IMG/VR virus record: IMGVR_UViG_3300010286_000195
Length of the DNA stretch: 64,000 nucleotides
DNA from: a virus
Direction: 5' to 3' (one strand)
Part shown: in pieces, positions 1-64,000 of the stretch
Layout of the letters: the number at the start of each line of letters is the position of its first letter
Numbering within the stretch: position 1 is the stretch's first letter
Made by a program: the position numbers and the translations under genes
The notes under the pieces: model-generated
What the model was told of the DNA's origin: nothing
The model's database searches: none
The model's input: only the letters and a program-made list of their open reading frames with translations

Positions 1-1032
1 ATTTCTTCATTAAAAACATCCGTTGTCCGAATTTGCCCCTCTATTTTTGGAGAGAGCGAACATCATTGTGATCTTTCGGGTAGTAGGAAAGATGAAATTG
101 GTAAAGTTGTCGATGCTTACCTTAATAATAATGAGGTAAGGGCAGTTGTAGAAATTACTGATTCAACTGCTATACAGAAATTAAGAGATGGAACTTGGCA
201 ACCTACGTGGTCTGTGTTCGGTAGTGGACAGCGTGATTCTGACGGATGGGTTCATGGTTATATCAATGAATCGTTAACTTTTGTCAAGAATCCTGCCTGG
301 GAGAACGCGAAAGGTGAAATAATCTTTTCTGCAAGTGAAGATGAACAATCAGAAGTTAAAAATTTAAAATCTTACACTACGTTTGAGTTGAACCAGGATA
401 AAGAAGATTTAAGTAAATATTACGCTTCTATTTTAAATTCTGATGATTTCCTTTCAGATAATTCATCTTCTACTATAATTGATAATACTAAAGGTGAAAC
501 TATGACTGATACTGTTGAAAGCACTCCTACTGATACTGTTAAAAACACTCCTACTGAGAGTGTTAAAAGTACTCCAACTGAGAGTGTTGATTTTGAGAAG
601 GTAATTGCCTCGAAGGATGAGGAAATTGCTAAACTTAAAGAGCAGATTAAAAAGATGGAGAAGGTCCAGGCTGCTGCTATTACCCCTGAGACGTTTGAGA
701 CTGTTGTTGCATCGCGTATTGATGCTGCACTCAAGGCAGAGCGTGAGCGCATTGAGAAGGAACATGCACTTACTGAATACAAGAATTTGTGTGCCTCGCT
801 TGAGATTACGCCCGAAGTTGAGCGTTTCCAGAGTGAGAAGTTTTCCGCATCTGATGTGCGTATGCACATTGATCTTCTGAAAAAGATTGCAGGTAAGCGC
901 GAGCATGTTGAAGCAAGTGCTCCTATGTATACGTCTACTCCTGAGAAGAAGGAAGAGACTCCTGAATCGTTCCAGAATGAATCTGGTTGGACTGTCGGTT
1001 ATTACCGCGATGGTCAGTGGTTCACGGAGTAA
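1..1032 (+). CDS. prohead protease/scaffold fusion (5'-truncated by window edge)
   Basis: Frame is open from base 1, upstream of the listed 214 start. Protease-like N-terminus (SLTFVKNPAWENA) is followed by a Thr/Ser-rich linker and coiled coil; lies upstream of the capsid genes. Confidence 0.65.
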   Translation: MSSLKTSVVRICPSIFGESEHHCDLSGSRKDEIGKVVDAYLNNNEVRAVVEITDSTAIQKLRDGTWQPTWSVFGSGQRDSDGWVHGYINESLTFVKNPAWENAKGEIIFSASEDEQSEVKNLKSYTTFELNQDKEDLSKYYASILNSDDFLSDNSSSTIIDNTKGETMTDTVESTPTDTVKNTPTESVKSTPTESVDFEKVIASKDEEIAKLKEQIKKMEKVQAAAITPETFETVVASRIDAALKAERERIEKEHALTEYKNLCASLEITPEVERFQSEKFSASDVRMHIDLLKKIAGKREHVEASAPMYTSTPEKKEETPESFQNESGWTVGYYRDGQWFTE

Positions 1033-1046
1033 AATAATAATTTGAG

Positions 1047-2006
1047 GTGAATTTTATGGGATATTATGGTTTTGTCGAACCGGATAATAAGGTTATTGCT
1101 TACGCTCCTAATACTATTCTGATTCAGGAAGAGAAGGCAGAAGCAGCAACCATTAAACCGGGCATGGTTGTAATGAAAGGCACGAATGACGATGATGTTG
1201 TTGCATGTGATGGTGTTACGAAGGCACCGTTTGGTATTGCAGGATACGAGCAGTCTTTCTTAGGTGCTGCATCGACTACATCGAATCGTCCTGCCAATGT
1301 TGATACCGCTTACGCCAAGGATGCGCGTGTTCCTGTTCTTGGTGGTGGTGGTTTCGTTGCTATGTTGCATCTTGCTCCTGGTGTTGGCACTGTGAAGGGT
1401 GATCTGCTCGCATCGTGGGGTGGTGGCACTGTTGTACCTGTTGTGCCTATGCCCGGAGGGTATGGTGTCAGGATTCCGTTTGTTAAGAAAACTACGGAGT
1501 TTGATACTGGCGTTGATCTTCCGGAAGGTATGATTGTTTCTGATGTCATTGTTGAGGTGACTAATGAAGTTGCCGATGCTACTATTGATGTAGGGCTCCT
1601 GCATGCTGAAAATAACAATGGTGGTGACGCTGATGGATTCCTTGATGGTGAATCGTGTGCTGCTAAGGGATTTGTAAAGCATAATACTGTTGCTCTTACT
1701 TCTGACGTCACTTCTCTTACGCTTGGTGCCTATTTCAAGGAAGCAGATATTGCTGATGCTACTGCTTCGGATGGTGCACAGACTTATAGAGTTCCTAAAT
1801 ATCATGTTGTTGGTGATGGTCAGGTTTCTGTTTCGTATACTACTTCTGATAGTGATAATCTTGCAGGTAACATCTATATGGTATGTGCTGCCCCTGGTTT
1901 CCAGATTGTAGGTCGTGCTGAAGAGACGCTTGCACCTGTTACTGCAACTGTTAATGATGCTACTGAATTTGTCAGTCAGAACGTTATGGCTAGGGTGTAT
2001 ATTTAA
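1047..2006 (+). CDS. capsid decoration/cement protein (start may be ATG 1056)
   Basis: Lies between scaffold and major capsid protein; Gly/Ala/Val-rich, beta-type composition. Confidence 0.5.
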   Translation: MNFMGYYGFVEPDNKVIAYAPNTILIQEEKAEAATIKPGMVVMKGTNDDDVVACDGVTKAPFGIAGYEQSFLGAASTTSNRPANVDTAYAKDARVPVLGGGGFVAMLHLAPGVGTVKGDLLASWGGGTVVPVVPMPGGYGVRIPFVKKTTEFDTGVDLPEGMIVSDVIVEVTNEVADATIDVGLLHAENNNGGDADGFLDGESCAAKGFVKHNTVALTSDVTSLTLGAYFKEADIADATASDGAQTYRVPKYHVVGDGQVSVSYTTSDSDNLAGNIYMVCAAPGFQIVGRAEETLAPVTATVNDATEFVSQNVMARVYI

Positions 2007-2029
2007 ACTATTTTTGAGGTGACTATAAA

Positions 2030-2878
2030 ATGACTTTTCCCGTTGAATATTACAGACAGATAAAGGATGCCATTGTCTTTACCGCGCGTAAACAGGCAGT
2101 TGCACGTAAGATTATTAATACTCGTAACATTTCCGGTGGTATTGGCGTTCAGCAGTGGACGTATGACACGGCTAATGAAGTTTCGGATGCTCTGCTGACG
2201 TATCAGTTTACGGACACCGCTGAGGATTGGATTGAACTTACTCGCACCGATGTGCCTATTCCGCTTCTGCATAAGGAGTATCGTATCTCGCGTAGGGATC
2301 TCGCTGCTGCTGCTCGCGGTGGATTTGGTATTTCGACCGCTACTGTTTCGAGTGCCGCTTACAAGGTTATGAATCTTGAGAATCAGTTAATTCTCAATGG
2401 TTTTGCTGCCGATGGCACTAATTATGATATCAAGGGACTTTATCAGAGTGCAGGTAACTCTTATACCTCGGAGAAGGATTTTGGAACTAGTGGTAATGCG
2501 TTGGCGGCGGTAGCAGGTGCCATTGATCTGATGCAGGCTGATAACATTACTGGACCTTATAATTTGATTCTTAACCCCACTCAGTATATGGAACTTGCAA
2601 CGTCTATTCTTGGTTCTGGTGCAGGTGAGCGTGAAATAGCAATGGTCAAGGAGATTCTTGAGGGTGGAAATATTTACTCTACGTCCTTCCAGGCTGCTGG
2701 AACGGGTATGCTTCTTGCTGATGCTTCTGCCGGTTTCTTTGAAATGATTGTTGCTCAGGACATGACCACCGAAACTGAAGTACTCCAGAAATCTAAGGAT
2801 CTTTGGGGTAGAGTTTATGAATGTGTGATTCCTGTTGTCTATGATGCAAATGCGATTTGTAAATTAACCAAGATTTGA
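2030..2878 (+). CDS. major capsid protein, HK97 fold (encapsulin/Linocin-M18-like)
   Basis: 282 aa. Motifs P(I)PLLHKEYRISRRDL and ENQLILNG plus a C-terminal ECVIPVV resemble encapsulin-like phage capsid proteins; gene context fits. Confidence 0.8.
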   Translation: MTFPVEYYRQIKDAIVFTARKQAVARKIINTRNISGGIGVQQWTYDTANEVSDALLTYQFTDTAEDWIELTRTDVPIPLLHKEYRISRRDLAAAARGGFGISTATVSSAAYKVMNLENQLILNGFAADGTNYDIKGLYQSAGNSYTSEKDFGTSGNALAAVAGAIDLMQADNITGPYNLILNPTQYMELATSILGSGAGEREIAMVKEILEGGNIYSTSFQAAGTGMLLADASAGFFEMIVAQDMTTETEVLQKSKDLWGRVYECVIPVVYDANAICKLTKI

Positions 2879-2893
2879 GGTTGATGATTTACA

Positions 2894-3283
2894 ATGTCTT
2901 GGAGTAATATTGCAGAACTGCGTGGATTGGTAGAGACTGAAATACCAGATTCTACCCTCCAAGATATTCTTGATATTGCACAGAGATACATTGAATCACG
3001 CATTGGCGTTCAAACAAACCCCTCATATGAAATCCAAACGGCTCATCTTTTTAAATCAGCTGCACTCACTCTAAAGCGAATGAAAACAAACGGCGAATTG
3101 CCGTATATGTCAAAGTTGGGGTCAGCTCAACAATATAATGAGATTGACGATATAATTAAAAAATATGATGCTGATGCTAACGCTTTAATTCGTAAGTCAT
3201 TATTCAGTGTTCAGAAAGCCTCAACTGGATTACCATATGTTCGTTCAAGATGTAAATACGTTGAGGATGAGGAAAATGGGTAG
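2894..3283 (+). CDS. head-tail adaptor
   Basis: 129 aa helical protein directly after the capsid gene; synteny. Confidence 0.55.
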   Translation: MSWSNIAELRGLVETEIPDSTLQDILDIAQRYIESRIGVQTNPSYEIQTAHLFKSAALTLKRMKTNGELPYMSKLGSAQQYNEIDDIIKKYDADANALIRKSLFSVQKASTGLPYVRSRCKYVEDEENG

Positions 3284-3533
3284 CACAGAATCATGCGAGT
3301 TACAGCATTGTCGTTTACGAACTGATATTTTATGTGAAGTTCAACGTAGGGAAGAGAAGCAGGATGCACGATTTCACGCTCTTATTGATGAATTGAGATT
3401 GGATTGGAAGGAGACAAAGAAAGAGGTAATATCAATTAAAGATACGATGATACAGGGTTTTATAGCTTTGATTGTTGCTATCGTTGGTGTTTATGTTTCT
3501 TACCTCTTGTTAAATGTTAATGGATTTTTTTAA
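3276..3533 (+). CDS. small coiled-coil protein with C-terminal transmembrane helix
   Basis: ATG 3276 follows GAGG; hydrophobic C-terminus GFIALIVAIVGVYVSYLLL. Confidence 0.55.
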   Translation: MGSTESCELQHCRLRTDILCEVQRREEKQDARFHALIDELRLDWKETKKEVISIKDTMIQGFIALIVAIVGVYVSYLLLNVNGFF

Positions 3534-3542
3534 GGTGGTTTT

Positions 3543-3923
3543 ATGCAACAGAGTGGGTTTAAAATGAATAATATATTAAAGAAATTAGGCGCTTATTGCA
3601 CCTTTCTTATTCAGGATTCTACAACCCCCTCTGACACTTTTTATCAAGAATCAACCACCACATATAAAGAAGTAAAATATTGGGCTGTTGTTCTCCCTGC
3701 TCGCGCATATGATTTACATTCAAATGTCTTTGCTCGCCAAGAGCGAACCGGCACAGAACTGTTTGGTATTATCAATATTTTTATTAGTAAAACAGATGGT
3801 GATACTCTCGTAATCAATCGGGATTATTACTCTGATTCTATAGGACGCTACCAGATTGTCGGTAAGGAAATATATGGAACCTCTTACTACCTGCTTGAGG
3901 CACACCTGGAGACTGCATTATGA
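3543..3923 (+). CDS. putative head closure (stopper) protein
   Basis: Size, beta-rich composition and position in the neck gene block. Confidence 0.45.
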   Translation: MQQSGFKMNNILKKLGAYCTFLIQDSTTPSDTFYQESTTTYKEVKYWAVVLPARAYDLHSNVFARQERTGTELFGIINIFISKTDGDTLVINRDYYSDSIGRYQIVGKEIYGTSYYLLEAHLETAL

Positions 3924-4342
3924 AAATAATAGTGCAAGGTGTAGAGGAAACCAATCTTAAGTTAAGTCAGATTCTTGCTGCTGTGCAGGAGAACGTTGAT
4001 AAAACGCTTGATTTGTTTAGTAGTGACATGACAAAGGAGATCAAGGACTCTGCTCCGTATGATACAGGACGCTACATGAGTTCTTGGTTTTACGAACGTA
4101 AAGAATCATTGAAGTATGCAATCATAAGTCAAAATTCATACGTTCCTTACAATACGTATCTTGTGTTTGGCACAGAGAAATTCAAACCGATTGCCAATGA
4201 ATCGAAATATAAGTATTCTGATCCTGAACGTGGTATTATCCATGATGTAAGACAGATTAAGTTTATCTATAGTATTAAACTTGGTCAGTTAATTAATCGT
4301 ATGAACTTACTTAATGTAAATTTATCATTAGCGGGGTTATAA
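3920..4342 (+). CDS. HK97 gp10-like tail completion protein
   Basis: APYDTGRYMSSW motif (APxDTGxL-like) and YxPYxxYLVFGT motif. Confidence 0.7.
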   Translation: MKIIVQGVEETNLKLSQILAAVQENVDKTLDLFSSDMTKEIKDSAPYDTGRYMSSWFYERKESLKYAIISQNSYVPYNTYLVFGTEKFKPIANESKYKYSDPERGIIHDVRQIKFIYSIKLGQLINRMNLLNVNLSLAGL

Positions 4343-4740
4343 TGGATATAGATGGTGTTTTAAAAGAGATTGCTAATTTTATCGAGGAGAAAGTTCCAGA
4401 ACTCGATAATAAGGTTACTACCATTTATCCCGAATCAAAAAGATTTACTCCTCCTACCGTTGTAATAGACATTGTATCGGGGAGAGAAACCCTAATCATC
4501 GATGGATCAAAGACTCATGAGTTAGTGCGCATTGCAATCATTTCTGATAAGAAGAGTGAGATCAATCGCATTTTCAAATTACTTACAGATGCTTTCCTAA
4601 ATTATGGACGGGAACTTACATTATGCACTTATGGTGGTGTAAGTTATATTTCTCCCGTTGCTCCCGCATTTGTTGAAAAGGATAGTGCATTGAAACGTGA
4701 ATTAGATATTGTTGTAATTGAATTTAAAAAGAGAGGTTAA
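4342..4740 (+). CDS. putative tail terminator
   Basis: 132 aa; lies between the gp10-like gene and the tail tube gene. Confidence 0.55.
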   Translation: MDIDGVLKEIANFIEEKVPELDNKVTTIYPESKRFTPPTVVIDIVSGRETLIIDGSKTHELVRIAIISDKKSEINRIFKLLTDAFLNYGRELTLCTYGGVSYISPVAPAFVEKDSALKRELDIVVIEFKKRG

Positions 4741-4745
4741 ATATT

Positions 4746-5666
4746 ATGGGACAGAACGCAGGTTATACTACAACCGTTGAATACGTTAAAGAAACTTCAT
4801 TTGGTACGTTACCTACGAATCCTGAAATGGAATGGATTGGTATTGTTACTGATGCTAAGTTTACGGATAAACCGAAATCGTTTTCCACACGGTATTTTAC
4901 GGATGCCACTTACACTGATCCGAAGTCTGCTGCCTATAAGCATATTAAGACTGTAATGGAAGCAGGCGTAGAGATTGAGTATGTGCCACAGGGCATTTTA
5001 GATGGATTTTTAGGATTTGCACTTGGTGGTGATACTTCTTGTACTGGTCTTGTAGATGGTATTAATTCCGTTACGATTGGTGCAATTATCACAGGTGGGA
5101 CGAATAAGTATCTTCTCTACAAGGGATGTGTAGTTGATGAGTTTACGCTTACCATTCCTGAAGATGATGTGCTGAAGTGTTCTGCTAAGTTTACTGCTGC
5201 TGATGCCACCGCACCTTCCGCTTCTGATTATATTGGAACGGGTAGTAATGCAACGGAGAGCACCGATGCAATGCTTACATGTGATGATGTTAGTGACATT
5301 CAGTTAAGCACAGACAATGGTTCTACCTGGTCTGATGCTACTGATATTGTGCGTGAGATTGAGTTGTCTATTTCCAATAAGAACGTCTATCTCAAGGATC
5401 TTGCCTCTACTAACAGCACCCACATTGCAGGTGTTGTAAACGTGGGTAAGGACGTTAAACTTGGTCTTGAACTGTATTATGATGATCTTGACCTTCTTAC
5501 ACAGGTTCGAGCACTTACACAGTGTGGATTTAGGTTTACCATTGATGGTAAGACGTTTACCCTTACCGGGGTTCAGTTCCCTGAGTATCCCCTTGATATC
5601 AAGCCTGATGAGGTTATCGGGGATAAGATTGAATCGCTGCAAGTTACCGGGCTTACTATAACCTAA
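4746..5666 (+). CDS. major tail tube protein
   Basis: 306 aa. N-terminal YVKETSFGTLP motif and GCVVDEFTLTI motif; precedes the chaperones and tape measure gene. Confidence 0.75.
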   Translation: MGQNAGYTTTVEYVKETSFGTLPTNPEMEWIGIVTDAKFTDKPKSFSTRYFTDATYTDPKSAAYKHIKTVMEAGVEIEYVPQGILDGFLGFALGGDTSCTGLVDGINSVTIGAIITGGTNKYLLYKGCVVDEFTLTIPEDDVLKCSAKFTAADATAPSASDYIGTGSNATESTDAMLTCDDVSDIQLSTDNGSTWSDATDIVREIELSISNKNVYLKDLASTNSTHIAGVVNVGKDVKLGLELYYDDLDLLTQVRALTQCGFRFTIDGKTFTLTGVQFPEYPLDIKPDEVIGDKIESLQVTGLTIT

Positions 5667-5684
5667 ATATTTTTGCTGATTACT

Positions 5685-6107
5685 ATGGTCAACGTTACTA
5701 TTAACAATGAAACATATGAACTGACTGATGAACCTTACCACGGCATTGTGCGTAAAGTTCGTAAGATGCAGAAAGCAATGCTTATTGATCTTCTATCCAG
5801 GTTCAAGGATGAACTTGACGATAGTATGAAAATTGAAGATGCTCTTGCTATGATTGCAAACAAGCATCCCGATGAAATTATTGAATATTCTGAGCGTGAG
5901 GAAGATTTCATCGTGATTGCTACGATTTCACTCGCTACAAATAAGATGTGGACGATAGAGGACTTTGACACTGTTCCTATTGGGGAAATGGATAAGATTT
6001 TCCAACAGTGTAAGGATGTTCTTGGTGGCGATGTGAACCGTTTTTTCAGAGGTTACGCGACGAATACACAGGAAGCGCCGAAGGAACTCAAGTTGAAGAA
6101 GAAGTAG
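5685..6107 (+). CDS. tail assembly chaperone (G-like)
   Basis: Lies between tail tube and tape measure genes; carries slippery heptamer T TTT TTC at 6041-6047. Confidence 0.7.
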   Translation: MVNVTINNETYELTDEPYHGIVRKVRKMQKAMLIDLLSRFKDELDDSMKIEDALAMIANKHPDEIIEYSEREEDFIVIATISLATNKMWTIEDFDTVPIGEMDKIFQQCKDVLGGDVNRFFRGYATNTQEAPKELKLKKK

Positions 6108-6415
6108 GACAACTTTCTTTTTCAAATAATAAAGTAGCAGAAGTGCGTAAGAAACTCAAGGGACGTAAATATTTACGCAATCTTCTAGAAGAAGATACCT
6201 ATTACAAGAAAATAGCACGATGGAAACATGCATTGCGTAATGGGTCTGACGATGAAGATTTTGCAGACTTTGTATTAATTGATGCTTTTGGTTGGTCATG
6301 GGATGATATAAACAATATTCCAGAACAAAAGTATCTTGCTATTTCTAAAATATTGTCCTTAAAGAATGCTGAAGAAGCAAAGCAGATTAAACGGCAGAAG
6401 CAGAAGAAAAGGTGA
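6044..6415 (+). CDS. tail assembly chaperone -1 frame extension (GT-like C-terminus)
   Basis: Hand translation shows the -1 frame open from the slippery site to TGA 6415 (FQRLRDEYTGSAEG...VRKKLKG...). Confidence 0.7.
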   Translation, partial: FQRLRDEYTGSAEGTQVEEEVGQLSFSNNKVAEVRKKLKGRKYLRNLLEEDTYYKKIARWKHALRNGSDDEDFADFVLIDAFGWSWDDINNIPEQKYLAISKILSLKNAEEAKQIKRQKQKKR

Positions 6416-6420
6416 GATTG

Positions 6421-9400
6421 ATGCAACTTGGAGATAATGACATTGTAATTTATGTTGGCGGTAATATTACTGACTTACAAAATAAGATGGCACAGGCACA
6501 AAGTATTACTGCCGCTACAAGTGCATCAATGGCTACTACATTCAATCGTGCAATGCGTAGTGTAAGCGATACAATGCGAAGAACGGGTAACACCCTGGTT
6601 GGTTCTGCTGGTGCTGCTTCTGTCGCAATGGTCTATCCTCTTTCTCGTATTTCTAGTTCCATTTTTGAAATCGGTAGTGAACTTGATTCATGGTCGCAGA
6701 AAACTACCGCTGTTTTTGATTTGATGGGACGTGATGCAAACGATGTTAAGAAAGATTTAGAAGAATTTGCCTTTTCCCTTGCCGGAAGTACAATGTTCTC
6801 CGCTAATGAAATTATGGAGTCCATGTATGGAATGGCACAGGCAGGTATGCAAATTAATGATATTTATACTATAATGCCTGAAGTCATTAATCTTGCAACT
6901 GCACAAAATACGGATCTTGATACCTCTTTTAGATTACTTTACGGAACATTGCAAGCATATAAATTAGAAGCGTCCGAAGCATCTAAAGTAACTCACGCTA
7001 TGGCAGCATCAATGAGTGCTTCGGTTCTTGATATTGAAGACTTAGTGTATGCGTTAAAGTATATTAATCCAACATTTGCTGCGCTTGGTTACAGTTATAA
7101 TGAAGGATTAACAATGGTTGCAATGTTGCGTGATTTAACCTTCACTGGTCAGAATGCTGGAAGAATATTACGTGACGCTTTTACTGATTTAATTGCTCCT
7201 ACTGCCGAATCAATGAATATTATGCGTAAGTGGGGCATTTCAGTTTATACCAATGGTGAAGAAATTAATGGGTTAGTTGCTCAATACTATAGTGCTGCTG
7301 AGGCTCTTGAACGGTTAAAGAGTGATACATCCGCTTCTAATGACGAAATACAAAGACAACGCGATTTCATTCTCGAATTAGAAAAACAAATGTTGGGTTT
7401 AGATACTTCTTCAGAACAATGGAAGAGTTTAAATGAAGCATACAAAGAAGCATTATATACCGAAAAAGTAATGAAGAATGAAGTCAGGAAATCTAATTCT
7501 GAAATTGAAAAGCAGACTGCAAAAGTAAAAGCCCTTGAAAAACAAATTAATGAGTTCGCCGCTACTGGAATGAAAGCGCCTGCTGAAATTCTTAATGAAT
7601 TATGGAAGGCGCAAGAAGCGGGCATGACTGAAGGAGAGTTCTCTACCATTTTTGGTAAACAATCATATGCTGCAATGTTGCAACTCACCAGAGATAGGGA
7701 AAAATATGCTGATGTTTTAGAGTATGTTACTTATACTGAAGGTGAGTTAAATGAAGCACAAAGACAAGCGGATATTGTAACTTCTTCTACTGCTGCAAGT
7801 TGGACTATTTTAAATAATCATATAACATCAGCGGCGGGTGAAATTTATAGATCTGTAGCACCTGCATTAAAAGTATTATTTGATTCGTTAAATGAGAACT
7901 TTGACGGTATTAAAGAGTTTTGTATTCTTGTAGCACAGAACTTTATTCCTATCTTACAAGATATTGCTAATCGTGTAATTGGTGTTGTTGAATGGTTTAA
8001 TGGACTAGATGAAGGAACAAAGAATCTTATTGCCAAAATAACAGCAATGGGTGTTGCATTTACACTTATTGGCATTCCAATAATGTTATTTACTGGTATT
8101 ATTATATGGACACTTTCACCAATAGTAAATCTTATCGGTAGATTAGGACTTGCAGCAGAGCGCATTAGTATCTTACGTGCAGGGATGGTTACATTCAATC
8201 CTGACGCTGTAATCTTTGGTAAAAACATAATGGATATCAAGGATTTGGTAGGGGCATTTGCATCTTCATTACTAAACATAAATGGACCACTAACCGTTGT
8301 TAAGAGTGGCATTGCAACATTTGTAGGGACATTCAAAACTCTTGGTGTTGGTGGTGCAGTTCAGAAGTTACTCTTAGGTGGACTTTCAGGAATTTATGGT
8401 GCTATTACAGGTGTGGGTGGAGCATTTACAGCTGCTATTCCCGCAATCATGGGTGCTATTACAGCATTGTTACCCTTAATTGGTTGGATTGCTTTAATTG
8501 TAGCGGCAGTTACCGCACTCTGGTTTGCCTGGAAGAATAATTGGTTTGGAATCAGAGATATTACTGCCAATGCTATCGCGTTCATAATGGATCATATTAA
8601 AATTCTTACTGATTTTGTTAGTGAGACGTTTGGTGTAATCTTTGATAGTATTTCTAATTTAATTGATGCATTTATTAATGGTGATATAAACGGACTGTTC
8701 AATGCTTTAGGTAGTCTTATTGGTGGAATCATCAGGTTAGTGGCTGGTTTACCGCTTAAGATGTTTGAAACTGGATTCCGTATGATCGTTGATTTCTGTA
8801 AGGGAATCATTGATGCTTCACCGAATGTTGGTTCTTCACTTATTGAATGGATCTTAAATGGTGGAATCCAAGAGTTTATTGTTAGTGCAATTAAAGCGGC
8901 TGTAGAAGCAGGTGCAGCATTTGTAAAGGGTTTCATTGACGGAATTATGGGTAAAGCACCTGATGTCAAAGAGAAGGCTGAACCTGTAGGCAAGGCAGTT
9001 ACAGATGGCATAAATGATGGTGTAGAGTCTGGTTTACCCGATGTCTATAAAACAATGGAAGATGGTGCTGTTAAAAGTGCAAATATTTTTGAACAGAAAT
9101 TCAATGAAACGTTCAGTAAAGTAGATACTAAGAATCTTACTGATGATGAATTAAATAATTTTAAGGCACTTGAACTTTCAAGAAAGGTTGTTGATTTAAC
9201 AGATTTAACAGATGATGAAAAACAATTTATTGGTGAATTACAAGCTTTAATTGAAAAAAATGGTGGTGAAATACCAGAGAAAGTAAAGAAGAAAATAGAT
9301 GAACAAGTAAAGGAACAGAAACCCTGGGCTGCTTTCCATGAAGAGTTTAGGAAAGAGTTTGATTTAATTCTTCTAGAATGGAGTGCCATGAGTTTTGAAA

Positions 9401-10500
9401 TGGCCCTAGAAATGAAAAAAGGATTTAAAGCGGCAGAACCTTTTATCAAACTTACTGATGGACTCCAAGATGAAGAAAAACAGTTGATTGGTTTCCTTGA
9501 ATCTGTAGCATCTGAATCTGGTAAGTTACCTGAAGATTTACAAAATGCGTTAAACACTAAACTGGAGATGAAACAACCACTTGATGAATGGTGGACCGAT
9601 TTCTACCAGAAGTGGAAGGATACAGAGAAATTAGTTGAAGAGAAAATAAATGAAGAACCTTTAACTATTAAAGTTGAACTTGAATTTATACCGAAAGAAG
9701 AAGTAAAGGAAGAGGAAGTAGAACAAGAAAGGATTTATTCAAAGGAAGAATTAGAACAAAAGGCAAGAGAATCATCATTACTTTTCAATAATAACTTTGC
9801 TGATGTTCTTACGGGTAACACAAGTGCAACCGGACTGAAAGCGATTATAAACGGTGAGATTGAAAAAACTGTAGAGGGTGCAGGTAAAGCGGGTAAAAGT
9901 GCTGCAAAAGAATATGCATCTAATTTCACTAGTGGATTACGAGAAGAGGACATTGATAGGTTGTTCATGGGTCCAGTAGTGTATGATTTTAATTTACCAA
10001 CCAATGAAACCATTGTGTCTGACGTAACACAGACTGTCGACATTACTATTGAACCCACTACCGATGAGGAGAAGAAAGAACAGATAAAGGTTGATTCTAA
10101 CACTGAAGGTAAAGCATTAATTGAGTCTTACAAGAAAGGTGTAGAAGAGAAAAAACCTGAACTTGACGCTACGGTAGAAACAGTAAAATCATCGATCCTT
10201 GAGAAGTTGAATCTTGCAGAGAAGGCGTATGATCTTGGTTACACATTTGTCAATTCCTTCACGAATGGTATATTAGCGGCACTTCCCGAACTTCAAGCGG
10301 CAGTTAATCAGATGAATGGTATTCTGAACAGTGTAGAAGCACCACCTGTCAGTGTTATGTATAATGGTAGCGGCACTACGAATAACTATGACATTGATGT
10401 AAACCTTAATAATGCGATAATTCGTAGTGAGCAGGACATAGATAAACTTGCAGATGCCGTGTATGAACGTATTAGTAGGAATGCGGGGTTAACAGCATGA
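6421..10500 (+). CDS. tail tape measure protein (TP901-like)
   Basis: About 1360 aa, Ala-rich and helical. TP901-type core (FSANEIMESMYGMAQAG...AASMSAS), hydrophobic middle repeats, C-terminal IRSEQDIDKLA. Confidence 0.9.
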   Translation: MQLGDNDIVIYVGGNITDLQNKMAQAQSITAATSASMATTFNRAMRSVSDTMRRTGNTLVGSAGAASVAMVYPLSRISSSIFEIGSELDSWSQKTTAVFDLMGRDANDVKKDLEEFAFSLAGSTMFSANEIMESMYGMAQAGMQINDIYTIMPEVINLATAQNTDLDTSFRLLYGTLQAYKLEASEASKVTHAMAASMSASVLDIEDLVYALKYINPTFAALGYSYNEGLTMVAMLRDLTFTGQNAGRILRDAFTDLIAPTAESMNIMRKWGISVYTNGEEINGLVAQYYSAAEALERLKSDTSASNDEIQRQRDFILELEKQMLGLDTSSEQWKSLNEAYKEALYTEKVMKNEVRKSNSEIEKQTAKVKALEKQINEFAATGMKAPAEILNELWKAQEAGMTEGEFSTIFGKQSYAAMLQLTRDREKYADVLEYVTYTEGELNEAQRQADIVTSSTAASWTILNNHITSAAGEIYRSVAPALKVLFDSLNENFDGIKEFCILVAQNFIPILQDIANRVIGVVEWFNGLDEGTKNLIAKITAMGVAFTLIGIPIMLFTGIIIWTLSPIVNLIGRLGLAAERISILRAGMVTFNPDAVIFGKNIMDIKDLVGAFASSLLNINGPLTVVKSGIATFVGTFKTLGVGGAVQKLLLGGLSGIYGAITGVGGAFTAAIPAIMGAITALLPLIGWIALIVAAVTALWFAWKNNWFGIRDITANAIAFIMDHIKILTDFVSETFGVIFDSISNLIDAFINGDINGLFNALGSLIGGIIRLVAGLPLKMFETGFRMIVDFCKGIIDASPNVGSSLIEWILNGGIQEFIVSAIKAAVEAGAAFVKGFIDGIMGKAPDVKEKAEPVGKAVTDGINDGVESGLPDVYKTMEDGAVKSANIFEQKFNETFSKVDTKNLTDDELNNFKALELSRKVVDLTDLTDDEKQFIGELQALIEKNGGEIPEKVKKKIDEQVKEQKPWAAFHEEFRKEFDLILLEWSAMSFEMALEMKKGFKAAEPFIKLTDGLQDEEKQLIGFLESVASESGKLPEDLQNALNTKLEMKQPLDEWWTDFYQKWKDTEKLVEEKINEEPLTIKVELEFIPKEEVKEEEVEQERIYSKEELEQKARESSLLFNNNFADVLTGNTSATGLKAIINGEIEKTVEGAGKAGKSAAKEYASNFTSGLREEDIDRLFMGPVVYDFNLPTNETIVSDVTQTVDITIEPTTDEEKKEQIKVDSNTEGKALIESYKKGVEEKKPELDATVETVKSSILEKLNLAEKAYDLGYTFVNSFTNGILAALPELQAAVNQMNGILNSVEAPPVSVMYNGSGTTNNYDIDVNLNNAIIRSEQDIDKLADAVYERISRNAGLTA

Positions 10501-11546
10501 AGGCAGTTCTCCGTGGACTACGTGATTATAATGTCAATTCCTTCACGGTTACTCTGAAGAGTAATGAGAAGAAATACTGTGTTGTTACCATCTCTGCAAA
10601 AGACTACTACACGCTTCAGAGTGAATCGGAGTTGATGTTGATTGTTGATGGAATGGAAATATTCACTGGCGTAATCAACAAAATCAATTTTGATTACCAG
10701 AATAACAAATACACTATTACCCTTGATGAACTTGCTTACAAGTTGGCAATAGACTATGATTTATTGAAAAAAGGTGAGAGTTTTGACATCACTTACACCT
10801 CAACCACCTCTGACATCATCTTGTCAGAGATCCTTGCTAATACAGCGTTTACAGTGGGCTACGTGCCATCACAGACTATTGCTGAACTAAAGGGTGACAA
10901 ACTTAATTGCTACGAGTGGTTGCGTTTACTTGCTAATAATTGTGTGTGTGGTCTTGATGCTGATGGAAAGTATACTACTATTACTGATAACATTGTCTCT
11001 GAACAAACTGCGTGTGATGTGTGGACGGTAGGAAATGAAATTTATATCGGTGTCAATGGTTGCACTCGTAGTAATAAATCAAGTCATACCTGGAACAAAA
11101 AAACATGCGACATAACCAATGCAATTATTGATATTCCAGAGATTGAAGTTAATGTTCATCCTGTGCAGAAGGTTATTGTAATTGGTAAGGATGGTGTTAC
11201 TGGTGAGGCAAGTGTAGGCACTAGTCCCACTATTGTTATTACAGATGATTCTTGTGCGGATGCAGCAGCATGTGAGAAACGTGCAAAAGATGAATTGAGT
11301 AAGCAGAATAAACTCGCATCACTCACGATTAATGTTGATCCTGATTTGTTCTACTCAAAGGCGATTGAACTTGGTTGTCACGTTACTATAAGTGAACCTG
11401 CATTCATCGCTGGTACGTATGAGATTATTGAAATGGAAATTACTCAAGATAAGTGTAGTATTACCCTTGATAGACCAAAGAAACGATTAGAAACTATACT
11501 TGATGATTTGAAGCGTCGTGTGAATTTAATTGAGAGGTGGAGATAA
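10497..11546 (+). CDS. putative baseplate hub/tail tip protein
   Basis: Follows tape measure gene; hub-like layout (VIVIGKDG...CEKRAKDELSK). Confidence 0.55.
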   Translation: MKAVLRGLRDYNVNSFTVTLKSNEKKYCVVTISAKDYYTLQSESELMLIVDGMEIFTGVINKINFDYQNNKYTITLDELAYKLAIDYDLLKKGESFDITYTSTTSDIILSEILANTAFTVGYVPSQTIAELKGDKLNCYEWLRLLANNCVCGLDADGKYTTITDNIVSEQTACDVWTVGNEIYIGVNGCTRSNKSSHTWNKKTCDITNAIIDIPEIEVNVHPVQKVIVIGKDGVTGEASVGTSPTIVITDDSCADAAACEKRAKDELSKQNKLASLTINVDPDLFYSKAIELGCHVTISEPAFIAGTYEIIEMEITQDKCSITLDRPKKRLETILDDLKRRVNLIERWR

Positions 11547-14429
11547 ATGTATATTGGAGATATTTATATTCCGTATGTATCGGAATTTTCAATAAATAAA
11601 ACCACCAAAGATAGTAAAGAAACTAACTTCATCTCTGGCGATGCTGATCTTGATGAGACTGCACCGAAACTGAAAGAACTTACTATAGCGGGTGTTGCAG
11701 CAGCATATGGAAATAAAACTTCTGATGATTATGCTGATGATCTTGAAGCAGCATTGATTCGTAATTCTGCCTACAATATTGTCGAATATAATAATAAGAA
11801 GGGTTACTTTGTCCTTACTGATATCGATATACCTGACACAGTAGAGAATCAAAATGCGCGTGAGTTTACTGGAACAGGTAAATTCCTTCCTGCTGCTCGC
11901 TATGAGTGTTCTTATCGTGTAGAGACTGATTATGTTGATAGTGATTTTGCAATACAGTTTCCCCCAATCATTGCCCTTCCTACAGGTGCAACCAATGTAA
12001 GAATCAAATCACCCTGGGAAATTATGTTCATTGATGAATGGCATGGAACTGTGGGCAATGATGGTAAGATATCTATATTTAAACCGTTTCCTATTTTTGA
12101 TGCTGATAATTATGCTATAACATCTACAGGCACTAAAACGTTTATGGAGTCTGCCTACGGATGTTTTGTAACAGTCCTTGATGCACAGAATGAGAAAACA
12201 GAATGGACTACAACAGTAGGAACAGACTTACCTAAAGGACGTTACAAGATTGTATTCCGCTTACAGGATTTAAATGTTGCTGATGATATATCCGTGACCG
12301 TAACGGGCAATAAAAGTGGTGAATTAATTAATGAAATATTCACAACAGGTAAAACTACATGGACTACCATTGAGACTTCAGAATTTGAGGTTATAACACA
12401 TGAAACGTTGTCTGTTTCCATAAAGAAGGTAAAAGCAACAACAAATACAATCAAAGTAAACTACGGATTCATTCTTCCTACCTATACTGCAAAGGTAGTA
12501 TTTGAGAATGATACTGAAGTAGATTGTGGTAATGTCAAGGTGTTTGATACCAATGGTTCTACAAATGAATCTGATTGGAAACAAGTGTTTAATTACAACC
12601 ATGACTTCTCTACGGGTATAGTTATTCAAAACTCATTCTTCCGTTGGCATGTGGATACAAATGAGATTTGGAATAATACAGGTGAGTTAACCAATCTCAT
12701 CAATAATCAGGTAGGAAGATTATATCCACGTGCATTTAAAAATAATAATGTCAGTTACATTGTAAAGGAGATTCGTCCTGATCTGGTTGAAATTGAGTTT
12801 TCTCTATTCAATGGTGAATCAGATGCAAATGCAGAAGATTGTAGGGAGATAGTTCTTGTCCGGTTTACACCTCTCTATGTTACGTTTGAATTAATCCGCA
12901 ATGGAACATTCAAGTGGGATTGGCATATTGATTTCAGCACTATGCCATCCTGGAAGGCGATTAGTGCGCCTTCTAACTTAATGGTAACATCATCGTTAGC
13001 AAACACTGAACATACAAGTGAGAATGGTATCTTTACAGTAATATTTGATGAGTGTATTGCAGGTGTTTGTAAGTCTAAAAACAGTAGTGCATTAGTGCTT
13101 GGTGAAGGTGGTTTGTATGTAAACAATACTGCTGAATCGGGCAACTTTATGTTTACACTCTTTATGATTTCTGGTTCACTTGGTTCACAGTATATATTTC
13201 AGAATACAACTGACGCGCAAGTAACAAACGTGCAAAAGAATAGAATTTATGATGATTTCTCGATAGATTCATCAAGTGAATATATTGTAGAAAATGGTAG
13301 TAATTTTACTGAAACTTATGGCAATGGATTGCGAATACAAAGCGATAGTGATACGATTGTTACAAAGAAATTAAAGAATTTAAAATTGGGAACTGGAAGA
13401 TATAAAATAAATTGCACAAATGTATCAATGAAACCAGTAACACGCGAAGTTGGTATAATCATTGCTAGTGATCCAAATTATGATAATACATATTATGTGT
13501 GTTGTGTTGAGTATGATAAAACGCAACCCACAGGTGGCGACAAAACTAAATTAAAATTGTTAAAATTTAAAAGAAATCAAGGCAGTCAAGGAACATATGG
13601 AACCAATGGTTATGGTAAATATGGTTATGGTGCTGATGGGAGTGAAGTTGTTGCAGCAGTAGCAAATATTAATATGAGTATAGGTTGTGTTATTGAATGT
13701 GATTATAACAAAGAACAACGTAAATTTGAAATATATTGTTATAAAATGACAGAAGAACGTCCATCTAAGCCTCAGATAATTTATGTTGGCGATGAAACAT
13801 TTGATTATGGTAATGTTGGTTTGTTTACTCGTGTATCTGAAGCAGGTGTTGGTAATCTTGATACTATTTTCTGGGAATTAGAAGTATCTGATTCAATGAT
13901 CTATGAAAATGTAGGTTATCCATTTACTGTAATTACAAGCCCATCACATGGTGGAGTAATGGGCATACAAGCCATTGATATTTTTAATGGTAAAATTGGT
14001 CAAGATATCGATGTTGGACGTTATAATTTAGTTGTTCAAACAATCTCAACAAAACCTGTAACTGCGTTATATTTAAATTATGTTAACACTACGAAAGGTA
14101 AAACACTTGCTATTAATTCTGTTACACAGAATGAAGAAATAGGTGGTGATGCAATATTAACAACATATAACCGCATTATTGAGTTTAAAGAATCTGATGT
14201 TGGTGATAATGCACGTATTTTCATTGAAAAATTTGTTAATACATATATTGGTATAAACTTGGTTACTTACGCTGCACTTATTCCAATTTCAAATACAGAA
14301 GGTAGTGAAATTATAACACCAACAAATCTTTCCTTTGCATCGTTTAATGAACAAAACTATTACAGAAATCTTGAACCTAAAGAATTTGGTTCAAATCTGT
14401 TGAATAGAAAATATAAATCATACAGGTGA
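11547..14429 (+). CDS. tail tip/adsorption protein 1
   Basis: 960 aa, beta-rich; paralogous to 15186..19691 over its N- and C-terminal regions; one DDFS-initiated lectin-like module. Confidence 0.6.
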   Translation: MYIGDIYIPYVSEFSINKTTKDSKETNFISGDADLDETAPKLKELTIAGVAAAYGNKTSDDYADDLEAALIRNSAYNIVEYNNKKGYFVLTDIDIPDTVENQNAREFTGTGKFLPAARYECSYRVETDYVDSDFAIQFPPIIALPTGATNVRIKSPWEIMFIDEWHGTVGNDGKISIFKPFPIFDADNYAITSTGTKTFMESAYGCFVTVLDAQNEKTEWTTTVGTDLPKGRYKIVFRLQDLNVADDISVTVTGNKSGELINEIFTTGKTTWTTIETSEFEVITHETLSVSIKKVKATTNTIKVNYGFILPTYTAKVVFENDTEVDCGNVKVFDTNGSTNESDWKQVFNYNHDFSTGIVIQNSFFRWHVDTNEIWNNTGELTNLINNQVGRLYPRAFKNNNVSYIVKEIRPDLVEIEFSLFNGESDANAEDCREIVLVRFTPLYVTFELIRNGTFKWDWHIDFSTMPSWKAISAPSNLMVTSSLANTEHTSENGIFTVIFDECIAGVCKSKNSSALVLGEGGLYVNNTAESGNFMFTLFMISGSLGSQYIFQNTTDAQVTNVQKNRIYDDFSIDSSSEYIVENGSNFTETYGNGLRIQSDSDTIVTKKLKNLKLGTGRYKINCTNVSMKPVTREVGIIIASDPNYDNTYYVCCVEYDKTQPTGGDKTKLKLLKFKRNQGSQGTYGTNGYGKYGYGADGSEVVAAVANINMSIGCVIECDYNKEQRKFEIYCYKMTEERPSKPQIIYVGDETFDYGNVGLFTRVSEAGVGNLDTIFWELEVSDSMIYENVGYPFTVITSPSHGGVMGIQAIDIFNGKIGQDIDVGRYNLVVQTISTKPVTALYLNYVNTTKGKTLAINSVTQNEEIGGDAILTTYNRIIEFKESDVGDNARIFIEKFVNTYIGINLVTYAALIPISNTEGSEIITPTNLSFASFNEQNYYRNLEPKEFGSNLLNRKYKSYR

Positions 14430-14435
14430 TTAAAC

Positions 14436-15053
14436 ATGGCAAATACTTATACTCCGAAATTAAATTTAGCAAAACCGGCACATGGTGATGTTAATTGGCA
14501 CATTCCAGTTAATGAAAATTGGGATAAGATTGATACTGAATTAGATAAAGCATTAAAAATAAGTGGGACGACGATTGACGCGGATAAAAACTGGAACGGG
14601 AAAAGTATCACGAATGTGAACCAAATACAAGCCGCCTCCGCGAATATAACCGAAATAACAACGTCGAGATATTCACTGCTTCCGGACAGCACCCTTTGTT
14701 ATGCCGACAATACAGAAGTATCGCGGGAAGGGGGCACCCCCACCATAGTCAAAACGGCCCCTCCGGTGCCCGCCGGGAGGTATGGGACAGTCACGGTTTA
14801 TTTCAACCTAAAAACGACCCAATCCGCGTCCAGGTATGCCGCACACCTCCAAATCCATAAAAATGGCGTATCGGTGTATTCCACCAGAACAGACTCGTAT
14901 TATTATGTCGATTACGCAACAAATATCAACGTGGCTCCAGGGGATGTTTTGGCGTTAGCACTCTTTGCTGAACCCTACGTTACCGCGACGAACACCCGAT
15001 TTGAAATTCATGCGATCACGTTGCCGGGAATTATAAATTCACTTAGATGGTAG
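14436..15053 (+). CDS. short tail fibre-like protein
   Basis: N-terminal TPKLNLAKP...NENWDKID motif is typical of fibre anchors; C-terminal half is visibly more GC-rich. Confidence 0.6.
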   Translation: MANTYTPKLNLAKPAHGDVNWHIPVNENWDKIDTELDKALKISGTTIDADKNWNGKSITNVNQIQAASANITEITTSRYSLLPDSTLCYADNTEVSREGGTPTIVKTAPPVPAGRYGTVTVYFNLKTTQSASRYAAHLQIHKNGVSVYSTRTDSYYYVDYATNINVAPGDVLALALFAEPYVTATNTRFEIHAITLPGIINSLRW

Positions 15054-15185
15054 GGGGACAGACATGGTAGCAGGAGCAGGTATGCATATGATCGTATGCA
15101 TAACCCCGGCACCATGCTCTCCCAAAAATATAATTACTTAATATAAATTATAATTCATCTAAAAACAATAAAAAGGTGATATAAC

Positions 15186-18100
15186 ATATATATAGGTGAT
15201 ATTTATTTACCTATTCTTTCCAAAATTGATAAGAAATCTGTCTCGAAAATAACCAAAGAAATTGCAGGTATTAACGCTAAAGAATCGAGAACTGTTTCTA
15301 TTCGTAGGAATCTGCAACCGATTACTCTTGAAGGTTATCTTTACAATGATGGTGAAAAGGATGATGCACAATACGCAGAAGATGTAGAAGCATTACAGTA
15401 TCGTTCTGCTGGATATTGCTACACGAAATATGCAGACTTAGATGGTTTCATTGAGATTGAAAATGCTGAGGCACCACAAACGTCAGAGGAGTTAGGTGTA
15501 AGGAATTATACAGTGGAAGGAAAGTATCTTCCTGCGAGCAAATATGAGCGTGTAGTGGAAGTGGAAACAGAAATGCGTGGGAATGAATTTAATATAGTGT
15601 TTCCTCCGCATGTTGCTCTTCCTGTGGGGGCTACAAATGTTAGAGTCAAGACTTCGCAGGATAGTGTGAAATTATCTGCACCTGCATTTATGGCAGGAGA
15701 TATACCGATTTATAGACCGTTCCCTGCATTCTATCCTGATGATGTTACACATTCAGCAGGTGATACTCCGAAGTATGATACTACAGCGTATAAGATGTCT
15801 TACAACTTACTTAGTGCAAAGGATGAATCTATTTCTTACACGTTTGTATCGGGTGTGGATGTCCCTCTTGGTTCTTACTGTGTTGTCCTACGCATGAAGA
15901 GTGATGCTACAATCGCATCAGACGCACGTATCGTTGTTTTAAGCGGGGATAATGTTGTAGTTGATAGTTTACATACCCTCGTAGGTGATAATGTCTGGAA
16001 CATAGTAAAATCTGCATCCTTTAATATTACACAGAGAGGTATAACCTACACTATTAAGGTTTCTAAGGTAGAAGCGGATGTTGCCAACCTTGCAGTCAAC
16101 TATGGATTCCTCCTACCTGAAAAGAGAGCGCGTGTTGCATTTGATGTAGCGGCAGAGTATGATGTAGGCGAGTGTAAGGTATTTGATACTATTACTACGG
16201 ATTCTGAAGAGTCTACATGGATACAGGTATTCAATCCTGAGCATGATTTTGCAGGTGACATTGTTGTTCAAAACTCTATGTTCCGGTGGGTAATCAAACA
16301 AACTGCCTGGAAGGATGCAACTAAGGTTTACAACATCTCTGGTAGTGCTCCTGTTGAAATTGGTAAACTGTATAATAAGGCATTTGGTGATGATTCGGTT
16401 GCAATCAAGTTTAAGGAGATTAAACCTAATTACCTGAAATTCACTTTCGAGTTAGACACAGGTAATGCAACATCAGAGTCTACAAGTGCAAAAGAGATTG
16501 ATACTGTTGAGATTACACCATTCAATGTTGTAATTGACAAGGATGTAATTGGTGCTTACAAGGATCATTATACATTCGAGTCTACACCCGATGTAATGAT
16601 AGAATATGAGAATGGTGTCATTGCAGGTATTGACTCAAATAGTATCTACGGTTTGATTAAGTCTGTTAATGTTACGAGCAGTTATGATGGAGATATTATT
16701 GAAACAACGGGTAATGAATCGAGTGATTCTTATGTAGTGCCTTTTGTCATTCCATGTGAAATTACATCTTACTTGTATAAACAGGCAGCAGATTTAGTTA
16801 TTAGCAAGGACAACGGCGATGTCGAGCGCAAGTTCTTCAAGGATGATTTCAGTGTTGATTCCAGCGACAACTATACTGGACACGATGAAACTTCCAAAGG
16901 TTTCTATACATGGGATACTGCAAATAGCAAGTTGGTTTGGCAGGTTACATCAATATCTTCTAATCAGGCTAATATCTACAATCCAATAACGGCAGGACAA
17001 TATGGAATTTCTTCAGTATCGTTTAAGTGTACGGATTACGACGAAACATATGTGCAGACTATCGGTTTGATCGTAGCAAAACGGGGCGATGTTTATGTAG
17101 GAGCCGTTATTCGTCGTGATACTGACGGCAGGAACAGATTCGTGATATTCATGGGCAGTTGGGAGGTACGTGGAGACACTGGATTAACCATCGGAGTTGA
17201 CGTTTTCGATGGTGCGACGTATACCATCACTGTTGAAACAACCCCAACAGGAATTAATGGAAAGGTCTATCGAGAAGGCGTGTATGTGAGAGGATACACT
17301 GTTCCATACGCCGAGTTTAGAATGTATACCCCGCCCACACCCGATGAATTTGTGATCGGATTCGGTTCTCAGATAGGGGCTGCAAAAAATATTACTTGTG
17401 AGGTTTACGACCTGTCGTTTAAACCAACCATATCTTACGCCGACGACTTCTCCACCGATACCACCGAGCGGTATCAGGCAGTTACCGGCACTGTCACGTA
17501 TGACGATACCAACAAGCGGATGAACGTCACCACAGCGACAGGAGCGAATGGAAAAGCATCCGGCAGGTTGAAGTCCTACAAGTTCTGTGAAGGCGCACAA
17601 CAATTTGATGTAACGCTCCCTGTCGGCGCAGACGGGGATTTCATCTGCTTGGTCACTCATGCTACCGATCCTGCAATGACAAATGGTATTGGTGTAGGAT
17701 TACAGTCTGATGGTGCGGGGAACTGGAACCTCGCAACCTTATCTGGAACTACGGTTACTGAAGGGGCACCAAGCGGGTTGACTGATGGCAAGACTGCACG
17801 CATTGAGATTGAGAAGGACAACACAGGAGCGTATTGGTATTATATCTATGATGCTGCTGGACCCAAACCGACAACGGCAACGGGGAAACTCTTCACCACG
17901 TTATCAGAGGGTTACACCGGATGGTATGCTAACGGTAACAGCAAGACCTATGCAATTGAAAATATCTCCATTCGCGCTGAATCCATCGTTGGACGGACGA
18001 ATGTCGAGGTGACCGAGCCGTTCTGGTTCAGGGATGAGTTTGGAGAGGATTCGATTGGTCGCATATCTCGGGCTGGATACAATGGAGTTGGATCTGCATA

Positions 18101-19691
18101 TTCTGTGACATCTGGAAAATTGGTTCAGTCAAATGTAGGTATCCGGTCTATAATTGGTGTAATTTCTCCCAAATTAACTGGAGAGACAACATTCAAACTT
18201 AGTGCTGCTGGGACAGATACCGACACCGATAATGAAACCATTATAGGGATATCTGTCAGTGATTCGAAGTCTAACTATACAGATGACAATGTAATTATAG
18301 TGGGCGTTGCAGCAGCCGGGGACACAACGAAATACAATAAAATTTATGCTCGATGTGGAGATTTAACCTCCTCAACAGAAATTGCATATACGTATACTGC
18401 CGGTGTTCAGACAGAATTAAAGATAGTGTATGCTCCATCTACGGGAACCTTCACCATCTATGATTCGTCGGATGTGTTAATCGGCACTCTCCAACATGCA
18501 AACTACATCAAGACGGGTAGTTATTATGCCGGTGTTGGAGCATGTGCGAACATGACTGCAACGCTCTGCGCCGAATGGGATTATGTGGAAATCTCCGGCA
18601 CCCGAGTCTACAATAAACCCATCCACCGAGGAGCAATGCTTGAGACATATCACGATGGGACACAGGAGGTTGTAGGGACTACGTTTATTGATGATTTTAA
18701 CTGGGATAGAAGTGCCGAAGTCATTGTAGGTAAGGGAACGTATACGTGGGATACTATTAATGGTAAAATAACCTGTGCTACCTGTTCTGGTGATTATTCT
18801 GGATTGAGATTTGGTAATTTGCAGTTTGGCGATCAGTTTGCAGAAATCATAGTTACACCCACTGTTGATAAAACTGCATTTTATGTATTTAATTGGGACG
18901 GGTCATATGATTCAACCACAATACCTAACTTGATTGATAATTGTTACTACATAACACTTGTTGGCTCGTCTGGAGCACCCTCGTTTGAAATTAAAAAGCG
19001 CGTTGCTGGTGTAACTTATACATTGTCAGCAAATCCGGTCGCATATACCGCCACAAACCCGCATGTCATAAAACTACTGAAAGTTGGTTCGACAATTACC
19101 GCATCGCTTTATACACTCGATGGAGTATTGATAAAAACGGTAACGGTAACAGATTCTACATTTTCGGTAGGATATGTTGGACTTGGAACCTGGAGTACAG
19201 GTTCGAGTTTCCACAGTGTAAGAGTCATTGGTCTTGAATCGACCAGCACCAACGGAATTGTTGCCTGCATCCCGCCAATAGGGGGCGGGGCGAGATATGG
19301 GGTAGAAGAATCTGTTTACAACACTTTCACTACTGAAAATGTAAACAAAGGTGTATACCTCACTACTGCAAGGGTAAAAACAACTAATCCAAATGCAGAT
19401 GAAGTATCGCTTGAATATACCAATGATACTACTTCCATTACACTAAACACTACTCCCATTGATGTAGATGCAACTTACACTGTTAAAACTGCACCAATTA
19501 CCATTGATGCAAATGAAACTGATACCTTACGTGTAAGTGTGAAAAATTCTACTGCTTGTGTTCAATCTACAAACTATGTAGAGTCTCTTTCCCTGATTCC
19601 CGTTTCAGGTGATGATGTGTTATACCCACAGGATTTAGCATTTATCAGTGGTGTAAAACCGTCACAGAAGCGTAAGGTGGAGGTGAAATAA
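15186..19691 (+). CDS. tail adsorption protein 2 (about 1501 aa, apparent ATA start)
   Basis: Frame is open from 15180, after in-frame TGA 15177-15179. ATA-TAT-ATA-GGT-GAT-ATT-TAT aligns with the MYIGDIY start of paralog 11547. AGGTGAT lies 5 nt upstream. Four D[DE]F-initiated modules. Confidence 0.7.
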   Translation: MYIGDIYLPILSKIDKKSVSKITKEIAGINAKESRTVSIRRNLQPITLEGYLYNDGEKDDAQYAEDVEALQYRSAGYCYTKYADLDGFIEIENAEAPQTSEELGVRNYTVEGKYLPASKYERVVEVETEMRGNEFNIVFPPHVALPVGATNVRVKTSQDSVKLSAPAFMAGDIPIYRPFPAFYPDDVTHSAGDTPKYDTTAYKMSYNLLSAKDESISYTFVSGVDVPLGSYCVVLRMKSDATIASDARIVVLSGDNVVVDSLHTLVGDNVWNIVKSASFNITQRGITYTIKVSKVEADVANLAVNYGFLLPEKRARVAFDVAAEYDVGECKVFDTITTDSEESTWIQVFNPEHDFAGDIVVQNSMFRWVIKQTAWKDATKVYNISGSAPVEIGKLYNKAFGDDSVAIKFKEIKPNYLKFTFELDTGNATSESTSAKEIDTVEITPFNVVIDKDVIGAYKDHYTFESTPDVMIEYENGVIAGIDSNSIYGLIKSVNVTSSYDGDIIETTGNESSDSYVVPFVIPCEITSYLYKQAADLVISKDNGDVERKFFKDDFSVDSSDNYTGHDETSKGFYTWDTANSKLVWQVTSISSNQANIYNPITAGQYGISSVSFKCTDYDETYVQTIGLIVAKRGDVYVGAVIRRDTDGRNRFVIFMGSWEVRGDTGLTIGVDVFDGATYTITVETTPTGINGKVYREGVYVRGYTVPYAEFRMYTPPTPDEFVIGFGSQIGAAKNITCEVYDLSFKPTISYADDFSTDTTERYQAVTGTVTYDDTNKRMNVTTATGANGKASGRLKSYKFCEGAQQFDVTLPVGADGDFICLVTHATDPAMTNGIGVGLQSDGAGNWNLATLSGTTVTEGAPSGLTDGKTARIEIEKDNTGAYWYYIYDAAGPKPTTATGKLFTTLSEGYTGWYANGNSKTYAIENISIRAESIVGRTNVEVTEPFWFRDEFGEDSIGRISRAGYNGVGSAYSVTSGKLVQSNVGIRSIIGVISPKLTGETTFKLSAAGTDTDTDNETIIGISVSDSKSNYTDDNVIIVGVAAAGDTTKYNKIYARCGDLTSSTEIAYTYTAGVQTELKIVYAPSTGTFTIYDSSDVLIGTLQHANYIKTGSYYAGVGACANMTATLCAEWDYVEISGTRVYNKPIHRGAMLETYHDGTQEVVGTTFIDDFNWDRSAEVIVGKGTYTWDTINGKITCATCSGDYSGLRFGNLQFGDQFAEIIVTPTVDKTAFYVFNWDGSYDSTTIPNLIDNCYYITLVGSSGAPSFEIKKRVAGVTYTLSANPVAYTATNPHVIKLLKVGSTITASLYTLDGVLIKTVTVTDSTFSVGYVGLGTWSTGSSFHSVRVIGLESTSTNGIVACIPPIGGGARYGVEESVYNTFTTENVNKGVYLTTARVKTTNPNADEVSLEYTNDTTSITLNTTPIDVDATYTVKTAPITIDANETDTLRVSVKNSTACVQSTNYVESLSLIPVSGDDVLYPQDLAFISGVKPSQKRKVEVK

Positions 19692-20321
19692 ATGTTACGT
19701 AAAATAGAATATCAAGGTGATTTTCCAGAAATGGAAAATCATATTCAATTTTCTGTAATAGAAGTTCAAACAAAAGAAGTAGTCATTGATGAGTTTACAG
19801 AACCCGAAGAGTATAATGTTGCATACCTCGATGTTGCTGAAACTTATCAGGCGATTGTTGATTACGAGACAATCATTTCCTACGATGAAGAGGGTAATGA
19901 AGTAGAGGTGCAGATTCCAATCTACGAAACATTCACAGTAGACATGGATTCATTCTCCCTTCCTGCTACATGGGATGAAATTCAGAATGTGTTACACTTT
20001 GATTTCAAGATTAAAGATAGACTCTATACCTTCTGTAACACTCCAGGAGCGATTAAAGTAGGATTACAAGATTCTATCATATGCAGAACCGTGTATGAAC
20101 CTGTTACAATCAATTATGGTGACAAGGGTAACATAACACAGAAACAGTCCTACATTAAGCGTTTTGAAATGCCTACTGTACCTCCACTTATGGTAGTCAA
20201 TGGTATGTTCACTTTACAGAATGATAGCAATGTGTTTATTGATCAATACACGAAAGAACAGATGACACTTGAAGATATTGAACTTTACCGTAATGGTGAA
20301 TATATTAAGAATTTTAGGTGA
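19692..20321 (+). CDS. hypothetical virion-associated protein
   Basis: 209 aa ORF with GAGGTGA RBS, translationally adjacent to the tail gene. Confidence 0.6.
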   Translation: MLRKIEYQGDFPEMENHIQFSVIEVQTKEVVIDEFTEPEEYNVAYLDVAETYQAIVDYETIISYDEEGNEVEVQIPIYETFTVDMDSFSLPATWDEIQNVLHFDFKIKDRLYTFCNTPGAIKVGLQDSIICRTVYEPVTINYGDKGNITQKQSYIKRFEMPTVPPLMVVNGMFTLQNDSNVFIDQYTKEQMTLEDIELYRNGEYIKNFR

Positions 20322-20327
20322 ATAAGA

Positions 20328-20684
20328 ATGAATGAATTTGGTAATGCGTATATAGAAAAGGTTTGGTGCAATTCTGTTAAGTCTCCTCGTCCATTGAAGG
20401 TGATTCCTTACAAGAAGGATTTTAAAGTATTCTTCAGTGTGAGGGGAACAGAAATAGGTAGAATAACGATTGGTATATTTGTGGATGATATTCTGGATCA
20501 GATGCTTACCACGAATATTCTAGAGAAAAATAAGAGTCTTGCAATTTGGTTTTGGTATCCTTACAAGCGTAAGCAGATAGGTAAGCATGTAATCCAGTTC
20601 AAGATTGGTGAGGCAACCGATAGAACGGCAGATTCCGTTACGTGGAAATATACTTCTGATAAATATATAGTTGAGGTGAAATAA
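20328..20684 (+). CDS. hypothetical Ig-like protein
   Basis: 118 aa, beta-rich; AGGTGA RBS. Confidence 0.5.
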   Translation: MNEFGNAYIEKVWCNSVKSPRPLKVIPYKKDFKVFFSVRGTEIGRITIGIFVDDILDQMLTTNILEKNKSLAIWFWYPYKRKQIGKHVIQFKIGEATDRTADSVTWKYTSDKYIVEVK

Positions 20685-20685
20685 T

Positions 20686-20943
20686 ATGGATAGTGTATTA
20701 CAATTTATTTTAAACGCTGATGTTCTTTTTTTCCTCTTCTCTACTCTTCTTACAATTGGAGTAGGTTATTTTGTGGGGAAGGGTTTTTCCTTCAAAGAGA
20801 TTCAAGACATAATTGATGTAGCCAAGGAAAGTTATGAGGATGGGTATATTGACCCTGATGAAGCACGATTGATTTACAAGGAGATTGAAGATGTAATTGG
20901 TAAGGATTGGTTTATTCGTCTGATAAAACTAGTAAAGAGGTGA
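20686..20943 (+). CDS. holin-like small membrane protein
   Basis: N-terminal hydrophobic helix (VLFFLFSTLLTIGVGYFV) and basic C-terminus; end of the late operon. Confidence 0.45.
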   Translation: MDSVLQFILNADVLFFLFSTLLTIGVGYFVGKGFSFKEIQDIIDVAKESYEDGYIDPDEARLIYKEIEDVIGKDWFIRLIKLVKR

Positions 20944-20946
20944 CAC

Positions 20947-21501
20947 ATGAAGTTTGATTTTGAGAAGTTTAAATACTATTTTTTAACTCTACTTGCTACA
21001 CTATTTGGAACACAGCGAGTAAAACCGATTGAGATTGATATTTACATCGAGGACAACATTGATCCTGAATTTGTGAAGAATTCCCTCTACCTTATTCCTC
21101 AACTGTGGAAGTTCAACTTCCTTACCGAAGCACCTAAGTATCGTGTAATGACAGGAGATTGGAAAGGGTTTCTCATTCCTGAAGCGGATGATACTGTTGT
21201 AATCTTTGATGGTAAGTCCCGTAATGCTAAGTATGCGGGCGGTTGTATAGGAAAGAGTGTTGGTGTTGCAAAGAACACATGGGACACTGATGAACTTGCA
21301 TTTGGATTACGTATTTGGCATGAACTTCTCCATGCGCAGAAGATTGATTCCGATGCAATGTTACGTAGTCCAGAGTTTGAAGAATGGTTAGAATCACAGT
21401 TTAGTTACGTTTTAAAAGAGAATAAACCTGCATACGAACATTCAATGCAGTTTCAGATACTTTTCTATAACTTCCTTACGCGGAAATTTGTAAGAGGTTA
21501 A
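20947..21501 (+). CDS. zincin-type metallopeptidase
   Basis: HExxH motif (WHELLH). Confidence 0.6.
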   Translation: MKFDFEKFKYYFLTLLATLFGTQRVKPIEIDIYIEDNIDPEFVKNSLYLIPQLWKFNFLTEAPKYRVMTGDWKGFLIPEADDTVVIFDGKSRNAKYAGGCIGKSVGVAKNTWDTDELAFGLRIWHELLHAQKIDSDAMLRSPEFEEWLESQFSYVLKENKPAYEHSMQFQILFYNFLTRKFVRG

Positions 21502-21504
21502 ATC

Positions 21505-21517
21505 CTCTTACCTTTTT
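21505..21517 (+). terminator. oligo-T terminator motif CTCTTACCTTTTT
   Basis: Lies directly after stop 21501; the same 13-mer follows stop 50214 (50217-50229). Confidence 0.5.
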
Positions 21518-21518
21518 T

Positions 21519-21655
21519 AAATCTCTTCAATTCTTTGAGTAAAACAGCATTATTTTGGCATGTTGTTTTGAAGAGGTATATTTACCTGTCTGAGAAAAGA
21601 TAGGGTGCTAAACTCTATAGTTTTGATAGTAAAAAAGGGTAATAATTTGATTCTA
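21519..21655 (-). repeat. dispersed three-block repeat, copy A
   Basis: AATCAAA..CCTATCT..GTTTTACTCAAAGAATTGAAGAGATT blocks on the - strand. Confidence 0.75.
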
Positions 21656-21886
21656 GTATACTATTACACGACCACAAGAATCAAGAGTAAACCCAAGTTC
21701 ATGGTTGATATTAGAGCATGTTATAATCTTACCTGTTTTTTTATCGATGAATAAGATATTACCGCACCATATAGGTTCACCTTTTTCATCAACAAGTTCA
21801 AGGGCAACAGTTTTCTTACCATCCTTGAGGTTGAAGTAAACATTCTCACACTTCTCTTTTTCTGTGTAAATACCTTCAACTGCCAT
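21653..21886 (-). CDS. hypothetical protein, triplicated family copy 3
   Basis: Shares G[IV]Y-E, [KN]KTG and GF-LD--GRV motifs with both neighbours. Confidence 0.75.
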   Translation of the reverse strand: MAVEGIYTEKEKCENVYFNLKDGKKTVALELVDEKGEPIWCGNILFIDKKTGKIITCSNINHELGFTLDSCGRVIVY

Positions 21887-22126
21887 TTACACCACTTTTA
21901 CTCTACCCTTTTCATCAAGTTCAAAACCAATCATGTTGTTTACATCTGGTTCTCTTTTAATCTCACCTGTTTTATTATTAATTGTGCAGATGAAAGGTGC
22001 ATTAATATCAACACCATTTTTATTGACAATTTTGATAATTACTTCATCATCATTCCACTCTTCAAGTTTAAAGTAAAGTCTCTCTTCACTCTTTACTTTC
22101 TCATTATAAACTCCAACAACACCCAT
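21887..22126 (-). CDS. hypothetical protein, triplicated family copy 2
   Basis: Same motifs as above; stop and start codons abut. Confidence 0.75.
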   Translation of the reverse strand: MGVVGVYNEKVKSEERLYFKLEEWNDDEVIIKIVNKNGVDINAPFICTINNKTGEIKREPDVNNMIGFELDEKGRVKVV

Positions 22127-22366
22127 TTATACTACCTTTACTCTTCCCCATAAATCAAGATCAAAACCAATTTTTTCAGAAACACTGTCAAAACGAGTAA
22201 CTACACCTGTTTTCTTACTGATCATAAATATAATTGCAATTTCCTTCCCATCCTGATTGACAACACTAAGAACAACATTGTCACCACAATCAGTCAATTT
22301 AAAGAAGTATTTTTCCTCTTCCTTAATCTTCTCAGCGTTATAAACGCCACAAACCTTGTAACTCAT
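22127..22366 (-). CDS. hypothetical protein, triplicated family copy 1
   Basis: Same motifs as above; TATA-like TTTTTATATAA about 50 nt upstream. Confidence 0.75.
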   Translation of the reverse strand: MSYKVCGVYNAEKIKEEEKYFFKLTDCGDNVVLSVVNQDGKEIAIIFMISKKTGVVTRFDSVSEKIGFDLDLWGRVKVV

Positions 22367-22461
22367 CTTTCTTACACCAAACCTATGTTGTATACAATTA
22401 GTTTTACGGTGTTATATAAAAAGGTTTTGAAATTGATTCAACCTACACTATTGTGCAAAAC

Positions 22462-23058
22462 TTATTCTGGATGATAATAACGATATAGGTAATAGCGCAA
22501 AGTATTTTCAACATTGAAACAAACGCTGTCAATAGAACCGTTTGCATCCAGAATAAAGTAACGATGTTTTCCTTCTTTTGCAAGTTTTATATAATTATCC
22601 TGAATCTTTTGTAATCGCTGTATTTCTTCTGTCATATTGTTTATCTTACGCCGTTTAGCATTACGCATAGCGAACACAGTAGGATTACCGTAAAGGAAGA
22701 TAGTAATGTTAGGGAAAAGTGTGTTTCCATCAAAGAAGCGCATAATCTCATCGGGATCACGTTCAAGGATTACTCCATAACGCGCAATGATTTCATCCAG
22801 GTAGGAATCGGTAATCACAACCTTACCCTCTTCAAGAGCAGGTGTGATAAATGAATCAATATGGTCATAATGATCGAGTAGCGTAAAAAGTAACTGTTTC
22901 TCAGGGTTATCCTTATGTTTTTCAATCAATTCACGCATATCTTCAGCGTAAGGTTCACTAGTGTAAACAATATCTTCAAAATCAGTTAAGTTTTCCTGTA
23001 AATAGTTGAGGACAGTGGTTTTTCCACTTCCCTCAACACCTTCAATACTAATAATCAT
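22462..23058 (-). CDS. tmk: thymidylate kinase
   Basis: ISIEGVEGSGKTT P-loop, TSEP motif, VVITDSY motif. Confidence 0.85.
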   Translation of the reverse strand: MIISIEGVEGSGKTTVLNYLQENLTDFEDIVYTSEPYAEDMRELIEKHKDNPEKQLLFTLLDHYDHIDSFITPALEEGKVVITDSYLDEIIARYGVILERDPDEIMRFFDGNTLFPNITIFLYGNPTVFAMRNAKRRKINNMTEEIQRLQKIQDNYIKLAKEGKHRYFILDANGSIDSVCFNVENTLRYYLYRYYHPE

Positions 23059-23069
23059 GTTTTATCACC

Positions 23070-23714
23070 TCATAAAAAGTTGAGTGCTTCTAATGTATCT
23101 TTAGGGAGTTTAATCTTTAGTGCATTATTCTTGTAATCAGTAATCAAATCAGAAAGTTTAGGATACGCTTCTAGCAACTTCTGTGCGCGTTTATCACCTA
23201 CTCCAGGTAAGGACAGATAAATATCATAGAGTGGATTTGCACTTGACTTGACTTTCTTGTGCTTGACACTCTCTACTTTCTTACCCTTTCCTACCATTTC
23301 CTTGATTTTGAAAATGGCATGGTATAGTTGAGGTGCGGTATCAAACTGAATCATCTTTACATTATACCTTGCTGCTACAGAACAGAGGGAACCAACCGTA
23401 TGTGTAGTTTTCCATTGTTTAGCGTAAGGGACATAATAAAGACTCTTGAAATTACCGTGTATGAAAAGATACGGTTCATCATATTGTTCAAGGTTAATAA
23501 GTTGAGTTTCCAATCTTCCGTCGCGCACAGAATTGATAAAGTCTGCTACAGATTTACGCTCAATGACAATCTTCTTCTCTCCATCAATAACCCAAGCGTA
23601 ATCACCTGATTCCAAATATTCAAAACGGACTTCGACATTATACGTTTTTGCAATGCGAGCAATCTTATTTTGAACAGTTTTGGGTTCTCTTGTATCTACA
23701 ATTAAGTATTCTAT
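23070..23714 (-). CDS. ERCC4/XPF-family structure-specific nuclease with HhH domain (apparent ATA start)
   Basis: GDY, IERKSVADF and LPGVGDKRA motifs. The conserved IVDTREP lies upstream of the listed TTG start; in-frame TAG-TAA bounds the ORF just upstream. Confidence 0.85.
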   Translation of the reverse strand: MEYLIVDTREPKTVQNKIARIAKTYNVEVRFEYLESGDYAWVIDGEKKIVIERKSVADFINSVRDGRLETQLINLEQYDEPYLFIHGNFKSLYYVPYAKQWKTTHTVGSLCSVAARYNVKMIQFDTAPQLYHAIFKIKEMVGKGKKVESVKHKKVKSSANPLYDIYLSLPGVGDKRAQKLLEAYPKLSDLITDYKNNALKIKLPKDTLEALNFL

Positions 23715-23718
23715 AATA

Positions 23719-24798
23719 TCACCTGTATATTTTTACTAAATGTCTATCTTTCGTGCCATACTCTCTTGTAAAGTCACAGTAACCAGATAGAGGACAATAC
23801 CCATACTGTTTGACAAGTTCACAACGCGGGAAAATAGGTTGGTTGTAAACATCAAATAGTCTATCAAGTTGTCGCTCCTCAACGATGCAATGATACGCTT
23901 CTGTGCGTCCATTGCGTGTGCTTACAAGATATTTCTCTAATATGTCCTTGATCTCACCGTAGAGGAAACCACTATCACGCAGATAGGTAATAAGCAAGTA
24001 GCGCCCTCTAAAACCTACTCGTTTTGTCATACTATTTATCAGTAAGGATGAAATGCATGGTGGAAGAGTTTTGAGTAGAGAATCATGCGAAATCTGCATA
24101 CGAATAGCATCATCATACTCTAATTTATAGTCCTGTGCATCGATTGAAGAGTAGCGATTGATGTAATATTTTCCACCCACATCAAACATTTCCATGTTCA
24201 GGCATTTGTTACCATAAACCGTGTAATCACATGGATGCGGTTGATGTGTGGCCTTACGCTGAATAAACTTCAATCCACGTTCAAGATCATCTGTTGTAAG
24301 AGGAATACAATACCTTCCACGGCGATTGTTGAAAGTTCCAGGGATGGTTGCAACACGCGCAACATCGCCCATAACCTTTTCATCCATCGTAGTCAACTTG
24401 AACTTCCTTACAAAAAATGAATGTGCGCTAAAGAGTGCTGCTTTCTTATTCTTCAATTCCGCGTAATTCTTAGTGAAGAGGTAGAAGTGGAATCCTGCAC
24501 CAGAATATAGCATCAGGTAGCGCATGTCACGCTTATCAAACTCATTTGAGAGTTTTACTGCTTCATCAAATGATTTCTCACCGTCAAGATCAAAGAATAT
24601 CTTATCTACGTTAAGAAATGCATCATCATACACCTCAGAGGACGTATAATTGTAAATGGTAGCAAATACACGCTTGTATGATTTATAGCGATTTATCTGC
24701 TCGTAAAATTCCTCAGAAGTATTTGTTGTAATCCGGTAAGGAATTGCAATTTGACGCGGGAATGAATTGTAAAGCAACTTGTGAATAGTGACGCACAC
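23719..24798 (-). CDS. archaeo-eukaryotic primase, PriS catalytic domain fused to a PriL-CTD-like domain
   Basis: IFFDLD, YSGAGFH and RVATIPGT motifs; C-terminal LPPCI...GRYLL...C...C..C. Confidence 0.8.
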   Translation of the reverse strand: MCVTIHKLLYNSFPRQIAIPYRITTNTSEEFYEQINRYKSYKRVFATIYNYTSSEVYDDAFLNVDKIFFDLDGEKSFDEAVKLSNEFDKRDMRYLMLYSGAGFHFYLFTKNYAELKNKKAALFSAHSFFVRKFKLTTMDEKVMGDVARVATIPGTFNNRRGRYCIPLTTDDLERGLKFIQRKATHQPHPCDYTVYGNKCLNMEMFDVGGKYYINRYSSIDAQDYKLEYDDAIRMQISHDSLLKTLPPCISSLLINSMTKRVGFRGRYLLITYLRDSGFLYGEIKDILEKYLVSTRNGRTEAYHCIVEERQLDRLFDVYNQPIFPRCELVKQYGYCPLSGYCDFTREYGTKDRHLVKIYR

Positions 24799-24849
24799 AA
24801 TCTTCCACCACTATTCTATATGTAAAAAAGAGTTAATAAAGATTATTAT

Positions 24850-25536
24850 TTAGAGGAAGTCATCCTGCATTGTTTCATCGTAAATCATGTCACATATGTA
24901 AGCGTATTCACAATAGTTGCACAACCAGGACGGTTTAGCATCAAACTTCTTCGCTTCAATCTTCTTTACTGTATTGTCAAACTTACGCAGAACAGAACGA
25001 ATACGTTTCTCTTCCATATCCTCAATGAAAGAATCATTGGGACTTACCGTAAAAAAGATACCAACCTGATCAATCTTGATGTCTGTTGTTTTCTGCACTA
25101 GGTAGACATACAAGTGCAGTTCATCCAGGTAGTCTTTGTAATCACTTTCACGATACTTGCCCGTCTTATAATCAACTAGGATGTGCTTACCATCTTTTTC
25201 ATATATTGCATCGATGATTCCCACAAGATTTTTCTCTTCATCATACAATCTACGTTCAGCGTAAGTAGCGCGATCTAAACCAAACATGGAAAGAATGATA
25301 AAGAAATTATCAATGTGTGTCTTGTAGAAATCATCCTTCATTAAGAACTGTTTATAATATTCGAATTCAGGTGAGTTTTTGTTATATAATTCAAACAGTT
25401 CATGGAGAGTGCTACCTTTCTTTGCAGCCTCATTAGATACTTTGTCCTCACCATAAATCGTGTAATTCTCGATGTAGAACTTACGAGGACACTTACGGTA
25501 AAGATTCATCTTACTCTTACTCATGCGGAACTTCAA
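24850..25536 (-). CDS. Cas4-like PD-(D/E)XK exonuclease
   Basis: CPRK, GSTLH, GIIDAI, LVDYKTG and CNYCEYAYIC (four-Cys Fe-S arrangement). Confidence 0.85.
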   Translation of the reverse strand: MKFRMSKSKMNLYRKCPRKFYIENYTIYGEDKVSNEAAKKGSTLHELFELYNKNSPEFEYYKQFLMKDDFYKTHIDNFFIILSMFGLDRATYAERRLYDEEKNLVGIIDAIYEKDGKHILVDYKTGKYRESDYKDYLDELHLYVYLVQKTTDIKIDQVGIFFTVSPNDSFIEDMEEKRIRSVLRKFDNTVKKIEAKKFDAKPSWLCNYCEYAYICDMIYDETMQDDFL

Positions 25537-25766
25537 ATCCTTACCTCCTTACCGCTCATCCATGCCTGTAACCAACCACGCTCTGACCAATAACGACACA
25601 TATCGACAAATGTGTAAGTCTTGTTCTCATACTCTATCTTACGAGGAATTTTCTTACCATTGACGAAATCAAAGAATGCTACTTTCATAACCAATTCAAA
25701 AGATTCAACGGTAATCCATCGTTCTTTTTGCATTGTTTCTTTATAGTAATAATGTGCAACTGACAT
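25533..25766 (-). CDS. hypothetical protein
   Basis: ORF in operon; overlaps the next gene's start. Confidence 0.5.
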   Translation of the reverse strand: MSVAHYYYKETMQKERWITVESFELVMKVAFFDFVNGKKIPRKIEYENKTYTFVDMCRYWSERGWLQAWMSGKEVRI

Positions 25767-26107
25767 CTAGTCCATCTCCGAAGTAATACAGTAATCTGAA
25801 TATGTTTTTCTCACTATTATGCGCCTTAAAAATGATTTAAGGATAGAAATGAAATGCATGATCTTACAGTTCAACCTCACACTCTTTTTGATAATATTTG
25901 TGTTTCCAATTATATTTTTCTGCATTTTTAATCAACCTCTATTTCTTTCAGTAACCCATATATTAAAAACGATACAAGAACTATAATCCCTTGAATTGTA
26001 TCATAATTAAATATGTAATCAGTAACAAATAAACCAAACACGAAACATACAATTAATCTAAGCAACCAATTATATTCTTTAATAAATAAATTAAATGTCA
26101 ATTATAA

Positions 26108-26311
26108 TCACCAACATCCATAGTCTGTAAGATTAATACATTCACCACAATATTCACATTCTGCCATTGTATCAAATCCAATGCCTGTTGTAGTAATATG
26201 TAAGTGAACTGTTAATTCATACTTATTTTCATCAAAACATCGCTCATGACGCTGAATGAATTGATTGAGTTGTACAAGTTCATTCTTGTTAAGTTCTAAC
26301 ATTATCCACAC
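26108..26311 (-). CDS. hypothetical protein with CxxC
   Basis: ORF directly downstream of the RNR gene; CEYC motif. Confidence 0.5.
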   Translation of the reverse strand: MWIMLELNKNELVQLNQFIQRHERCFDENKYELTVHLHITTTGIGFDTMAECEYCGECINLTDYGCW

Positions 26312-29300
26312 CTACTGTATCCACAGGCACACGTAACACAACCTTCAACCATACTCATGCGTTCACCACATTCAGGGCAGATGTTATATTCAGTTGTTAC
26401 TTTCATTTTACGCGAAATAGGTGTTGGTTCTGACTCCTTATCAGGAATCAGACTTTCAATTACTCGCCCGACAACATCAGAGCATGACTTTCCATCACAT
26501 TTACCTTCAGTGAATTTCTTGTAGGCCACAGGACAAGTAACATTACGTAGAGTCTTGATTATATCCCAAGTGGGAACATTCCAACGCATAGAGAGAGAAA
26601 TCATCTGACCAAGTGCATCATTCATAGCGGTGCAACCACCTTTGTTGTTTATAATACACTCATACGGCTTGCCATCCTTCTCTGCAACAGAGATGATTAG
26701 TTTACCACAACCACTACGACGCTTACTGTTGGTTGCAGGAAGATCAGCATCACGCTTTGGTAGGATTCTACCGTTAGTAGGTGTAGGGGTAGATGTTGAT
26801 TCTTTCTTGAGTTCCATAACAATATCATTTCTGCTACCTGTTACGTAAATGGTAACACCCTTACACTTTTTCTCATGAGCGTAAAGAATTGCATTTCTAA
26901 TGTCATCTTTAGTAGCACTTGAAGGCATATTGATAGTCTTACTGATAGCAGCATGACAATACTGCTGAAACGCTGCCTGCATGTCAATGTGTGCCTTCCA
27001 ATCAATGTCTAGTGCAGTTTTGAACACAGATTTAAATTCAGTAGGCAACCATGTAATATCCTGAATAGTTCCTGTTTCGTAAGCGTGATTAATTACTTCC
27101 TGCTTTTTCTTATCCCACTGTGAAAATTCATAATGAGTTTCAATATACTCATCCAACTTTTCTTCAAAGACCGGATCAACTATTAGGTATCCTTTCTTTT
27201 CGCCATCTACCCATGTGTAACGCTTATGCACTAGGGAATATACAGGTTCAATACCATATGAGGTTTCAGAGAGTGTTGCAATACTTCCAGTGGGTGCTAT
27301 GCACGTTGTAGTAGCATTACGCATTGGAATATCTTGTAGGAACCATTGAGAACCCTCATAAGCGGGGAATGTGCCAAGTTCTTTTGCAAGTTTACGTGAA
27401 GTAGCGACAGAGAATTCATCAAGAATACTCATGACTAATTTTGCCTGATACAATGCATAAGAACTATCGTAAGGAATACCCATCTTCATAAGCATGTGAT
27501 GGAATCCCATGTAACCTAATCCAATCTTACGAGTCTTTCTACTCGCGCCTGCAATCTCTTCAATAGGATATTTATTGAGATCAATAATTTTATCGAGAAA
27601 TTCAGTTGCCTGTTCAATAGTATTAATCAATCTTGGGGTATCAAGTTTATTATTATCAATAAAGTTAGATAAATTTATACTGCCTAGATTACAAGACTCT
27701 CCTGGTAGTAGTGGTTGCTCTCCGCAATTCGAGGCTATTACGCCGTTGAAAATGCCAGTGTGATTCTTAGGTTCGTTGAAACAGTAAACCTTGTCTACAA
27801 TTTCATTATTTTTTGTAATTGAAACAACACTAATAAATCTTTTTGCACTTCTATTGCAATTAACATCAATAGGAACTCTATGCGTTTTGAGTCCAAGTTC
27901 TTTAAGTTTTGCTACATCGGATGCAGCAATCACAATTCTATATGATTCAAGACATTCATACTCTTTTTGACCGCCATTTCCATCAGGCATTAATTTTGAA
28001 CCTGCTAAACGCATAATATTAACAGATGTATTAATTCCAAGTGTGTTAAGCATATATTTTATCTTCATCAGGAAGTCTTTATCAACCGATGAAATAGTAA
28101 TACTGCCTTCACTTGAATTTCTACTTCCATCACTATCAATGATACCTGCTAACCAATCTAATCTTGATCTGATTGTGTATTCACAACCAGGAACAAATAC
28201 TTTGTCATAATCACCATCAAGGATAGCCAAAATTCTTCTATCACTATTTGGATTAATATATACTTTTTTTGCCTTTATATACTTTAAAAGTTCTTTCTTA
28301 CCATCATATAACCAAATCTGATATTGATTACTTGCTGTATGATAACAACCATCACCACTGTAAAAGCCATGTGTATAAGCATTCTCAAGTTCTTTAATAC
28401 CCTCAATAACAGGGTAATCACACTTGATAAGTTTGTCACCCACAACTAAATCTTTTGCCTCTTTTTTAACAATCTTACATCCATTACTTTTGTAACAATC
28501 TTGTAAGATAAACTTATGATAAGGAGTGCATTTTACTTTATTACCATCGCTAAATGTTACTTCCATTACCTCTTGATTAAAACCAGTAACGCAAGGTGTA
28601 ACAACACTCCACTCAAACCCATTCCAAATAGTAGTTTCCTTTCCTACGCACTCATCAATGCGCTTATATCCTTCATTGGTAAGAACCAATGTATCACCTG
28701 TAACACAGGGATTGGTTGCTTCAATATTACCAAGATGTTTGCAAGTATTATCATCATTAATTGTATTGTAAAACAGAATCCCAGGCTCACCATTGAGCAT
28801 TATTCCTTCAATAATCTTATCAAATAATTCTTTTGCTCTGACTGTTTTGTAAATCTTGCCCTCAAAGTGAAGGTTATATTCTTTATCATTTTTTACTGCA
28901 TTAATAAAATCATCATCAATCATTACAGAGATGTTAAAGTTAGAAAGATCACCTTCAGTATTCTTACATGTAATGAACTTCTCAATGTCAGGATGCCATA
29001 TTGGAAGAATACCCATATTGGCACCTCTTCTTCTTCCACCTTGTTTTACTGCTTCAGTAGCAGCATTAAATACTTTCATGAAAGAAATAGGGCCGGATGC
29101 AACACCATCTGTTCCATTTACTCTATCACCTTCAGGTCGAAGATTACCAAAAGAAAAACCTGTGCCTCCACCCGTCTTATGAATCAATGCAGCATTTTTA
29201 ATTGTAGTAAAAATACTTTCCATAGAATCATAGATTGGCAGAACAAAACATGCAGAAAGTTGTCCTAAATTAGTTCCCGCATTCATAAGGGTAGGCGAAT

Positions 29301-29469
29301 TAGGCACAAAATCCTTATTCACCATCATGTCGTAATAGATTTCCCTCTCATCATCCGTATTTCCTACGTAGTCTGCAACTCTTCTACAAACATCTTCCCA
29401 GGATGATTCTCCTTCACGGAAATAACGAGCAGCAAGAACTTCATTAACAATCTCACTCATAGTAATCAC
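26302..29469 (-). CDS. nrdJ: class II (B12-dependent) ribonucleotide reductase, intein-interrupted
   Basis: PNSPTLMNAG, LSACFV, GGGTG, NPC/GEQPL, IAPTGS motifs; C-terminal TSCPD-like domain and zinc ribbon. Confidence 0.92.
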   Translation of the reverse strand: MITMSEIVNEVLAARYFREGESSWEDVCRRVADYVGNTDDEREIYYDMMVNKDFVPNSPTLMNAGTNLGQLSACFVLPIYDSMESIFTTIKNAALIHKTGGGTGFSFGNLRPEGDRVNGTDGVASGPISFMKVFNAATEAVKQGGRRRGANMGILPIWHPDIEKFITCKNTEGDLSNFNISVMIDDDFINAVKNDKEYNLHFEGKIYKTVRAKELFDKIIEGIMLNGEPGILFYNTINDDNTCKHLGNIEATNPCVTGDTLVLTNEGYKRIDECVGKETTIWNGFEWSVVTPCVTGFNQEVMEVTFSDGNKVKCTPYHKFILQDCYKSNGCKIVKKEAKDLVVGDKLIKCDYPVIEGIKELENAYTHGFYSGDGCYHTASNQYQIWLYDGKKELLKYIKAKKVYINPNSDRRILAILDGDYDKVFVPGCEYTIRSRLDWLAGIIDSDGSRNSSEGSITISSVDKDFLMKIKYMLNTLGINTSVNIMRLAGSKLMPDGNGGQKEYECLESYRIVIAASDVAKLKELGLKTHRVPIDVNCNRSAKRFISVVSITKNNEIVDKVYCFNEPKNHTGIFNGVIASNCGEQPLLPGESCNLGSINLSNFIDNNKLDTPRLINTIEQATEFLDKIIDLNKYPIEEIAGASRKTRKIGLGYMGFHHMLMKMGIPYDSSYALYQAKLVMSILDEFSVATSRKLAKELGTFPAYEGSQWFLQDIPMRNATTTCIAPTGSIATLSETSYGIEPVYSLVHKRYTWVDGEKKGYLIVDPVFEEKLDEYIETHYEFSQWDKKKQEVINHAYETGTIQDITWLPTEFKSVFKTALDIDWKAHIDMQAAFQQYCHAAISKTINMPSSATKDDIRNAILYAHEKKCKGVTIYVTGSRNDIVMELKKESTSTPTPTNGRILPKRDADLPATNSKRRSGCGKLIISVAEKDGKPYECIINNKGGCTAMNDALGQMISLSMRWNVPTWDIIKTLRNVTCPVAYKKFTEGKCDGKSCSDVVGRVIESLIPDKESEPTPISRKMKVTTEYNICPECGERMSMVEGCVTCACGYSRCG
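27727..28707 (-). mobile_element. intein (327 aa) with LAGLIDADG homing endonuclease
   Basis: Splits NP|CGEQ; starts CVTGDTLV and ends GVIASN before Cys; contains HGFYSGDG and LAGIIDSDG blocks. Confidence 0.92.
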
Positions 29470-29819
29470 CTGAACAATGTTTCGTAAGTGTAATCCTTTG
29501 CATCAAAGTAATCAGCACAGAACTCTGCTGTTTTCATGTCATCAAAATCCTTACACGAAAATACATCAATGTAGCAACAATCAGTCTGCTCACTGAAGTG
29601 TGCCGTAATACAAGACGTTTCAATCAGTTGCATTACAGAGTAACCGTAAAGATGAGGTTCAGTTCCAAAGCGTTCTGCAATCATATCTCCATGACGTTTC
29701 ATTTCAATATAATTGCACAGATCAATCATCCACGCCTTGATATACTCAATGTCACAAATCTTTTCATGGTTGCAACCAAAAAGGTTAATGTGAACCGATA
29801 AACCAAAATCACCCATCAT
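29466..29819 (-). CDS. S-adenosylmethionine decarboxylase family proenzyme
   Basis: H-NLFGC, GYSVMQLIETSCITAH and YIDVFSCK motifs. Confidence 0.75.
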   Translation of the reverse strand: MMGDFGLSVHINLFGCNHEKICDIEYIKAWMIDLCNYIEMKRHGDMIAERFGTEPHLYGYSVMQLIETSCITAHFSEQTDCCYIDVFSCKDFDDMKTAEFCADYFDAKDYTYETLFR

Positions 29820-29820
29820 G

Positions 29821-30054
29821 TTACTCAACCTTCTCAAGTTTCATTACCATTTTCTCATACTTGTAATATTTGTTAGTCTTTTCAATAATGCGTGTCTGTG
29901 CATTTTTGATTACAGGTTCATCCATAGCCATTGCAAGAATCTGTCCTGTCTCATCACGGATTATGTATGTTGGTTTACCCGAAAGAAAGTGTGAAAATGT
30001 CGCTCTAACATACTGTTCATTCTTTTCCTGAGTTTGTTGCTTGTTTCTAACCAT
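29821..30054 (-). CDS. hypothetical protein
   Basis: ORF in operon with an ATG start. Confidence 0.55.
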   Translation of the reverse strand: MVRNKQQTQEKNEQYVRATFSHFLSGKPTYIIRDETGQILAMAMDEPVIKNAQTRIIEKTNKYYKYEKMVMKLEKVE

Positions 30055-30723
30055 TTAATCAACTCCTATGAGTCTTTCAATATCATTTTTGTCTCGTATT
30101 ATATAAATGTGTGGAATTAGGCTAATGTGTTGATAGCGTCCTACGGGTAATCCAAGTGCATCTGCAATGTATTTTTGAAGATGAACAAGTCCAAACGCAT
30201 TCTGTCCAAACGCCGCGCACATATCATTGCTACGGAAAGTTACATTCATGCACAACTTTCCATCTATGATTACACATTGCACATGATTTAGACAGGGGCA
30301 ATTCTCCATATCAAAATGTTTAGGTGGATTCCAAAGACTCATTACTGCTTGGCGAGAAGTAGGATGATCTCTAAGTTCATTAATTACGTAGGCAACCTGA
30401 TTGAAAGTATCATAGTCCATAACTCTATCAGTTGAATCATTAATATACTCATAATCGAATAAAAGATTATGATAAGTATAATCAAAATCCGCTTTAGTTC
30501 CATGTAGAATCTGTTCCGCATACTGTTCAGCAAACATCCTACCAAATGGTGCCTTATCACTTATCATTGGTTCTGTTAATGGATTATCAATTACAATGCA
30601 TGAACCATCAATCTCAAGTGTCTTTTCACCTTTCGTAGTAATGCGCTCGTAACCCTTATTGTATATTTCCTTTACAATAAGTTCATGTGCCTTACCAATA
30701 CAATACGTATGAATCATCTTCAT
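30055..30723 (-). CDS. thyA: thymidylate synthase, methanogen/archaeal type
   Basis: SRQAVMSLW, PCL, FRSND, GQN and HIY motifs; short archaeal length. Confidence 0.9.
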   Translation of the reverse strand: MKMIHTYCIGKAHELIVKEIYNKGYERITTKGEKTLEIDGSCIVIDNPLTEPMISDKAPFGRMFAEQYAEQILHGTKADFDYTYHNLLFDYEYINDSTDRVMDYDTFNQVAYVINELRDHPTSRQAVMSLWNPPKHFDMENCPCLNHVQCVIIDGKLCMNVTFRSNDMCAAFGQNAFGLVHLQKYIADALGLPVGRYQHISLIPHIYIIRDKNDIERLIGVD

Positions 30724-30725
30724 AG

Positions 30726-31598
30726 TTACACCAATAACTGCTTCAAGTAAAAGTCAACCTCATCATACAAATAATCAAGCGATAAATTATTGTTTATTCT
30801 GCACGTAAACAATTCACTGTCTTTGTGTAACGTGAACATTCCTTCATCTCTCTCTACACGCTCCTTGCCTACACGCTTAATTCTGGTAGACAAATCAGTG
30901 TAAACACGGATACACTTGATGTCATACACTTCACCGAAGTTTTGCATAAGGTAAATCAATCCACGTTCATCAATAACATACGTGTTAAAATCTAGCACAT
31001 CCTTCTTCAGACAACAGTAACGATACCCACCAAATTCAGTGTAGGCAATCATATCATCATGCGAAAAAGTATCAAACTCTTCTTTGGTTACAAATGTATG
31101 ACCTGTCTCACCCGGATAACGCATAGGACGATCAGTGTAAGACTCTATCATCTTGATACCATGTTCACGTTCTATGTATTCTGCAATGGTTGTCTTACCG
31201 CTACCCGATTCGCCTACAATGCAGATAATGAGAGGTTTACGATTTGCCTTACGCATTATATGGTAACGGATATCATTCCAGCAAATAATCTTGTGCGAAT
31301 ATTCCTTGTCATCAATGTAGACATCTGCACCAATCTTTCTACAATCGTTACCATATTCCTCAATACGGTAACTAAGGTTCTCATTAACAGCAGAATACTT
31401 GATTCCCATTTGTTTAAGGAAATCAATCATATCCTGCTCTTCCTTACCCTGTCGACAAGAATTGATGATAATCTCATGCCCTGCATCATACAATTCATTG
31501 ATCACCTTCTTTGCATTACGCTTCAGATAACCAATGTCAGGATACTTGTCTGTTACAATAGTCCCATCGAAGTCTATTGCAATGACTAATTTCTTCAT
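30726..31598 (-). CDS. HAD phosphatase fused to guanylate-kinase-like domain
   Basis: IAIDFDGT and YIDDK, then IVGESGSGKTT and SYTDRPMR; likely ATG start at 31598. Confidence 0.75.
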   Translation of the reverse strand: MKKLVIAIDFDGTIVTDKYPDIGYLKRNAKKVINELYDAGHEIIINSCRQGKEEQDMIDFLKQMGIKYSAVNENLSYRIEEYGNDCRKIGADVYIDDKEYSHKIICWNDIRYHIMRKANRKPLIICIVGESGSGKTTIAEYIEREHGIKMIESYTDRPMRYPGETGHTFVTKEEFDTFSHDDMIAYTEFGGYRYCCLKKDVLDFNTYVIDERGLIYLMQNFGEVYDIKCIRVYTDLSTRIKRVGKERVERDEGMFTLHKDSELFTCRINNNLSLDYLYDEVDFYLKQLLV

Positions 31599-32035
31599 TG
31601 TAACACCACACATGCAAAAATAAGACCAATCATGAAACCAACACAGATACAAGCAATATAAAAGTAATTATGATCTATAATGACATCATTAGTTCTTTCT
31701 TTGGTTGTTTCATTTTCAACATATTCTTCCTCTTCATCCTCCATCTTCTTCAATTTTTCAATGATCATGTCAATATTAATGAATCGTGCTTCCGGTCGTG
31801 CTTCAGGTTGAGGTTCTATTTCTGCTGCCGCTTTAAACGTATAGAGATAACGTGTAACAGCAATCGCAAACTCTTCATCGTCAAATGATGCAATATTCAC
31901 TGCACCATTGATAAAACCATTAACATCATACATTCCTGTTATGTCATTGTAATGACACTCAAATCCACAGAAGTCAAGGAAATTGTAAGGAGTGTAGATA
32001 TGATTCTCTTCATCGTAAATATCCAGGTAAATCAT
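31595..32035 (-). CDS. hypothetical protein with C-terminal TM helix
   Basis: ORF with hydrophobic C-terminus. Confidence 0.55.
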   Translation of the reverse strand: MIYLDIYDEENHIYTPYNFLDFCGFECHYNDITGMYDVNGFINGAVNIASFDDEEFAIAVTRYLYTFKAAAEIEPQPEARPEARFINIDMIIEKLKKMEDEEEEYVENETTKERTNDVIIDHNYFYIACICVGFMIGLIFACVVLQ

Positions 32036-32298
32036 AAATATAACTCCATGCTAGTATATTCTTTCCTACAATAATCTAAGAACGCTTCAGCAAGTTTAAT
32101 CAGTTCATCATCATTGTTTGTAAACACATAATTATATGTTTCATAAATCCTTCTCTCTTCTTCATCCTCACTTATGAAACCACAAATTGCAGCATCACAG
32201 AACCAACAAAACTCAACAAGTGTTCTGTGCATTAATGGGTAACATCCACGTAACCTTGCACATTCAATCAAGATGTCATTGAGAGTATCATTACTCAT
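32032..32298 (-). CDS. hypothetical protein
   Basis: ORF with AGGTGA RBS. Confidence 0.55.
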   Translation of the reverse strand: MSNDTLNDILIECARLRGCYPLMHRTLVEFCWFCDAAICGFISEDEEERRIYETYNYVFTNNDDELIKLAEAFLDYCRKEYTSMELYL

Positions 32299-32394
32299 CC
32301 TTTCACCTGCATAATTAATTTTCAGTCTGATTATATATGTCTTATGTTTTTGACAGAAAGTGTATCAATTACAATACACGTTATGAAACACCCA

Positions 32395-32533
32395 CCACAA
32401 TCAAAAAATCATACCAAAATCATAGCGTTTTCGCATGGTTTAGCACCCTATCTCTTGTGGGATGAACATTTATATCACCCTGAAAAAACATATCGAAAAA
32501 AGTGCAGTTTTACTCAAAGAATTGAAGAGATTT
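32395..32533 (+). repeat. dispersed three-block repeat, copy B
   Basis: Same blocks and spacing as copy A; ends at the polB stop codon. Confidence 0.75.
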
Positions 32534-34856
32534 ACCAAAACCTTTCAACACCATCCAGTTCATGTATGTTCCATCCCATACTCAAGAATATGTAATGGAA
32601 TTTCTCATCGATCAACTTCTCTGCCATGCGCGCATAATCTATAGTGAATCCTTCAGGTATTGGTTGCTCATCAGTGAATGATATTGCATGGGTCTTAGGC
32701 AGTCCAGGTGGAACATCTTTGACATAAACATATTTCACCTTCTCCATCTTGATGTTACCATTACAATATTTATTGAAATAGATTGCACCATGGATATGAA
32801 TAGGCATGTTGGAAGTGTATTCGTGAAATTCCTTTGTTACACCTTTTGGAATACCTATTTCGTAAGGAGAGTATTCACCATTCAGTATTTTATCTCTTAC
32901 CTGTTTCACCGCTGCAAATATCTCTTCCTTACCCTTTCCGGTAAGAATCATCCGAAACACATTACTTTGTAATTCTCTGATTATGGTAGGTGTATCACTG
33001 CGCTTTGCCTCAAATCCTTTGATTTCAAGTTTAGGATGGTCAGATATATCAACACCATCCTTGTAGACAATCAGACCTGCATATCGCTTCTTTATGGCAT
33101 TATCATATTCATCGCCTACAAAGAATACATTACTGTAAATCTTTTCAAATTCAATGAACATTTTGTTGTAGGTTGAATCACCAAATTCTGTTTCACAAAA
33201 GTAATCAAGTGAGTTGTTAATGTAATCAATACAATCATTACCCTCCTTAATCAGTTCAGCAAGATTCTGACGCTGTAATTTAAATATGAGACTATCCGTG
33301 TCTCCACCGATGATTTCATGCCCTAATTCAGTGATTTTCTTCTGCATCCACAAATTAGTTCTCCTACCAAAGTAAGTAATAGACTTACCAATATCCCGCG
33401 TAAACAACCTGAAATGTGGTGCAAGCATCACTCCATACACTGAATTGAGTAAGAACTTGCATACGGTCTGAATAGTATCCCACATTTCGTATTCGTGAGA
33501 ACCAAGTTCAAAGGTGTCACGCTTCTTTTTAAACTCCTGACGCAAGTTCCAAAGATCCTCCACTACACGCGGAATGAACCCACGTTTATCCAGGCTAAAG
33601 TAAACATCATCTACCTGCACATATTTGTTACATTTTGTTACATCAGTAACAATTGTTTCAGGTGACATGTTACACGTAAGGATAGCAGTAGGATACAGAG
33701 AGCGCACATCACCCACAGCAACGTTCTGATGGACTCCTACCGTTGGTGTAATGACAATAGCGCCTGTAATCTTCTCGTAATCCTTCTGCTTACGAGTAGT
33801 GGGTAGGACAATACCATACTCCTTAGCCTTGAGTAAGAAGAAACAATCCAGCACCTTACTGTTGTAGAATACATCATACCAACTGCAAAAGGTAAAGCGA
33901 CGAATGGTATCAAAATATTTGACAATCCCCTTTGACTCTTCAATCTTTACCATAAGGTAGACATCTTTGATATTATACTCGATAAACTTGTCAAGATTGT
34001 TACGCCAAAAGTCTTGGAACTTCTCTTCATGTTCTATTTTCCCTACACCTAACTCTTTTTGTGAAATGTATTCCAGGGAGTATGATTCCATCTCTTGCGT
34101 AGACAGTTTTCTGTAACAAACCATTAAATCCAACCAGATTCTACACAGTGGTTTATCAGCCATGTCTCCATAACCCTTGCCCATCTGTTTAACGGGAGAT
34201 AACAAACGTGGATTTATTTTCAACACTTTCATGCGATTAAACAGGTAAGGATAATCAAATCTATCACCGTTCCAGGCAAGAAAGAGATCAAAGTCTAACT
34301 GCTGCACAAAGGTAAGGAATTTATTAAGCATTTCCTTTTCAGTAGTAAACATGAATATGCGCGCTTCTACTTCATTCCCATCAAACTGAATCTTACGTGT
34401 GTATTTGTTCTTACTGACTACTCCATCCGGTGCAACAGTAAAACAATAATAGAGGTTACGGAAGTTGTCATAGGCAGCAATGGATGTAATCATGGTGTCT
34501 GCCTTTGCAATGTTAGGGATTCCATCAGTTTCAATATCAAAAAAACATATCCTAATCGTCTCACTTTCAATACCTGTCTGATAGTAGTTATCAATCAGGT
34601 ATCGCGTAGTGGATGTAACATCTGCTTCATATGTGTTCTTATATAACTTCTTATTATCTTTGAAGTCCTTTTGATTCACGCATGTAATACGCTGTAATTT
34701 CTCACCAAACAGAGAATAGTAGGTTTCCCCTACAATGTTCTGTCGAGGCACATAAAAATAAGGTTGGAAATGATTGATACGTTGCTCGTAACGCTTACCG
34801 TGTTCATCCCGACCACGAATGATAATAGAATCCCCTATCGCTTCGGTTATAATCAT
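32532..34856 (-). CDS. polB: family B DNA polymerase
   Basis: FFDIET, WNGDRFD, YNIKD exonuclease motifs; DVRSLYP, KFLLNSVYG, GDTDS and KKRY polymerase motifs. Confidence 0.95.
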   Translation of the reverse strand: MIITEAIGDSIIIRGRDEHGKRYEQRINHFQPYFYVPRQNIVGETYYSLFGEKLQRITCVNQKDFKDNKKLYKNTYEADVTSTTRYLIDNYYQTGIESETIRICFFDIETDGIPNIAKADTMITSIAAYDNFRNLYYCFTVAPDGVVSKNKYTRKIQFDGNEVEARIFMFTTEKEMLNKFLTFVQQLDFDLFLAWNGDRFDYPYLFNRMKVLKINPRLLSPVKQMGKGYGDMADKPLCRIWLDLMVCYRKLSTQEMESYSLEYISQKELGVGKIEHEEKFQDFWRNNLDKFIEYNIKDVYLMVKIEESKGIVKYFDTIRRFTFCSWYDVFYNSKVLDCFFLLKAKEYGIVLPTTRKQKDYEKITGAIVITPTVGVHQNVAVGDVRSLYPTAILTCNMSPETIVTDVTKCNKYVQVDDVYFSLDKRGFIPRVVEDLWNLRQEFKKKRDTFELGSHEYEMWDTIQTVCKFLLNSVYGVMLAPHFRLFTRDIGKSITYFGRRTNLWMQKKITELGHEIIGGDTDSLIFKLQRQNLAELIKEGNDCIDYINNSLDYFCETEFGDSTYNKMFIEFEKIYSNVFFVGDEYDNAIKKRYAGLIVYKDGVDISDHPKLEIKGFEAKRSDTPTIIRELQSNVFRMILTGKGKEEIFAAVKQVRDKILNGEYSPYEIGIPKGVTKEFHEYTSNMPIHIHGAIYFNKYCNGNIKMEKVKYVYVKDVPPGLPKTHAISFTDEQPIPEGFTIDYARMAEKLIDEKFHYIFLSMGWNIHELDGVERFW

Positions 34857-34908
34857 ACGTAATGATTATAGTTTGTAGGGTTATAAACTTACTGAAATGA
34901 AAAAAGAT

Positions 34909-35415
34909 TTAAAAGAAGTAATCGAGGGAATTGCATTGATGTGATTTCTTTGAATGTTCAATGCGCGTCTTATCGGGCATTGCAAGTTCAACCTTCTGTT
35001 TCTTGAACATCTGTTCATCCGCTTGCATTTCCATGAGTAATGTTTTCATGTTATCTTTATTACTGATATACATTTTTAGGATTGGTGCATATTCATCAAA
35101 CTCTTTCTTACTCATCTCAAGCGCACTTGATGTTTTCTCGTAATAAGTATCGAGTAGAGAATCTAACTTGTCCTTCTTTACCTTATCCTTACGTATCCAG
35201 GTAGGAACACGATTCAACTGTTGCGCATGTAAGAGTAACAGTCCACGAAAGATTGTGGGATTGATCTTGAATAAATATTGATTAAGTTTATCCGCTTCTT
35301 CCAGGTGCATCATATCCTGTGAGTAAATACGTAGGAGCATGTATTCCTTGCCCGTAAGAGATGCAGGATATACTTTCTCCTTACTGATAATCTGTTTCAT
35401 TAAATTGAACGGCAT
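34909..35415 (-). CDS. T4 gp62-like clamp loader A subunit
   Basis: By-eye resemblance to T4 gp62 (PFNLMKQI, MLLRIYSQ...ADKLN, W-RK, EMSKKEFDEY--IL); lies next to polB and near RFC. Confidence 0.55.
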   Translation of the reverse strand: MPFNLMKQIISKEKVYPASLTGKEYMLLRIYSQDMMHLEEADKLNQYLFKINPTIFRGLLLLHAQQLNRVPTWIRKDKVKKDKLDSLLDTYYEKTSSALEMSKKEFDEYAPILKMYISNKDNMKTLLMEMQADEQMFKKQKVELAMPDKTRIEHSKKSHQCNSLDYFF

Positions 35416-35888
35416 CTGACACACTCCTTACTTGTCAAACCATTACGCAAACGTTCACCAAATACCACAATGCAAGATGGAAATGGTGCTGCCATAGGTT
35501 TACGATGAGTAGGATTAGTAAATTTGACTCTACCCCTAATAAACCTGATCTCATCGGCAAGCATGATGTATTTGTGCCAATAAGAAGTGTCGGTGCGAGC
35601 AGGAATAAGGCAAACAACTGTAGCACCACATAACGCTTCATTGTAAGCCTTCTCTATCCATCGTGGTATTTCTTTCCCGTAAGGAGGATTCATAAACACT
35701 ACATCTTTACTCCAATCTTTGTGCAGTCCATTATCCTCAATCGTGAAGAACTTGCAACACTTAGCATTCTGTGATGTCGCACATGGATCAAGCGTAAATC
35801 CAAATTCATCATTCAATTTGTCGAATAAATCACGCGGGGTTTCCCATTCCATATCTTTTGATGAGTAATGCACATCCATGTTAGTCAT
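35400..35888 (-). CDS. phage N6-adenine DNA methyltransferase (Dam_phage family)
   Basis: WETPRDLF, LDPCA, FMNPPY, LIPARTDT and APFPS motifs. Confidence 0.9.
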   Translation of the reverse strand: MTNMDVHYSSKDMEWETPRDLFDKLNDEFGFTLDPCATSQNAKCCKFFTIEDNGLHKDWSKDVVFMNPPYGKEIPRWIEKAYNEALCGATVVCLIPARTDTSYWHKYIMLADEIRFIRGRVKFTNPTHRKPMAAPFPSCIVVFGERLRNGLTSKECVRCRSI

Positions 35889-36171
35889 AGTCTACACCAC
35901 ACGTTTTAGTGACAAATTCAAGATGTTCAATCGAATCAACAATCTCAGTGTGTCTTTTTAAATCATAACCATAAATCTCAAGGAATGATGATGCAGAACG
36001 GATAATACGTTGTTCACGCTCTGTTTCATGGTAATCAAAGACTGCAATGAGTTTACCATTGGTATCTTTGTAGACGCCATCGAAATTGTCTTTGAGGAGT
36101 AAGCGTAAGGTAGAGAAACATACATTGTGAGGGAATATGTGAAAATCGGAGTAGTTAAAAAGGAGTTTCAT
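35881..36171 (-). CDS. hypothetical protein
   Basis: ORF in operon. Confidence 0.55.
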   Translation of the reverse strand: MKLLFNYSDFHIFPHNVCFSTLRLLLKDNFDGVYKDTNGKLIAVFDYHETEREQRIIRSASSFLEIYGYDLKRHTEIVDSIEHLEFVTKTCGVDYD

Positions 36172-36176
36172 GGTTA

Positions 36177-36728
36177 TTACACCTTAGTAAGATGATAACG
36201 GGAAAGTGTTGCACCTGTCTGATTCTTGTATTTGGAAGTTGATTTCTCATTATACCCCACTCTACACGTTTCGCCCTCGAAAAATACTAACTGTGCAATC
36301 GGCATACCACTGTAAAGGCGAATAGGACGATTGTTAACATTGTAGAGTTCAAAGGTAAGGGTTCCACCGAAACCTGCATCAATCCATCCTCCAGTTTGAT
36401 GTATGGTAAGACCTAATCGAGCAAGAGATGATTTACCTTCACATGCAGCACAAATATTCTTGGGTAAGGTAATAGTCTCCTGTGAAACAGCGAGCACAAA
36501 CATTCCAGGTTGAATAGTGAACGTATTACCTTCAATTACTTCATGCCCATAAATGATTGTATTTCTATCAAACGGATCAATCATCTGCCCATTACTAATG
36601 TAATATTTGAATTGATTTGAAAGGTGTAAATCATAGGAATTAGGATTGATACTATCCTCATTGTAAGGAGTAATACCAAGTGTTCCATCCTCGATACGCT
36701 GTTTAATCTGATAGTCTACAAGAATCAT
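36177..36728 (-). CDS. dcd: dCTP deaminase
   Basis: NPNSYDL, EGKSSLARLGL, GWIDAGFGG, LELYN and IAQLVF motifs. Confidence 0.92.
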   Translation of the reverse strand: MILVDYQIKQRIEDGTLGITPYNEDSINPNSYDLHLSNQFKYYISNGQMIDPFDRNTIIYGHEVIEGNTFTIQPGMFVLAVSQETITLPKNICAACEGKSSLARLGLTIHQTGGWIDAGFGGTLTFELYNVNNRPIRLYSGMPIAQLVFFEGETCRVGYNEKSTSKYKNQTGATLSRYHLTKV

Positions 36729-36967
36729 TCTTTTTCACTCTTGTTAATGTTGTATTTGTTAAACTGACTGTACGTGTATAAGGGACATTGTGTCTGAACA
36801 CACTCTGCTTTACCATCTACGCAATATCCCTGACAATCGTAACAATAAGCGTATATTGCTTCTTTTCGTGTAATATGTTCACCCTTAAGGTAACTGATGA
36901 GTTTAGACTTACCCCTGTTATTCATCCCGTTTTTTTCGATGAGTTTAATGATTGAATCGTTGTCCAT
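36725..36967 (-). CDS. small Cys-rich phage protein
   Basis: AIYAYCYDC...C....CPLY motif. Confidence 0.6.
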   Translation of the reverse strand: MDNDSIIKLIEKNGMNNRGKSKLISYLKGEHITRKEAIYAYCYDCQGYCVDGKAECVQTQCPLYTYSQFNKYNINKSEKE

Positions 36968-37893
36968 TATGCACCTTTTTTGCCAAGAATCTTCATGAGT
37001 TTGAAGGCCATGTTTGCGAAGGTAATCTCTGCATTAGCACCATACACCATTCTATAATCTGATTCGGCGATGATTTCAATGGCAGAAATCTTGTCAGAAG
37101 CGGAAAGGGAAGTATCATTCCACACTTTTAAGTAAATCTGGAATACAATATTCCTGAAATCAACTGTGTTACTATTCCAGAGTTTACGCGCTTCTGTAAT
37201 CTTCCTACTCCGGATTAACGTGTAAAGTTCATCTGCAATATTGATATTCTTCTTAGTGTCTAATTCACCAAGATTCTTGTAAATGTCTAGTGCCTTTACC
37301 ATTGAACGAATATCAGGGTAATTGACATCAATGATTTCATTAAGACTCGCATCGTCAATGTCAATGTCCTCTTCCTTACAAATGAACTGTAGACGCGCTA
37401 GGATTTCATTACGTGCAGGTTTCCCAAATGATATTACTTTACACCTGGAACGGAGTGGTTCAATGATTTTAGAGATTGTATTACACGTAAGAATGAATCG
37501 ACAGCGAGAAGAATACTCCTCCATAATGTTACGGAGAATATTCTGTGCATCAGCGGTAAGTCCATCTGCTTCATCTAGGTGAACAATCTTTGGCACATCA
37601 GATTTGAAAGAAACCGTGGATGCAAATGCTTTAACTTTTTCCCTAACAGTGTCAATACCACGCTCATCAGATGCATTTAAGTAAAGTTTGTCTGCACCAA
37701 GTTCATTAATGATAATCTTGGCAAGTGTAGTCTTACCTGTTCCTGCACTTGACTCGAAAATCAGATTAGGTAGGGAAAAAGGATTCTCCCTTACAACTTT
37801 GCGTAATCCCGCAATTATAGTGGTATTGTTACCAATGTAATCTTCAAACGTTTGTGGCCTGTATTTCTCCACAAAAAGTTTGTTGGTAATCAT
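36967..37893 (-). CDS. rfcS: replication factor C small subunit (clamp loader ATPase)
   Basis: VEKYRP, GTGKTT, LNASDERGID, LDEAD and LRSRC motifs. Confidence 0.93.
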   Translation of the reverse strand: MITNKLFVEKYRPQTFEDYIGNNTTIIAGLRKVVRENPFSLPNLIFESSAGTGKTTLAKIIINELGADKLYLNASDERGIDTVREKVKAFASTVSFKSDVPKIVHLDEADGLTADAQNILRNIMEEYSSRCRFILTCNTISKIIEPLRSRCKVISFGKPARNEILARLQFICKEEDIDIDDASLNEIIDVNYPDIRSMVKALDIYKNLGELDTKKNINIADELYTLIRSRKITEARKLWNSNTVDFRNIVFQIYLKVWNDTSLSASDKISAIEIIAESDYRMVYGANAEITFANMAFKLMKILGKKGA

Positions 37894-37898
37894 TTACA

Positions 37899-38690
37899 TC
37901 ACCATGTAACTTTGTGCGGAATAAGTAAACCAGAAACATTGATCTCACTATTCTTACCCGTAATGTAATCAAACGTAACAGGGTAAAGAATATCATTACC
38001 ATACTGGTCTTTTGTCTGCTCAGTGACAAAACCCATTGTAATGTCTAATTGTGCCTCTGCAAATGCATCCTCAAGGGCATTGATGGAAATCTCTATTATA
38101 AACTCTTTACCATACTTGTTATCAATATCCGCGTTAACTTCAAGTTTAGAACGCTTATCAGTGCTTAGTTTAATGTATTCTCCCTCTTCTGGAATGGTAA
38201 AGCATACAACAGTTTCACCAAGATTCTTTGCAACCCTAATAAATTTCTTTATATCATCTGCATCAAACGCAATGACAATGTCACGCGATGGAATAATCGC
38301 TTTTACGTCCTCGATACTCTTGCCCGGAATACTGCGAGAAGCATACTCATAATCAATCTGTGGAACATTAACCGTCAATTTATCGTCAGTAAGAACAATC
38401 AAATCGTCAGTTGTAACCACACCAACAAACTCTTCATCGAAATTAGCGAGATACCGCTTCTTAAAGTCGAGATCATTGATACACATCATAATAGACTCAT
38501 TATCATCATACTCAACCTGTTTACCATTTGCAATAAACGCGGTAATCATCACTCGCTTCTCGGTGTTGGTTACATGTGCAATGATATTTTCATTGGGCTT
38601 ACGAGTAATAACCATATCGCCGTTCATCGCAATTCCAAGCACATTGATAAAATTCTTCAGGGTAGCAACATTAATACGCATTAAACTCAC
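37899..38690 (-). CDS. PCNA-like sliding clamp
   Basis: 263 aa with a two-domain clamp pattern; adjacent to RFC. Confidence 0.7.
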   Translation of the reverse strand: MSLMRINVATLKNFINVLGIAMNGDMVITRKPNENIIAHVTNTEKRVMITAFIANGKQVEYDDNESIMMCINDLDFKKRYLANFDEEFVGVVTTDDLIVLTDDKLTVNVPQIDYEYASRSIPGKSIEDVKAIIPSRDIVIAFDADDIKKFIRVAKNLGETVVCFTIPEEGEYIKLSTDKRSKLEVNADIDNKYGKEFIIEISINALEDAFAEAQLDITMGFVTEQTKDQYGNDILYPVTFDYITGKNSEINVSGLLIPHKVTW

Positions 38691-39511
38691 TCCTTACCAT
38701 TAATCAGATTATACAGTGTTGTCCCAGTAACATCATACTTACCTGGAGGATACTTCTTCTCTTTCTTACTCGATTCAATGATTGCAAAGTAATGGGCATT
38801 GTCTTTATTCATTTCCCGCACAGCACGAATAACAATCTGTGATTCAACTGCAACCTTACTAACCCATTTTGGCACTCTCTCTGACTCTACAACCTGCCCC
38901 ATTCTTACAATCGTAGTGTCAATCCTGGGATACATGATGAATATTACACCAACTTTAGCAACCTCAACACACTTGTCAAATAGATTATCAACATGCATGT
39001 TACGAATCTTCCAAAGGTTTTGATTTGCTGTTCCCTGATACTTATCTAATTTAAGTTCAAAGCGTCCTGCATTTTCACCAATTTCAGTATATCGTTCAAT
39101 TCCATCTACAATAATCCAATCGGTGTCATCCTTCTTTTTAATAACATCAAGCAGAAACATATTCCAATCGCACACATTCTTTGATGTGCGTAACATATCT
39201 TCTGCTGTAGAACGGTCATATGGACGGAGAGAATCAAGTGCCTCGACAGTAAGTTCACGGTTCTTAATAATGTCAAGTTCCAATGGCAAAACACTATTTG
39301 CATCGAATGACAAAACCTTTACATTAGAACCGGGAGCAATCAAACCATATGCAGTAGTTGTTTTACCTTCACCTTTGTTTCCATAAATTACAATAATATC
39401 TTTACTCTGTGGGGAGAGAATTGCATCTTCATAGGAAAAAGATGCAGTAAGATCTTCCTTCTGCTGGATTTCCTCTACCGCTTTATCCAGAGTTTTCTTA
39501 CCAAGTGCCAT
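38687..39511 (-). CDS. P-loop ATPase, AAA_24/Sak4-like recombinase
   Basis: IYGNKGEGKTT Walker A and IIVDG Walker B; lies next to the SSB-like gene. Confidence 0.65.
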   Translation of the reverse strand: MALGKKTLDKAVEEIQQKEDLTASFSYEDAILSPQSKDIIVIYGNKGEGKTTTAYGLIAPGSNVKVLSFDANSVLPLELDIIKNRELTVEALDSLRPYDRSTAEDMLRTSKNVCDWNMFLLDVIKKKDDTDWIIVDGIERYTEIGENAGRFELKLDKYQGTANQNLWKIRNMHVDNLFDKCVEVAKVGVIFIMYPRIDTTIVRMGQVVESERVPKWVSKVAVESQIVIRAVREMNKDNAHYFAIIESSKKEKKYPPGKYDVTGTTLYNLINGKE

Positions 39512-39513
39512 AC

Positions 39514-39726
39514 TTAGTTCCTCTTTTTAAACATAGCAGGAAGCGATGCAACAAACAGACCAAGCACAATACCACAAATGGTTTGCCAAAGTCCTGTAAT
39601 ACCAATCATACCTAGCAACACATACGCAACGTAGCAAAATGCAGCATACCAAATGATAAGGAGTGCAACGCACACTGCGATAAATGCAGCCATGCCAATA
39701 ATCTTTAATCCTTTAATATAATTCAT
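39514..39726 (-). CDS. small membrane protein
   Basis: Two hydrophobic helices. Confidence 0.6.
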   Translation of the reverse strand: MNYIKGLKIIGMAAFIAVCVALLIIWYAAFCYVAYVLLGMIGITGLWQTICGIVLGLFVASLPAMFKKRN

Positions 39727-39745
39727 GTAGGTTCACCTAAAAAGA

Positions 39746-40864
39746 TTAGAGGAAATCGTCATCCTCAACAAATGCATCGTCAGTCTCTACATCCTCTGCA
39801 ATCTCATACAAATCTTCAGGACGCGAGAACTTGGGATCAGTGACGAAACCAAGCAGATTACCACTTGCTTCACCCTTCTTATTGAAGTAGGGTTTGAAAC
39901 AAACAATACCTACTGCCTGCTCATGGAGTCCCGTAACAACACTTGGAGAACATGTTAATGTAACATTACCCTCGAAATCCTCATCGAGTGGTGTAACCTC
40001 TACAAAGGCATACTCATCAAACAGACTAATCTTGGAGATAATGGCCTCAGCAAGCAGGAACTTCTTTTCCTTATACTCACCTCTTACATCCTTACTCTCG
40101 ATGTCATACACATCTTCAAAGGTAGCACAGTTATCTTCAAGCAAATCCTCTACGAGTGTAACAAACTCATCGTAATCAAAGTCATCGTCAAGTTCTACAA
40201 GTTTAGATATGTTAATTCCAGTAGAAATGTTTACAATGTCCTTGTTCTCATCCTTGCACGTTCCCTTAAACATGTAGATCTTGCCAAATTCAGGAACAAA
40301 ATTTGCAGGATCACGCACATAAACAACACCAGGTTTTACCTCACCGGAATTAGGCATTTCAAAGAATCCATATGCCCTGTTCTCCATCTGAACCTTCGGT
40401 ATCTTCTTCCCAATAAGGAACGCCTGGAATGCCGTAGTATTCTTCTTAGTGTAGAGTAGATTACCGTCTACATCAATCAGACCATCAGCGATAGCATTTT
40501 CCTTCCACTCATCACCAAACATCTTCTTGTAGATTTCAATCTCATTGTTTGCATCAGCGTTTGCCTTCTTTACCGAATCATACGGCTTGGTGTAACCAAA
40601 GAAGAAACCCTTGAACGGTAACATGTTAGAACGCAATGCAGCGTTATAAGAACCAACAATCGATTTGATGGTGACAATACTTGCCTTAGACTCCGTGATA
40701 CCGTCCCGCTTCATATATTCAGCAAAACGCTTCTTATACTCAGCCATGATAACATCAGGACGCTCACCGACCTTTTCTGCAATCTCATTGATCTTCGCCA
40801 CAATGCTCTCATCTACGTTAGTAGACTTATCTTTCTTACCTTTCAATGCCAATTTAAGCACCAA
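39746..40864 (-). CDS. putative OB-fold ssDNA-binding protein
   Basis: 372 aa with an acidic tail (DDAFVEDDDFL); lies between the helicase and the ATPase. Confidence 0.55.
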   Translation of the reverse strand: MVLKLALKGKKDKSTNVDESIVAKINEIAEKVGERPDVIMAEYKKRFAEYMKRDGITESKASIVTIKSIVGSYNAALRSNMLPFKGFFFGYTKPYDSVKKANADANNEIEIYKKMFGDEWKENAIADGLIDVDGNLLYTKKNTTAFQAFLIGKKIPKVQMENRAYGFFEMPNSGEVKPGVVYVRDPANFVPEFGKIYMFKGTCKDENKDIVNISTGINISKLVELDDDFDYDEFVTLVEDLLEDNCATFEDVYDIESKDVRGEYKEKKFLLAEAIISKISLFDEYAFVEVTPLDEDFEGNVTLTCSPSVVTGLHEQAVGIVCFKPYFNKKGEASGNLLGFVTDPKFSRPEDLYEIAEDVETDDAFVEDDDFL

Positions 40865-40902
40865 TATGTTATTGGTAAGTAGAAGTATAAAAAATGTTTG
40901 GT

Positions 40903-42405
40903 TTAAGATAGCATGTAAACAGTAGTACCTTCATCCTTATTTTTCAATACACGCATTTTTCCGCTTTCTATGAGCAATGCGAGTAGTTTTTCAGAAGAAC
41001 TCTCACCAGCCCCAAAACTCTTGAAGAACACTTTTTGCCATTCTTCCTTAGTGTAACGCATACCGATGTATTCCCTACGCAAGCGCATAACGAGCCTGTT
41101 TAACTTTTCATTGCGTCCTGTGTTGTTTGAAATAATATAGAACGCTACAGAACGCAAAGCAGGGAATAACAAACGTGCCGCATTGTGCGCGTCCTCTTTG
41201 TCAATATAATTACGATAGTTCATCAAGCCGAATAATGCAGCCACTTTGATGAAGTTGATTGATACACGTGACACCATTGATTCCCATGCCTCAATTTGCT
41301 CAGGATTAAACCCTGGAACAATGTTACGTAACTCGTTTATGTAATCGTTAATAATCTCATCAACACCCGCGCGCATATAGATTGTTTTAGTATCCTTATG
41401 CATGTTCTGTAAGTTCTCTACCTCTTCCTTCAGTTTCATACGTAACATATCTTGTAGTTTCCTCTTTTCTTCAAGCTTCTTCTCTGCCTCGGAAACATCA
41501 TCCACAAAAGAAGGAATAGCACTTACAATATACTCTGAAGTCTTTGTGCGCTTGATAGGATCTTCTGGTTGCACGTAGACAATCATACGTGGGAACAATC
41601 CTTTCTTGAAGAGATGAGTATAAGTATCCAAATGATAACTCGTAATCACCAAAGAACATGCAGGGTTTGAATGAATACGATTATCAGTTGAAGTAATCAT
41701 ATTACCCTTAGAACCAATGCGATTCATAGTTTTGTCAAGTATGGCCTGAATGTGAATCTTCCTATGATCAAGGACTGCTTCACCTTCATCAAAAACCACG
41801 TAATCATATGATGCTAATATTCCTGGTTCAACCGGGTCAACCCATCCTCTATCTTTCTTACTGAACGCATTGATACGCATGTTATTAGAAACAATCTTTT
41901 TGTTAATTTCTCCAATTAACTTGTTTATCTTAAATTCCCCTACAGAATAATAAGACTTACCCGCTATATCTGCAAAATCAGCAAGTATATCATTAAATTC
42001 ACTCTTTGCCATACCGGACGGCATAATCACACAAGCATGTAAACGTAAATCATCCTTTACACCGCGCTCAACGCGCACATGATTAAAGAGTTGAGATAAT
42101 GCTACAAAACCGTAAATGTCACAAACATCAGCATTGAGCACAACGCGCGTATTCCAATACTCACGCCACAGATCAAGAAAATTATATCCATCTCTATCAC
42201 TGGATAAATCTTTGACAAGAATATCACTCTTACGCTGTAAATACTTCATCTGATATATACGCTGTTCTCGCGTATACTCTTCAAACCCAAAGATTTCAAA
42301 ATATTCTTCGCCGTAAACATCAATGCACAATTCATTGATCCGCTGTAATAACTCTTCATCATTGAGGTATCCAACTTCATCCTCTAATGTCATTTCCTGA
42401 CTCAT
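40903..42405 (-). CDS. MCM-like AAA+ replicative helicase
   Basis: MPSGMAKS (MCM-type Walker A), EPGILA..YVVFDE, LFPRM Arg-finger-like motif, C-terminal wH-like segment. Confidence 0.7.
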   Translation of the reverse strand: MSQEMTLEDEVGYLNDEELLQRINELCIDVYGEEYFEIFGFEEYTREQRIYQMKYLQRKSDILVKDLSSDRDGYNFLDLWREYWNTRVVLNADVCDIYGFVALSQLFNHVRVERGVKDDLRLHACVIMPSGMAKSEFNDILADFADIAGKSYYSVGEFKINKLIGEINKKIVSNNMRINAFSKKDRGWVDPVEPGILASYDYVVFDEGEAVLDHRKIHIQAILDKTMNRIGSKGNMITSTDNRIHSNPACSLVITSYHLDTYTHLFKKGLFPRMIVYVQPEDPIKRTKTSEYIVSAIPSFVDDVSEAEKKLEEKRKLQDMLRMKLKEEVENLQNMHKDTKTIYMRAGVDEIINDYINELRNIVPGFNPEQIEAWESMVSRVSINFIKVAALFGLMNYRNYIDKEDAHNAARLLFPALRSVAFYIISNNTGRNEKLNRLVMRLRREYIGMRYTKEEWQKVFFKSFGAGESSSEKLLALLIESGKMRVLKNKDEGTTVYMLS

Positions 42406-42406
42406 A

Positions 42407-43300
42407 TTAATTTCCTCTTACGTAAGAATAATCTGCATACAATAAATCTTCAGGTAAATCCCATCGTTGCCGGAAGGTATTCATGTTCTGTAATTCCTGT
42501 GCGACAACAGTAGGAGTGATATTATCACTTGTATAGGCGCGCATGTTACCATCATACAGAGTAGTAAAGTTCCTATTTTCATATAACATGTCTGTATTCC
42601 TTACTGTGTTGCCCTGGAGGGCAATTAAACGTGATCTGCATCTGTAATGTAAAGGTGGACGGTAATATTGTGCCTCACTTGCAGAAAAGATAGAACCATT
42701 CAACATACGACATATATCTGATGTCCTATTGTCTATTACCGCTCGGAATTGAAAATAATTTGTTCCAGTTTCAATGTAGGACTGAATCACTGCGTAATTG
42801 TAAATATCATTCACAAGTGTCCTTGCAACAATTCCTGTGCGATGAGCAAAAGAATCATTGTAAATATTTAACAATCGCTGTTGAACCTGATGCATAGTCA
42901 TTTTGGCAATTTCATCTACCGAGTAAGTGGCATAGAATCTATTAGAAACATCGCGCATAATGTTCTTACCACTTGACCAAAATAACACAGCAATGAGATA
43001 TTCTATCAAAGCAATGTCACGATACTCTTCTTCTTTATCCTCTGCTGCATACACATGGTAATCACTCTGTTCTGCTTCCATAATACCAAGTGTAAGGACA
43101 TCATACACATGATTCGAAATTTTGATACGTGATACAGGGCGATTCAACTCAATAATCAATGCACGTTCAAGAGCATCATTAATATTATATTTATTAGGAA
43201 TGTTCGTAATAGAACGAATGAAAAAAGTATTCAGGATTCTACTCATACGAGTTTCCTGCTGAATAATTTTTCTTTCGTTATAGTAACTCACAATAATCAC
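42407..43300 (-). CDS. MuF/SPP1 gp7-like head morphogenesis protein
   Basis: AVIDNRTSDICRMLNG and PPLHYRCRS motifs. Confidence 0.85.
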   Translation of the reverse strand: MIIVSYYNERKIIQQETRMSRILNTFFIRSITNIPNKYNINDALERALIIELNRPVSRIKISNHVYDVLTLGIMEAEQSDYHVYAAEDKEEEYRDIALIEYLIAVLFWSSGKNIMRDVSNRFYATYSVDEIAKMTMHQVQQRLLNIYNDSFAHRTGIVARTLVNDIYNYAVIQSYIETGTNYFQFRAVIDNRTSDICRMLNGSIFSASEAQYYRPPLHYRCRSRLIALQGNTVRNTDMLYENRNFTTLYDGNMRAYTSDNITPTVVAQELQNMNTFRQRWDLPEDLLYADYSYVRGN

Positions 43301-44658
43301 TCTTCACTAGGATATTTCAATCCAGTATCAGTAGGTTTCCTACTCTTTCTACCACGTTTCAAAAGTTTAATAGTATTATCTCCATTGTCACGCTCATCTT
43401 TCTCAATCATTTCCTTTGGGAAACCTAACGATACACGCAGTTCAGGTTTGTTGATCACAGACATTGTGTAAGCATCAAGTAAGTCTCCTGGTTGCACAGC
43501 AGGTTTCGAGAGTTCTTCAAAGACTACTTTGATGTCATCGGGATTCTTGCCCATTGCAATTGCGCGCTGCTTGATAATCCCACCTTCATCATTCAGGATA
43601 CTCATGATCTTCTTCTGCAACCCTTCGAGCACCACTAACCTATCTGCCTCAGACACATATCCTGCTGCATACGTGGTTCCTTCTGCCCTACCCATTGTAA
43701 GAGGTGCCTGGAGCAATCCTACCTGAATATCAGTTTCAAGACTTTCCTTAAACCCTGTAACGTTAATGTTACTTCCACCAGAATCTAACTGCTTAATGTC
43801 AAATCCTGCACCAATAATATCCTGATTCTCTTTGATATACTGATGCTCTTCACTTAATTCCTGCAAGATTTCCTGTGCCTCTACTATTGAAATATCACCA
43901 GAGGCAAGCATATCACCAAGAATACGATAATCAATAAAGTAACGTCCAATTCCATACTTCTTAATGTAATTTGTGTAACCTTCAATGAGTTCAAGATATT
44001 TATAAATAAGATCCTCAATAGGAGTAATCAAAGAAGTGCCGTAGATGCCATACGTTTCTCTACCAAGAATATCTCTGAACGTATAATCATTTGCACAGAA
44101 TGCACCATACATTACCTGATCAGGACGATAAGAACCTGCTTCTAATTCATTCATATTGCCCATTTCATTGACATAAATACGATTAATTGGTGGGGTTAGA
44201 ATAAAAGAAACATCTGTACTACCCTTTGTTACACCACGCGGAACAATAGTAGTCTGACTCATCAAAAGAGGTTCAAAACTCATCTTTTCAGGGTTTCTTA
44301 CGTTAGTATAAAGTCCTACATATGTTCCATCCCTACACAACAATCGTGCAAGAGTCTGTGTTTTTTCCTCAAAATTGGTTCTTTCTGACCACTTCTCAAA
44401 ATTCTTTACAAGCGATGATTTTCCCTCAAATCTGATACCTTTTACAAGCGTAAGAGCAAGTTTCTGAAGCGGAATGAACACATGAGGACTTGTAAGCGAG
44501 AGTTGCCGATACAGATTGAATTTATTGGTTGTATCGAAATTTTTGAAAGCACCCGCTTTGTATACTGTATCCTTACGCTCTATTCCAGTGGAGGCAAAAA
44601 CCTTTACAATTTTAGATTTCTTCTGTTCTAAGTCTATTGCTGCATTAACTTTATCCAT
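43297..44658 (-). CDS. portal protein
   Basis: About 450 aa; lies between terminase large subunit and MuF. Confidence 0.75.
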   Translation of the reverse strand: MDKVNAAIDLEQKKSKIVKVFASTGIERKDTVYKAGAFKNFDTTNKFNLYRQLSLTSPHVFIPLQKLALTLVKGIRFEGKSSLVKNFEKWSERTNFEEKTQTLARLLCRDGTYVGLYTNVRNPEKMSFEPLLMSQTTIVPRGVTKGSTDVSFILTPPINRIYVNEMGNMNELEAGSYRPDQVMYGAFCANDYTFRDILGRETYGIYGTSLITPIEDLIYKYLELIEGYTNYIKKYGIGRYFIDYRILGDMLASGDISIVEAQEILQELSEEHQYIKENQDIIGAGFDIKQLDSGGSNINVTGFKESLETDIQVGLLQAPLTMGRAEGTTYAAGYVSEADRLVVLEGLQKKIMSILNDEGGIIKQRAIAMGKNPDDIKVVFEELSKPAVQPGDLLDAYTMSVINKPELRVSLGFPKEMIEKDERDNGDNTIKLLKRGRKSRKPTDTGLKYPSEE

Positions 44659-44659
44659 A

Positions 44660-46135
44660 TTAGTGACTCCTATTAACTCCAATCATAAATTTACGTTTCT
44701 TCCGAGTTCCTTTATCAACCAACGCAGAACCCTTATTAATCGTCATTCTTACGAGTCCTTCGAGTGCATCAGGAGCATCATCATGTTTGTGAACCGGATA
44801 TCGCACTAATTGATTAATCAGTTCAGGATACGCTTCAATCCAATCATCCCGGAACAAAACTTTACCCGAAGTAATAAACGGTTCAACAGATTCAATACGA
44901 ATTCGTTTCTTCTTCTGATTCTTAATTTCTTTAATTTTCATGCGCTTACGCATATCTTTGATTTTATCATTGCGTTCTTTAAGATATTGAGAAATAAGAC
45001 TCTGGAAACCGTTTGTTTCGATTCCAAGTTCTTCACAATTATAAAAGTTGTAATAATACACCATCTTTTCAATAGAAACATTTGGCGGTGATGTATTACT
45101 TAACCAACAATCACGCACGTAAAGAACATGGTCTTTGATTGCACCTACTATAATAACGCAAAAATCATTCTCATTACCAAGTGCAGGATCAACATAGATA
45201 ACATGCTTACAATCTTTGAAAAAAGGATTTTGTGCACGTTCTTGTGGACGTTTCAATTCAGTATAAAAGTGCATATTTTCTATGTTAAACAACTGTGTTT
45301 CTGATGGTAATGGTTGATTTAAATACTGACTTGAAAACTCTACTGCACCCTTCTCAATACGTAACGCCTGGATTTTATTTTCATCATAAATTGTAGGATA
45401 CTTTGGTTTACCATGTTCATCTATGATGGAATCAATCTCAATGTCATAACGCATAAAATCAGGCAATTTTGGATTTTGCTCAATAATTTCGCCATATAAC
45501 TCATCGTCATGCCAACGAGTTCCTATGATCATCAGTAGTCCATCAGGTTCAAGAATTGAGATTAAATCCTTATACCAACGCTTCTTCTGCTCACGAATAG
45601 CAGCAGATTCACGGTCTGCGTCATTTACAATGTCATCGCAGATAATAATATCATAGTGCTCTGATGTCATCGCTGAAAGAGCACCACGCGCCTTAAGATT
45701 TGGTTCCTTCTTTACAACGCGCGGATGTAAGACTACTTCCTGCTGATTCAATTTAATAATAGGATTATCATTACCAAAATCAGCAAAGAACTGTTTTATA
45801 TTTTCATTCTCTGTAAGATGCTGTGTAATCTCGTAAAGAATCTGCTCTGCTAAGTCATTGGTAGCAGATGTAATCAAAATACGTAAGGTAAACTTTCCAT
45901 CATGCTTCACGTAATCATCAAGCAGACGATCAATAACAAAAGAAACATCATAAATAGTAGTTTTATAAGTTCCACGCGGTTTCAGGCGCATGATACGTTT
46001 GTGAGTCTTGATTGCTTTTTCTAGGTCATCGCACCACTCTTTATGAACATCCTTAGTTATTTTCTCGTAACCAAGCATGTATTTTGCAATGTTATAAAGA
46101 GTGAGACGTTTACCATGATAAATGATATTAGACAT
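44660..46135 (-). CDS. terL: terminase large subunit
   Basis: PRGTYKTT, IICDD, IGTRWH..D, YVDPA and HDDAPDAL motifs. Confidence 0.93.
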   Translation of the reverse strand: MSNIIYHGKRLTLYNIAKYMLGYEKITKDVHKEWCDDLEKAIKTHKRIMRLKPRGTYKTTIYDVSFVIDRLLDDYVKHDGKFTLRILITSATNDLAEQILYEITQHLTENENIKQFFADFGNDNPIIKLNQQEVVLHPRVVKKEPNLKARGALSAMTSEHYDIIICDDIVNDADRESAAIREQKKRWYKDLISILEPDGLLMIIGTRWHDDELYGEIIEQNPKLPDFMRYDIEIDSIIDEHGKPKYPTIYDENKIQALRIEKGAVEFSSQYLNQPLPSETQLFNIENMHFYTELKRPQERAQNPFFKDCKHVIYVDPALGNENDFCVIIVGAIKDHVLYVRDCWLSNTSPPNVSIEKMVYYYNFYNCEELGIETNGFQSLISQYLKERNDKIKDMRKRMKIKEIKNQKKKRIRIESVEPFITSGKVLFRDDWIEAYPELINQLVRYPVHKHDDAPDALEGLVRMTINKGSALVDKGTRKKRKFMIGVNRSH

Positions 46136-46137
46136 TA

Positions 46138-46623
46138 TTACTCTTCTTCAATATACTGCACCCAGGCAGGCACAATATGTTCAACCTTATCAACAATTTC
46201 ACCATCAAGACGCGCTTTCAGCAAAAGAAGTTCACGCTTTTCACGTAAGAGTTTTGCATGAGTAGGTGTGTTTTCCTTACCCTCTGCAATCATCCTACGT
46301 TCAAGTAGATTGATCTTGGCAAGTTCCTCAGTAATAACATCAACATTCTCAGAATCCTTAATCTTCTGAATCTCACTATCTAAATCAGTTTCAGTAGATT
46401 CATCATATTCAAAAAAGATATGTTCACGATGTAATTTGAGATCCGCAACATCAACAAATATACCATCTGCTTCAAGTTTACTCTTCAGTTCATTGATAGG
46501 AATACTTGCCGTAAAAAGAATCGGGTCAACTACTGCACTTAAATCTGGATTCTGACAAAACACACAACCCTTTACATTTTTATTGGAAACAATCTTGTCT
46601 CCAACTTTTACACCCTGTTTCAT
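46138..46623 (-). CDS. putative terminase small subunit
   Basis: Directly upstream of terL; CVFC...HREH motif; GAGGTG RBS before ATG 46623. Confidence 0.55.
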   Translation of the reverse strand: MKQGVKVGDKIVSNKNVKGCVFCQNPDLSAVVDPILFTASIPINELKSKLEADGIFVDVADLKLHREHIFFEYDESTETDLDSEIQKIKDSENVDVITEELAKINLLERRMIAEGKENTPTHAKLLREKRELLLLKARLDGEIVDKVEHIVPAWVQYIEEE

Positions 46624-46763
46624 GTAAGGCACCTCGAAAAATAGTTAATAAAGATAGATAGTATAATATCTAAAAATACTACTATTTAAATGTTTCGTAA
46701 AAAAGTGAAAAAAAGTTTAAAAAAGTGTAAGAATAATGAGAAAAAATTAAAAAAAATATTAAA

Positions 46764-46970
46764 TTAATGATAAATTAAACAAACATCTTCACCAAAATTA
46801 TCAGGATCACATACTTCTAAACAATCAGCAGACCAAAACCATGTATCACTAACTCCAAAATAAACAGGTAGGTTAGGGTTAAGCTCTTTTAACTTTTCGA
46901 TTAATTCACCTACATTCATCTGATCACATCTCTGTTTCATACCCACACGCATGACACTTGTAACCAACAA
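46764..46970 (-). CDS. hypothetical protein
   Basis: MNVGELIEKLKELNP motif, common in small phage proteins; true start is probably an internal ATG. Confidence 0.5.
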   Translation of the reverse strand: MLVTSVMRVGMKQRCDQMNVGELIEKLKELNPNLPVYFGVSDTWFWSADCLEVCDPDNFGEDVCLIYH

Positions 46971-47235
46971 TCACTGTTTCAGTAGCAGTAGTTGAACCCC
47001 AGGGATGTGACTCATGGAATAACTTGTAATCCTCATACTGAAGTTTTGCGCCACAATCACTACAGTAGTCTATGTAGATACTGGTAGTGTCAACATCACC
47101 ATTTTCTTTAAGATAATGCTTACCACATTTCAGTTGTTTACTGCCTGCTACTATTGGAACACCATACTCTTCTATTTCCTTACGTAGTTCTGCTATAGAC
47201 TTTCCACAGCACTCACAAAATAATGGTTCATACAT
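46924..47235 (-). CDS. zinc-finger protein
   Basis: Multiple CxxC motifs. Confidence 0.6.
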   Translation of the reverse strand: MYEPLFCECCGKSIAELRKEIEEYGVPIVAGSKQLKCGKHYLKENGDVDTTSIYIDYCSDCGAKLQYEDYKLFHESHPWGSTTATETVIVGYKCHACGYETEM

Positions 47236-47405
47236 TACTCATCCCTCACACAATACGTATGTAATGTCTCTTCCTGCCAAATCTTCTTCAAGTAGCAACT
47301 AATACAGATCCTATCCTTCTCGCCTGCACATGAAAGAGGAATGTTTGCATCCTCTTCTGTGGTTTCATATGTATTACCACATACCTTACAAGTTGTTATA
47401 GCCAT
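47235..47405 (-). CDS. 56-aa zinc-finger protein (not in ORF track)
   Basis: Hand translation MAITTCKVCGNTY...CISCYL; stop overlaps the next ATG. Confidence 0.6.
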   Translation of the reverse strand: MAITTCKVCGNTYETTEEDANIPLSCAGEKDRICISCYLKKIWQEETLHTYCVRDE

Positions 47406-47619
47406 TGAGAATAGTGTAAGAGATTATAGTATATAATTATTTTGAAAATGAATTGTTATGTAAGTAACGTGTAAGGACATTTTTCATAATATATTATAAT
47501 ATTATTATTACTTTTGTCTTACCTGAAGATCCATATCAAAAAGAATCATGTAATGAATATGTATACTACTTTCATACCCTATTCTTACAGGTGTAAGATG
47601 GTCATTACATGATAAGCAA

Positions 47620-47935
47620 TTTCATAAGTACTGTACAAGTACTATGTACAATAGATTTGCAAATCTATTATCAGTAAGAATCATCATTACACTTGTCTTA
47701 CAAGAATCTCATTACAAGTAGGATTTCATAATTACTGTACAAGTACTGTACAAGTACTGTACAAATCTTTTTGCAAACTGATTTGCAAATAAGTATAGGG
47801 TAAGAATCATATAATGATGGGTATTACGCTAATCTTACATGAAATGTAATTTCATAAGTACTGTACAAGTACTATGTACAAGTACTATGTACAAGTACTA
47901 TGTACATTACTATATGTACAATATATATGTACATA
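47620..47935. repeat. three clusters of AAGTACT(AT)GTAC iteron-like repeats
   Basis: 11/13-bp units at 47626-47649, 47730-47762 and 47856-47905, each preceded by TTTCATA. Confidence 0.85.
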
Positions 47936-48249
47936 ATATGATTATAGGGTAATCAACATAGTATATGATCACGGTAATCATCATTACACTTGTCATTACC
48001 TTTGTCTTACAAGAAGTGTAATAGCACAAAAAATAGGCATCGCGTATGCAATTAAAAAGGGGTAAGAATATAGTCAATATTCGCAGATTTTGAAAAAAAT
48101 CGATACCGTTGGCTATAATATATATAATATTCCTTTGCTATTTTATTTATTAGTAACTAATAGTATATAAAAGTTTCTATTCTATCCTAAGAGTAACTTG
48201 CACTTAGAAAGGAGATGTAAATGCACGAAAAAATAACATGTGACATGCA

Positions 48250-48390
48250 CACTACAATCAAATTTTTACCCCACTTCTTTATAAAGAAACATGCTAAATT
48301 CAGACCTATCTTTTCACGGACGATGTTTTATACCTTTGAGAAAGTGTAGGTGAAAATAATGCAGTTTTACTCAAAGAATTGAAGAGATTC
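48250..48390 (+). repeat. dispersed three-block repeat, copy C
   Basis: Same blocks and spacing as copy A. Confidence 0.75.
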
Positions 48391-48398
48391 AAAAAGTG

Positions 48399-48608
48399 TT
48401 ATAAGTAGAGATGTTTATTCTGGTTTTTGTAGACGTTCACAATTTTGTGTCCTTTGTCACTTTGCGAGTCTACATTTACCAAATGAAGTAAATCTTCGTA
48501 ACAAATGTAACATTTCTTACCTGCAACATTAATCTCAACAAAATCTTCACCGTTGATATACTTCTTTGTTGCTTCACCTACTTTTCTAAAGTCAGCCATT
48601 GTAAACAA
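48399..48608 (-). CDS. hypothetical protein
   Basis: ORF with GAGG RBS. Confidence 0.55.
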   Translation of the reverse strand: MFTMADFRKVGEATKKYINGEDFVEINVAGKKCYICYEDLLHLVNVDSQSDKGHKIVNVYKNQNKHLYL

Positions 48609-48646
48609 CCTCTGAATAAGAGGTTAGGTAAAAGAGTATAAAAGAG

Positions 48647-48877
48647 TTATTGATTTACTGTTTCGACAATACGCGCTTTCTTGTTACGTAAATCGATGTA
48701 TTTCTGATGGTCAAAGTTCTTTTGGTCGCTCATACGCTTGTTTCCAAAGGCGAGCATGATGTAGATCAGGATGTCGTCACCCTCAAGATTTTTGGGAATG
48801 GAGTAGGTAGCGCGCACTCCATTCGAGTATTCTATAGTTACATCCTTTGTCTTACGCACATCTAATTTTGAGGACAT
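48647..48877 (-). CDS. hypothetical protein
   Basis: ORF abutting the upstream gene. Confidence 0.55.
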   Translation of the reverse strand: MSSKLDVRKTKDVTIEYSNGVRATYSIPKNLEGDDILIYIMLAFGNKRMSDQKNFDHQKYIDLRNKKARIVETVNQ

Positions 48878-49483
48878 TCACTTCACCCTCACGCGAGTAA
48901 TCAGGGTTTCCTTTACACCCTCATATATCTCATGTCCCTTGACTTTACCACGCAGGTTGTAACGCTTTCCAGGTTCAAGTTTCTGCTGTGTTGCATACCA
49001 TTTGAAGATGTTGCCCTGTTCGTCAGTCATTATGTAGAGGTAGGTTTCTCCATACTGACTTCGAATCACTTCCATGCTTTTGACATCAGCGGTTAGCGAC
49101 AACATGTTTCCTACTTGACCCTGCCATTCGGAAGGTTTTATTTCCTTAATCTCAAGTGCGCTTGTGTTCTGCACTTCGATTTCTTTTTTGGGTTCTGCTG
49201 CAACTTCAACGGATTTATCACGTATGTTGCAGATGGTGTTGAATGCGCTTGGGTCCAGTAATCGAATGACATCAGGCTCAATCGCCTTGATAATCGCTTC
49301 GATTTCAACCATGCGCACAGGTTCATTACCCACTTCATTATTCATTGGCAGTTCAAATTCTCTTACAATACGCATTTCACTTGCTTCTGCTGCAAAGATC
49401 GATGCAAGTTCATTCAATCTCTGAAAGCCTTGTTCAAAGACTTTCAATTTACTCTTCGGAATTAGGTATGTTTTGGTTGGCAT
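48878..49483 (-). CDS. protein with C-terminal OB-fold-like domain
   Basis: YGETYLY..D..GNIFKWY...GKVKGH..YEG..ETLITRV motif is seen in phage OB-fold proteins. Confidence 0.6.
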   Translation of the reverse strand: MPTKTYLIPKSKLKVFEQGFQRLNELASIFAAEASEMRIVREFELPMNNEVGNEPVRMVEIEAIIKAIEPDVIRLLDPSAFNTICNIRDKSVEVAAEPKKEIEVQNTSALEIKEIKPSEWQGQVGNMLSLTADVKSMEVIRSQYGETYLYIMTDEQGNIFKWYATQQKLEPGKRYNLRGKVKGHEIYEGVKETLITRVRVK

Positions 49484-49563
49484 GAGCGTGTATATACCAC
49501 GAAAGTATAAATAGTTTTTGCAGTTCAAAAAAATTTTATACCTTACAAACAAAACATGTAAGT

Positions 49564-50214
49564 ATGACAATTTTAAGCATGAAGCATCGTAAAGTTATTG
49601 AAGATGAACCTACACTTGACCAGGAAACGGTTGATGCACTCAAAGCATGGGTTAACGAGCGTAAAGGTCCTGAAATGGTAAGGATGTTGGATGATCTAGG
49701 TTGGTTTGAGTTTGTGCGCCCATCGCCCTACATACTCTTTGGAATCTATCATAGGGAACTTAATCCAAGCACAATTGCATTAATGCTCAGGCATATCTTC
49801 TTGTATAATCCAAAAGTTTTATTTTACATAGCGCGGCGAGACATTACCTTCAAGCGTAAGGCAATCGCAAAGACTGACTTTATAAATGTCATTATGGAAG
49901 AGTGTCGCGTGTGGAAATACATTTCAGGGGAATTAATTGATATTTTGATTGGTAGTGAGTTTGATATTATTATTGCAGATAGGGGCATTCAACTACTCCG
50001 TCCACGCTGGATGAGTAAGGAAGAGAAAGTAGAATTTAATGCTCGCCTTGTGCAGTTACGAAAAGAACTTTACGGAAACGCTTACGCAAGCACCAGGGAC
50101 GATGAAGATTTTGCCGATGACTCGATTAAGAATAGAGAAGTGCATGAAGTGTTTGCACTCTTTGAAGATGAGATTGAAGAGTTAAAGAAAAATCCGAAAA
50201 AAATTTTGGAATAA
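49564..50214 (+). CDS. hypothetical protein
   Basis: 216 aa; AAGTATAAATA upstream and oligo-T terminator downstream. Confidence 0.7.
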   Translation: MTILSMKHRKVIEDEPTLDQETVDALKAWVNERKGPEMVRMLDDLGWFEFVRPSPYILFGIYHRELNPSTIALMLRHIFLYNPKVLFYIARRDITFKRKAIAKTDFINVIMEECRVWKYISGELIDILIGSEFDIIIADRGIQLLRPRWMSKEEKVEFNARLVQLRKELYGNAYASTRDDEDFADDSIKNREVHEVFALFEDEIEELKKNPKKILE

Positions 50215-50329
50215 TACTCTTACCTTTTTAAAAAAAATTTTAAAAAAACTTTAAAAAAACTTTGACTTTCTAGTAAGGGAAAAAAAGAAAAGGAAAGGTG
50301 TTTTTATGTGTATTTTTAACTGTATTGTT

Positions 50330-50566
50330 GTTATATTGTATTGGAATTACACGTAAAGATGCCAACCAAATCGTGTAATAAGTCCCAAACCATGAGGAAG
50401 TGAGGCACAGCCGAATGTAAGCGATCGTGAGATGCAACGTAGTTTCCAATCAGATTTTGTGTAATCACCTCGTTGAAATTAGTAACATCACGGATGAACG
50501 TGAAGGAGATTTCTTTGAAAGAAATTGCATGGTAAGTCATGTGATCGTTGTTCTCCGTGATGTTCT
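50330..50566 (-). ncRNA. candidate structured RNA (- strand)
   Basis: AAGTATAAATA at 50599-50589; 11-bp inverted repeat 50484-50494/50554-50564 enclosing hairpins. Confidence 0.35.
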
Positions 50567-50762
50567 ATATCTTAAATTGTCGTGTAAATATTTATACTTT
50601 TTGGTTTCACTACTTTCCTTACACTAAATAAAAAAGAAAACAACTTGTAAGGAAGATAGTATGTGTTACGTGTGTTATTGTATGTGTGATTATTTTCTTA
50701 CGTGATACTTCTTACTTCGAGCATCATGTAAGAAACAGCAGCGGAAACCTATGTGATATACC

Positions 50763-50896
50763 ACACCATAATCAAAAAATCATATCAAAATCATGCAGTT
50801 TTTGATGGTTTTAGAGGGGTAACTTGCAAAAAAGGTATAAACATATCACCGTGAAAGTTAGGGTAAAAATAATGCTGTTTTACTCAAAGGAAATTG
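50763..50896 (+). repeat. dispersed three-block repeat, copy D (middle block degenerate)
   Basis: AATCAAAAAATCAT and GTTTTACTCAAAG start 107 bp apart. Confidence 0.65.
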
Positions 50897-51644
50897 CTTC
50901 TTTTTTCTAAGCCCACAGAACTTGATTTGAATTTTGAAAACTCGCCGAATATCCCGGAAAACGCCGAACTCGGGGTAACCCAACCCCTTTTTTCTTTCCA
51001 GGATGTCCAGATATGTCAACTATTGTATATCTTTGTTCATCGATGCCCTTTTTTCGTTATCAATATATATATTTGAGCATTGATAACTATGTATGTTCAT
51101 TGATGTTAGTTTGTGGTATTTTTGCTCATATGAGTAATAAACTAGGATAGGTAACATCTCAAAAATGAGATAGGTTTTTAACTTTTTGACTCCTCGCGCG
51201 CGCAATATAAAACTGTCTGATCGTATAATCATATCATAATAGGATAATGCGAGTAATGCGCGATCACAAACAGAGAGTAATTTATCCGTTTTTGATGTTA
51301 AAATCTCGTTGATTTGCGCTTGTTTTTCAGATCTCCTCAAATTAGCCGTATTTGCATGACTATGATATCCTTGTATTGTGCGTATAATCGACGATCTCAT
51401 ATCAAGAAGGGTATAGGTATTATTTGCAAAATTGATGCGCTTAAAACGCTTATATTTCGATGATGCTATCATTGTATATTATATTTGGTTTACAAATACA
51501 TAAAGTATAGGAACCCTTATATGTTAGAAGTATAAGTATATATATAGAATATCATCATGCGAGATAGAAATTTGTTTTTTGGGTTCTGTTTGTTAATTTG
51601 GCGTTGTGTGCGTTGTTTTTCCATTTAACAAATGACATTTCGAT

Positions 51645-51655
51645 AAGTATAAATA
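51645..51655 (+). promoter_or_regulatory. TATA-box promoter AAGTATAAATA
   Basis: Identical 11-mer also at about 49503 (+) and 50599-50589 (-). Confidence 0.6.
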
Positions 51656-51679
51656 CTTAGAAGTATATCTCTATGTAAC

Positions 51680-51927
51680 AAGTGGATGCCTGAAAGCATA
51701 GTCAGGCACGACGTAAGCAGAACCGGAGCGAAAGCCTATCCAGTCTTTTACCTGTATGGTCTCAAACAAGAGGATAAGGTAAGTAGTGCATGTGATACTC
51801 TAATGCGGCATCATGCAGGCGGTATCGCCGGTATACAAATGTTCACTCCATCGCATTAGGCGTCGGATCAAATCCAGTGGAGTGAATTACCTATCAGGTA
51901 AAACTGGTAGGGAGGAAGTGAGTTAAA
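51680..51927 (+). ncRNA. candidate structured RNA / long 5' leader
   Basis: Multiple nested stems downstream of the TATA box; no ORF; ends in the tRNA-like element. Confidence 0.45.
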
Positions 51928-52356
51928 ATGGAGATATACGAAAGAAAACTAACAACTGAAAAGGCACTCGAACAAATGAAAAACCTTTTTGTATCGCTCA
52001 ATGAGCGATTAGAAGAGGATATAAGCAATTTTGATGGCGAGAAGAAGTTTTTCGCTGTTGTAGAACATGACAATGGATTTTTGGTAGGTGATTATAATCG
52101 TCGCGAGTGGAAAACGGACAAAGCAAAAATCGGATATCGAAATGGAGAGTTTTGTTTGATTTGTTACGATTCTGGTTATGTTGAGCATTACCGAGAATAC
52201 TTTAGAATTTTTGCTGATGAGTTTTGGAGGATAAAAAAGATTAACTTTGCTGATATGTTTTCAGCGCTTGTAGAGGCAGTCGAAATATATAACGAGAAGT
52301 CAAAGGAAAAAGACGAACAGATAGAACACTTTTTGGAAATTGCAAAACAATTTTAA
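51928..52356 (+). CDS. hypothetical protein (putative early gene)
   Basis: 142 aa with GGAAGTGAG RBS. Confidence 0.7.
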   Translation: MEIYERKLTTEKALEQMKNLFVSLNERLEEDISNFDGEKKFFAVVEHDNGFLVGDYNRREWKTDKAKIGYRNGEFCLICYDSGYVEHYREYFRIFADEFWRIKKINFADMFSALVEAVEIYNEKSKEKDEQIEHFLEIAKQF

Positions 52357-52431
52357 CCCTTTTTCGCATTTTGGCGTTGGATCAAATCCAGAAAAGGGTT
52401 TCTCCCCATTTGGGGATTAGGAAGTGAGAAA
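52355..52431 (+). ncRNA. second copy of tRNA-like element plus RBS-proximal hairpin
   Basis: Core TCGCATTTTGGCGTTGGATCAAATCCAG closed by a 9-bp stem. Confidence 0.5.
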
Positions 52432-52572
52432 ATGAATCCGCCAAATTTGCGTTATAATGCTTGTTGTGGAACGTGCAGATTTGCACGAGAAAATTTTGAA
52501 GGTAAGGTACATTGTACTAAATATAAATTGTACAATGATGTTGAACAAATTTGTGATGAATATGAGGGGTGA
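52432..52572 (+). CDS. 46-aa Cys-rich protein (not in ORF track)
   Basis: MNPPNLRYNACCGTCRF...C...C; GGAAGTGAG RBS. Confidence 0.6.
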   Translation: MNPPNLRYNACCGTCRFARENFEGKVHCTKYKLYNDVEQICDEYEG

Positions 52573-52577
52573 AAAGT

Positions 52578-52742
52578 ATGTTGCATGTATTGAAAAATGG
52601 TACTAAAAACATCGAAAGGTTTTTGGAGCGCTGCACTATAAAAATTTTATGCAGGCATTGTTATGGTGCTGGATGTGCACATTGTAGTGGTTATGGGTTT
52701 ACGAGAGAGATTATAGACAAAAAAAGAGTTTATGAGGTATAA
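52578..52742 (+). CDS. 54-aa DnaJ-type zinc finger protein (not in ORF track)
   Basis: CRHCYGAGCAHCSGYG; GGGGTGA RBS. Confidence 0.65.
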   Translation: MLHVLKNGTKNIERFLERCTIKILCRHCYGAGCAHCSGYGFTREIIDKKRVYEV

Positions 52743-52745
52743 ACG

Positions 52746-53075
52746 ATGGAGAAATTAACCTTTTCAGAAGGAAGTATAATCAATGGTGCATTAGGGATTT
52801 ATATACCCTATAATGTGGTGCTTTTTGCGATAGATTATGGATATATTCCTACTGTTGAATTTAAAAAAATGCAAAAAGACGCACAATTAAAAGAGGAAGA
52901 GGAAGAGAATTATATAACACATAATTATGAGTGGATTTATGATGAGATGGAACGAGCAGAATCCTTCTTAAATAATAAGTATGCTAAAGAAGGGTTTTAT
53001 TTCGGTTCTCATCCAGATTGGAGTGATTGGGGATATTGGAAAGTGGAAGAGGAAGATATGGAGATGGAAGAATGA
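52746..53075 (+). CDS. hypothetical protein
   Basis: Acidic; FYFGSHPD..DWGYW motif. Confidence 0.7.
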   Translation: MEKLTFSEGSIINGALGIYIPYNVVLFAIDYGYIPTVEFKKMQKDAQLKEEEEENYITHNYEWIYDEMERAESFLNNKYAKEGFYFGSHPDWSDWGYWKVEEEDMEMEE

Positions 53076-53332
53076 AAGAGTATTTAAAAGAAATGAAAGA
53101 AAAAGGAGAATATGATTATTATGTATGGCCGGGAGGATACCCAATATTTTATATTACTATAGATAATAGTATTTTGTGTCCAAATTGCTGTAATGAAAAT
53201 AAAGAATTGCTAAACAATGAATATGACAAACAATGGTTTGTTATCGATTATGAAGTTAACTGGGAAGATGGAGAGTTGTATTGCGATCATTGTAATGAAA
53301 AAATAGAAAGTGCATATAGTGAGGATGATTAA
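53072..53332 (+). CDS. hypothetical zinc-binding protein
   Basis: WPGGYP...CPNC...YCDHC...ESAY motif; ATGA overlap with the upstream gene. Confidence 0.7.
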   Translation: MKEYLKEMKEKGEYDYYVWPGGYPIFYITIDNSILCPNCCNENKELLNNEYDKQWFVIDYEVNWEDGELYCDHCNEKIESAYSEDD

Positions 53333-53623
53333 ATGCAAAAAACGCTATTTGTAAGGAAAAAAAGTACTATGATTGATGATTATAGGCATTATTTGTCTAT
53401 AATGAGAATAACTCATGATAACTATGATATATCAATTGCTGAAAGACTGTTAAACGCATTTGATGATTATATTTCTATGGATTATTATGATCAACTTAAT
53501 GCGCTAAACGTATCTGATGATAATTTGACTGATAAAAAATCAGTTGAAAAGTTTTCCGAATTTCTTCATTTTGGTTTTATCCATTGTGATTATATAAAGG
53601 ATACAAAAACGGTTATATGGTGA
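53333..53623 (+). CDS. hypothetical protein
   Basis: ORF in operon. Confidence 0.55.
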   Translation: MQKTLFVRKKSTMIDDYRHYLSIMRITHDNYDISIAERLLNAFDDYISMDYYDQLNALNVSDDNLTDKKSVEKFSEFLHFGFIHCDYIKDTKTVIW

Positions 53624-53627
53624 TACA

Positions 53628-54047
53628 ATGGAGTTTTCAGACTTGCTTAAAAAGTTGTGGCATTCTTCATATGTATGTGCTCTTTCAGAACCAAAAGTGC
53701 ATGTATTTGTGGGAAATACGCGCCACATAAGCGTATCACCATTTTTTAATTCAAATTGTGATATAGGGTTTGAAGAGGAAAAAGCACTGTTGCAAGGTAA
53801 GTTGCGTAAGATTAATGTAAATCTTTTCAAAAATTTTCATTTGCTTTGCTTTACGGAATTGGAGACTATTCCGAAGTTTAAAGCGGGAAAGGTGATAATT
53901 ATTAACGAGTATGGAGATTTTGTGAATGAGATTCATGTAAGAAATATCCAAAAAATTATTAATGCTAATCCGTTAACGATTTTTAAGGTGAAAACGAGGT
54001 TAGATGTTGTTTTGAAGGGTAATAATGTAAGGATGATAAAGAAATGA
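53628..54047 (+). CDS. hypothetical protein
   Basis: ORF in operon with GGTGA RBS. Confidence 0.55.
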   Translation: MEFSDLLKKLWHSSYVCALSEPKVHVFVGNTRHISVSPFFNSNCDIGFEEEKALLQGKLRKINVNLFKNFHLLCFTELETIPKFKAGKVIIINEYGDFVNEIHVRNIQKIINANPLTIFKVKTRLDVVLKGNNVRMIKK

Positions 54048-54136
54048 CTAAAATAGTTCTAATTTAAATCTCTTTTACTTTTCATAAAGGTTAACGGGAT
54101 CCCGTTAACCGTGAAGAAGTGGAAGGAGAAGAAAAA

Positions 54137-54472
54137 ATGACTTATGAATTGACGAACGAAGGTTTTAAAGCCAAAGTGGGAAGTTATGAAATTGAAATGT
54201 TCAGTAGTGGAGCATTCGAGGATGATGTTTTGGTAAAGCGTTATGGAAAAGAATTGTTTACTATCGCTTTTCAAACTGTTGCGCATGATTACAGAATTTT
54301 TCCCGTAATGATGATAAATGATGAACAAATCGATTTAGAAACGTTTATAAAGAGTAATTATCCTGATGATGACGAGGGATTAGCGCAGGAAATGTATTTT
54401 AATGAGTTATACGCTTATGTTTTGGAGCGTATTATTGAAGAGATGGAGTTTGAAGAACAAGAAAAACTTTAA
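54137..54472 (+). CDS. hypothetical acidic protein
   Basis: GGAG RBS; ATG 54137. Confidence 0.65.
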   Translation: MTYELTNEGFKAKVGSYEIEMFSSGAFEDDVLVKRYGKELFTIAFQTVAHDYRIFPVMMINDEQIDLETFIKSNYPDDDEGLAQEMYFNELYAYVLERIIEEMEFEEQEKL

Positions 54473-54532
54473 AAACTTTAACTTTTTGTGTTGTTAAGTA
54501 GATGTAGTTAACGGTAAAAAGGAGATGGAAGT

Positions 54533-54844
54533 ATGAAGTATGTAGAAGCATATATAACAAAGCAGTCAAAGCCTGCCGGAAATCAGAATGACTATTACAC
54601 ATATGATTTACAGACAAAGCGGTTTAAAGATATGAAGGAGTTTAAACAATGGTTAAAAGAGGAATATGGGAAATCACAACGAAAAATAATGTATAGAGAT
54701 GATAAAGAAGGGAATGCGGTTAAAGTAGGTTATGTAATCGGATTTAAGACAAAAGAGTATGAAGATGGAAAATTTAAGACGTATTATGAAAGTCATTGGA
54801 TTGAAGTTGTGGAAGTAGAGACACATAACCCTTTTATCAAGTAA
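54533..54844 (+). CDS. hypothetical protein
   Basis: GGAG RBS; followed by a terminator-like hairpin. Confidence 0.65.
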   Translation: MKYVEAYITKQSKPAGNQNDYYTYDLQTKRFKDMKEFKQWLKEEYGKSQRKIMYRDDKEGNAVKVGYVIGFKTKEYEDGKFKTYYESHWIEVVEVETHNPFIK

Positions 54845-54850
54845 AATTTA

Positions 54851-54887
54851 GGTTAAGTCAACTTATGTTGACTTAACCACTTTTTTT
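54851..54887 (+). terminator. 12-bp hairpin plus T-tract
   Basis: GGTTAAGTCAAC-TTAT-GTTGACTTAACC, then TTTTTTT. Confidence 0.65.
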
Positions 54888-56347
54888 ATTCGATTTTGGA
54901 GTTGCTACTTTTCTATACTTTTGTGTTACTGAATAATACTTTTTGCTTTGTGGTCTTTTTGTGGTAATGTGTGTTGGTTTTGATGCCTCGAATGTCATCA
55001 GAGCCACATATTAGCGTTTTGAGACAGTTTAGTTTCAGGACGTAGTTTAGTATAGGGAGAAGGGAGATCGTCGATTTAAAGAAGGCACTTTCCTTTGAGA
55101 TTTGGTGATTTGTGTTTTGATTTGGGTTTATTTGTGGAATTGAATAGAAGTATGATAAATAATGTAAATTGTTTGAGATTTGGAAAGTAATTAATAAGTT
55201 TGCACAAGTAGAGTTGTTTACAAGTTGGATTGATATAGAACAAGTGAAGTTGTATACAAGTATAATTGTGTTATTGTAATTTAGATTTAAAAACAATTAG
55301 GGTTGATATTGAGAAAGAGGAATGGATTAACAAGTAGAATTGTTTTAGATTAAATAAAGTTGTTAAGCAAAAAAAGTTTAAAAAAGTAAAATAAACTATC
55401 CTCACCGCTCATAACCGAAACTCACCACTCGATTTTTCAGATGTAACAATTTGTAACATTTTTTCAAAATTATTCGTATTATTCCGAACAAAAATCTACA
55501 AAAAATGCGCATATGAGAAAAAATTTTGTTACTCTTGTTGCAACAAGAACAACAACCTAATACTTGTATCATATAACCACTTAATACCATACATATGTGT
55601 TTTTCTCTTTCATGTAGGTTACCTATCTATCATGATCTATCACGCTATAAGTTGCGGTAAATGGACATTTCCCGCAATTATGAGCAGATTAGAGTTTTGG
55701 AAAAATAAACGATAATCCATAGAGTTTACCTATTAGATCATATACTATCACGCAATAGCGATATCGTCATAGCGTCAATATCGCATGTTGTATCAGTCAC
55801 CACAAAACAGAGGCATATTGAGCAGGGTATAGCGTGTTATATAGTGATGTATTGATGATACATATGAACACTTTTATGATCAAATTAATTTAATTTTACT
55901 TTACCTTTGTGCGCGCGGACGTCACCACATCATGAGGCACACACGCATATATAGCACACTCTCGCGCGCCTAGTTGATATGCGAGTTGTTACCAAATATG
56001 ATATGACTGTATGATGTAGTGCTTGTGTTCTCTATCTCATGTATGAGATAGCATATCGCTATTCATTATCCTTATCTATGCTCACTTATGGTTACTGACT
56101 GACATATGTGTGCAATGATGTATTAGTTCGTACATTTACGAAAAAAGAGCCCCCCCGGTGCCCTCAGACGCTCGGGTTAAGTGGCTCACAAAATTTTTAT
56201 AAAAAAATAACTAAACTTGGGTAAAAACCCCTAAATAAACCCCTTTCTCTAAAAAGAGTTAAAACCCATTACTTCTCTATTCTTCAACAATGAACTACCA
56301 CGTGAGCAATACACTTTCTTAATTGTAAAACCACCTGATTATCATTT

Positions 56348-56755
56348 TTAATCCTTTTTTCTTTCATATACCTCATTGTAACACTTCTCTGCATCATGTA
56401 TGCACTTTATAATATCCTCTTTACTTACTTTAGAATACAACATAACTGACAATAAAGAAATCAAACCAGGAATAGTAGCAACATACTCATCTTTATCTTC
56501 ATGATACGCTAAAATGCCACATTCTGCAAGGTCTTGTAATTGTTCCCTGAATGGTAGAATATCATTAATAAAAGCACCACATAACAACGTAGTAAAGGCA
56601 TTATTTCCACGATTGGTAAGAATATACTCATCATTATCAGTTTTGGTCATAAAACCACAATTAACAAAGGTGGGAAACATGGCAATTACTTGTTTGGTAA
56701 GATGCTCATCTTGGTTTCCTATCTTTACATTCAAATAATCAATAAACGAAATCAT
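56348..56755 (-). CDS. tandem winged-helix-like protein, paralog 1
   Basis: Two L..xG.....Y.[LA]T..G wing motifs. Confidence 0.55.
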   Translation of the reverse strand: MISFIDYLNVKIGNQDEHLTKQVIAMFPTFVNCGFMTKTDNDEYILTNRGNNAFTTLLCGAFINDILPFREQLQDLAECGILAYHEDKDEYVATIPGLISLLSVMLYSKVSKEDIIKCIHDAEKCYNEVYERKKD

Positions 56756-56796
56756 AATCTTACTCTCCAGTAACACTTTTCATCAAAATCGTAACA

Positions 56797-57165
56797 CTAC
56801 ACCCAATACTCTTTTATAATCCCTATAATATCCTCATTTGTTATTTCATATTGAATCAAATAGGACAATGTAGCATAGAAACCTTTATTGGTAATCATAT
56901 ATTCATCTTTATCTCTAAACCGAAGCAATCCACATGATTCAAGCACAGAACCTTGATCAACACCAACACAGTCCTTAATTATAAGTCTGTGCATCAAATA
57001 GAAAAATGCCTCACTGCCCTTTTCTGTAAATATATATTTCCCATTGTTAGCCTTAATCATGATTCCATGTTCAGCAAGGGTAGGAAGTAAACTGATAACT
57101 TTACTATGAAATTCATGTTTATCATCCTCAAACTCCGTTTCAATAAACGTCTTAAATGTTACCAT
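56797..57165 (-). CDS. tandem winged-helix-like protein, paralog 2
   Basis: Same double motif; shares the DKDEY segment with paralog 1. Confidence 0.55.
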   Translation of the reverse strand: MVTFKTFIETEFEDDKHEFHSKVISLLPTLAEHGIMIKANNGKYIFTEKGSEAFFYLMHRLIIKDCVGVDQGSVLESCGLLRFRDKDEYMITNKGFYATLSYLIQYEITNEDIIGIIKEYWV

Positions 57166-57263
57166 AACTAATACTTGTAACCCCAATCTATAAAAAGATT
57201 ATTATTTGCACCTACTTCCTAAAACCACAACATTATTATTCCAAAACAACCTACAACATTACC

Positions 57264-57692
57264 ATGAAATCTATTTCCCCACAAAAGGCGAAGCGCACAT
57301 TAGATTATATTGAGCGGCGTAAGAAGAGTTTTAATCATAAATATGAGCAGTATTATGCTGACAAAAAGAAACTATATGACGAAATTATTGATGTTTTAGA
57401 CAATCTAGTCATCAATAAGTGTCCTGAATGTGGCTGTGATGTCTATTGTTCCCTACGCTTGTATTACAATGAAAAATCCAGAATTGAAAACATGGGTAAT
57501 GAATTATGCAGCGATTGTGAAGAAAAAATAATGAAAAATAACATTCAGGCGTGGTTCAGTAACTTGACAAAAGTAGCGCCGGAAGAGGTCGTTGTAAAGG
57601 ATATTAATCGTTTTGATGGTTACGTTATTCTTCTAGTTCATGGTAACGAACTCCGTATCAACCTCAGTGAATATTACAAGGCGAAACAATAA
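57264..57692 (+). CDS. zinc-finger protein
   Basis: CPECG...CSDC. Confidence 0.65.
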   Translation: MKSISPQKAKRTLDYIERRKKSFNHKYEQYYADKKKLYDEIIDVLDNLVINKCPECGCDVYCSLRLYYNEKSRIENMGNELCSDCEEKIMKNNIQAWFSNLTKVAPEEVVVKDINRFDGYVILLVHGNELRINLSEYYKAKQ

Positions 57693-57762
57693 CCTTGCAA
57701 AAACACACACCCCACTAAAATTTTTCTACAAAAAATTACAAAAAGGGGTTAAAACCCACAAA

Positions 57763-57981
57763 TTAACCTTTTAAACACTCATCATATACTTCTGGTATCA
57801 TAAATTCACTTTTATATGACGGATCACCATCTTTCATGCGTTTATACATATATTCAGGACCAACATGAGTTTTAATCCAATCGTTCATCTCACGCTTGAC
57901 AGTGAATGCACCAATGACTATCAAACGCGCATCTATTCGTTGATACAGTAGATAAATATAGGTTGATCTTGCCACACACAA
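57763..57981 (-). CDS. hypothetical protein
   Basis: ORF with GGTGA RBS. Confidence 0.5.
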   Translation of the reverse strand: MCVARSTYIYLLYQRIDARLIVIGAFTVKREMNDWIKTHVGPEYMYKRMKDGDPSYKSEFMIPEVYDECLKG

Positions 57982-58255
57982 TCACCATTTCAAAACATTT
58001 TGAAATACATTCACAGTAACACTTTCCCGCACAAACGTAACACTAATCATTTTTCCATTTTCCATAATTACCCTTATTTCATCCACCTGTTTGTTTTAAT
58101 TTCTTTTCAATACGTTCAAATTCCTCTTTAAACTCTCTTATACTCTCCTCATATGGGTCACATATACCATTCTTCTTTACCATTTGTTTCCATTCATAAT
58201 CCGGATTATCATACACTGGCATTATTTTCACCTTCTTTCATTTTATCAACAACAC

Positions 58256-58447
58256 TCATTTCTTACTCAGTTTATTCATAATCATCAAATCCCTCACCAT
58301 CTTCTTTACACAAGTTGTTCCATGTGGACTAACAACAAAAGGGCATTGCCAACAACTAATACTACATTCTGAATTTGCAAGTTCCAACATAGAATCATAA
58401 ATGCTACTCTGTTTCTTTATTTCCAAATAATACTGTTCTGTATCCAT
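58256..58447 (-). CDS. Cys-rich hypothetical protein
   Basis: CSISCWQCP motif. Confidence 0.5.
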   Translation of the reverse strand: MDTEQYYLEIKKQSSIYDSMLELANSECSISCWQCPFVVSPHGTTCVKKMVRDLMIMNKLSKK

Positions 58448-58575
58448 ACTCTTTATTCACATCCAAACCATATAACATTATCCAAATACATTTCTACAAC
58501 TTTTTCCGCGCGAATCACCAAAATCAATTACCCACAAAAATTTTTCTATAAAAAATTACAAAAAAGTGGGGTAAA

Positions 58576-58809
58576 TTACTTCCAGCACCATTTTATACCG
58601 TCATAAATCAACATAACACCAAATAAAACCATAAATAACAAACCAAACATTATTGCACCTACAAAAGAACAATAACCAAAATCCATTATCAAACTATTCT
58701 CAAACAAAGCACCAACAATCCATAATATACCTGTAAATAAACAAATAAACAATAACCCAAGAAATATATTCATTAAATCAATACAATTTATATCAAATCT
58801 CATGATCAA
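58576..58809 (-). CDS. small membrane protein
   Basis: Two hydrophobic helices. Confidence 0.55.
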   Translation of the reverse strand: MIMRFDINCIDLMNIFLGLLFICLFTGILWIVGALFENSLIMDFGYCSFVGAIMFGLLFMVLFGVMLIYDGIKWCWK

Positions 58810-58817
58810 TCAATTCC

Positions 58818-59024
58818 TTAATTTACAATATGCCCTGGTAATATATGTTCTTCACGTAGTGATAACCGTTCATATTCCTCAAAACACATCTGGTCAAAAG
58901 TATCTTTTAACCCTTTAAACTTGATAAACCGTCTGTAATGATACATCCATTCATCATCTTCTCTACACTTAAAATAAAGTGCGGGGTCGGGAATATTCCC
59001 ATCGTTATCAATTACACGCGACAT
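58818..59024 (-). CDS. hypothetical protein
   Basis: ORF in a same-strand run of small genes. Confidence 0.5.
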   Translation of the reverse strand: MSRVIDNDGNIPDPALYFKCREDDEWMYHYRRFIKFKGLKDTFDQMCFEEYERLSLREEHILPGHIVN

Positions 59025-59171
59025 CTCTTACACCTTACACGGTTTAAATATCTCACCTGTAATCAAACAATACCATTCTACACCATGCTCAGTGTAATCA
59101 TAATCGGAATCGTGACAACGAGTGCAATCTATATCCTTACCGAGAGGACAATATGAACATTCCATCGCGCC

Positions 59172-59420
59172 TCACTCCACCTTCACCATTTTACCAAACA
59201 TTCCCCATGCAAATGTATTAATAACTACCAACATTGTAGGGACAAATTCAGAGTTAATACTCAGTAGGCACACAAGCGATGTAAAACCCATTATGAATAG
59301 AAAGAGGGAGAAACCATCAAGTTGCAATTTATAATCTTTAGTGTAAGTCATTTCTTTCCCTCCAGGTGATAAAATCCATTCTCTGCAAGTTCCCTTACGC
59401 GAGAAATGTGTAGGAAACAA
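59172..59420 (-). CDS. small membrane protein (true start probably internal MTYTK)
   Basis: GGAGG precedes the internal ATG; hydrophobic. Confidence 0.45.
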   Translation of the reverse strand: MFPTHFSRKGTCREWILSPGGKEMTYTKDYKLQLDGFSLFLFIMGFTSLVCLLSINSEFVPTMLVVINTFAWGMFGKMVKVE

Positions 59421-59508
59421 TCAGTTCCACAATGACATTTCAAGGCTCTATCCTCAAGTTGTTTCAAGTCTCTTACAAGTGTAGCCTGATTCATTACTTT
59501 TCCACTCT

Positions 59509-59778
59509 TTAATCCGTAATGATAAGAATCGTAGCGGGGCCTTCTTCTGACCTTGTTCTACATCCATGATATTCAGGATAAATTAGATGTAACAAATATC
59601 TATCCTCAACATCAATCATAAACGTTTCAACGCCCATACGCTTCTTTAATTCTTCAACTAAATCTTTGGTAGAAATATTCTCAAGTTTGTTGAATGGATT
59701 ATATTTACTACCATTTACTCTAATCTCAACATCATAATACAGTTTACCGATTGATTTACCATTTTCCATTTTAATCAC
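59509..59778 (-). CDS. BC1881-like phage protein
   Basis: ISTKDLVEELKKRMGVE...EGPATILII motif, recognised from memory. Confidence 0.6.
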   Translation of the reverse strand: MIKMENGKSIGKLYYDVEIRVNGSKYNPFNKLENISTKDLVEELKKRMGVETFMIDVEDRYLLHLIYPEYHGCRTRSEEGPATILIITD

Positions 59779-59781
59779 TCC

Positions 59782-59970
59782 TTACAGATTCCACAAATCT
59801 ATGTGTCCTACAACTTCTGCATCATCGATTTCCTTACCATAAAAATTATCATAAGTTTTTAAACCAAGTTTACTAAACCATTGAATAGTAACAAATTCAA
59901 TACCTACATGTTTAACAAAAATCATTGTTTCCATGTCTGGTTTCAACTCTATGTAGTCTTTACACGACAT
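59782..59970 (-). CDS. hypothetical protein
   Basis: ORF. Confidence 0.5.
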   Translation of the reverse strand: MSCKDYIELKPDMETMIFVKHVGIEFVTIQWFSKLGLKTYDNFYGKEIDDAEVVGHIDLWNL

Positions 59971-60034
59971 ACATTAGAATATACGTTGTAGGAAATAAAG
60001 GTTACGATTTAGTTTGAAAAGATGAATAGTGTAA

Positions 60035-60172
60035 CCACACTAGAATCAAAAAATATGGTGCTAAACATATCAAAACTGTATGTTTCCGGCACCTATCTTA
60101 CGCGGGACATAGTTTTACATGGGTAAAAAAAGTAGTATGAAAAAAGTGATGTTTTTCTCGTCAAATTGGGCT
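60035..60172 (+). repeat. dispersed three-block repeat, copy E
   Basis: CTAGAATCAAAAAAT, CCTATCT and GTTTTTCTC blocks at the same spacing. Confidence 0.65.
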
Positions 60173-60390
60173 TAAAATACTTGCAGTTGATAACTATCAA
60201 TCTTCTCAACCTTTTTAATCTCATGCATCTGTAAATATTCAATAAACATATTGGTTACAGATGGATCATACTTACACCCTGTGTCGTAAATCATGAAATC
60301 ATTCCACAATTCATGAATCCTTTCGTAAGAAGTATCCACCTGGATAATACCATCTACCTTGTAACCATCAGTAATTACAAACAAACTCAT
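60172..60390 (-). CDS. hypothetical protein
   Basis: ORF. Confidence 0.5.
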   Translation of the reverse strand: MSLFVITDGYKVDGIIQVDTSYERIHELWNDFMIYDTGCKYDPSVTNMFIEYLQMHEIKKVEKIDSYQLQVF

Positions 60391-60441
60391 GCAAACACCA
60401 TGTCATAAATTTTACACGCGCATTCAATCGTTTTACGCATA

Positions 60442-60825
60442 TTAATCATCCTCGATTGTAATTTCAGGTAAGGGTTCATGTCCTGTTTTCATCGGTTCAT
60501 TGAAGTCTACAGTCCAACCACCTTCCGGGTAACGTTTCCAAGCATACGCATGTCGAATTACTTGATAAATATCCCATGCCTCTTGTCCCGGCCCTACAAT
60601 GTCATTGTAAATACCATAATACTCATTTGACTCAAGTTCAGGGAAAATCATTTCACGTAAGCGATCAAGATAAAAACGCGCATTGTCCTGGTTGAACTCG
60701 TGCTCGAACCTAAATTCGTCGGAGATTACATGGAACTGTCCCATGCGCACACGTGAGTAAAACTCAAGTGCGTTCATTAGAACTTGTGCCTGATTTTCAT
60801 TGAAAGTAAGAGTAAATTTCATCAC
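60442..60825 (-). CDS. hypothetical phage protein
   Basis: 127 aa; overlaps the upstream gene. Confidence 0.65.
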   Translation of the reverse strand: MMKFTLTFNENQAQVLMNALEFYSRVRMGQFHVISDEFRFEHEFNQDNARFYLDRLREMIFPELESNEYYGIYNDIVGPGQEAWDIYQVIRHAYAWKRYPEGGWTVDFNEPMKTGHEPLPEITIEDD

Positions 60826-61247
60826 TCACCACCTTCTACAAACTTCCTTACAGGTGTTCTCTTCACTTCTACAAGCGCATATTCCACCACTTCAGCATCG
60901 TAAGGATACTCTTTGTAAAGAGGAATACTCTGCTTTGTTTCGTGGTTGTAACCTATGATTTGTTTAAAATGATTCTTTAGGTGACTTGCTTTCATCCAAA
61001 TCTTACCCTTGTTATCAAAGTGAGGATTTAAACCACCACTTGAGAATAAATTATCCTTCTCTACACGGAATACAGTATCGCGCACTTCCTCATAGCATTC
61101 ACTACCTGAAGATAATAGATTCAATTTGGGATCAAAATGACATTGACCCCATACTTTACCTTTACAACCTACCGCAATACATTCTTCATTCATGCTTCCA
61201 CACGGTGTAACATCTTCCATGTTACCAATGTAACGATACATCTTCAT
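60822..61247 (-). CDS. hypothetical protein
   Basis: 141 aa with AGGTG RBS. Confidence 0.6.
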   Translation of the reverse strand: MKMYRYIGNMEDVTPCGSMNEECIAVGCKGKVWGQCHFDPKLNLLSSGSECYEEVRDTVFRVEKDNLFSSGGLNPHFDNKGKIWMKASHLKNHFKQIIGYNHETKQSIPLYKEYPYDAEVVEYALVEVKRTPVRKFVEGGE

Positions 61248-61563
61248 TCATTTACACCTTACTGTATACAGTTCACGTGTAAGGATAAAAAGGTTACGAA
61301 AAAGAAACGCAAAAGAGGAAAAAGGTAATGAATATTAGTAATGAAATACTAATGACAAGGATAATATTCTTAACCATGTAATCCACATCCTAAAAATTAG
61401 TATTTAAATTACAGTGATGGTCACTACAACCTTCTTATCTTCGAAGTCTGATATGATATTCTCAATAGAATCTTCATCAACGCACCACAGATCATATTCG
61501 TCATCGTAAGAAACAACACCTTCAAGGACAATATTCTTAATCATGTAAACCATATCCTAAAAA

Positions 61564-61938
61564 TTAGAGTTTCTCCATCTCCTCTGCAAGTTCAGCTGTT
61601 GCTAATGCAAGCCAATCCAAGAACTCTTCCCTGTAAGGACAATCGTAGGCAAGGTTGGTAAAGAACGTGGTAAACCCTTCAAACGTAATGATAAACGAAT
61701 CATCAACCTGCTCCACCAGATCCATCTCCTCCAGGCGATTCATCATAACCTTCTGTAACTCCTCGCTCCTGAAATCATCCGCACCCGCACCAAGCATCTG
61801 CTTACACAGCACCGCATAGATGATTGCCGCACCCACATCTGTAGGGTAATACTGTCCCTCTTCTGTGCGCTCAACGATTCCAATTCCCTCAAGGATGTCA
61901 TATCCTTCCTTTACTTCATTACTAACTTCAGGTGTCAT
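61564..61938 (-). CDS. tandem winged-helix-like protein, paralog 3
   Basis: LEGIGIV...YYPTDVG and LEEMDLV...FIITFEG wing motifs. Confidence 0.55.
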   Translation of the reverse strand: MTPEVSNEVKEGYDILEGIGIVERTEEGQYYPTDVGAAIIYAVLCKQMLGAGADDFRSEELQKVMMNRLEEMDLVEQVDDSFIITFEGFTTFFTNLAYDCPYREEFLDWLALATAELAEEMEKL

Positions 61939-62546
61939 GTTTTTCTTGCACCGGATATTATGTCTACGCTTTACTATTTATGTGTTGTGTAATGCACTCG
62001 TAGGGATAAACGGGTAGGGAGAGATAATGGGTGATATATGTAGGGGGATATAATATTATATTTTGTCCTACACTTTTCGTAGGAAACAGTAGATGAGAAA
62101 GTGGGATACAACACCTCATCCCAAAAGTCATGTGAAAATGGGCTGTAAAAGTGGATATGAAAATAGTTTTGGGATAGGATTTTGATATTGGAGTTGATGA
62201 TTGGTTACACTTAATTTTAGTGGTATTTAGTGTAAATTGGGGTATTTGTAAGGATATATATAATATATTATGTTGATTACACTATTAGATTTGGGATAAA
62301 ATAAAGTGTAAGGATAGTATTATGTTTATTACTGTATTCTTATTTAGAATAGAATTACAAGTAAAATATAGTATTAGATTGGTATTACACTATATACTAT
62401 ATGTACATTATATATTCCTTACAATAAGTACAATAATAAATATAATAGAATTATAATATCATTACTCTATTCTTATTAGAAGTAGATTACATGTAAGAAT
62501 ATATAATCTATATATAACTATAATAGGTAATTACACTAATAATATT

Positions 62547-62672
62547 ATCATTACACTATTATCATTACACTATTATCATTACACTATTCTTACTAGAAGT
62601 ACAATATAGTACATGAATTTCTAATCCATAACTGATGTACAAATAGATGTACAAGTATATGTACAAATATAT
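62547..62672. repeat. 14-bp x3 and 12-bp x3 tandem repeats
   Basis: ATCATTACACTATT x3 (62547-62588); [GT]ATGTACAA[AG]TA x3 (about 62635-62670). Confidence 0.8.
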
Positions 62673-63058
62673 GATTAGTACTATAATCATTAAGAATATC
62701 AACTAGAAAGGAGCGCGTAAGCGCGATAGCAGTAGCGAGCGTAGCGCGAGCGTAACTGCACTTGACAAAGAAAAAAGAAAAACCGGAAAAAAGAAAATGC
62801 GTTTGTGGGGCAACGTGCCCACGAAGGACCCCTTACCCCTAATTTATGCAACTCATAGTATATAAATGTTTCGGTCCATGTTGGTATTTTTGAGGTGGAT
62901 GTATATCTAAAAAGATATATCATTTATAAATATATATTACTATCAGTAATAATGGTAATGTGTTTTACCTATTTTCCCATACATTTCCCATACGTGCCGC
63001 ACTGGAAATGAAGGTTGTAATGGTAACGAATAAATAATTAGTAATCAAAGTATTACGT

Positions 63059-63265
63059 ATGTCAGAAATGTGTCAGTATGTCTTTACATGCGTTAAGGAT
63101 GGGACTGTCGAGTATCACTACCTGTATTGCGCTGATCTACTTGAAGCAGTTAAGAAGCATGAGATGATTTACGGGTATGAGTATAAGGTAAAGAGGGTCG
63201 AAGTTCAAGATGGAAAATCGCTCGATAAATTTCAGTCTAAATTGTGGGATTACACCACTCTCTAG
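63059..63265 (+). CDS. hypothetical protein
   Basis: 68 aa; stop codon lies inside repeat copy F. Confidence 0.55.
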   Translation: MSEMCQYVFTCVKDGTVEYHYLYCADLLEAVKKHEMIYGYEYKVKRVEVQDGKSLDKFQSKLWDYTTL

Positions 63266-63400
63266 AATCAAAAAATTCACCCCCTTCTTTATATAGAAAC
63301 GTGCTAATTTTGATCCTATCTTTCAAAATAGGTATAATTGTATACCTCCAAAACATAGGGGTCAAATTTTGCATGTTTTTCTCTTCAATTTGGGCTTATC
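63256..63400 (+). repeat. dispersed three-block repeat, copy F
   Basis: Closely matches copy C in its first 60 bp; same spacing. Confidence 0.7.
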
Positions 63401-63406
63401 CCAAAA

Positions 63407-63646
63407 CTACCATGAGAAGAGTGCAATGAGGAACCAGATGAATCCTGATAGTGCTTCACTTGCAGCACTTAGTTTCATATTCATGGTAGCGAAGGTGATT
63501 GCGAGTGTGAACAGTCCAAGTGAAGTAAAGAGTGCAGTAAAGATATTCACGGAACCAATGTTGAAGATACAATCATGCAGTTGAGGAAGAAGAGTAATTG
63601 AGAATGAGAATCCTACGATACTAATAACTGCGTCTTGCCATTTCAT
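63407..63646 (-). CDS. PQ-loop/SemiSWEET-like three-helix membrane protein
   Basis: Helix 1 ends in LLPQL; two further hydrophobic helices; 79 aa. Confidence 0.55.
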   Translation of the reverse strand: MKWQDAVISIVGFSFSITLLPQLHDCIFNIGSVNIFTALFTSLGLFTLAITFATMNMKLSAASEALSGFIWFLIALFSW

Positions 63647-63788
63647 GTTTGTTTACCATAAGTTCCAGGGTTGTCTTGATCTCACGTAACTGTTCTTCAT
63701 TAGCATCAACAATGAGAATTTTATGTGTTGTATGATCTTTACCATTACTATCAGTAATATGGGTGGGTTTGGATATATGGAATAACAT
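63621..63788 (-). CDS. 55-aa hypothetical protein (not in ORF track)
   Basis: MLFHISKPTH...; ATG 2 nt after the tRNA-Gln discriminator base. Confidence 0.4.
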   Translation of the reverse strand: MLFHISKPTHITDSNGKDHTTHKILIVDANEEQLREIKTTLELMVNKHEMARRSY

Positions 63789-63790
63789 AA

Positions 63791-63929
63791 TTCTCCCGGC
63801 AGGATTTGAACCTGCGTCACTGGATTTCTTCAGAGTGTGTCAGGAGTTACCGCCCCTCTAGATTAAATTGTGAGTTTTGTTCCACACTCTATCAAAGTCC
63901 AGTAGGCTTGACCTCTACCCTACGGGAGT
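63791..63929 (-). tRNA. tRNA-Gln(UUG) with 66-nt intron at 37/38 (intron 63826-63891)
   Basis: Cloverleaf with D arm GGGU/GCCU, anticodon stem CUGGA/UCCAG and T arm GCAGG-UUCAAAU-CCUGC. Canonical BHB: CUUU/GAAG central helix, two 3-nt bulges, 8-bp outer helix. Confidence 0.9.
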
Positions 63930-63931
63930 GA

Positions 63932-64000
63932 TGTGTCAGGCAGGATTCGAACCTGCGATACCCTTCGGCAAAGGATCTTAAGTCCTCCGTGTTGCCGCTC
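63932..64000 (-). tRNA. tRNA-Leu(UAA), 5' end cut by window edge
   Basis: GAGGA-CUUAAGA-UCCUU anticodon arm, long variable arm, GCAGG-UUCGAAU-CCUGC T arm, A73. Confidence 0.88.

Follow-up and report, generated by a model that had tools for sequence, protein, structure and literature searches.

Does the largest tail gene of this virus begin at an ATA codon, and if so, is that codon an evolved start, a recent change of an ordinary ATG, or an error confined to one assembly? The window considered here is a stretch of 64,000 nt from an IMG/VR virus record with a length of 64,745 bases, of which it covers all but a small part. In its list of open reading frames the tail gene is called from a GTG at 15513. 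The initial annotation proposed that translation begins 109 codons earlier, at an AUA that might lower the copy number of the protein relative to its paralog, or else that an ATG had recently become ATA.

The start region of the tail gene

Read in order on the plus strand, the region consists of a Shine-Dalgarno-like (SD) motif, AGGTGAT (15174-15180), five further nucleotides (ATAAC), and then ATA TAT ATA GGT GAT ATT TAT from 15186, which places an ATA at the start-codon position (15186..15188). The tail frame is closed upstream by the TGA at 15177-15179, inside AGGTGAT itself. The stop-to-stop frame (15180..19691) holds 111 codons ahead of its first ATG, GTG or TTG, which is the GTG at 15513..15515 (plus strand); counted from the ATA, the distance is 109 codons. 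Begun at 15186, the ORF (15186..19691, plus strand) has 1501 codons plus a stop and encodes a protein that is conserved over its first 560 aa or so and mosaic in its C-terminal modules; begun at the GTG, it gives the gene-caller product P0010, a truncated 1392 aa. The initial annotation had described the open frame, the absence of any canonical in-frame start before 15513 and the AGGTGAT five nucleotides upstream, in the geometry of AGGTGAT-TAAAC-ATG at 14436, and all of this can be read directly from the sequence. Its claim that the added codons are homologous to the N-terminus of the paralog also holds. The paralog (11547..14429, plus strand; 960 aa) has a canonical ATG and likewise begins MYIGDIY, and BLASTP aligns the two (IYIGDIY/MYIGDIY, 31% identity over about 590 aa, E 3e-80) from exactly the ATA codon, opposite M1 of the paralog. 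This position is beyond chance, since the ATG of every orthologue sits exactly there.

The motif and its spacing are those of many genes in this genome. AGGTGAT recurs with like spacing at 20328 and 22462 (minus strand) as well as at 14436, and the majority of window genes have an ATG behind a GGTGA-type leader, about 2-5 nt separating AGGTGAN from the start. A scan of gene starts in the window for GGTGA followed by a near-cognate codon returned only 15186 and 23714 (minus strand). The tail gene has both sequence features by which an evolved AUA start would be recognised: a conserved N-terminus without a canonical start upstream and a normally spaced SD. The same leader also affects the ORF list, in which several "GTG" starts lie inside a GGTGA leader (1047, 6412, and, on the minus strand, 26302-29469, 34909-35424, 37899-38690 and 46138-46632). 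For these the true start is likely an ATG 9 to 12 nt downstream, and ATG usage in the genome is therefore above what the list suggests.

The functional reading frame

Codons 2-109 are under purifying selection in comparison with all relatives (pN/pS 0.08-0.2), and many of the N-terminal 109 residues are invariant, among them M1, Y2, I3, G4, I6, Y7 and P9. The GTG at 15513 is not conserved: its codon is Ile in four of seven orthologues (NYSIEGKY), and its AGGTG lies 14 nt upstream, compared with about 2-5 nt in the well-led genes of this genome. With the 109 codons conserved and the GTG not, the functional gene is the full-length 1501-aa frame; the GTG is probably not the real start, and the 1392-aa product is probably an artefact of gene calling. 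The same observations bear on one account of the ATA, in which the change is real and the virus makes only the N-terminally lacking 1392-aa protein from GTG 15513, or none at all (a null allele, in a variant that is defective or restricted in host range). GTG 15513 is indeed the first canonical in-frame start, and the paralog could cover the loss of the large tail protein. This account nevertheless has to contend with a GTG that is neither properly led nor conserved, and with the loss of 109 residues so constrained that a truncated product is unlikely to assemble; we regard it as improbable.

Coupling to, or frameshifting from, the upstream gene was considered and rejected: that gene ends at 15053, 133 nt away, and the nearby frames are all closed. 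The tail frame is shut upstream by TAA 15144-46 and TGA 15177-79, and the out-of-frame GTGs at 15176 and 15196 meet stops at once or within about 20 codons. The intergenic region has a structure of its own. A strong GC-rich hairpin (15053-15122) stands directly 3' of the stop of the 205-aa gene (fold of 15050-15215: -48.8 kcal/mol, z -5.6 versus shuffles), and an AT-rich, TATA-like stretch (15125-15170) lies between it and the tail-gene SD. Together they may provide a site of termination or processing and, in addition, an internal promoter; the region is only partly common to relatives.

Identity and architecture of the tail protein

The gene order is tape-measure gene (PF10145), 349-aa gene, 960-aa paralog, 205-aa gene and large tail gene. 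The orthologues (P0003-P0009) have residues 1 to about 560 in common, and the last 130 or so as well where the ORF is complete, with shuffled modules between. Placement in the tail module after the tape measure and a modular, variable C-terminus are thus both found, and they fit a tail fibre or receptor-binding protein, of which we infer the "receptor-binding" part. Siphovirus-type tail fibres and receptor-binding proteins are likewise encoded in a late operon downstream of the tape measure and combine a conserved N-terminus with a mosaic C-terminus; here a shorter paralog has the same N-terminal part. Unlike known siphovirus families of this kind, the protein had no family match in sequence searches of Pfam, PHROG and PDB. 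Atlas gave weak leads only (Dit-like and CBM clusters scoring <0.9), and AlphaFold2, run on residues 1-560 with an 11-row alignment, produced a poor model (mean pLDDT 45.8; below 50 for residues 1-204).

Other assemblies of the strain end or branch at 16724-16812 and at 13066, the conserved-to-variable transitions of the two paralogous tail genes, which suggests that co-occurring strains shuffle their C-terminal modules as cassettes. Elsewhere in the tail region, the tape-measure gene is directly preceded by an open frame that lacks a start codon (6014..6415) and itself comes after an ORF at 5673..6107, a layout typical of a frameshifted pair of tail assembly chaperones.

Base 15188 in other assemblies of the strain

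The truncated call P0010 shares its 90% cluster with P0011, which is the same protein at 1501 aa with M1. Across window positions 13066-29691 (16,626 bases), the contig of P0011 (ENA ERZ27245372, k141_39336, 51,398 b) departs from the window at one base only, 15188, where it has G and the window has A. The same G is found in a second assembly, ENA ERZ795095, whose contig NODE_2151 is identical over 8.4 kb apart from this base and a 2-nt gap 36 nt from the contig end, the sole other difference. In both assemblies the AGGTGAT-ATAAC leader is identical to that of the window and is followed by ATG. Logan contigs of SRR6179393 match the window at 100% identity over four stretches; they break between 14598 and 16750, so their coverage lies on either side of the site. 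Pooled, the remaining assemblies of the strain account for 38,624 bases of the window and show no substitution apart from the one at 15188. The window contig is the longest and least fragmented assembly of the strain. The two contigs on which P0010 is recorded are probably a single scaffold that appears in two JGI collections; the ATA allele is seen in one assembly only. As far as these assemblies go, 15188 is a private G-to-A change at the third position of a family-wide ATG, in a genome otherwise identical to copies that carry the canonical codon. A stronger SD as compensation for the ATA was considered and dropped: the ATG copies of the same strain have the same leader.

The start codon in related viruses

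If AUA were an evolved start that holds the large tail protein below the copy number of its paralog, relatives should keep the codon. They do not. Seven orthologous proteins (83-97% identity) start MYIGDIY or MYIGEIY, and six related loci read ATG TAT ATA GGT GA at the aligned codon. A scan of IMG/VR and a metagenome collection with the pattern ATNTATATAGGTGAYATTTATTTACC, which ATA, ATT and ATC alleles would match too, found 5 and 33 stretches, and all 38 have ATG (some are one contig present in two collections, and the window's own record is excluded); four further contigs also have ATG. A blastn search with 14400-16400 against GenBank phages gave no match. The initial annotation had suggested comparing related genomes at the start codon and had itself named an ATG there as evidence against its proposal; the comparison was run, and ATG is what the relatives show. 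An evolved AUA start that reduces copy number is thus refuted. Its alternative, a recent ATG>ATA change, is supported by the ATG of the two same-strain assemblies, which comes after an identical AGGTGAT-ATAAC leader.

Two points speak for an evolved start, namely the optimal SD geometry and the fact that the lineage keeps a conserved ATA start on another gene, the ERCC4-type nuclease gene described below. They are outweighed by the ATG in relatives and in both same-strain assemblies, and by a leader that offers no compensation. From this comparison the ATA is neither a lineage feature nor an evolved unusual start, and we find the idea of a start tuned to limit the large tail protein hardly credible.

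A conserved ATA start in the ERCC4 nuclease gene

The second near-cognate start of the window tells a different story. The ERCC4-type nuclease gene starts on the minus strand (window 23700-23732, ATA 23714-23712), where TAG TAA is followed by AAA TAT ACA GGT GAT ATT ATA GAA TAC TTA ATT GTA GAT ACA AGA GAA, and the frame reaches the catalytic IVDTRE motif without any ATG, GTG or TTG. AGGTGAT-NNN-ATA (23714) is invariant in 15 related loci with 10 distinct sequences (the window, L007, L009-L019, L024 and L025), while the codon that precedes the ATA varies (ATT, AAC, ACC). Over the 33 codons that precede the first canonical start, pN/pS is 0.25. Homologues at 47-55% identity have M or V in place of the ATA, and members of the family begin M-x-K-I-I-V-D-x-R-E. 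The truncated 181-aa call of this gene represents 275 member sequences.

This start suggests that the host ribosome uses AUA. The AGGTGAT of the gene contains the TGA stop of the upstream 359-aa gene, and termination-reinitiation after that TGA is an alternative to plain SD-led initiation at AUA. Near-cognate starts of the evolved kind are familiar: E. coli infC and pcnB have AUU starts, and NCBI table 11 lists ATA, ATT and ATC as initiators. Like infC, pcnB and ERCC4, the tail gene combines a strong SD at normal spacing with a conserved N-terminus that has no canonical start upstream, and gene callers truncate it as they do the others. Unlike it, the evolved cases keep the codon across relatives: ATA is found in 15/15 ERCC4 loci, whereas the tail gene has ATG elsewhere. 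The ERCC4 start does not turn the tail-gene ATA into an evolved feature.

Host and other genome features

The GGTGA-type leaders, PolB and an RFC-like clamp loader are consistent with an archaeal host. A provirus was sought with the tail protein in genome contigs and none was found. In the same kind of search, the 491-aa product of 44660-46135 (minus strand), the presumed large terminase, matched only a 1.3-kb contig in a Cloacimonadota MAG bin; this match was not taken as evidence for the host. No tRNA genes were found in the window. The gene for the ribonucleotide reductase large subunit (26302-29469, minus strand; 13237-16395 in L019) contains an intein bearing a LAGLIDADG homing endonuclease, a call that rests on precomputed Pfam hits for a same-strain contig.

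Recent variant or consensus error

Two readings of a private base have to be weighed. On the first, the change at 15188 is a real, very recent variant of the strain in the sampled population, and not an evolved AUA start; on the second, the A is an artefact of sequencing or assembly, or reflects a minor allele, the true virus has ATG, and the gene is ordinary. An error would agree with the two same-strain assemblies that read G while all else is alike over 38.6 kb. The ERZ795095 contigs have only about 6x coverage, so the virus can be present at low depth, where single errors survive. Errors are also unfiltered by selection, and landing in a start codon costs them nothing; furthermore, the site was chosen for looking anomalous, which enriches for accidents. 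In the same direction, losing the start of a conserved structural gene would be expected to harm the virus, and a real variant at high frequency is to that extent less likely beforehand.

Against an error stands the quality of the contig itself, which is otherwise error-free in comparison with three other datasets. It is also the most contiguous assembly of the strain, a weak argument against thin local coverage and to that extent in favour of a real variant. Were this the sole error, the random chance of its landing in any start codon would be roughly 0.3%. A real variant is further favoured by the rarity of substitution errors in short-read consensus sequences, by a contig otherwise flawless over 38.6 kb and by the ease with which ATG>ATA SNPs appear at start codons. 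On balance we lean towards a real, very recent variant; an error is a distinct possibility that we place short of even.

A real variant of this kind would have precedents. In E. coli O104:H4 a spontaneous ATG>ATA SNP in rpoS lowered RpoS up to 5-fold compared with wild type (PMC12864459), and in a laboratory strain of Halobacterium (H. salinarum) an ATG>ATA SNP arose in nadA (10.1101/2024.08.08.607208). As in the tail gene, each is a single G-to-A change at the third base of a conserved ATG that leaves the ribosome-binding site intact and is confined to one isolate or assembly; in the case of rpoS the protein was lowered, not abolished. Unlike these two, the tail-gene allele is known from one metagenome assembly alone and affects a viral structural gene.

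Initiation at AUA if the variant is real

Should the change be genuine, weak initiation at AUA on the ATA copy is plausible. Ribosomes would still load on the intact AGGTGAT leader, and the initiator tRNA would pair with AUA with a third-base mismatch, giving the full-length 1501-aa protein at a small fraction of the normal amount. Variant virions would then contain little or no large tail protein and would rely on the 960-aa paralog. The size of the expected effect can be gauged from other systems: in E. coli reporters AUA supports about 1-2% (0.02-3%) of the expression from AUG (10.1101/063800), and near-cognate codons make up about 30% of the putative alternative initiation sites in Haloferax volcanii (PMC7261190). 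Leaky use of AUA by the tail gene is plausible in this virus because ERCC4 of the same clade has a conserved SD-ATA start. A stronger version, in which the ATA allele is real, the system accepts SD-led AUA starts and the full-length protein is made from AUA at a usable level, strikes us as rather unlikely.

Implications

For annotation, the tail gene is best given as the full 1501-codon frame, with ATA as its start in this record and ATG in the strain's other assemblies. More generally, an odd start codon seen in a single assembly counts for little as evidence of unusual initiation before the same strain and related genomes have been compared, and an ATG>ATA change or error is an ordinary event. 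Of more interest as a lead is the ERCC4 nuclease gene of this clade, whose SD-ATA start is conserved. Should full-length tail protein nonetheless be made from AUA at a usable level, one-letter start-codon variants would act as a natural dial for the share of two paralogous tail proteins in each virion.

Follow-up and report, generated by a model that had tools for sequence, protein, structure and literature searches.

A six-copy non-coding cassette in an uncultured archaeal-type tailed virus as a possible promoter mostly aimed at gene 3' ends

A stretch of 64,000 nucleotides from an uncultured archaeal-type tailed virus (the window) carries six copies of a non-coding cassette of about 140 bp. 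We confirmed this cassette as a genuine multi-block element. The region between its second and third blocks reads as an archaeal core promoter, oriented as in an earlier reading made from the letters of the window (the sequence-only reading). Tentatively, we regard the cassette as a promoter unit that would produce a short, nearly leaderless RNA; at five of the six copies this RNA would extend, in antisense, into the gene next to it at the 3' end. The sequence-only reading had noted neither the promoter geometry nor the in-frame start codon and mini-ORF through the third block. To our knowledge, almost nothing has been established about gene regulation in viruses of methanogen-type archaea.

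Results

Six copies with invariant blocks and rigid spacing

A sequence-only covariance model trained on 20 copies was run over the window and gave exactly six matches at 70-101 bits (E values of 1e-21 to 1e-30). These were copy A at 21512..21660 on the minus strand (101.4 bits) and, on the plus strand, copies B at 32391..32539 (99.8 bits), C at 48248..48396 (95 bits), D at 50762..50908 (82.5 bits), E at 60036..60175 (73.6 bits) and F at 63258..63405 (70.7 bits). All remaining matches in the window scored 22 bits or less, the next best being reverse-strand self-matches. The six dispersed sites of the sequence-only reading were thus recovered without a seventh. A partial look-alike at 55598-55628 was a chance match.

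The distance from AATCAAA (block 1) to CCTATCT (block 2) was 48 nt in A, B, and E and 49 nt in C and F. From block 2 to GTTTTWCTC (block 3) it was 59 nt in A, C, and E and 60 nt in B and F, and from block 1 to block 3 it was 107, 108, 108, 107, 107, and 109 nt in copies A to F. The fixed spacing (48-49, 59-60, and 107-109 nt) was therefore as originally described, and so was the restriction of block 2 to five copies, as copy D has GGTAACT at this place. The pattern AATCAAA-N90-110-TGTTTTWCTC was matched four times, compared to 0.02 matches expected from 100 shuffles, showing that the blocks are not expected by composition. The copies diverge from one another by about 36%, while specific blocks are invariant, which argues for selection rather than recent transposition. 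Blocks 1 and 2 share the 5' half with a variable, often palindromic segment (V1). The 3' parts differ in D, E, and F, and the 3' tail of copy D is a weak hairpin followed by T6. Alignment of the copy ends revealed neither terminal inverted repeats nor target duplication, in agreement with the sequence-only reading.

The idea that the copies are decayed fragments of one coding gene did not hold, since spacings of 48/49 and 59/60 nt shift the frame between the blocks. For the same reason we rejected coding by the whole element; only the mini-frame of block 3 is kept. We also rejected a read-through extension of the upstream gene, as copies A and B disagree in its frame relative to block 3.

Position of the copies at gene 3' ends

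As previously proposed, most copies lie at gene 3' ends, and in A, B, C, E, and F an oppositely oriented gene stops within 18 nt of block 3. These convergent genes are 20947-21501 on the plus strand at copy A, which ends the late/lysis operon with its stop at 21501, and, on the minus strand, the PolB gene 32532-34856 at copy B, 48399-48608 at copy C, 60172-60390 at copy E, and 63407-63646 at copy F. At copy D the next gene stop is 124 nt away. The TAG in block 1 is indeed the stop codon of an adjoining gene in copy A (a 77-aa gene, 21653-21886, minus strand) and in copy F (63059-63265, plus strand).

Copy A is placed between the stop of the late/lysis operon and that of the 77-aa gene, and a separate hairpin with T6, the terminator of the late operon (21490..21517, plus strand), directly precedes it. 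Copy B lies directly beyond the PolB stop; the gene on its other side (minus strand, start at 32298) has its own TATA-like box near 32336. Copy C is flanked by an iteron-like non-coding region and the stop of its convergent gene. Downstream of copy D the terminator scan found a hairpin with T6 at 50972..50997 (plus strand), where no other plus-strand gene is present to be terminated. This structure would end a transcript of about 125 nt starting at copy D on the plus strand.

A promoter-like 3' half

Between blocks 2 and 3, conservation in a consensus of 31 clusters is highest at GA, at TATACC eight bases on, at an A-run, and at AAAATAAT, after which comes block 3 itself. The spacing of GA and TATACC places a G at position -6 of a TATA-like octamer, which is followed by an A/T-rich stretch. 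The preferred TFB contacts are a G at -6 and an A at -3 (PMC11065993). The conserved GA across the 31 clusters provides a purine-rich BRE with the G at -6, and the A at -3 is found in copy A only. The octamers are TAAATATA in A (21577..21584, minus strand, G at -6, 26 nt before ATG), TTTATATC in B (32469..32476, plus strand, 25 nt before GTG), TTTTATAC in C (48326..48333, plus strand, 25 nt before ATG), and TATAAACA in D (50836..50843, plus strand, 28 nt before ATG). Copy E has a weak octamer, TTTTACAT (60113..60120, plus strand), and copy F a palindromic TATA-like core, TATAATTGTATAC (63333..63345, plus strand). The octamer is good in five of the window copies; in E, as in some relatives, it is poor. 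All six window copies have an ATG or GTG 25-32 nt beyond it, a distance measured to the start codon; in archaeal core promoters, the TATA-like octamer is expected about 22-27 nt before the transcription start site.

The cassette core resembles an RGTATAWAW motif of other intergenic regions in this virus. It is nearly palindromic: the reverse complement fits the viral motif equally well or better in A, B, and C, and the octamer of C matches it in reverse complement. Because of this near-symmetry, the predicted promoter direction rests on the conserved G together with the start codon.

Mini-ORFs through block 3

Downstream of the core there is no larger gene, only a mini-ORF of 6-18 codons that runs through block 3 (M-x-F-Y/F-S...) and whose first codons are block 3 (xTG TTT TAC/TTC TCN). 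Up to their stop codons the frames read MLFYSKN in A (21527..21550, minus strand) and, on the plus strand, (GTG)QFYSKN in B (32502..32525), MQFYSKN in C (48359..48382, with AGGTGA just before), MLFYSKEIASFF in D (50872..50910), (GTG)MFFSSNWA in E (60146..60175), and MFFSSIWAYPKTTMRRVQ in F (63373..63429). In E the stop codon overlaps that of the convergent gene, and the tail of F lies antisense over its convergent gene.

An ATG or GTG within 12 nt before the TTT codon is nearly always found at the in-frame offsets -3 or -6. Of 85 distinct copies, 77 have an in-frame start and 6 an out-of-frame one; among the 31 clusters, 26 have a nearby in-frame start and five do not. As few as three or four independent events may lie behind the in-frame starts. 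Substitutions in block 3 affect the Ser codon at its third base (TCA, TCG, TCT), and in one variant the stop changes from TGA to TAA at an unchanged codon position. Synonymous changes of TTT and TAC were never observed, indicating that the constraint on block 3 acts on its nucleotide sequence as well as on its codons. A peptide of 6-7 residues would have no obvious role.

Distribution in related viruses and other mobile elements

The cassette was found in 23 IMG/VR and 100 metagenome stretches, and these 123 public stretches yielded 87 distinct copies. It is widespread in biogas-reactor metagenomes. Copies are found at orthologous positions in relatives. The complete relative G001 lacks copy E and has other genes at this site. 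The V1 types are swapped among positions across relatives; the A position, for example, can have a C/F-type or an E-type V1. In more distant relatives (L017-L019, about 50% terminase identity), stretches of 21 kb had neither copies nor analogous dispersed repeats.

The cassette is also present in unrelated integrase-bearing elements that have no large proteins in common with the tailed virus lineage. In two stretches, L087 and L114, it is flanked by divergent genes, and no replication protein common to these two and the virus was found. Another stretch, L139, has tandem copies 195 nt apart.

RNA structure, symmetry, and terminators

None of the copies matched Rfam at the gathering threshold or at E values up to 5. 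RNAalifold returned an empty structure for 6 and for 21 copies, averaged base-pair probabilities revealed no structure common to the copies, and an all-against-all scan of column pairs found invariant 4-bp matches but no conserved helices. MFE z-scores of the whole element were mostly -0.3 to -2, and only the family of copy F had strong overall hairpin potential (z of -4.4). V1 alone tends to fold (mean z of -1.36), even though several V1 types hardly do so, and the 3' part does not (mean z about 0). No intrinsic terminator with a G+C-rich stem and T-run was found inside any copy; such sites were seen only beside A (21490-21511) and downstream of D (50972-50997). For the variable segments, a search of the rest of the genome for antisense targets gave nothing beyond 12-15-mers at chance level.

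General dyad symmetry, suggested by reverse-strand self-matches with nhmmer and the covariance model, was dismissed: self-complementarity was no better than in shuffles for 28 of 31 clusters and exceeded them only in the F-position family.

The missing conserved helices and Rfam matches favor an element that acts at the DNA level. Together with the invariant blocks and the rigid spacing, the absence of conserved RNA pairing favors a cassette recognized by protein.

Discussion

The promoter reading and its alternatives

We suggest, as a possibility that falls somewhat short of even chances, that each copy is a self-contained archaeal-type promoter cassette in the orientation of the sequence-only reading. 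Its 3' half would be the promoter, with a BRE-like purine stretch (G at -6), the TATA-like octamer, and an A/T-rich proximal stretch. Host TBP, TFB, and RNA polymerase would start a short RNA a few bases before the start codon of the mini-ORF, which may be translated. In five of the six window copies the transcript would enter the opposite-strand neighbor gene at its 3' end, forming a convergent antisense unit at a module boundary. Such a unit could counteract read-through or affect the neighbor mRNA at its 3' end, comparable to the oop RNA of phage lambda. The 5' half (block 1, V1, and block 2) could serve upstream as a module for regulation or insulation, recognized by some factor that the various carrier elements have in common. 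Its conservation is not specifically explained by the promoter reading. Of the earlier proposals, a phased multi-block element in intergenic regions at transcription-unit boundaries agrees with the data; the terminator and mobile-element readings are weak.

If the element were a bidirectional terminator or insulator, polymerases from either side would stop inside it at T-runs, at a V1 hairpin, or at a bound protein. This fits the position of all six copies, each of which has a gene stop on one side and on the other either a convergent stop or the promoter of the next gene; it also fits the T4-T7 runs on both strands in most copies and the folding tendency of V1. We nevertheless consider it unlikely: neither strand has conserved T-runs, in A and C the strand of the upstream gene offers no more than T3-T4, the late operon before copy A has its own terminator, the element is missing from three other convergent gene pairs in the window (at about 54.85, 57.7, and 59.16 kb), divergent genes flank the cassette in L087 and L114, and the invariant blocks and the in-frame start codon are left unexplained. 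A family of non-coding RNA genes of about 135 nt, transcribed from upstream and processed at conserved ends with V1 as a variable hairpin, is also doubtful. It would account for conserved blocks that alternate with variable spacers, for V1 hairpins that differ in sequence by copy type and fold more stably when read on the element's strand (E of -5.3 versus -3.3), for the wobble-generating substitutions in the B-family hairpin, and for the tandem copies in L139. The structure predictions described above speak against it, as do the several V1 types that barely fold and the lack of an Rfam match, and no conserved promoter precedes block 1. A non-autonomous mobile element (MITE-like or derived from IS200/IS605) or a recombination linker for module shuffling appears very improbable. 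The missing copy E in G001, the exchange of V1 types, the presence in other mobile elements, and the common orientation of five copies, with copy A reversed across a GC-skew switch, are compatible with mobility, but the G001 site differs by whole genes and is no clean empty site. Moreover, terminal inverted repeats, target duplication, and conserved subterminal hairpins are lacking (the V1 hairpin varies in sequence), no transposase was detected among the window proteins scanned, the copies are stable at orthologous sites, and their divergence of about 36% is concentrated in the spacers and not evenly spread.

Other alternatives assign the cassette a role towards the host or in replication. 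It seems distinctly unlikely that it is a portable mini-gene passed between archaeal mobile elements that are otherwise unrelated (a tailed virus and integrative plasmid-like elements), with a short RNA or a peptide of 6-18 residues that would target a host process. A host-directed decoy is quite improbable; it would be an RNA mimic that blocks defense, by resembling either a single CRISPR repeat or an antitoxin, or else a translation-perturbing minigene like lambda bar. The occurrence of the cassette in both the tailed virus lineage and unrelated integrase-bearing elements points to a host partner, and block 3 is more conserved than the neighboring genes. Within block 3, GAATTGAAG resembles the ATTGAAA type of 3' terminus in which many archaeal CRISPR repeats end. 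A promoter, about 30 nt, and a short T-run also form the layout of RNA anti-CRISPRs (PMC10651486). However, a scan of 185,579 species genomes for the exact 21-mer of block 3 placed it in no CRISPR array, the sole match being a chance coding match in a Bacteroidetes MAG. The two CRISPR repeats seen on the linked contigs L055 and L114 are unlike block 3, the 3' parts of D, E, and F differ, and the 5' half is unexplained. CRISPR-repeat mimicry thus gained no support from the exact 21-mer, and 900 kb of related loci contained no mini-arrays of block 3. Transcription-primed replication origins, with a promoter and a conserved transcribed block as in oriF and oriG of phage T4, are extremely improbable. 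C, D, and F adjoin large non-coding regions with iteron-like repeats, and an A/T-rich spacer separates the cassette of L087 and L114 from a neighboring large gene, which is primase-helicase-like in L114. A length of 65 kb is unlikely to contain as many as six origins, though, the virus and the other elements share no replication protein, and B and E are located in ordinary short gaps.

The sharply defined six-copy cassette, present in more than 100 metagenomic contigs and several kinds of mobile elements, offers a handle for study. If the promoter reading is true, it represents a consensus regulatory unit for viruses of methanogen-type archaea and a case of promoters systematically aimed against operon ends. 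Should activity reside in the RNA or the mini-peptide, the cassette would encode a small effector of a new kind. As a portable mini-gene, it would be a class of virus-host interaction module new to archaea (an RNA decoy or a translation-perturbing minigene).

Comparison to known systems

The bacterial REP/BIME and ERIC sequences are dispersed intergenic repeats that form imperfect palindromes. The cassette is similar to these elements of 30-130 bp in its dispersal at gene 3' ends, but it has no general dyad symmetry and is carried by archaeal-type mobile elements. In phage lambda, the pO promoter is located just past the 3' end of a gene and fires back, producing the short antisense oop RNA. 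The cassette likewise has a predicted small promoter beyond a gene 3' end that is aimed back into the gene. The oop system depends on bacterial sigma-70, is present in a single copy, and its RNA was demonstrated experimentally, whereas the cassette is known from sequence and has six copies, with a start codon and a conserved block predicted to be transcribed at the 5' end. RNA anti-CRISPRs and solitary repeat units are short non-coding units with their own promoter on viruses and plasmids, defined by similarity to host CRISPR repeats (PMC10651486). For block 3, such similarity was not found with the exact 21-mer and the repeats of two linked contigs.

Early and anti-defense genes of SIRV2 and other archaeal viruses have virus-specific consensus regulatory sequences, present in many copies and spanning about 75-100 bp around a BRE/TATA core (PMC11065993). 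The cassette shares this many-copy layout around such a core. Within a genome, the flanks of the SIRV2-type sequences are conserved, and a wHTH regulator was suggested to bind them (PMC11065993). While these sequences are found directly upstream of protein genes (PMC11065993), the cassette is followed by a frame of only 6-18 codons, is directed in five of its six copies against a convergent gene at the 3' end, and is also carried by non-viral integrative elements.

Conserved Blocks and Distribution of the Cassette

The cassette, a non-coding element of about 135-140 bp, was present in the window in the copies A (21512-21660, minus strand), B (32391-32539, plus), C (48248-48396, plus), D (50762-50908, plus), E (60036-60175, plus) and F (63258-63405, plus). 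A MAFFT alignment showed blocks 1 to 3 (AATCAAA, CCTATCT and GTTTTWCTC) across the six stretches, and the block spacings were identical to those reported in the sequence-only reading. Its description of the gene contexts was also correct, and in agreement with it, neither terminal inverted repeats nor target duplications were found. A chance origin from AT-rich composition was contradicted by a shuffling test, with 4 matches of the two-block pattern versus 0.02 expected. A sequence-only covariance model derived from 20 copies recovered the six window copies at 70-101 bits; nothing in the rest of the window scored above 22 bits, the next matches being the same copies read backwards. We rejected an origin from decayed gene fragments, since the spacings of 48/49 and 59/60 nt break any reading frame across the blocks.

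The 23-mer of block 3 was present in 15 IMG/VR stretches and the three-block pattern in 23 IMG/VR and 100 metagenome stretches. From all fetched loci, 87 distinct full-length copies were taken, which formed 31 clusters at 90% identity. In the model search, occupancy of orthologous loci held for positions A, B, C, D, and F in the complete 69-kb relative G001 and failed for position E. Different genes fill the E site of G001, and no empty site was visible there. The fetched stretches of relatives with about 50% terminase identity contained no copies. About five sequence types exist for V1, the variable segment that separates blocks 1 and 2, and their exchange between positions in different relatives implies recombination among copies.

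The 3' Half Resembles a Promoter and Leads into a Mini-ORF

Conservation between blocks 2 and 3 was highest, in the consensus of the 31 clusters, at a GA dinucleotide, TATACC eight bases further on, an A-run, AAAATAAT, and block 3. In the orientation of the sequence-only reading, the consensus shows a TATA-like octamer ending in TATA, a G at -6, and then an A/T-rich proximal region. TFB prefers contacts to G at -6 plus A at -3 (PMC11065993). The octamer is separated from an ATG or GTG by 25-32 nt in the six window copies, and in a canonical archaeal promoter, transcription would then start a few bases before this codon and the RNA would have almost no leader.

The codon opens a mini-ORF of 6-18 codons, the first codons of which are block 3 itself (TTT, TAC or TTC, TCN). 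The predicted peptides are MLFYSKN (A), (GTG)QFYSKN (B), MQFYSKN (C), MLFYSKEIASFF (D), (GTG)MFFSSNWA (E), and MFFSSIWAYPKTTMRRVQ (F). Of 85 distinct copies, 77 had an ATG or GTG in frame (offset -3 or -6) in the 12 nt that precede the TTT codon, and 6 had one out of frame. The start codon is supplied by two arrangements, ..ATGCWG-TTT and ..GCATG-TTT, and a nearby start is absent from 5 of the 31 clusters. Because the copies are related, few independent events stand behind the in-frame starts. The most common substitutions in block 3 affected the third position of the Ser codon, and in one variant the TGA stop was replaced by TAA at the same codon. Synonymous changes never occurred at TTT and TAC, so constraint on block 3 also acts at the nucleotide level.

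Direction of the Cassette and Its Neighboring Genes

The TATA-like core is nearly palindromic, and the viral motif RGTATAWAW fits its reverse complement in A, B, and C and the forward strand in D and F. The direction of the cassette was therefore assigned from the conserved G and the start codon. The motif itself is probably the TATA-box consensus of the virus. It was found at intergenic sites of the window on the plus strand (47428, 48162, 49504, 51535, 51646, and 62857) and on the minus strand (49542, 50598, and 58599); the boxes at 49504 and 49542 face each other with about 30 nt between them.

Downstream of copy D and on the same strand lies a G+C hairpin with T6 (50972-50997), and no other plus-strand gene is present that it could terminate. 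This arrangement fits a plus-strand unit of about 125 nt starting at D. D-type tails have their own weak hairpin and T-run immediately after the mini-ORF. The predicted RNA of A, B, C, E, and F would enter the last codons of the neighboring gene in antisense. Since, as read from the sequence, each of the opposite-strand genes downstream at B and E has a TATA-like box of its own, and a separate hairpin with T6 terminator precedes copy A, we concluded that the cassette is neither the promoter nor the sole terminator of its neighbors.

Between convergent genes at 54851-54878, where no cassette is present, a perfect hairpin of 12 bp has T-runs on either strand and resembles a classic bidirectional terminator. 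Three tandem paralogues of 77-79 aa (21653-22366, minus strand), which lie immediately upstream of copy A and show up as an 86-nt direct repeat spaced by 240 nt, had no Pfam match.

The Virus and Its Probable Host

The window covers nearly all of a single-contig virus record of 64,745 bp; its bases differ from the genome record at 28497 and 28507, both within the gene for ribonucleotide reductase. The proteins encoded in the window include a family-B DNA polymerase, a ribonucleotide reductase whose intein contains a LAGLIDADG domain, a large terminase, a clamp-loader-like ATPase, thymidylate synthase, thymidylate kinase, dCTP deaminase, and Dam methylase. The terminase large subunit (44660-46135, minus strand) has 491 aa and is intein-free, whereas that of close relatives (89-92% identity; P0007-P0009) has 840 aa and a LAGLIDADG domain, which is an intein presence/absence polymorphism.

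An archaeal host, probably a methanogen, is indicated by the anticodon-loop intron (66-68 nt) of one window tRNA gene, by an archaeal histone encoded in relatives with a terminase identity of about 50%, and by the intergenic TATA-like motif RGTATAWAW. The histone gene adjoins the portal gene in the relative L017. According to ENA record names, related contigs came from fermentation-type metagenomes. Two tRNA genes are located on the minus strand at 63791-63929 and 63932-64000. ARAGORN placed the intron of the first at 36/37 and assigned the anticodon UUA (a "stop" reader); moved to position 37/38, which is canonical in archaea, the intron would leave the loop CUUUGAA, and the gene would be tRNA-Gln(UUG). 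The second gene encodes tRNA-Leu(UAA). The related contig L019 (terminase identity about 51%) encodes a TROVE (Ro60-like) domain protein at 4433-5899.

The Cassette in Other Mobile Elements

A D-like copy was found on L087 and L114, two AT-rich elements with a weak tyrosine-integrase match and a D5-like primase-helicase, respectively. There it is flanked by divergent genes; a co-oriented gene follows 70-100 nt downstream and in L087 has its own TATA-like box. No large protein is common to these elements and the window virus, and DNA similarity is confined to the cassette. A unit that functions across unrelated mobile elements probably deals with a host factor.

In L114, the AT-rich element adjoins G+C-rich DNA of cellular appearance that contains a CRISPR array, either through integration or through chimeric assembly. 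The G+C-rich stretches (100-2400 and 10400-13783, about 60% G+C) harbor 38 units with a 61-nt period (GTGTTCCCCACATGCGTGGGGATGAACCG), a gene for a flavodiiron-type protein, and a TnpB-like fragment. The 4.2-kb contig L055 starts with two CRISPR-like repeats 66 nt apart (positions 1-130; ATTTCAATCCACGCACCCGTGAAGGGTGCGA..) and leads directly into sequence 90% identical to the PolB gene of the window. The contig was apparently joined in assembly through a spacer targeting this virus group and offers a clue to the CRISPR system of the host.

Possible Functions of the Cassette

We tentatively favor, short of even odds, that the cassette is a promoter that would drive a short mini-ORF RNA, almost without a leader, against the neighboring operon's end, with the 5' half as a putative regulatory or insulating module. 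A terminator or insulator would suit the location at gene 3' ends and is unlikely, given the separate terminator at A. A full-length non-coding RNA is equally unlikely: the cassette matched no Rfam family, had no consensus RNA structure, and an all-column-pair scan of the 31 clusters yielded only 4-bp matches between invariant runs. The folding energy of the whole element was unremarkable in all window copies except F, and self-complementarity exceeded that of shuffles in the F-position family only. V1 alone tended toward a hairpin (mean z of -1.36 on the strand of the element and -0.98 on the other), and several V1 types hardly fold.

A decoy RNA or minigene aimed at the host would suit the copies in unrelated elements and would refine the promoter reading in terms of function; it is rather improbable. 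Exchange among copies and the lack of copy E in G001 might suggest a mobile or recombination element; this is quite improbable, no transposase or integrase family being present among the window proteins scanned. A transcription-primed origin, which would also draw on the promoter-like half, is very improbable.

Repeated virus-specific regulatory sequences around a BRE/TATA core are already known from crenarchaeal viruses (PMC11065993). Unlike these, the cassette has no protein gene downstream, is directed at gene 3' ends, carries a conserved start codon and mini-frame, and is shared with non-viral elements.

Follow-up and report, generated by a model that had tools for sequence, protein, structure and literature searches.

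A conserved ATA codon is the probable start of an ERCC4-type nuclease gene in a tailed, probably archaeal virus

The stretch of DNA analysed here (64,000 nucleotides, hereafter the window) makes up nearly all of a 64.7-kb IMG/VR virus record, IMGVR_UViG_3300010286_000195, rated 93% complete. It carries the genes of a tailed virus, among them those encoding an HK97-type capsid protein, a tail tube protein and a large terminase, together with a set of replication genes whose products include a family-B DNA polymerase, an RFC-like clamp loader, a thymidylate synthase and a thymidylate kinase, a PD-(D/E)XK nuclease, a primase-like protein and, encoded downstream of the latter, an ERCC4 nuclease. 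The primase-like gene matches the Pfam family DNA_primase_S weakly (18.1 bits, under the cut-off) and occupies the genomic place of ORF55 of Methanobacterium virus PhiF1. The sole strong match of the terminase among 50,697 phage records is that of ANMV-1, a virus infecting an uncultured archaeon (33% identity, E 2e-74), the runner-up matches in the same records reaching only ~1e-12. The sole homologue of the ERCC4 protein in the phage collection is that of PhiF1. Several of these results, together with the gene order shared with PhiF1 (described below), none of them decisive, point to a tailed virus of archaea, and we regard this assignment as probable. A scan of genome contigs for a provirus in a named host genome returned only a distant Desulfurococcaceae match.

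On the minus strand, the ERCC4 frame is closed upstream by TAG (23738-36) and TAA (23735-33), followed by AAA TAT ACA GGT GAT, then by ATT (23717-15) and ATA (23714-12), and finally by GAA TAC TTA, ATT GTA GAT ACA and AGA GAA CCC (Table 1), exactly as a previous sequence-only reading of this DNA had transcribed it. The primase-like ORF ends within the same segment (...AAA ATA TAC AGG TGA), and the ERCC4 frame is +1 relative to it. That reading had further remarked that no ATG, GTG or TTG separates the double stop from the VDxRE motif of the nuclease, which proved correct, the earliest such codon in the ERCC4 frame being TTG 23615, 39 codons past the double stop. It had also pointed out that the sequence AGGTGAT overlaps the primase stop and lies 3 nt before ATA 23714; this holds as well, and makes ATA the best candidate start. 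The AGGTGAT motif also precedes many ATG genes in the window, and the spacing from GGTGAT to ATG in the genes of this genome is 3-5 nt (e.g. GGTGAT ACA ATG at 53628); ATA 23714 is thus a near-cognate codon placed at a normal Shine-Dalgarno spacing, and it is kept in the relatives described below. From the double stop to VDTRE, just two near-cognate codons are invariant: ATA 23714, 3 nt from GGTGAT, and ATT 23702, 15 nt from it. The ATT at 23717, which had been entertained as an alternative start, was rejected: this triplet reads AAC or ACC in seven of ten relatives, and it directly abuts the Shine-Dalgarno sequence, with no spacing at all. A local RNA structure presenting the start was likewise considered and set aside, the predicted fold being weak (-13.3 kcal/mol, z = -2.07).

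Table 1. Features of the primase-nuclease junction and of the tail gene discussed in the text (window coordinates).
Feature	Position	Strand	Remark
ATA opening the 1501-codon tail gene	15186..15188	+	7/7 relatives read ATG
ERCC4/XPF-type nuclease gene with revised limits, 214 codons, stop TGA 23072-23070	23070..23714	-	
TTG (Leu34), gene-caller start judged false	23613..23615	-	181-aa product
ATA, proposed initiation codon	23712..23714	-	3 nt after AGGTGAT; 11/11, never ATG
Spacer triplet, probably untranslated (ATT here; AAC/ACC in relatives)	23715..23717	-	
Shine-Dalgarno sequence AGGTGAT, primase stop inside	23718..23724	-	invariant 11/11
Stop TGA of the primase-like gene	23719..23721	-	4 nt before ATA
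Primase-like gene, 359 aa as listed	23719..24798	-	upstream of the ERCC4 gene
TAG TAA double stop closing the ERCC4 frame upstream	23733..23738	-	invariant 11/11

Sequence and model comparisons identify the product as a member of the ERCC4/XPF-Mus81-Hef family of nucleases, predicted to be structure-specific. The Pfam ERCC4 profile (PF02732) matches it with 69.5 bits (cut-off 24; 3.7e-19) over profile positions 1-132 of 140, and position 1 coincides with the V of VDTRE (23699), in agreement with the earlier contention that a start has to lie after the double stop and ahead of this motif. The catalytic signature of the family was found as IVDTRE (residues 5-10), SGDY (36-39) and IERKSVAD (51-58), whose counterparts in Aeropyrum XPF are, by alignment, VDVRE, GDY and ERK. 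Sequence matches include Aeropyrum pernix XPF (2bgw/2bhn), Pyrococcus Hef (1j22) and human XPF, the last of these starting at residue 685, just ahead of where the acidic residues of the nuclease motif begin; these residues are presumably catalytic. The AlphaFold2 model has a mean pLDDT of 84, rising to 92-94 across the first 40 residues, in which strand 1 spans residues 3-7, helix 1 residues 12-24 and strand 2 residues 28-32. Together with Foldseek, which returned 2bhn/2bgw as the best matches (E 1e-11) along with Mus81, Hef 1j24 (TM 0.83 on target) and XPF, it describes a restriction endonuclease-like alpha/beta domain followed by a C-terminal helix-hairpin-helix part, Pfam matches to helix-hairpin-helix families taken alone being under threshold. 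The protein thus resembles the short archaeal XPF of Aeropyrum pernix (2BGW/2BHN) and the nuclease domain of Hef (1J22), its best matches by sequence and fold, in its VDxRE, GDY and ERKxxxD motifs, in the order of its ERCC4 nuclease and helix-hairpin-helix parts and in its length of about 215 residues. It differs from Aeropyrum XPF and Hef in being encoded by a virus and in sharing just 22-25% identity with them, and its nuclease activity is a prediction. A product started at TTG 23615 would lack the first two strands and helix 1 between them, and with these the acidic residues of VDxRE; judged by the model, the N-terminal segment is structurally required.

The gene was compared across the window and ten IMG/VR contigs, each from a different other metagenome. 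Nucleotide identity is 89-98% and protein identity 93-99%, and all eleven gene sequences are distinct. The TAG TAA double stop, AGGTGAT and ATA are each invariant in the eleven sequences, and the alignment of orthologs that the sequence-only reading had proposed as a check shows no ATG at the ATA column in any of them. A sequencing or assembly error at 23714 is ruled out by the agreement of these eleven independent assemblies. Taken by itself, the invariance of ATA is statistically weak, because just 27-42% of third codon positions vary among the relatives, so that an Ile codon with no special role would frequently look invariant as well. A pattern scan of IMG/VR in which the six bases after AGGTGAT were left free returned the same ten contigs only, with ATG in none of them. 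Between the stops and VDTRE, a canonical codon (ATG, GTG or TTG) is absent from nine of the eleven sequences (the window and eight of its ten relatives); in the other two (L006 and L007), a synonymous change of TTA to TTG creates one at codon 4. A TTG at this codon has been adopted by a gene caller (P0021, 211 aa), at a poor spacing of 12 nt. The triplet at 23717-23715 is the most variable of the 161-column alignment (ATT in four sequences, AAC in four and ACC in three), its alleles would encode I, N or T, and on this sequence evidence it varies as an untranslated spacer would.

Standard gene callers weigh only ATG, GTG and TTG as starts. In the public protein collection, the cluster that holds the gene at 90% identity has 275 members, almost every one called as a 181-aa protein from the TTG, which indirectly indicates that the canonical upstream start is missing clade-wide. 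In a sister clade (P0003-P0005; 47-55% identity), the proteins have N-terminal extensions starting with M or V, from which this clade appears to use ATG or GTG. The 51%-identical member of this group whose contig was recovered in a metagenome scan (L035, encoding P0004) was called from a GTG that lies inside the Shine-Dalgarno sequence GAGGTGA and is followed 5 nt later by an ATA, which leaves its start ambiguous. Distant homologues begin with M and two or three residues ahead of (I/V)(I/V)DxRE, an N-terminal length equal to that obtained from ATA in the window gene, and two IMG/VR contigs encoding such homologues read AAGGAGG...ATG GAA GTA GTT ATC GAC. From these comparisons, the ATA of the window clade looks like a derived state, and it could be neutral rather than selected.

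The pattern of substitution among the eleven sequences changes abruptly at the junction. Over the last 27 codons of the primase-like gene, the primase frame gives a pN/pS of 0.20 and the ERCC4 frame one of 3.05. Over ERCC4 codons 2-33, between ATA and TTG, the ratio is 0.21 in the ERCC4 frame, the two remaining frames giving 2.9 and 1.7, and third positions make up nine of the twelve variable sites; over codons 34-214 it is 0.11. It follows that the switch of translated frame falls inside a 10-nt segment containing the TGA, the spacer and ATA, coding-type evolution of the ERCC4 frame being found downstream of ATA (0.21) and not upstream of it (3.05). The lack of a canonical start, the conservation of the arrangement and the switch of coding frame at ATA are features of the alignment itself. 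An upstream extension of the protein by recoding of the stops was rejected, as it needs both TAG and TAA to be read through and the upstream region has a pN/pS of 3.05 in this frame.

A window-wide scan for long ORFs that lack a canonical start and carry at their 5' end a Shine-Dalgarno motif and a near-cognate codon returned two sites, 23714 and the ATA at 15186 that heads the largest tail gene. These are cases of different kinds, and neither lends weight to the other. The ATA at 15186 occurs in this genome only, all seven relatives compared having ATG at that column, and is either a mutation or an assembly error. The sequence-only reading had taken the existence of two such cases as an argument against sequencing error and as a sign of regular AUA initiation in this genome. 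There is indeed no error at 23714, as all eleven assemblies attest; the pairing with the private 15186 case fails, and with one conserved and one private case the notion of regular AUA initiation falls away.

We consider it likely that the ERCC4 gene is initiated at AUA, with the help of the 7-nt Shine-Dalgarno sequence 3 nt upstream and probably of termination at the primase stop, and that its nuclease output is low. According to this model, AGGUGAU in the last codons of the primase-like gene would hold the small ribosomal subunit such that AUA is placed in the P site, where the initiator tRNA would pair with it despite the third-position mismatch, yielding a product of 214 residues beginning (M)EYLIVDTRE. 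No virus-encoded tRNA able to read AUA at initiation was found in the window. Ribosomes terminating at the primase stop, 4 nt upstream, would probably feed the AUA through termination-reinitiation. This coupling is plausible because the stop and the start are just 4 nt apart: termination-reinitiation in archaea and bacteria is confined to overlaps or very short stop-start distances (PMC10666635), and the distance between TGA 23719 and ATA 23714 falls in that range. The weak codon may serve to limit the amount of a structure-specific nuclease that could be harmful, and to link it to translation of the primase. The use of AUA, the insertion of methionine, the coupling to the primase and the low-expression purpose are all points that we infer from the sequences. 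The fuller proposition, in which AUA is a selected start of an archaeal virus that, read by the initiation machinery of archaea and aided by the Shine-Dalgarno sequence and by reinitiation, sets a low nuclease dose linked to that of the primase, is put forward tentatively, and on balance we lean slightly against it.

Other ways of producing the nuclease have to be weighed against initiation at ATA. One is a programmed +1 frameshift at the A5 run preceding the primase stop (GTA AAA ATA, 23736-23728), in which ribosomes would slip from AAA to the overlapping AAA and continue with TAT ACA GGT GAT ATT ATA, producing a primase-nuclease fusion in which the nuclease has no start of its own. The ERCC4 frame does lie +1 to that of the primase, and the A5 run is invariant and located within a 12-nt window open in both frames. 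The codons that such a fusion would translate as a linker do not evolve as coding sequence in the ERCC4 frame, however: an ACA/ATA variation in the linker alters the amino acid in that frame and is silent in the frame of the primase, and every other triplet of the region varies less than ATT/AAC/ACC, which argues that no protein selection acts on the linker. Nor is there a hungry codon to stimulate slipping, because the codon that comes next in the primase frame is ATA, which at 16 per 1000 codons is not rare. A comparable slippery run is absent from the 51%-identical L035, and no fused primase-ERCC4 homologue was found among the longer proteins searched, although the latter is weak evidence. 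Finally, a complete Shine-Dalgarno sequence at the spacing of a start site is better accounted for by initiation, and we regard the frameshift as very improbable.

A start located slightly downstream of ATA, either at ATT 23702 (Ile5) or at the TTG of codon 4 where present, would shorten the protein by three or four residues only, and is the alternative to which we give most weight while still finding it unlikely. ATT 23702 is both near-cognate and invariant, TTG is present at codon 4 in L006 and L007, and the homologue P0005 has just two residues from its Met to IDSRE. Against this, the candidate codons lie 12-15 nt past GGTGAT instead of the 3-5 nt seen at canonical genes, codons 2-4 (GAA TAY TTR) vary mostly at third positions, as if translated, and the TTG is missing from nine of the eleven sequences. 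The start favoured by gene callers in nearly all of the 275 clustered sequences, TTG 23615, would imply either that the 181-aa product is the functional protein or that the gene has been decaying since the loss of its start codon. Neither fits the purifying selection on codons 2-33 in the ERCC4 frame (pN/pS 0.21), the lack of a Shine-Dalgarno sequence ahead of this TTG, where the upstream sequence reads TTTTGAATAT, or the absence from the truncated product of strand 1, helix 1, strand 2 and the VDxRE acidic residues; decay is further at odds with a gene that is intact, with a pN/pS of 0.11, in eleven lineages 89-98% identical. We give this explanation, like the frameshift, very little credence. 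Initiation at ATA 23714 is thus the reading that we retain.

The choice of start codon sets the dose of a protein. Few genes have a conserved AUA or AUU start, and those on record (infC, ccpN) are regulatory. AUA was found to initiate at 1-2% of the level of AUG in E. coli (10.1101/063800), while the conserved AUA starts of infC, ccpN and citZ of S. aureus, which are associated with an extended Shine-Dalgarno sequence, reach 10-30% of AUG (PMC13009471). A review of archaeal initiation names only AUG, GUG and UUG as start codons (PMC7531240); near-cognate candidate start sites were seen by ribosome profiling in Haloferax, and were left unpursued in that study (PMC7261190). The arrangement described here is comparable to those of S. 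aureus infC (AUA), ccpN (AUA) and cvfC1 (AUU) (PMC13009471) and of E. coli infC (AUU), in that a near-cognate AUN codon would replace AUG. As in those cases, the start is conserved in relatives and preceded by a long, strong Shine-Dalgarno sequence at short spacing, and attenuated translation is to be expected. Unlike them, the gene is viral, its relatives are found among archaeal viruses and its start lies 4 nt past the stop of the upstream gene; and autoregulatory logic of the IF3 type is not evident. The configuration of the two genes, a unidirectional pair separated by +4 nt with the upstream gene's 3' end containing the Shine-Dalgarno sequence, is that of the coupled pairs of Huber et al. 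(PMC6728339, PMC10666635), which are typically pairs with 4-nt or 1-nt overlaps and AUG or GUG starts in place of what would be AUA here.

PhiF1 (MK994522) provides a further comparison. Its ERCC4 protein, encoded by ORF54, is 28% identical to that of the window, and the order of genes is the same, with a PD-(D/E)XK nuclease, ORF55 in the position of the primase, and ERCC4. ORF55 ends with ...ATA TAC TGG TGA inside GGTGAT, followed by GTA ATA, which resembles the end of the primase-like gene of the window. PhiF1 keeps in-frame ATGs 23 and 17 nt upstream of the stop, where its annotated start lies, in contrast to the window clade, in which TAG TAA is found there. Most likely, the viral ERCC4 gene joins a known class, that of conserved near-cognate starts with an extended Shine-Dalgarno sequence, in an unusual setting.

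The 275 sequences of the public cluster would then represent a nuclease truncated by gene callers and deprived of strand 1 and of two catalytic acidic residues, and function predictions and structure models derived from these truncated entries would be wrong. We found no description in the literature of AUA starts in archaea, their viruses or phages, and the present case, if true, would have no described precedent as a conserved AUA start in Archaea or their viruses. In that event, the private change of ATG to ATA in the largest tail gene would hint at a host unusually tolerant of AUA initiation. The junction of the primase-like and ERCC4 genes would offer a natural setting in which to test near-cognate initiation and termination-reinitiation in archaea, and a conserved AUA start in a widespread lineage of archaeal viruses would widen the known repertoire of translation initiation.

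In the Methanobacterium virus PhiF1, the ERCC4 gene overlaps by 23 nt the upstream ORF55, which occupies the position of the primase-like gene of the window, and the nucleotides ATATAC-NGG-TGA-T of this overlap, like its residues Y-T-G-D, recur in the stretch that stop codons close off upstream of the window's nuclease. The arrangement of GGTGAT, three nucleotides and ATA proposed as the start of that nuclease is likewise found in PhiF1. An ancestral overlapping ATG start may have been lost in the clade formed by the window and ten related IMG/VR contigs.

Two lineages of this clade (L006 and L007) carry a synonymous TTA-to-TTG change at ERCC4 codon 4, which places a canonical start codon 9 nt past the ATA, and this codon is taken as the start in one publicly available gene call, P0021, of 211 aa. 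In public collections, the nuclease is represented by a cluster of 275 sequences (window 23070-23615, minus strand; P0002, P0012-P0025), nearly all of which are called from the internal TTG at 23615. The resulting 181-aa entries, some of them named "ERCC4-type nuclease", are missing residues 1-33 and with them the VDxRE motif. A 51% identical homologue on metagenome contig Ga0255347_1048075 falls into two frames (530-545) because, compared with protein P0004 of other contigs, one base is deleted from a run of T; either the assembly is probably wrong here or the copy is a broken one.

Features and their coordinates
Feature	Sequence	Coordinates	Strand	Remark
Three tandem small genes	window	21653-22366	-	77-79 aa; products clearly paralogous
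Ribonucleotide reductase-like ORF	window	26302-29469	-	1055 aa
Large terminase	window	44663-46135	-	
Stretch with the ORF55/ERCC4 overlap	PhiF1 (L037, MK994522)	2977-3010		

Each of the three tandem small proteins begins with M..(V/E)G(V/I)Y.EK and ends with GRV(K/I)V(V/Y). The ribonucleotide reductase-like ORF appears, from its translation only, to contain an intein-like insertion, the limits of which read ...NPCVTGDTLV at the start and ...VIASNCGEQ at the end.

The sole close relative of the large terminase in the phage collection is that of ANMV-1 (33% identity, E 2e-74), a virus infecting an uncultured ANME-type archaeon, and this sequence likeness supports a putative archaeal host for the window virus.

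Follow-up and report, generated by a model that had tools for sequence, protein, structure and literature searches.

Which element occupies the 455-nt gap that separates a leftward gene for a 150-aa protein (51020-51472) from the first rightward early gene (51928-52356) of this virus, and what might it do? The window, here the whole stretch of 64,000 nt that was analyzed, covers nearly all of a 64.7-kb IMG/VR record and carries caudovirus genes, tail and terminase genes among them. The large terminase is most similar to that of the archaeal virus ANMV-1 (33% identity, E 2e-74), far ahead of bacterial phages, and one tRNA model match is 139 nt long, which implies an intron of ~66 nt. Relatives were found in metagenomes of anaerobic digesters and fermentation. 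Based on the ANMV-1-like terminase, the implied tRNA intron, and the digester relatives, the virus is treated here as a tailed virus with a methanogen-type archaeon as host. A sequence-only reading of the gap had proposed a promoter-driven, structured, non-coding RNA of ~160 nt that ends at a tRNA-like element. The features identified at the locus are as follows, with double-sided changes counted in A3, an alignment of eight full-length copies.

51600-51647, + strand: conserved upstream promoter region including a purine-rich BRE-like stretch before the TATA box, near-invariant in 14 homologs
51648-51655, + strand: TATA box TATAAATA, kept in all homologs as TATAAATA, TATTTATA or TATATATA
51675-51680, + strand: predicted transcription start within a conserved TATGTA, ~23 nt past the last TATA base
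51687-51708, + strand: P1 hairpin of 7 bp (51687-93 with 51702-08) with a variable 8-nt loop; 100% paired, three double-sided pairs
51709-51721, + strand: conserved 13-nt single strand YGACRUARGCARA, found in 14 of 14 copies including the short forms
51722-51832, + strand: optional closed three-way-junction domain (P0, P2, P3), from covariation and RNAalifold
51722-26 with 51828-32, + strand: P0 closing helix
51735-47 with 51768-79, + strand: P2, four pairs with compensatory changes
51793-99 with 51821-27, + strand: P3a, four pairs with compensatory changes
51804-06 with 51815-17, + strand: P3b, so that P3 has an internal loop and a small terminal hairpin
51727-34 (8 nt) and 51780-92 (13 nt), + strand: invariant junction strands
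51833-51840, + strand: single-stranded tail AUACAAAU, a putative pre-tRNA-like 5′ leader of the t-element, (near-)invariant in the long forms
51841-51887, + strand: t-element, a mimic of the top half of a tRNA with an 11-bp, covarying acceptor-like stem and a GGATCAAATCC T-arm-like hairpin
51890-51930, + strand: 8-bp hairpin (51890-97 with 51904-11), Shine-Dalgarno sequence GGAGGAAGTGAG, and ATG (51928) of the first early gene

The promoter motif named in the sequence-only reading, AAGTATAAATA, is present at 51645-51655, and conservation in all homologs extends ~45 nt upstream of the TATA box. A direct reading of the promoter region found no sigma-70-type spacing. Archaeal transcription usually starts ~23 nt after the last TATA base, which would place the start at ~51677 (±3); the start near 51680 proposed earlier is thus plausible as a position taken from TATA spacing alone.

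Homologs of the leader were reached through the 142-aa downstream protein, which has ~60 relatives with identities of 65-87%. Of these, 35 were aligned, and the alignment led to 24 metagenome loci, one genome locus, and two IMG/VR loci, and blastn with 51600-51930 located the leader in most of these, often before another first gene. Because the first gene differs among relatives, the RNA is tied to the promoter rather than to a gene. The homologs come from ~14 related anaerobic-digester viruses. Nine copies are full-length or nearly so (the window, L008, L015, L026, L007, L014, L013, L005, and L011), three are truncated at the ends of their contigs (L004, L027, and L032), and short forms of four kinds occur in five loci (L003, L010/L012, L024, and L017), with the cut L032 matching L017 where it is preserved. 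Blastn of 51400-52400 against a phage collection gave no match, nor did IMG/VR scans by single protein and by TLS-core pattern, and the P1-linker pattern was found in three IMG/VR records only. One match to the P2 pattern (L037) was discarded as a chance hit; it sits in a coding region. In three virus records that are at least 90% complete, covariance model R1 identified exactly one leader copy per genome, which opens the early operon and is immediately followed by a t-element, with no second copy found elsewhere in the virus genome. One homolog, L027 (JAAYQE010000256.1), lies on a 2.2-kb contig that carries the leader and the 142-aa gene and was binned in a Syntrophomonadaceae bacterial MAG; it is probably a mis-binned archaeal-virus fragment.

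The structure was read from MAFFT alignments (A2 and A3) made without fitting to a model. In A3, 95.8% of the pair cells of the five-helix model are paired, compared with 36-47% after the partners have been shifted by 1-3 columns, and 11 pairs show double-sided changes, compared with 0-6 in the shifted versions. In 500 shuffles of A3, the observed value was never reached on four of five measures, while that for further pair types was reached in 62; the sample is one narrow clade of nine full-length copies at 71-81% identity, and phylogenetic inertia inflates these shuffle statistics. RNAalifold, run with the t-element included, predicted 57 pairs, of which 18 have double-sided (compensatory) changes, and it independently recovered P0, P2, and P3 on A3. 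Its energy was not reached in any of 300 column shuffles (z -6.0), and the structure conservation index is 0.65. The folding check suggested earlier therefore gave a divided result: the 162-nt sequence from the window alone does not fold below its dinucleotide shuffles (z -0.96; 38 of 200 equal or better), whereas the homologs show conserved pairing.

The GC content is 0.47 in the RNA and 0.33 in its flanks, in agreement with the sequence-only reading. Two positions are G-U in almost all sequences and would give A-C on the opposite strand. As the reverse-strand energy is nearly equal (-26.9 versus -28.4), energy alone is insufficient to orient the RNA, and its assignment to the + strand is based on the G-U positions and the promoter. 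A search of the window against Rfam 15 returned only two tRNAs elsewhere at the gathering threshold and nothing within 51680-51830 at E up to 10; the leader was likewise unmatched in ten homolog loci at E up to 5. The Infernal comparison with Rfam that had been proposed as a check thus matched no family. K-turn or C/D-box motifs conserved among the homologs were not found by inspection. The invariant junction strands and helix-flanking bases, together with covarying helices and variable tips, are the signature of a functional folded RNA. Judged by this pattern of covariation and the lack of an Rfam match, the leader is a conserved folded RNA of a previously uncatalogued family.

The modules of the leader differ in what they conserve. 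P1 begins ~10 nt past the predicted start and is kept in every form of the leader, with stems that vary as CCUGA/UCAGG, CCAGA/UCUGG, CCCUA/UAGGG, CCUGU/ACAGG, and CCCGU/ACGGG. The 13-nt strand that follows is unique in the window at zero mismatches. In the virus genome, its complement occurs at chance level (13 matches with up to two mismatches, versus 14.6 expected), and a pairing with the inner hairpin of the t-element was rejected because it is broken in L008 and L015. The closing helix P0 is ACCGG/CCGGU, or ACCGCC/GGCGGU in L005/L011. P2 occurs as CCUAUCC/GGAUAAGG, GCAUUCC/GGAAAUGC, or GGUAUUC/GAAUGCC and ends in a variable tip (51748-67) of 20 to 48 nt among the copies, and P3a occurs as GAUAC/GUAUC, GUAUC/GAUAC, AUAUC/GAUAU, AAUAC/GUAUU, or GUUAU/AUAAC. 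The P2 tips of L015, L026, and L007 contain U5-U6 runs, which are absent from the window; these runs could be an internal attenuator for the archaeal polymerase.

Comparison with the homologs supports the outline of the sequence-only reading, in that covariation, an archaeal-type promoter, and the lack of a conserved ORF point to a promoter-driven, structured, non-coding RNA, and the tRNA-like element does abut its 3′ side (51841-51887). The individual stems that had been named fared less well. Of the five proposed, only TGCCTGA/TCAGGCA stands; it corresponds to P1, a real helix with at least five covarying variants. Instead of TGGAT/ATCCA, the TCC pairs with GGA at 51772-74 in P2, where C>U is matched by G>A in L005/L011, and the enclosed GC-GAAA-GC tetraloop is lost in L015, L026, and L013. 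TTACCT/AGGTAA is confined to the window and L008, TGCATG/CATGCA needs a 3-nt insertion unique to the window, and the covariation around GGCG/CGCC fits GATAC/GTATC (P3) instead.

The junction domain is absent from L003, L010/L012, L024, and L017/L032. These short forms consist of the promoter, P1, and the single strand, joined to the t-element, and some retain remnants of the domain (ACCG in L010/L012, CAAAT in L024, and AGCGGTATCGCCGG in L017/L032). The four differing deletion boundaries and the remnants indicate that the short forms derive from the long ones and that the domain is dispensable. Read from these boundaries, the junction domain is a module deleted independently at least four times, while P1 and the single strand persist in every form. 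Such frequent loss could mean that the domain matters little. The first genes after the short forms differ from those after the long forms in this small sample. In one deletion variant (L017:654-800 and L032:1-44), only the 3′ strand of P3/P0 is left, and the usual t-element is replaced by a divergent one with the stem GUGCUAUGU/ACAUAGCAC. An archaeal BHB intron is defined by the hBHBh′ motif, in which the end of the 5′ exon pairs with the 3′ end of the intron in a 4-bp helix flanked by 3-nt bulges. This origin of the optional domain was rejected on inspection since no 4-nt stretch of the linker by the 5′ boundary could pair with sequence close to the 3′ boundary, and also since the deletion boundaries of the short forms differ.

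The element that follows the leader belongs to a recurrent type. The acceptor stem of the t-element varies as GUUCACUCC, GUGUGCUCC, or AAUCACUCC, and a simple scan of ~25 related loci, which are short, identified ~45 cassettes between early genes in which the acceptor stems covary. Their order is a 7-12 bp acceptor-like stem, a small hairpin, a GGWTCRAWTCC T-arm-like hairpin, a second hairpin, GGAAGTGA, and ATG. Most early cistrons in this virus clade are preceded by such a t-element-hairpin-SD-ATG cassette, and the window contains two (51841-51927 and 52355-52431). The intercistronic t-elements open with U5-U6. Leader-adjacent t-elements have CACUCC-type stems and GGAUCAAAUCC, while the intercistronic ones mostly have CCCUUUUU stems and GGUUCAAUCC. 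The ribosome-binding motif of nearly all early cistrons is GGAAGTGA rather than GGAGGTGA, both in the window (51914-51921 and 52411-52418) and in the related loci, which implies either that the motif does not match the usual 3′ end of 16S rRNA or that the host has an unusual anti-SD sequence. In Haloferax, t-elements flanking an RNA are cut in vivo by RNase P and tRNase Z, and the RNA is released (PMC4326828); in plant mitochondria, t-elements set mRNA ends (PMC1920247). By analogy, release of the leader as a ~165-nt RNA through cleavage at the t-element is plausible.

Our preferred reading, a tentative one with somewhat less than an even chance, is that the leader is a released RNA whose 5′ module is an indispensable handle, with the junction domain as an accessory that binds protein. 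Host RNase P would cut the 5′ edge of the t-element (~51841) and tRNase Z its 3′ edge, setting the leader free as a 5′-triphosphate RNA of ~165 nt and leaving the first mRNA with a protective hairpin of its own at the start. Once free, the leader would act very early in infection as an RNA-protein complex. P1 and the single strand would serve as the handle, and the junction domain would be an accessory RNA “gene” that binds protein, for host takeover or as a decoy, as the first unit of an operon with tRNA-like punctuation. The leader is unlikely to control translation of the first gene, from which it is separated by the t-element and a self-contained hairpin-SD cassette that also serves internal cistrons.

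The main rival, which is possible if on balance unlikely, is a cis-acting leader comparable to put or nut, in which the nascent P1 and single strand, alone or together with the junction domain, bind the polymerase or an elongation factor so that the polymerase reads through the many oligo-U tracts of a long early operon. The put RNA of HK022 binds RNA polymerase and suppresses termination. Like HK022 putL/putR, lambda nut, and rrn boxB-boxA, the leader is a folded RNA directly past an early promoter, tied to that promoter, and at the head of a long operon (PMC9378689). P1 sits at about +10, as putL sits just downstream of PL (PMC9378689), and would be the first part to leave the polymerase, while its combination with a conserved linear element recalls boxB and boxA. 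The single leader copy heads an early operon of ~3.2 kb and nine ORFs with internal T5 runs approximately every 200 nt and a T7 run at its end, and the U5-U6 runs that start the intercistronic t-elements would add to the tracts to be read through. Cleavage at the t-element is compatible with such a function since put works without a tether to the transcript (PMC9378689).

Several observations weigh against this rival. The stem and loop of P1 vary freely, which would be uncommon in an RNA surface contacting a conserved polymerase, the junction domain is dispensable, and T5 runs are common at a genome GC content of ~35% and need not be terminators. We know of no RNA-based antitermination for an archaeal polymerase, and this counts against it as well. 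The leader also differs from put in having no sequence or structure homology to it: put is ~70 nt long with two stems and is present in two copies in HK022, whereas the leader occurs once, combines a hairpin with a linear element and, optionally, a three-way junction, and has a tRNA-like cleavage signal on its 3′ side. A further difference is that the host polymerase is archaeal.

A ligand-sensing riboswitch, with the junction as aptamer and P0 gating either t-element processing or transcription, is improbable. The closed junction with its invariant joining strands, the variable peripheral loops, and the 5′ leader position would suit such a role. However, no Rfam riboswitch class was matched, and neither an alternative terminator nor an SD-sequestering helix was found as an expression platform. 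Moreover, the t-element-hairpin-SD cassette is identical at internal cistrons that lack an aptamer, the downstream gene varies among homologs, and the domain has been lost repeatedly. The suggestion of a riboswitch or ribozyme in the sequence-only reading thus found no support, given the absence of an Rfam match and of a fixed downstream gene.

A DNA-level explanation, that P1 is an operator palindrome, bound by a dimeric regulator which the virus encodes in the divergent gene, with immunity types behind the P1 covariation and the rest serving as spacer, is highly improbable. The P1 inverted repeat does lie at about +10 to +32 of a divergent promoter region, and its flanks TACC and GGTA are invariant. 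However, the distance between these flanks varies (loops of 6-9 nt and stems of 7-9 bp), which is unfit for a rigid dimer site, and the P2/P3 covariation and the G-U pairs 60-140 nt downstream are left unexplained.

The probability of a small protein gene is practically negligible: a 57-aa ATG ORF at 51686-51859 overlies the RNA, contrary to the earlier statement that there is none, and could be translated from a near-leaderless mRNA as it begins 6-10 nt past the predicted start, but its ATG, which arose by an A>G change in the window, is ATA in 12 of 14 homolog copies, neither frame nor start codon was found to be conserved across homologs, L015 and L007 have no ORF of at least 25 aa, and the homolog indels are not multiples of three.

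The released-RNA reading preferred here also has parallels in systems where an acceptor/T-arm mimic delimits a neighboring RNA, namely the t-element upstream of the Haloferax volcanii 5S rRNA, the engineered icrRNA, and the t-elements of plant mitochondria (PMC4326828, PMC1920247). Those t-elements mature rRNA, mRNA, or an artificial crRNA, whereas the virus has them at nearly every early cistron, and its first t-element-delimited unit is a conserved structured non-coding RNA. The end of a non-coding RNA is also made by tRNA-processing enzymes at an adjacent tRNA-like fold in the TMER tRNA-miRNA units of MHV68 and in MALAT1-mascRNA. These systems are eukaryotic, of opposite or different polarity, and have no sequence relation to the leader.

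To our knowledge, almost nothing is known of RNA-level control in archaeal viruses. The locus offers a compact, covariation-supported RNA at the position that a methanogen-type tailed virus would transcribe first, coupled to tRNA-like operon punctuation, and its natural deletion variants already indicate which module is essential. The leader is therefore a candidate new Rfam family and a directly testable system for how archaeal viruses begin their programme. Two more specific proposals can be made, and it is rather unlikely that one or the other is correct: (a) the junction domain is a trans-acting decoy or takeover RNA, or (b) P1 and the single strand reprogram the archaeal RNA polymerase. 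The first would mean that an RNA targeting a host protein is matured by host tRNA-processing enzymes as the first product of infection, and the second would provide the first known RNA element that rides on archaeal RNA polymerase. Either would represent a new regulatory RNA class for archaeal viruses.

Further features were observed in the early region. Exact copies of AAGTATAAATA occur three times, at 49503-49513 (+), 50589-50599 (-), and 51645-51655 (+). The neighboring unit at 50330-50599 (-) has the TATA motif in common with the leader, and its RNA is not homologous. Upstream of the early promoter, 51473-51644 contains a GT-rich block (TTGGGTTCYGTTTGTTRATTTGGCGTTRTGT...) that is conserved in relatives, and a second TATA-like run at 51528-51550 is oriented toward the divergent gene, whose 150-aa product had no match in Pfam and PHROG searches; the region 51473-51644 may be a genetic switch. 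At the other end of the early operon, a T7 run (54881-54887) lies directly 3′ of the last rightward early ORF (54533-54844) and is likely the archaeal terminator of the operon.
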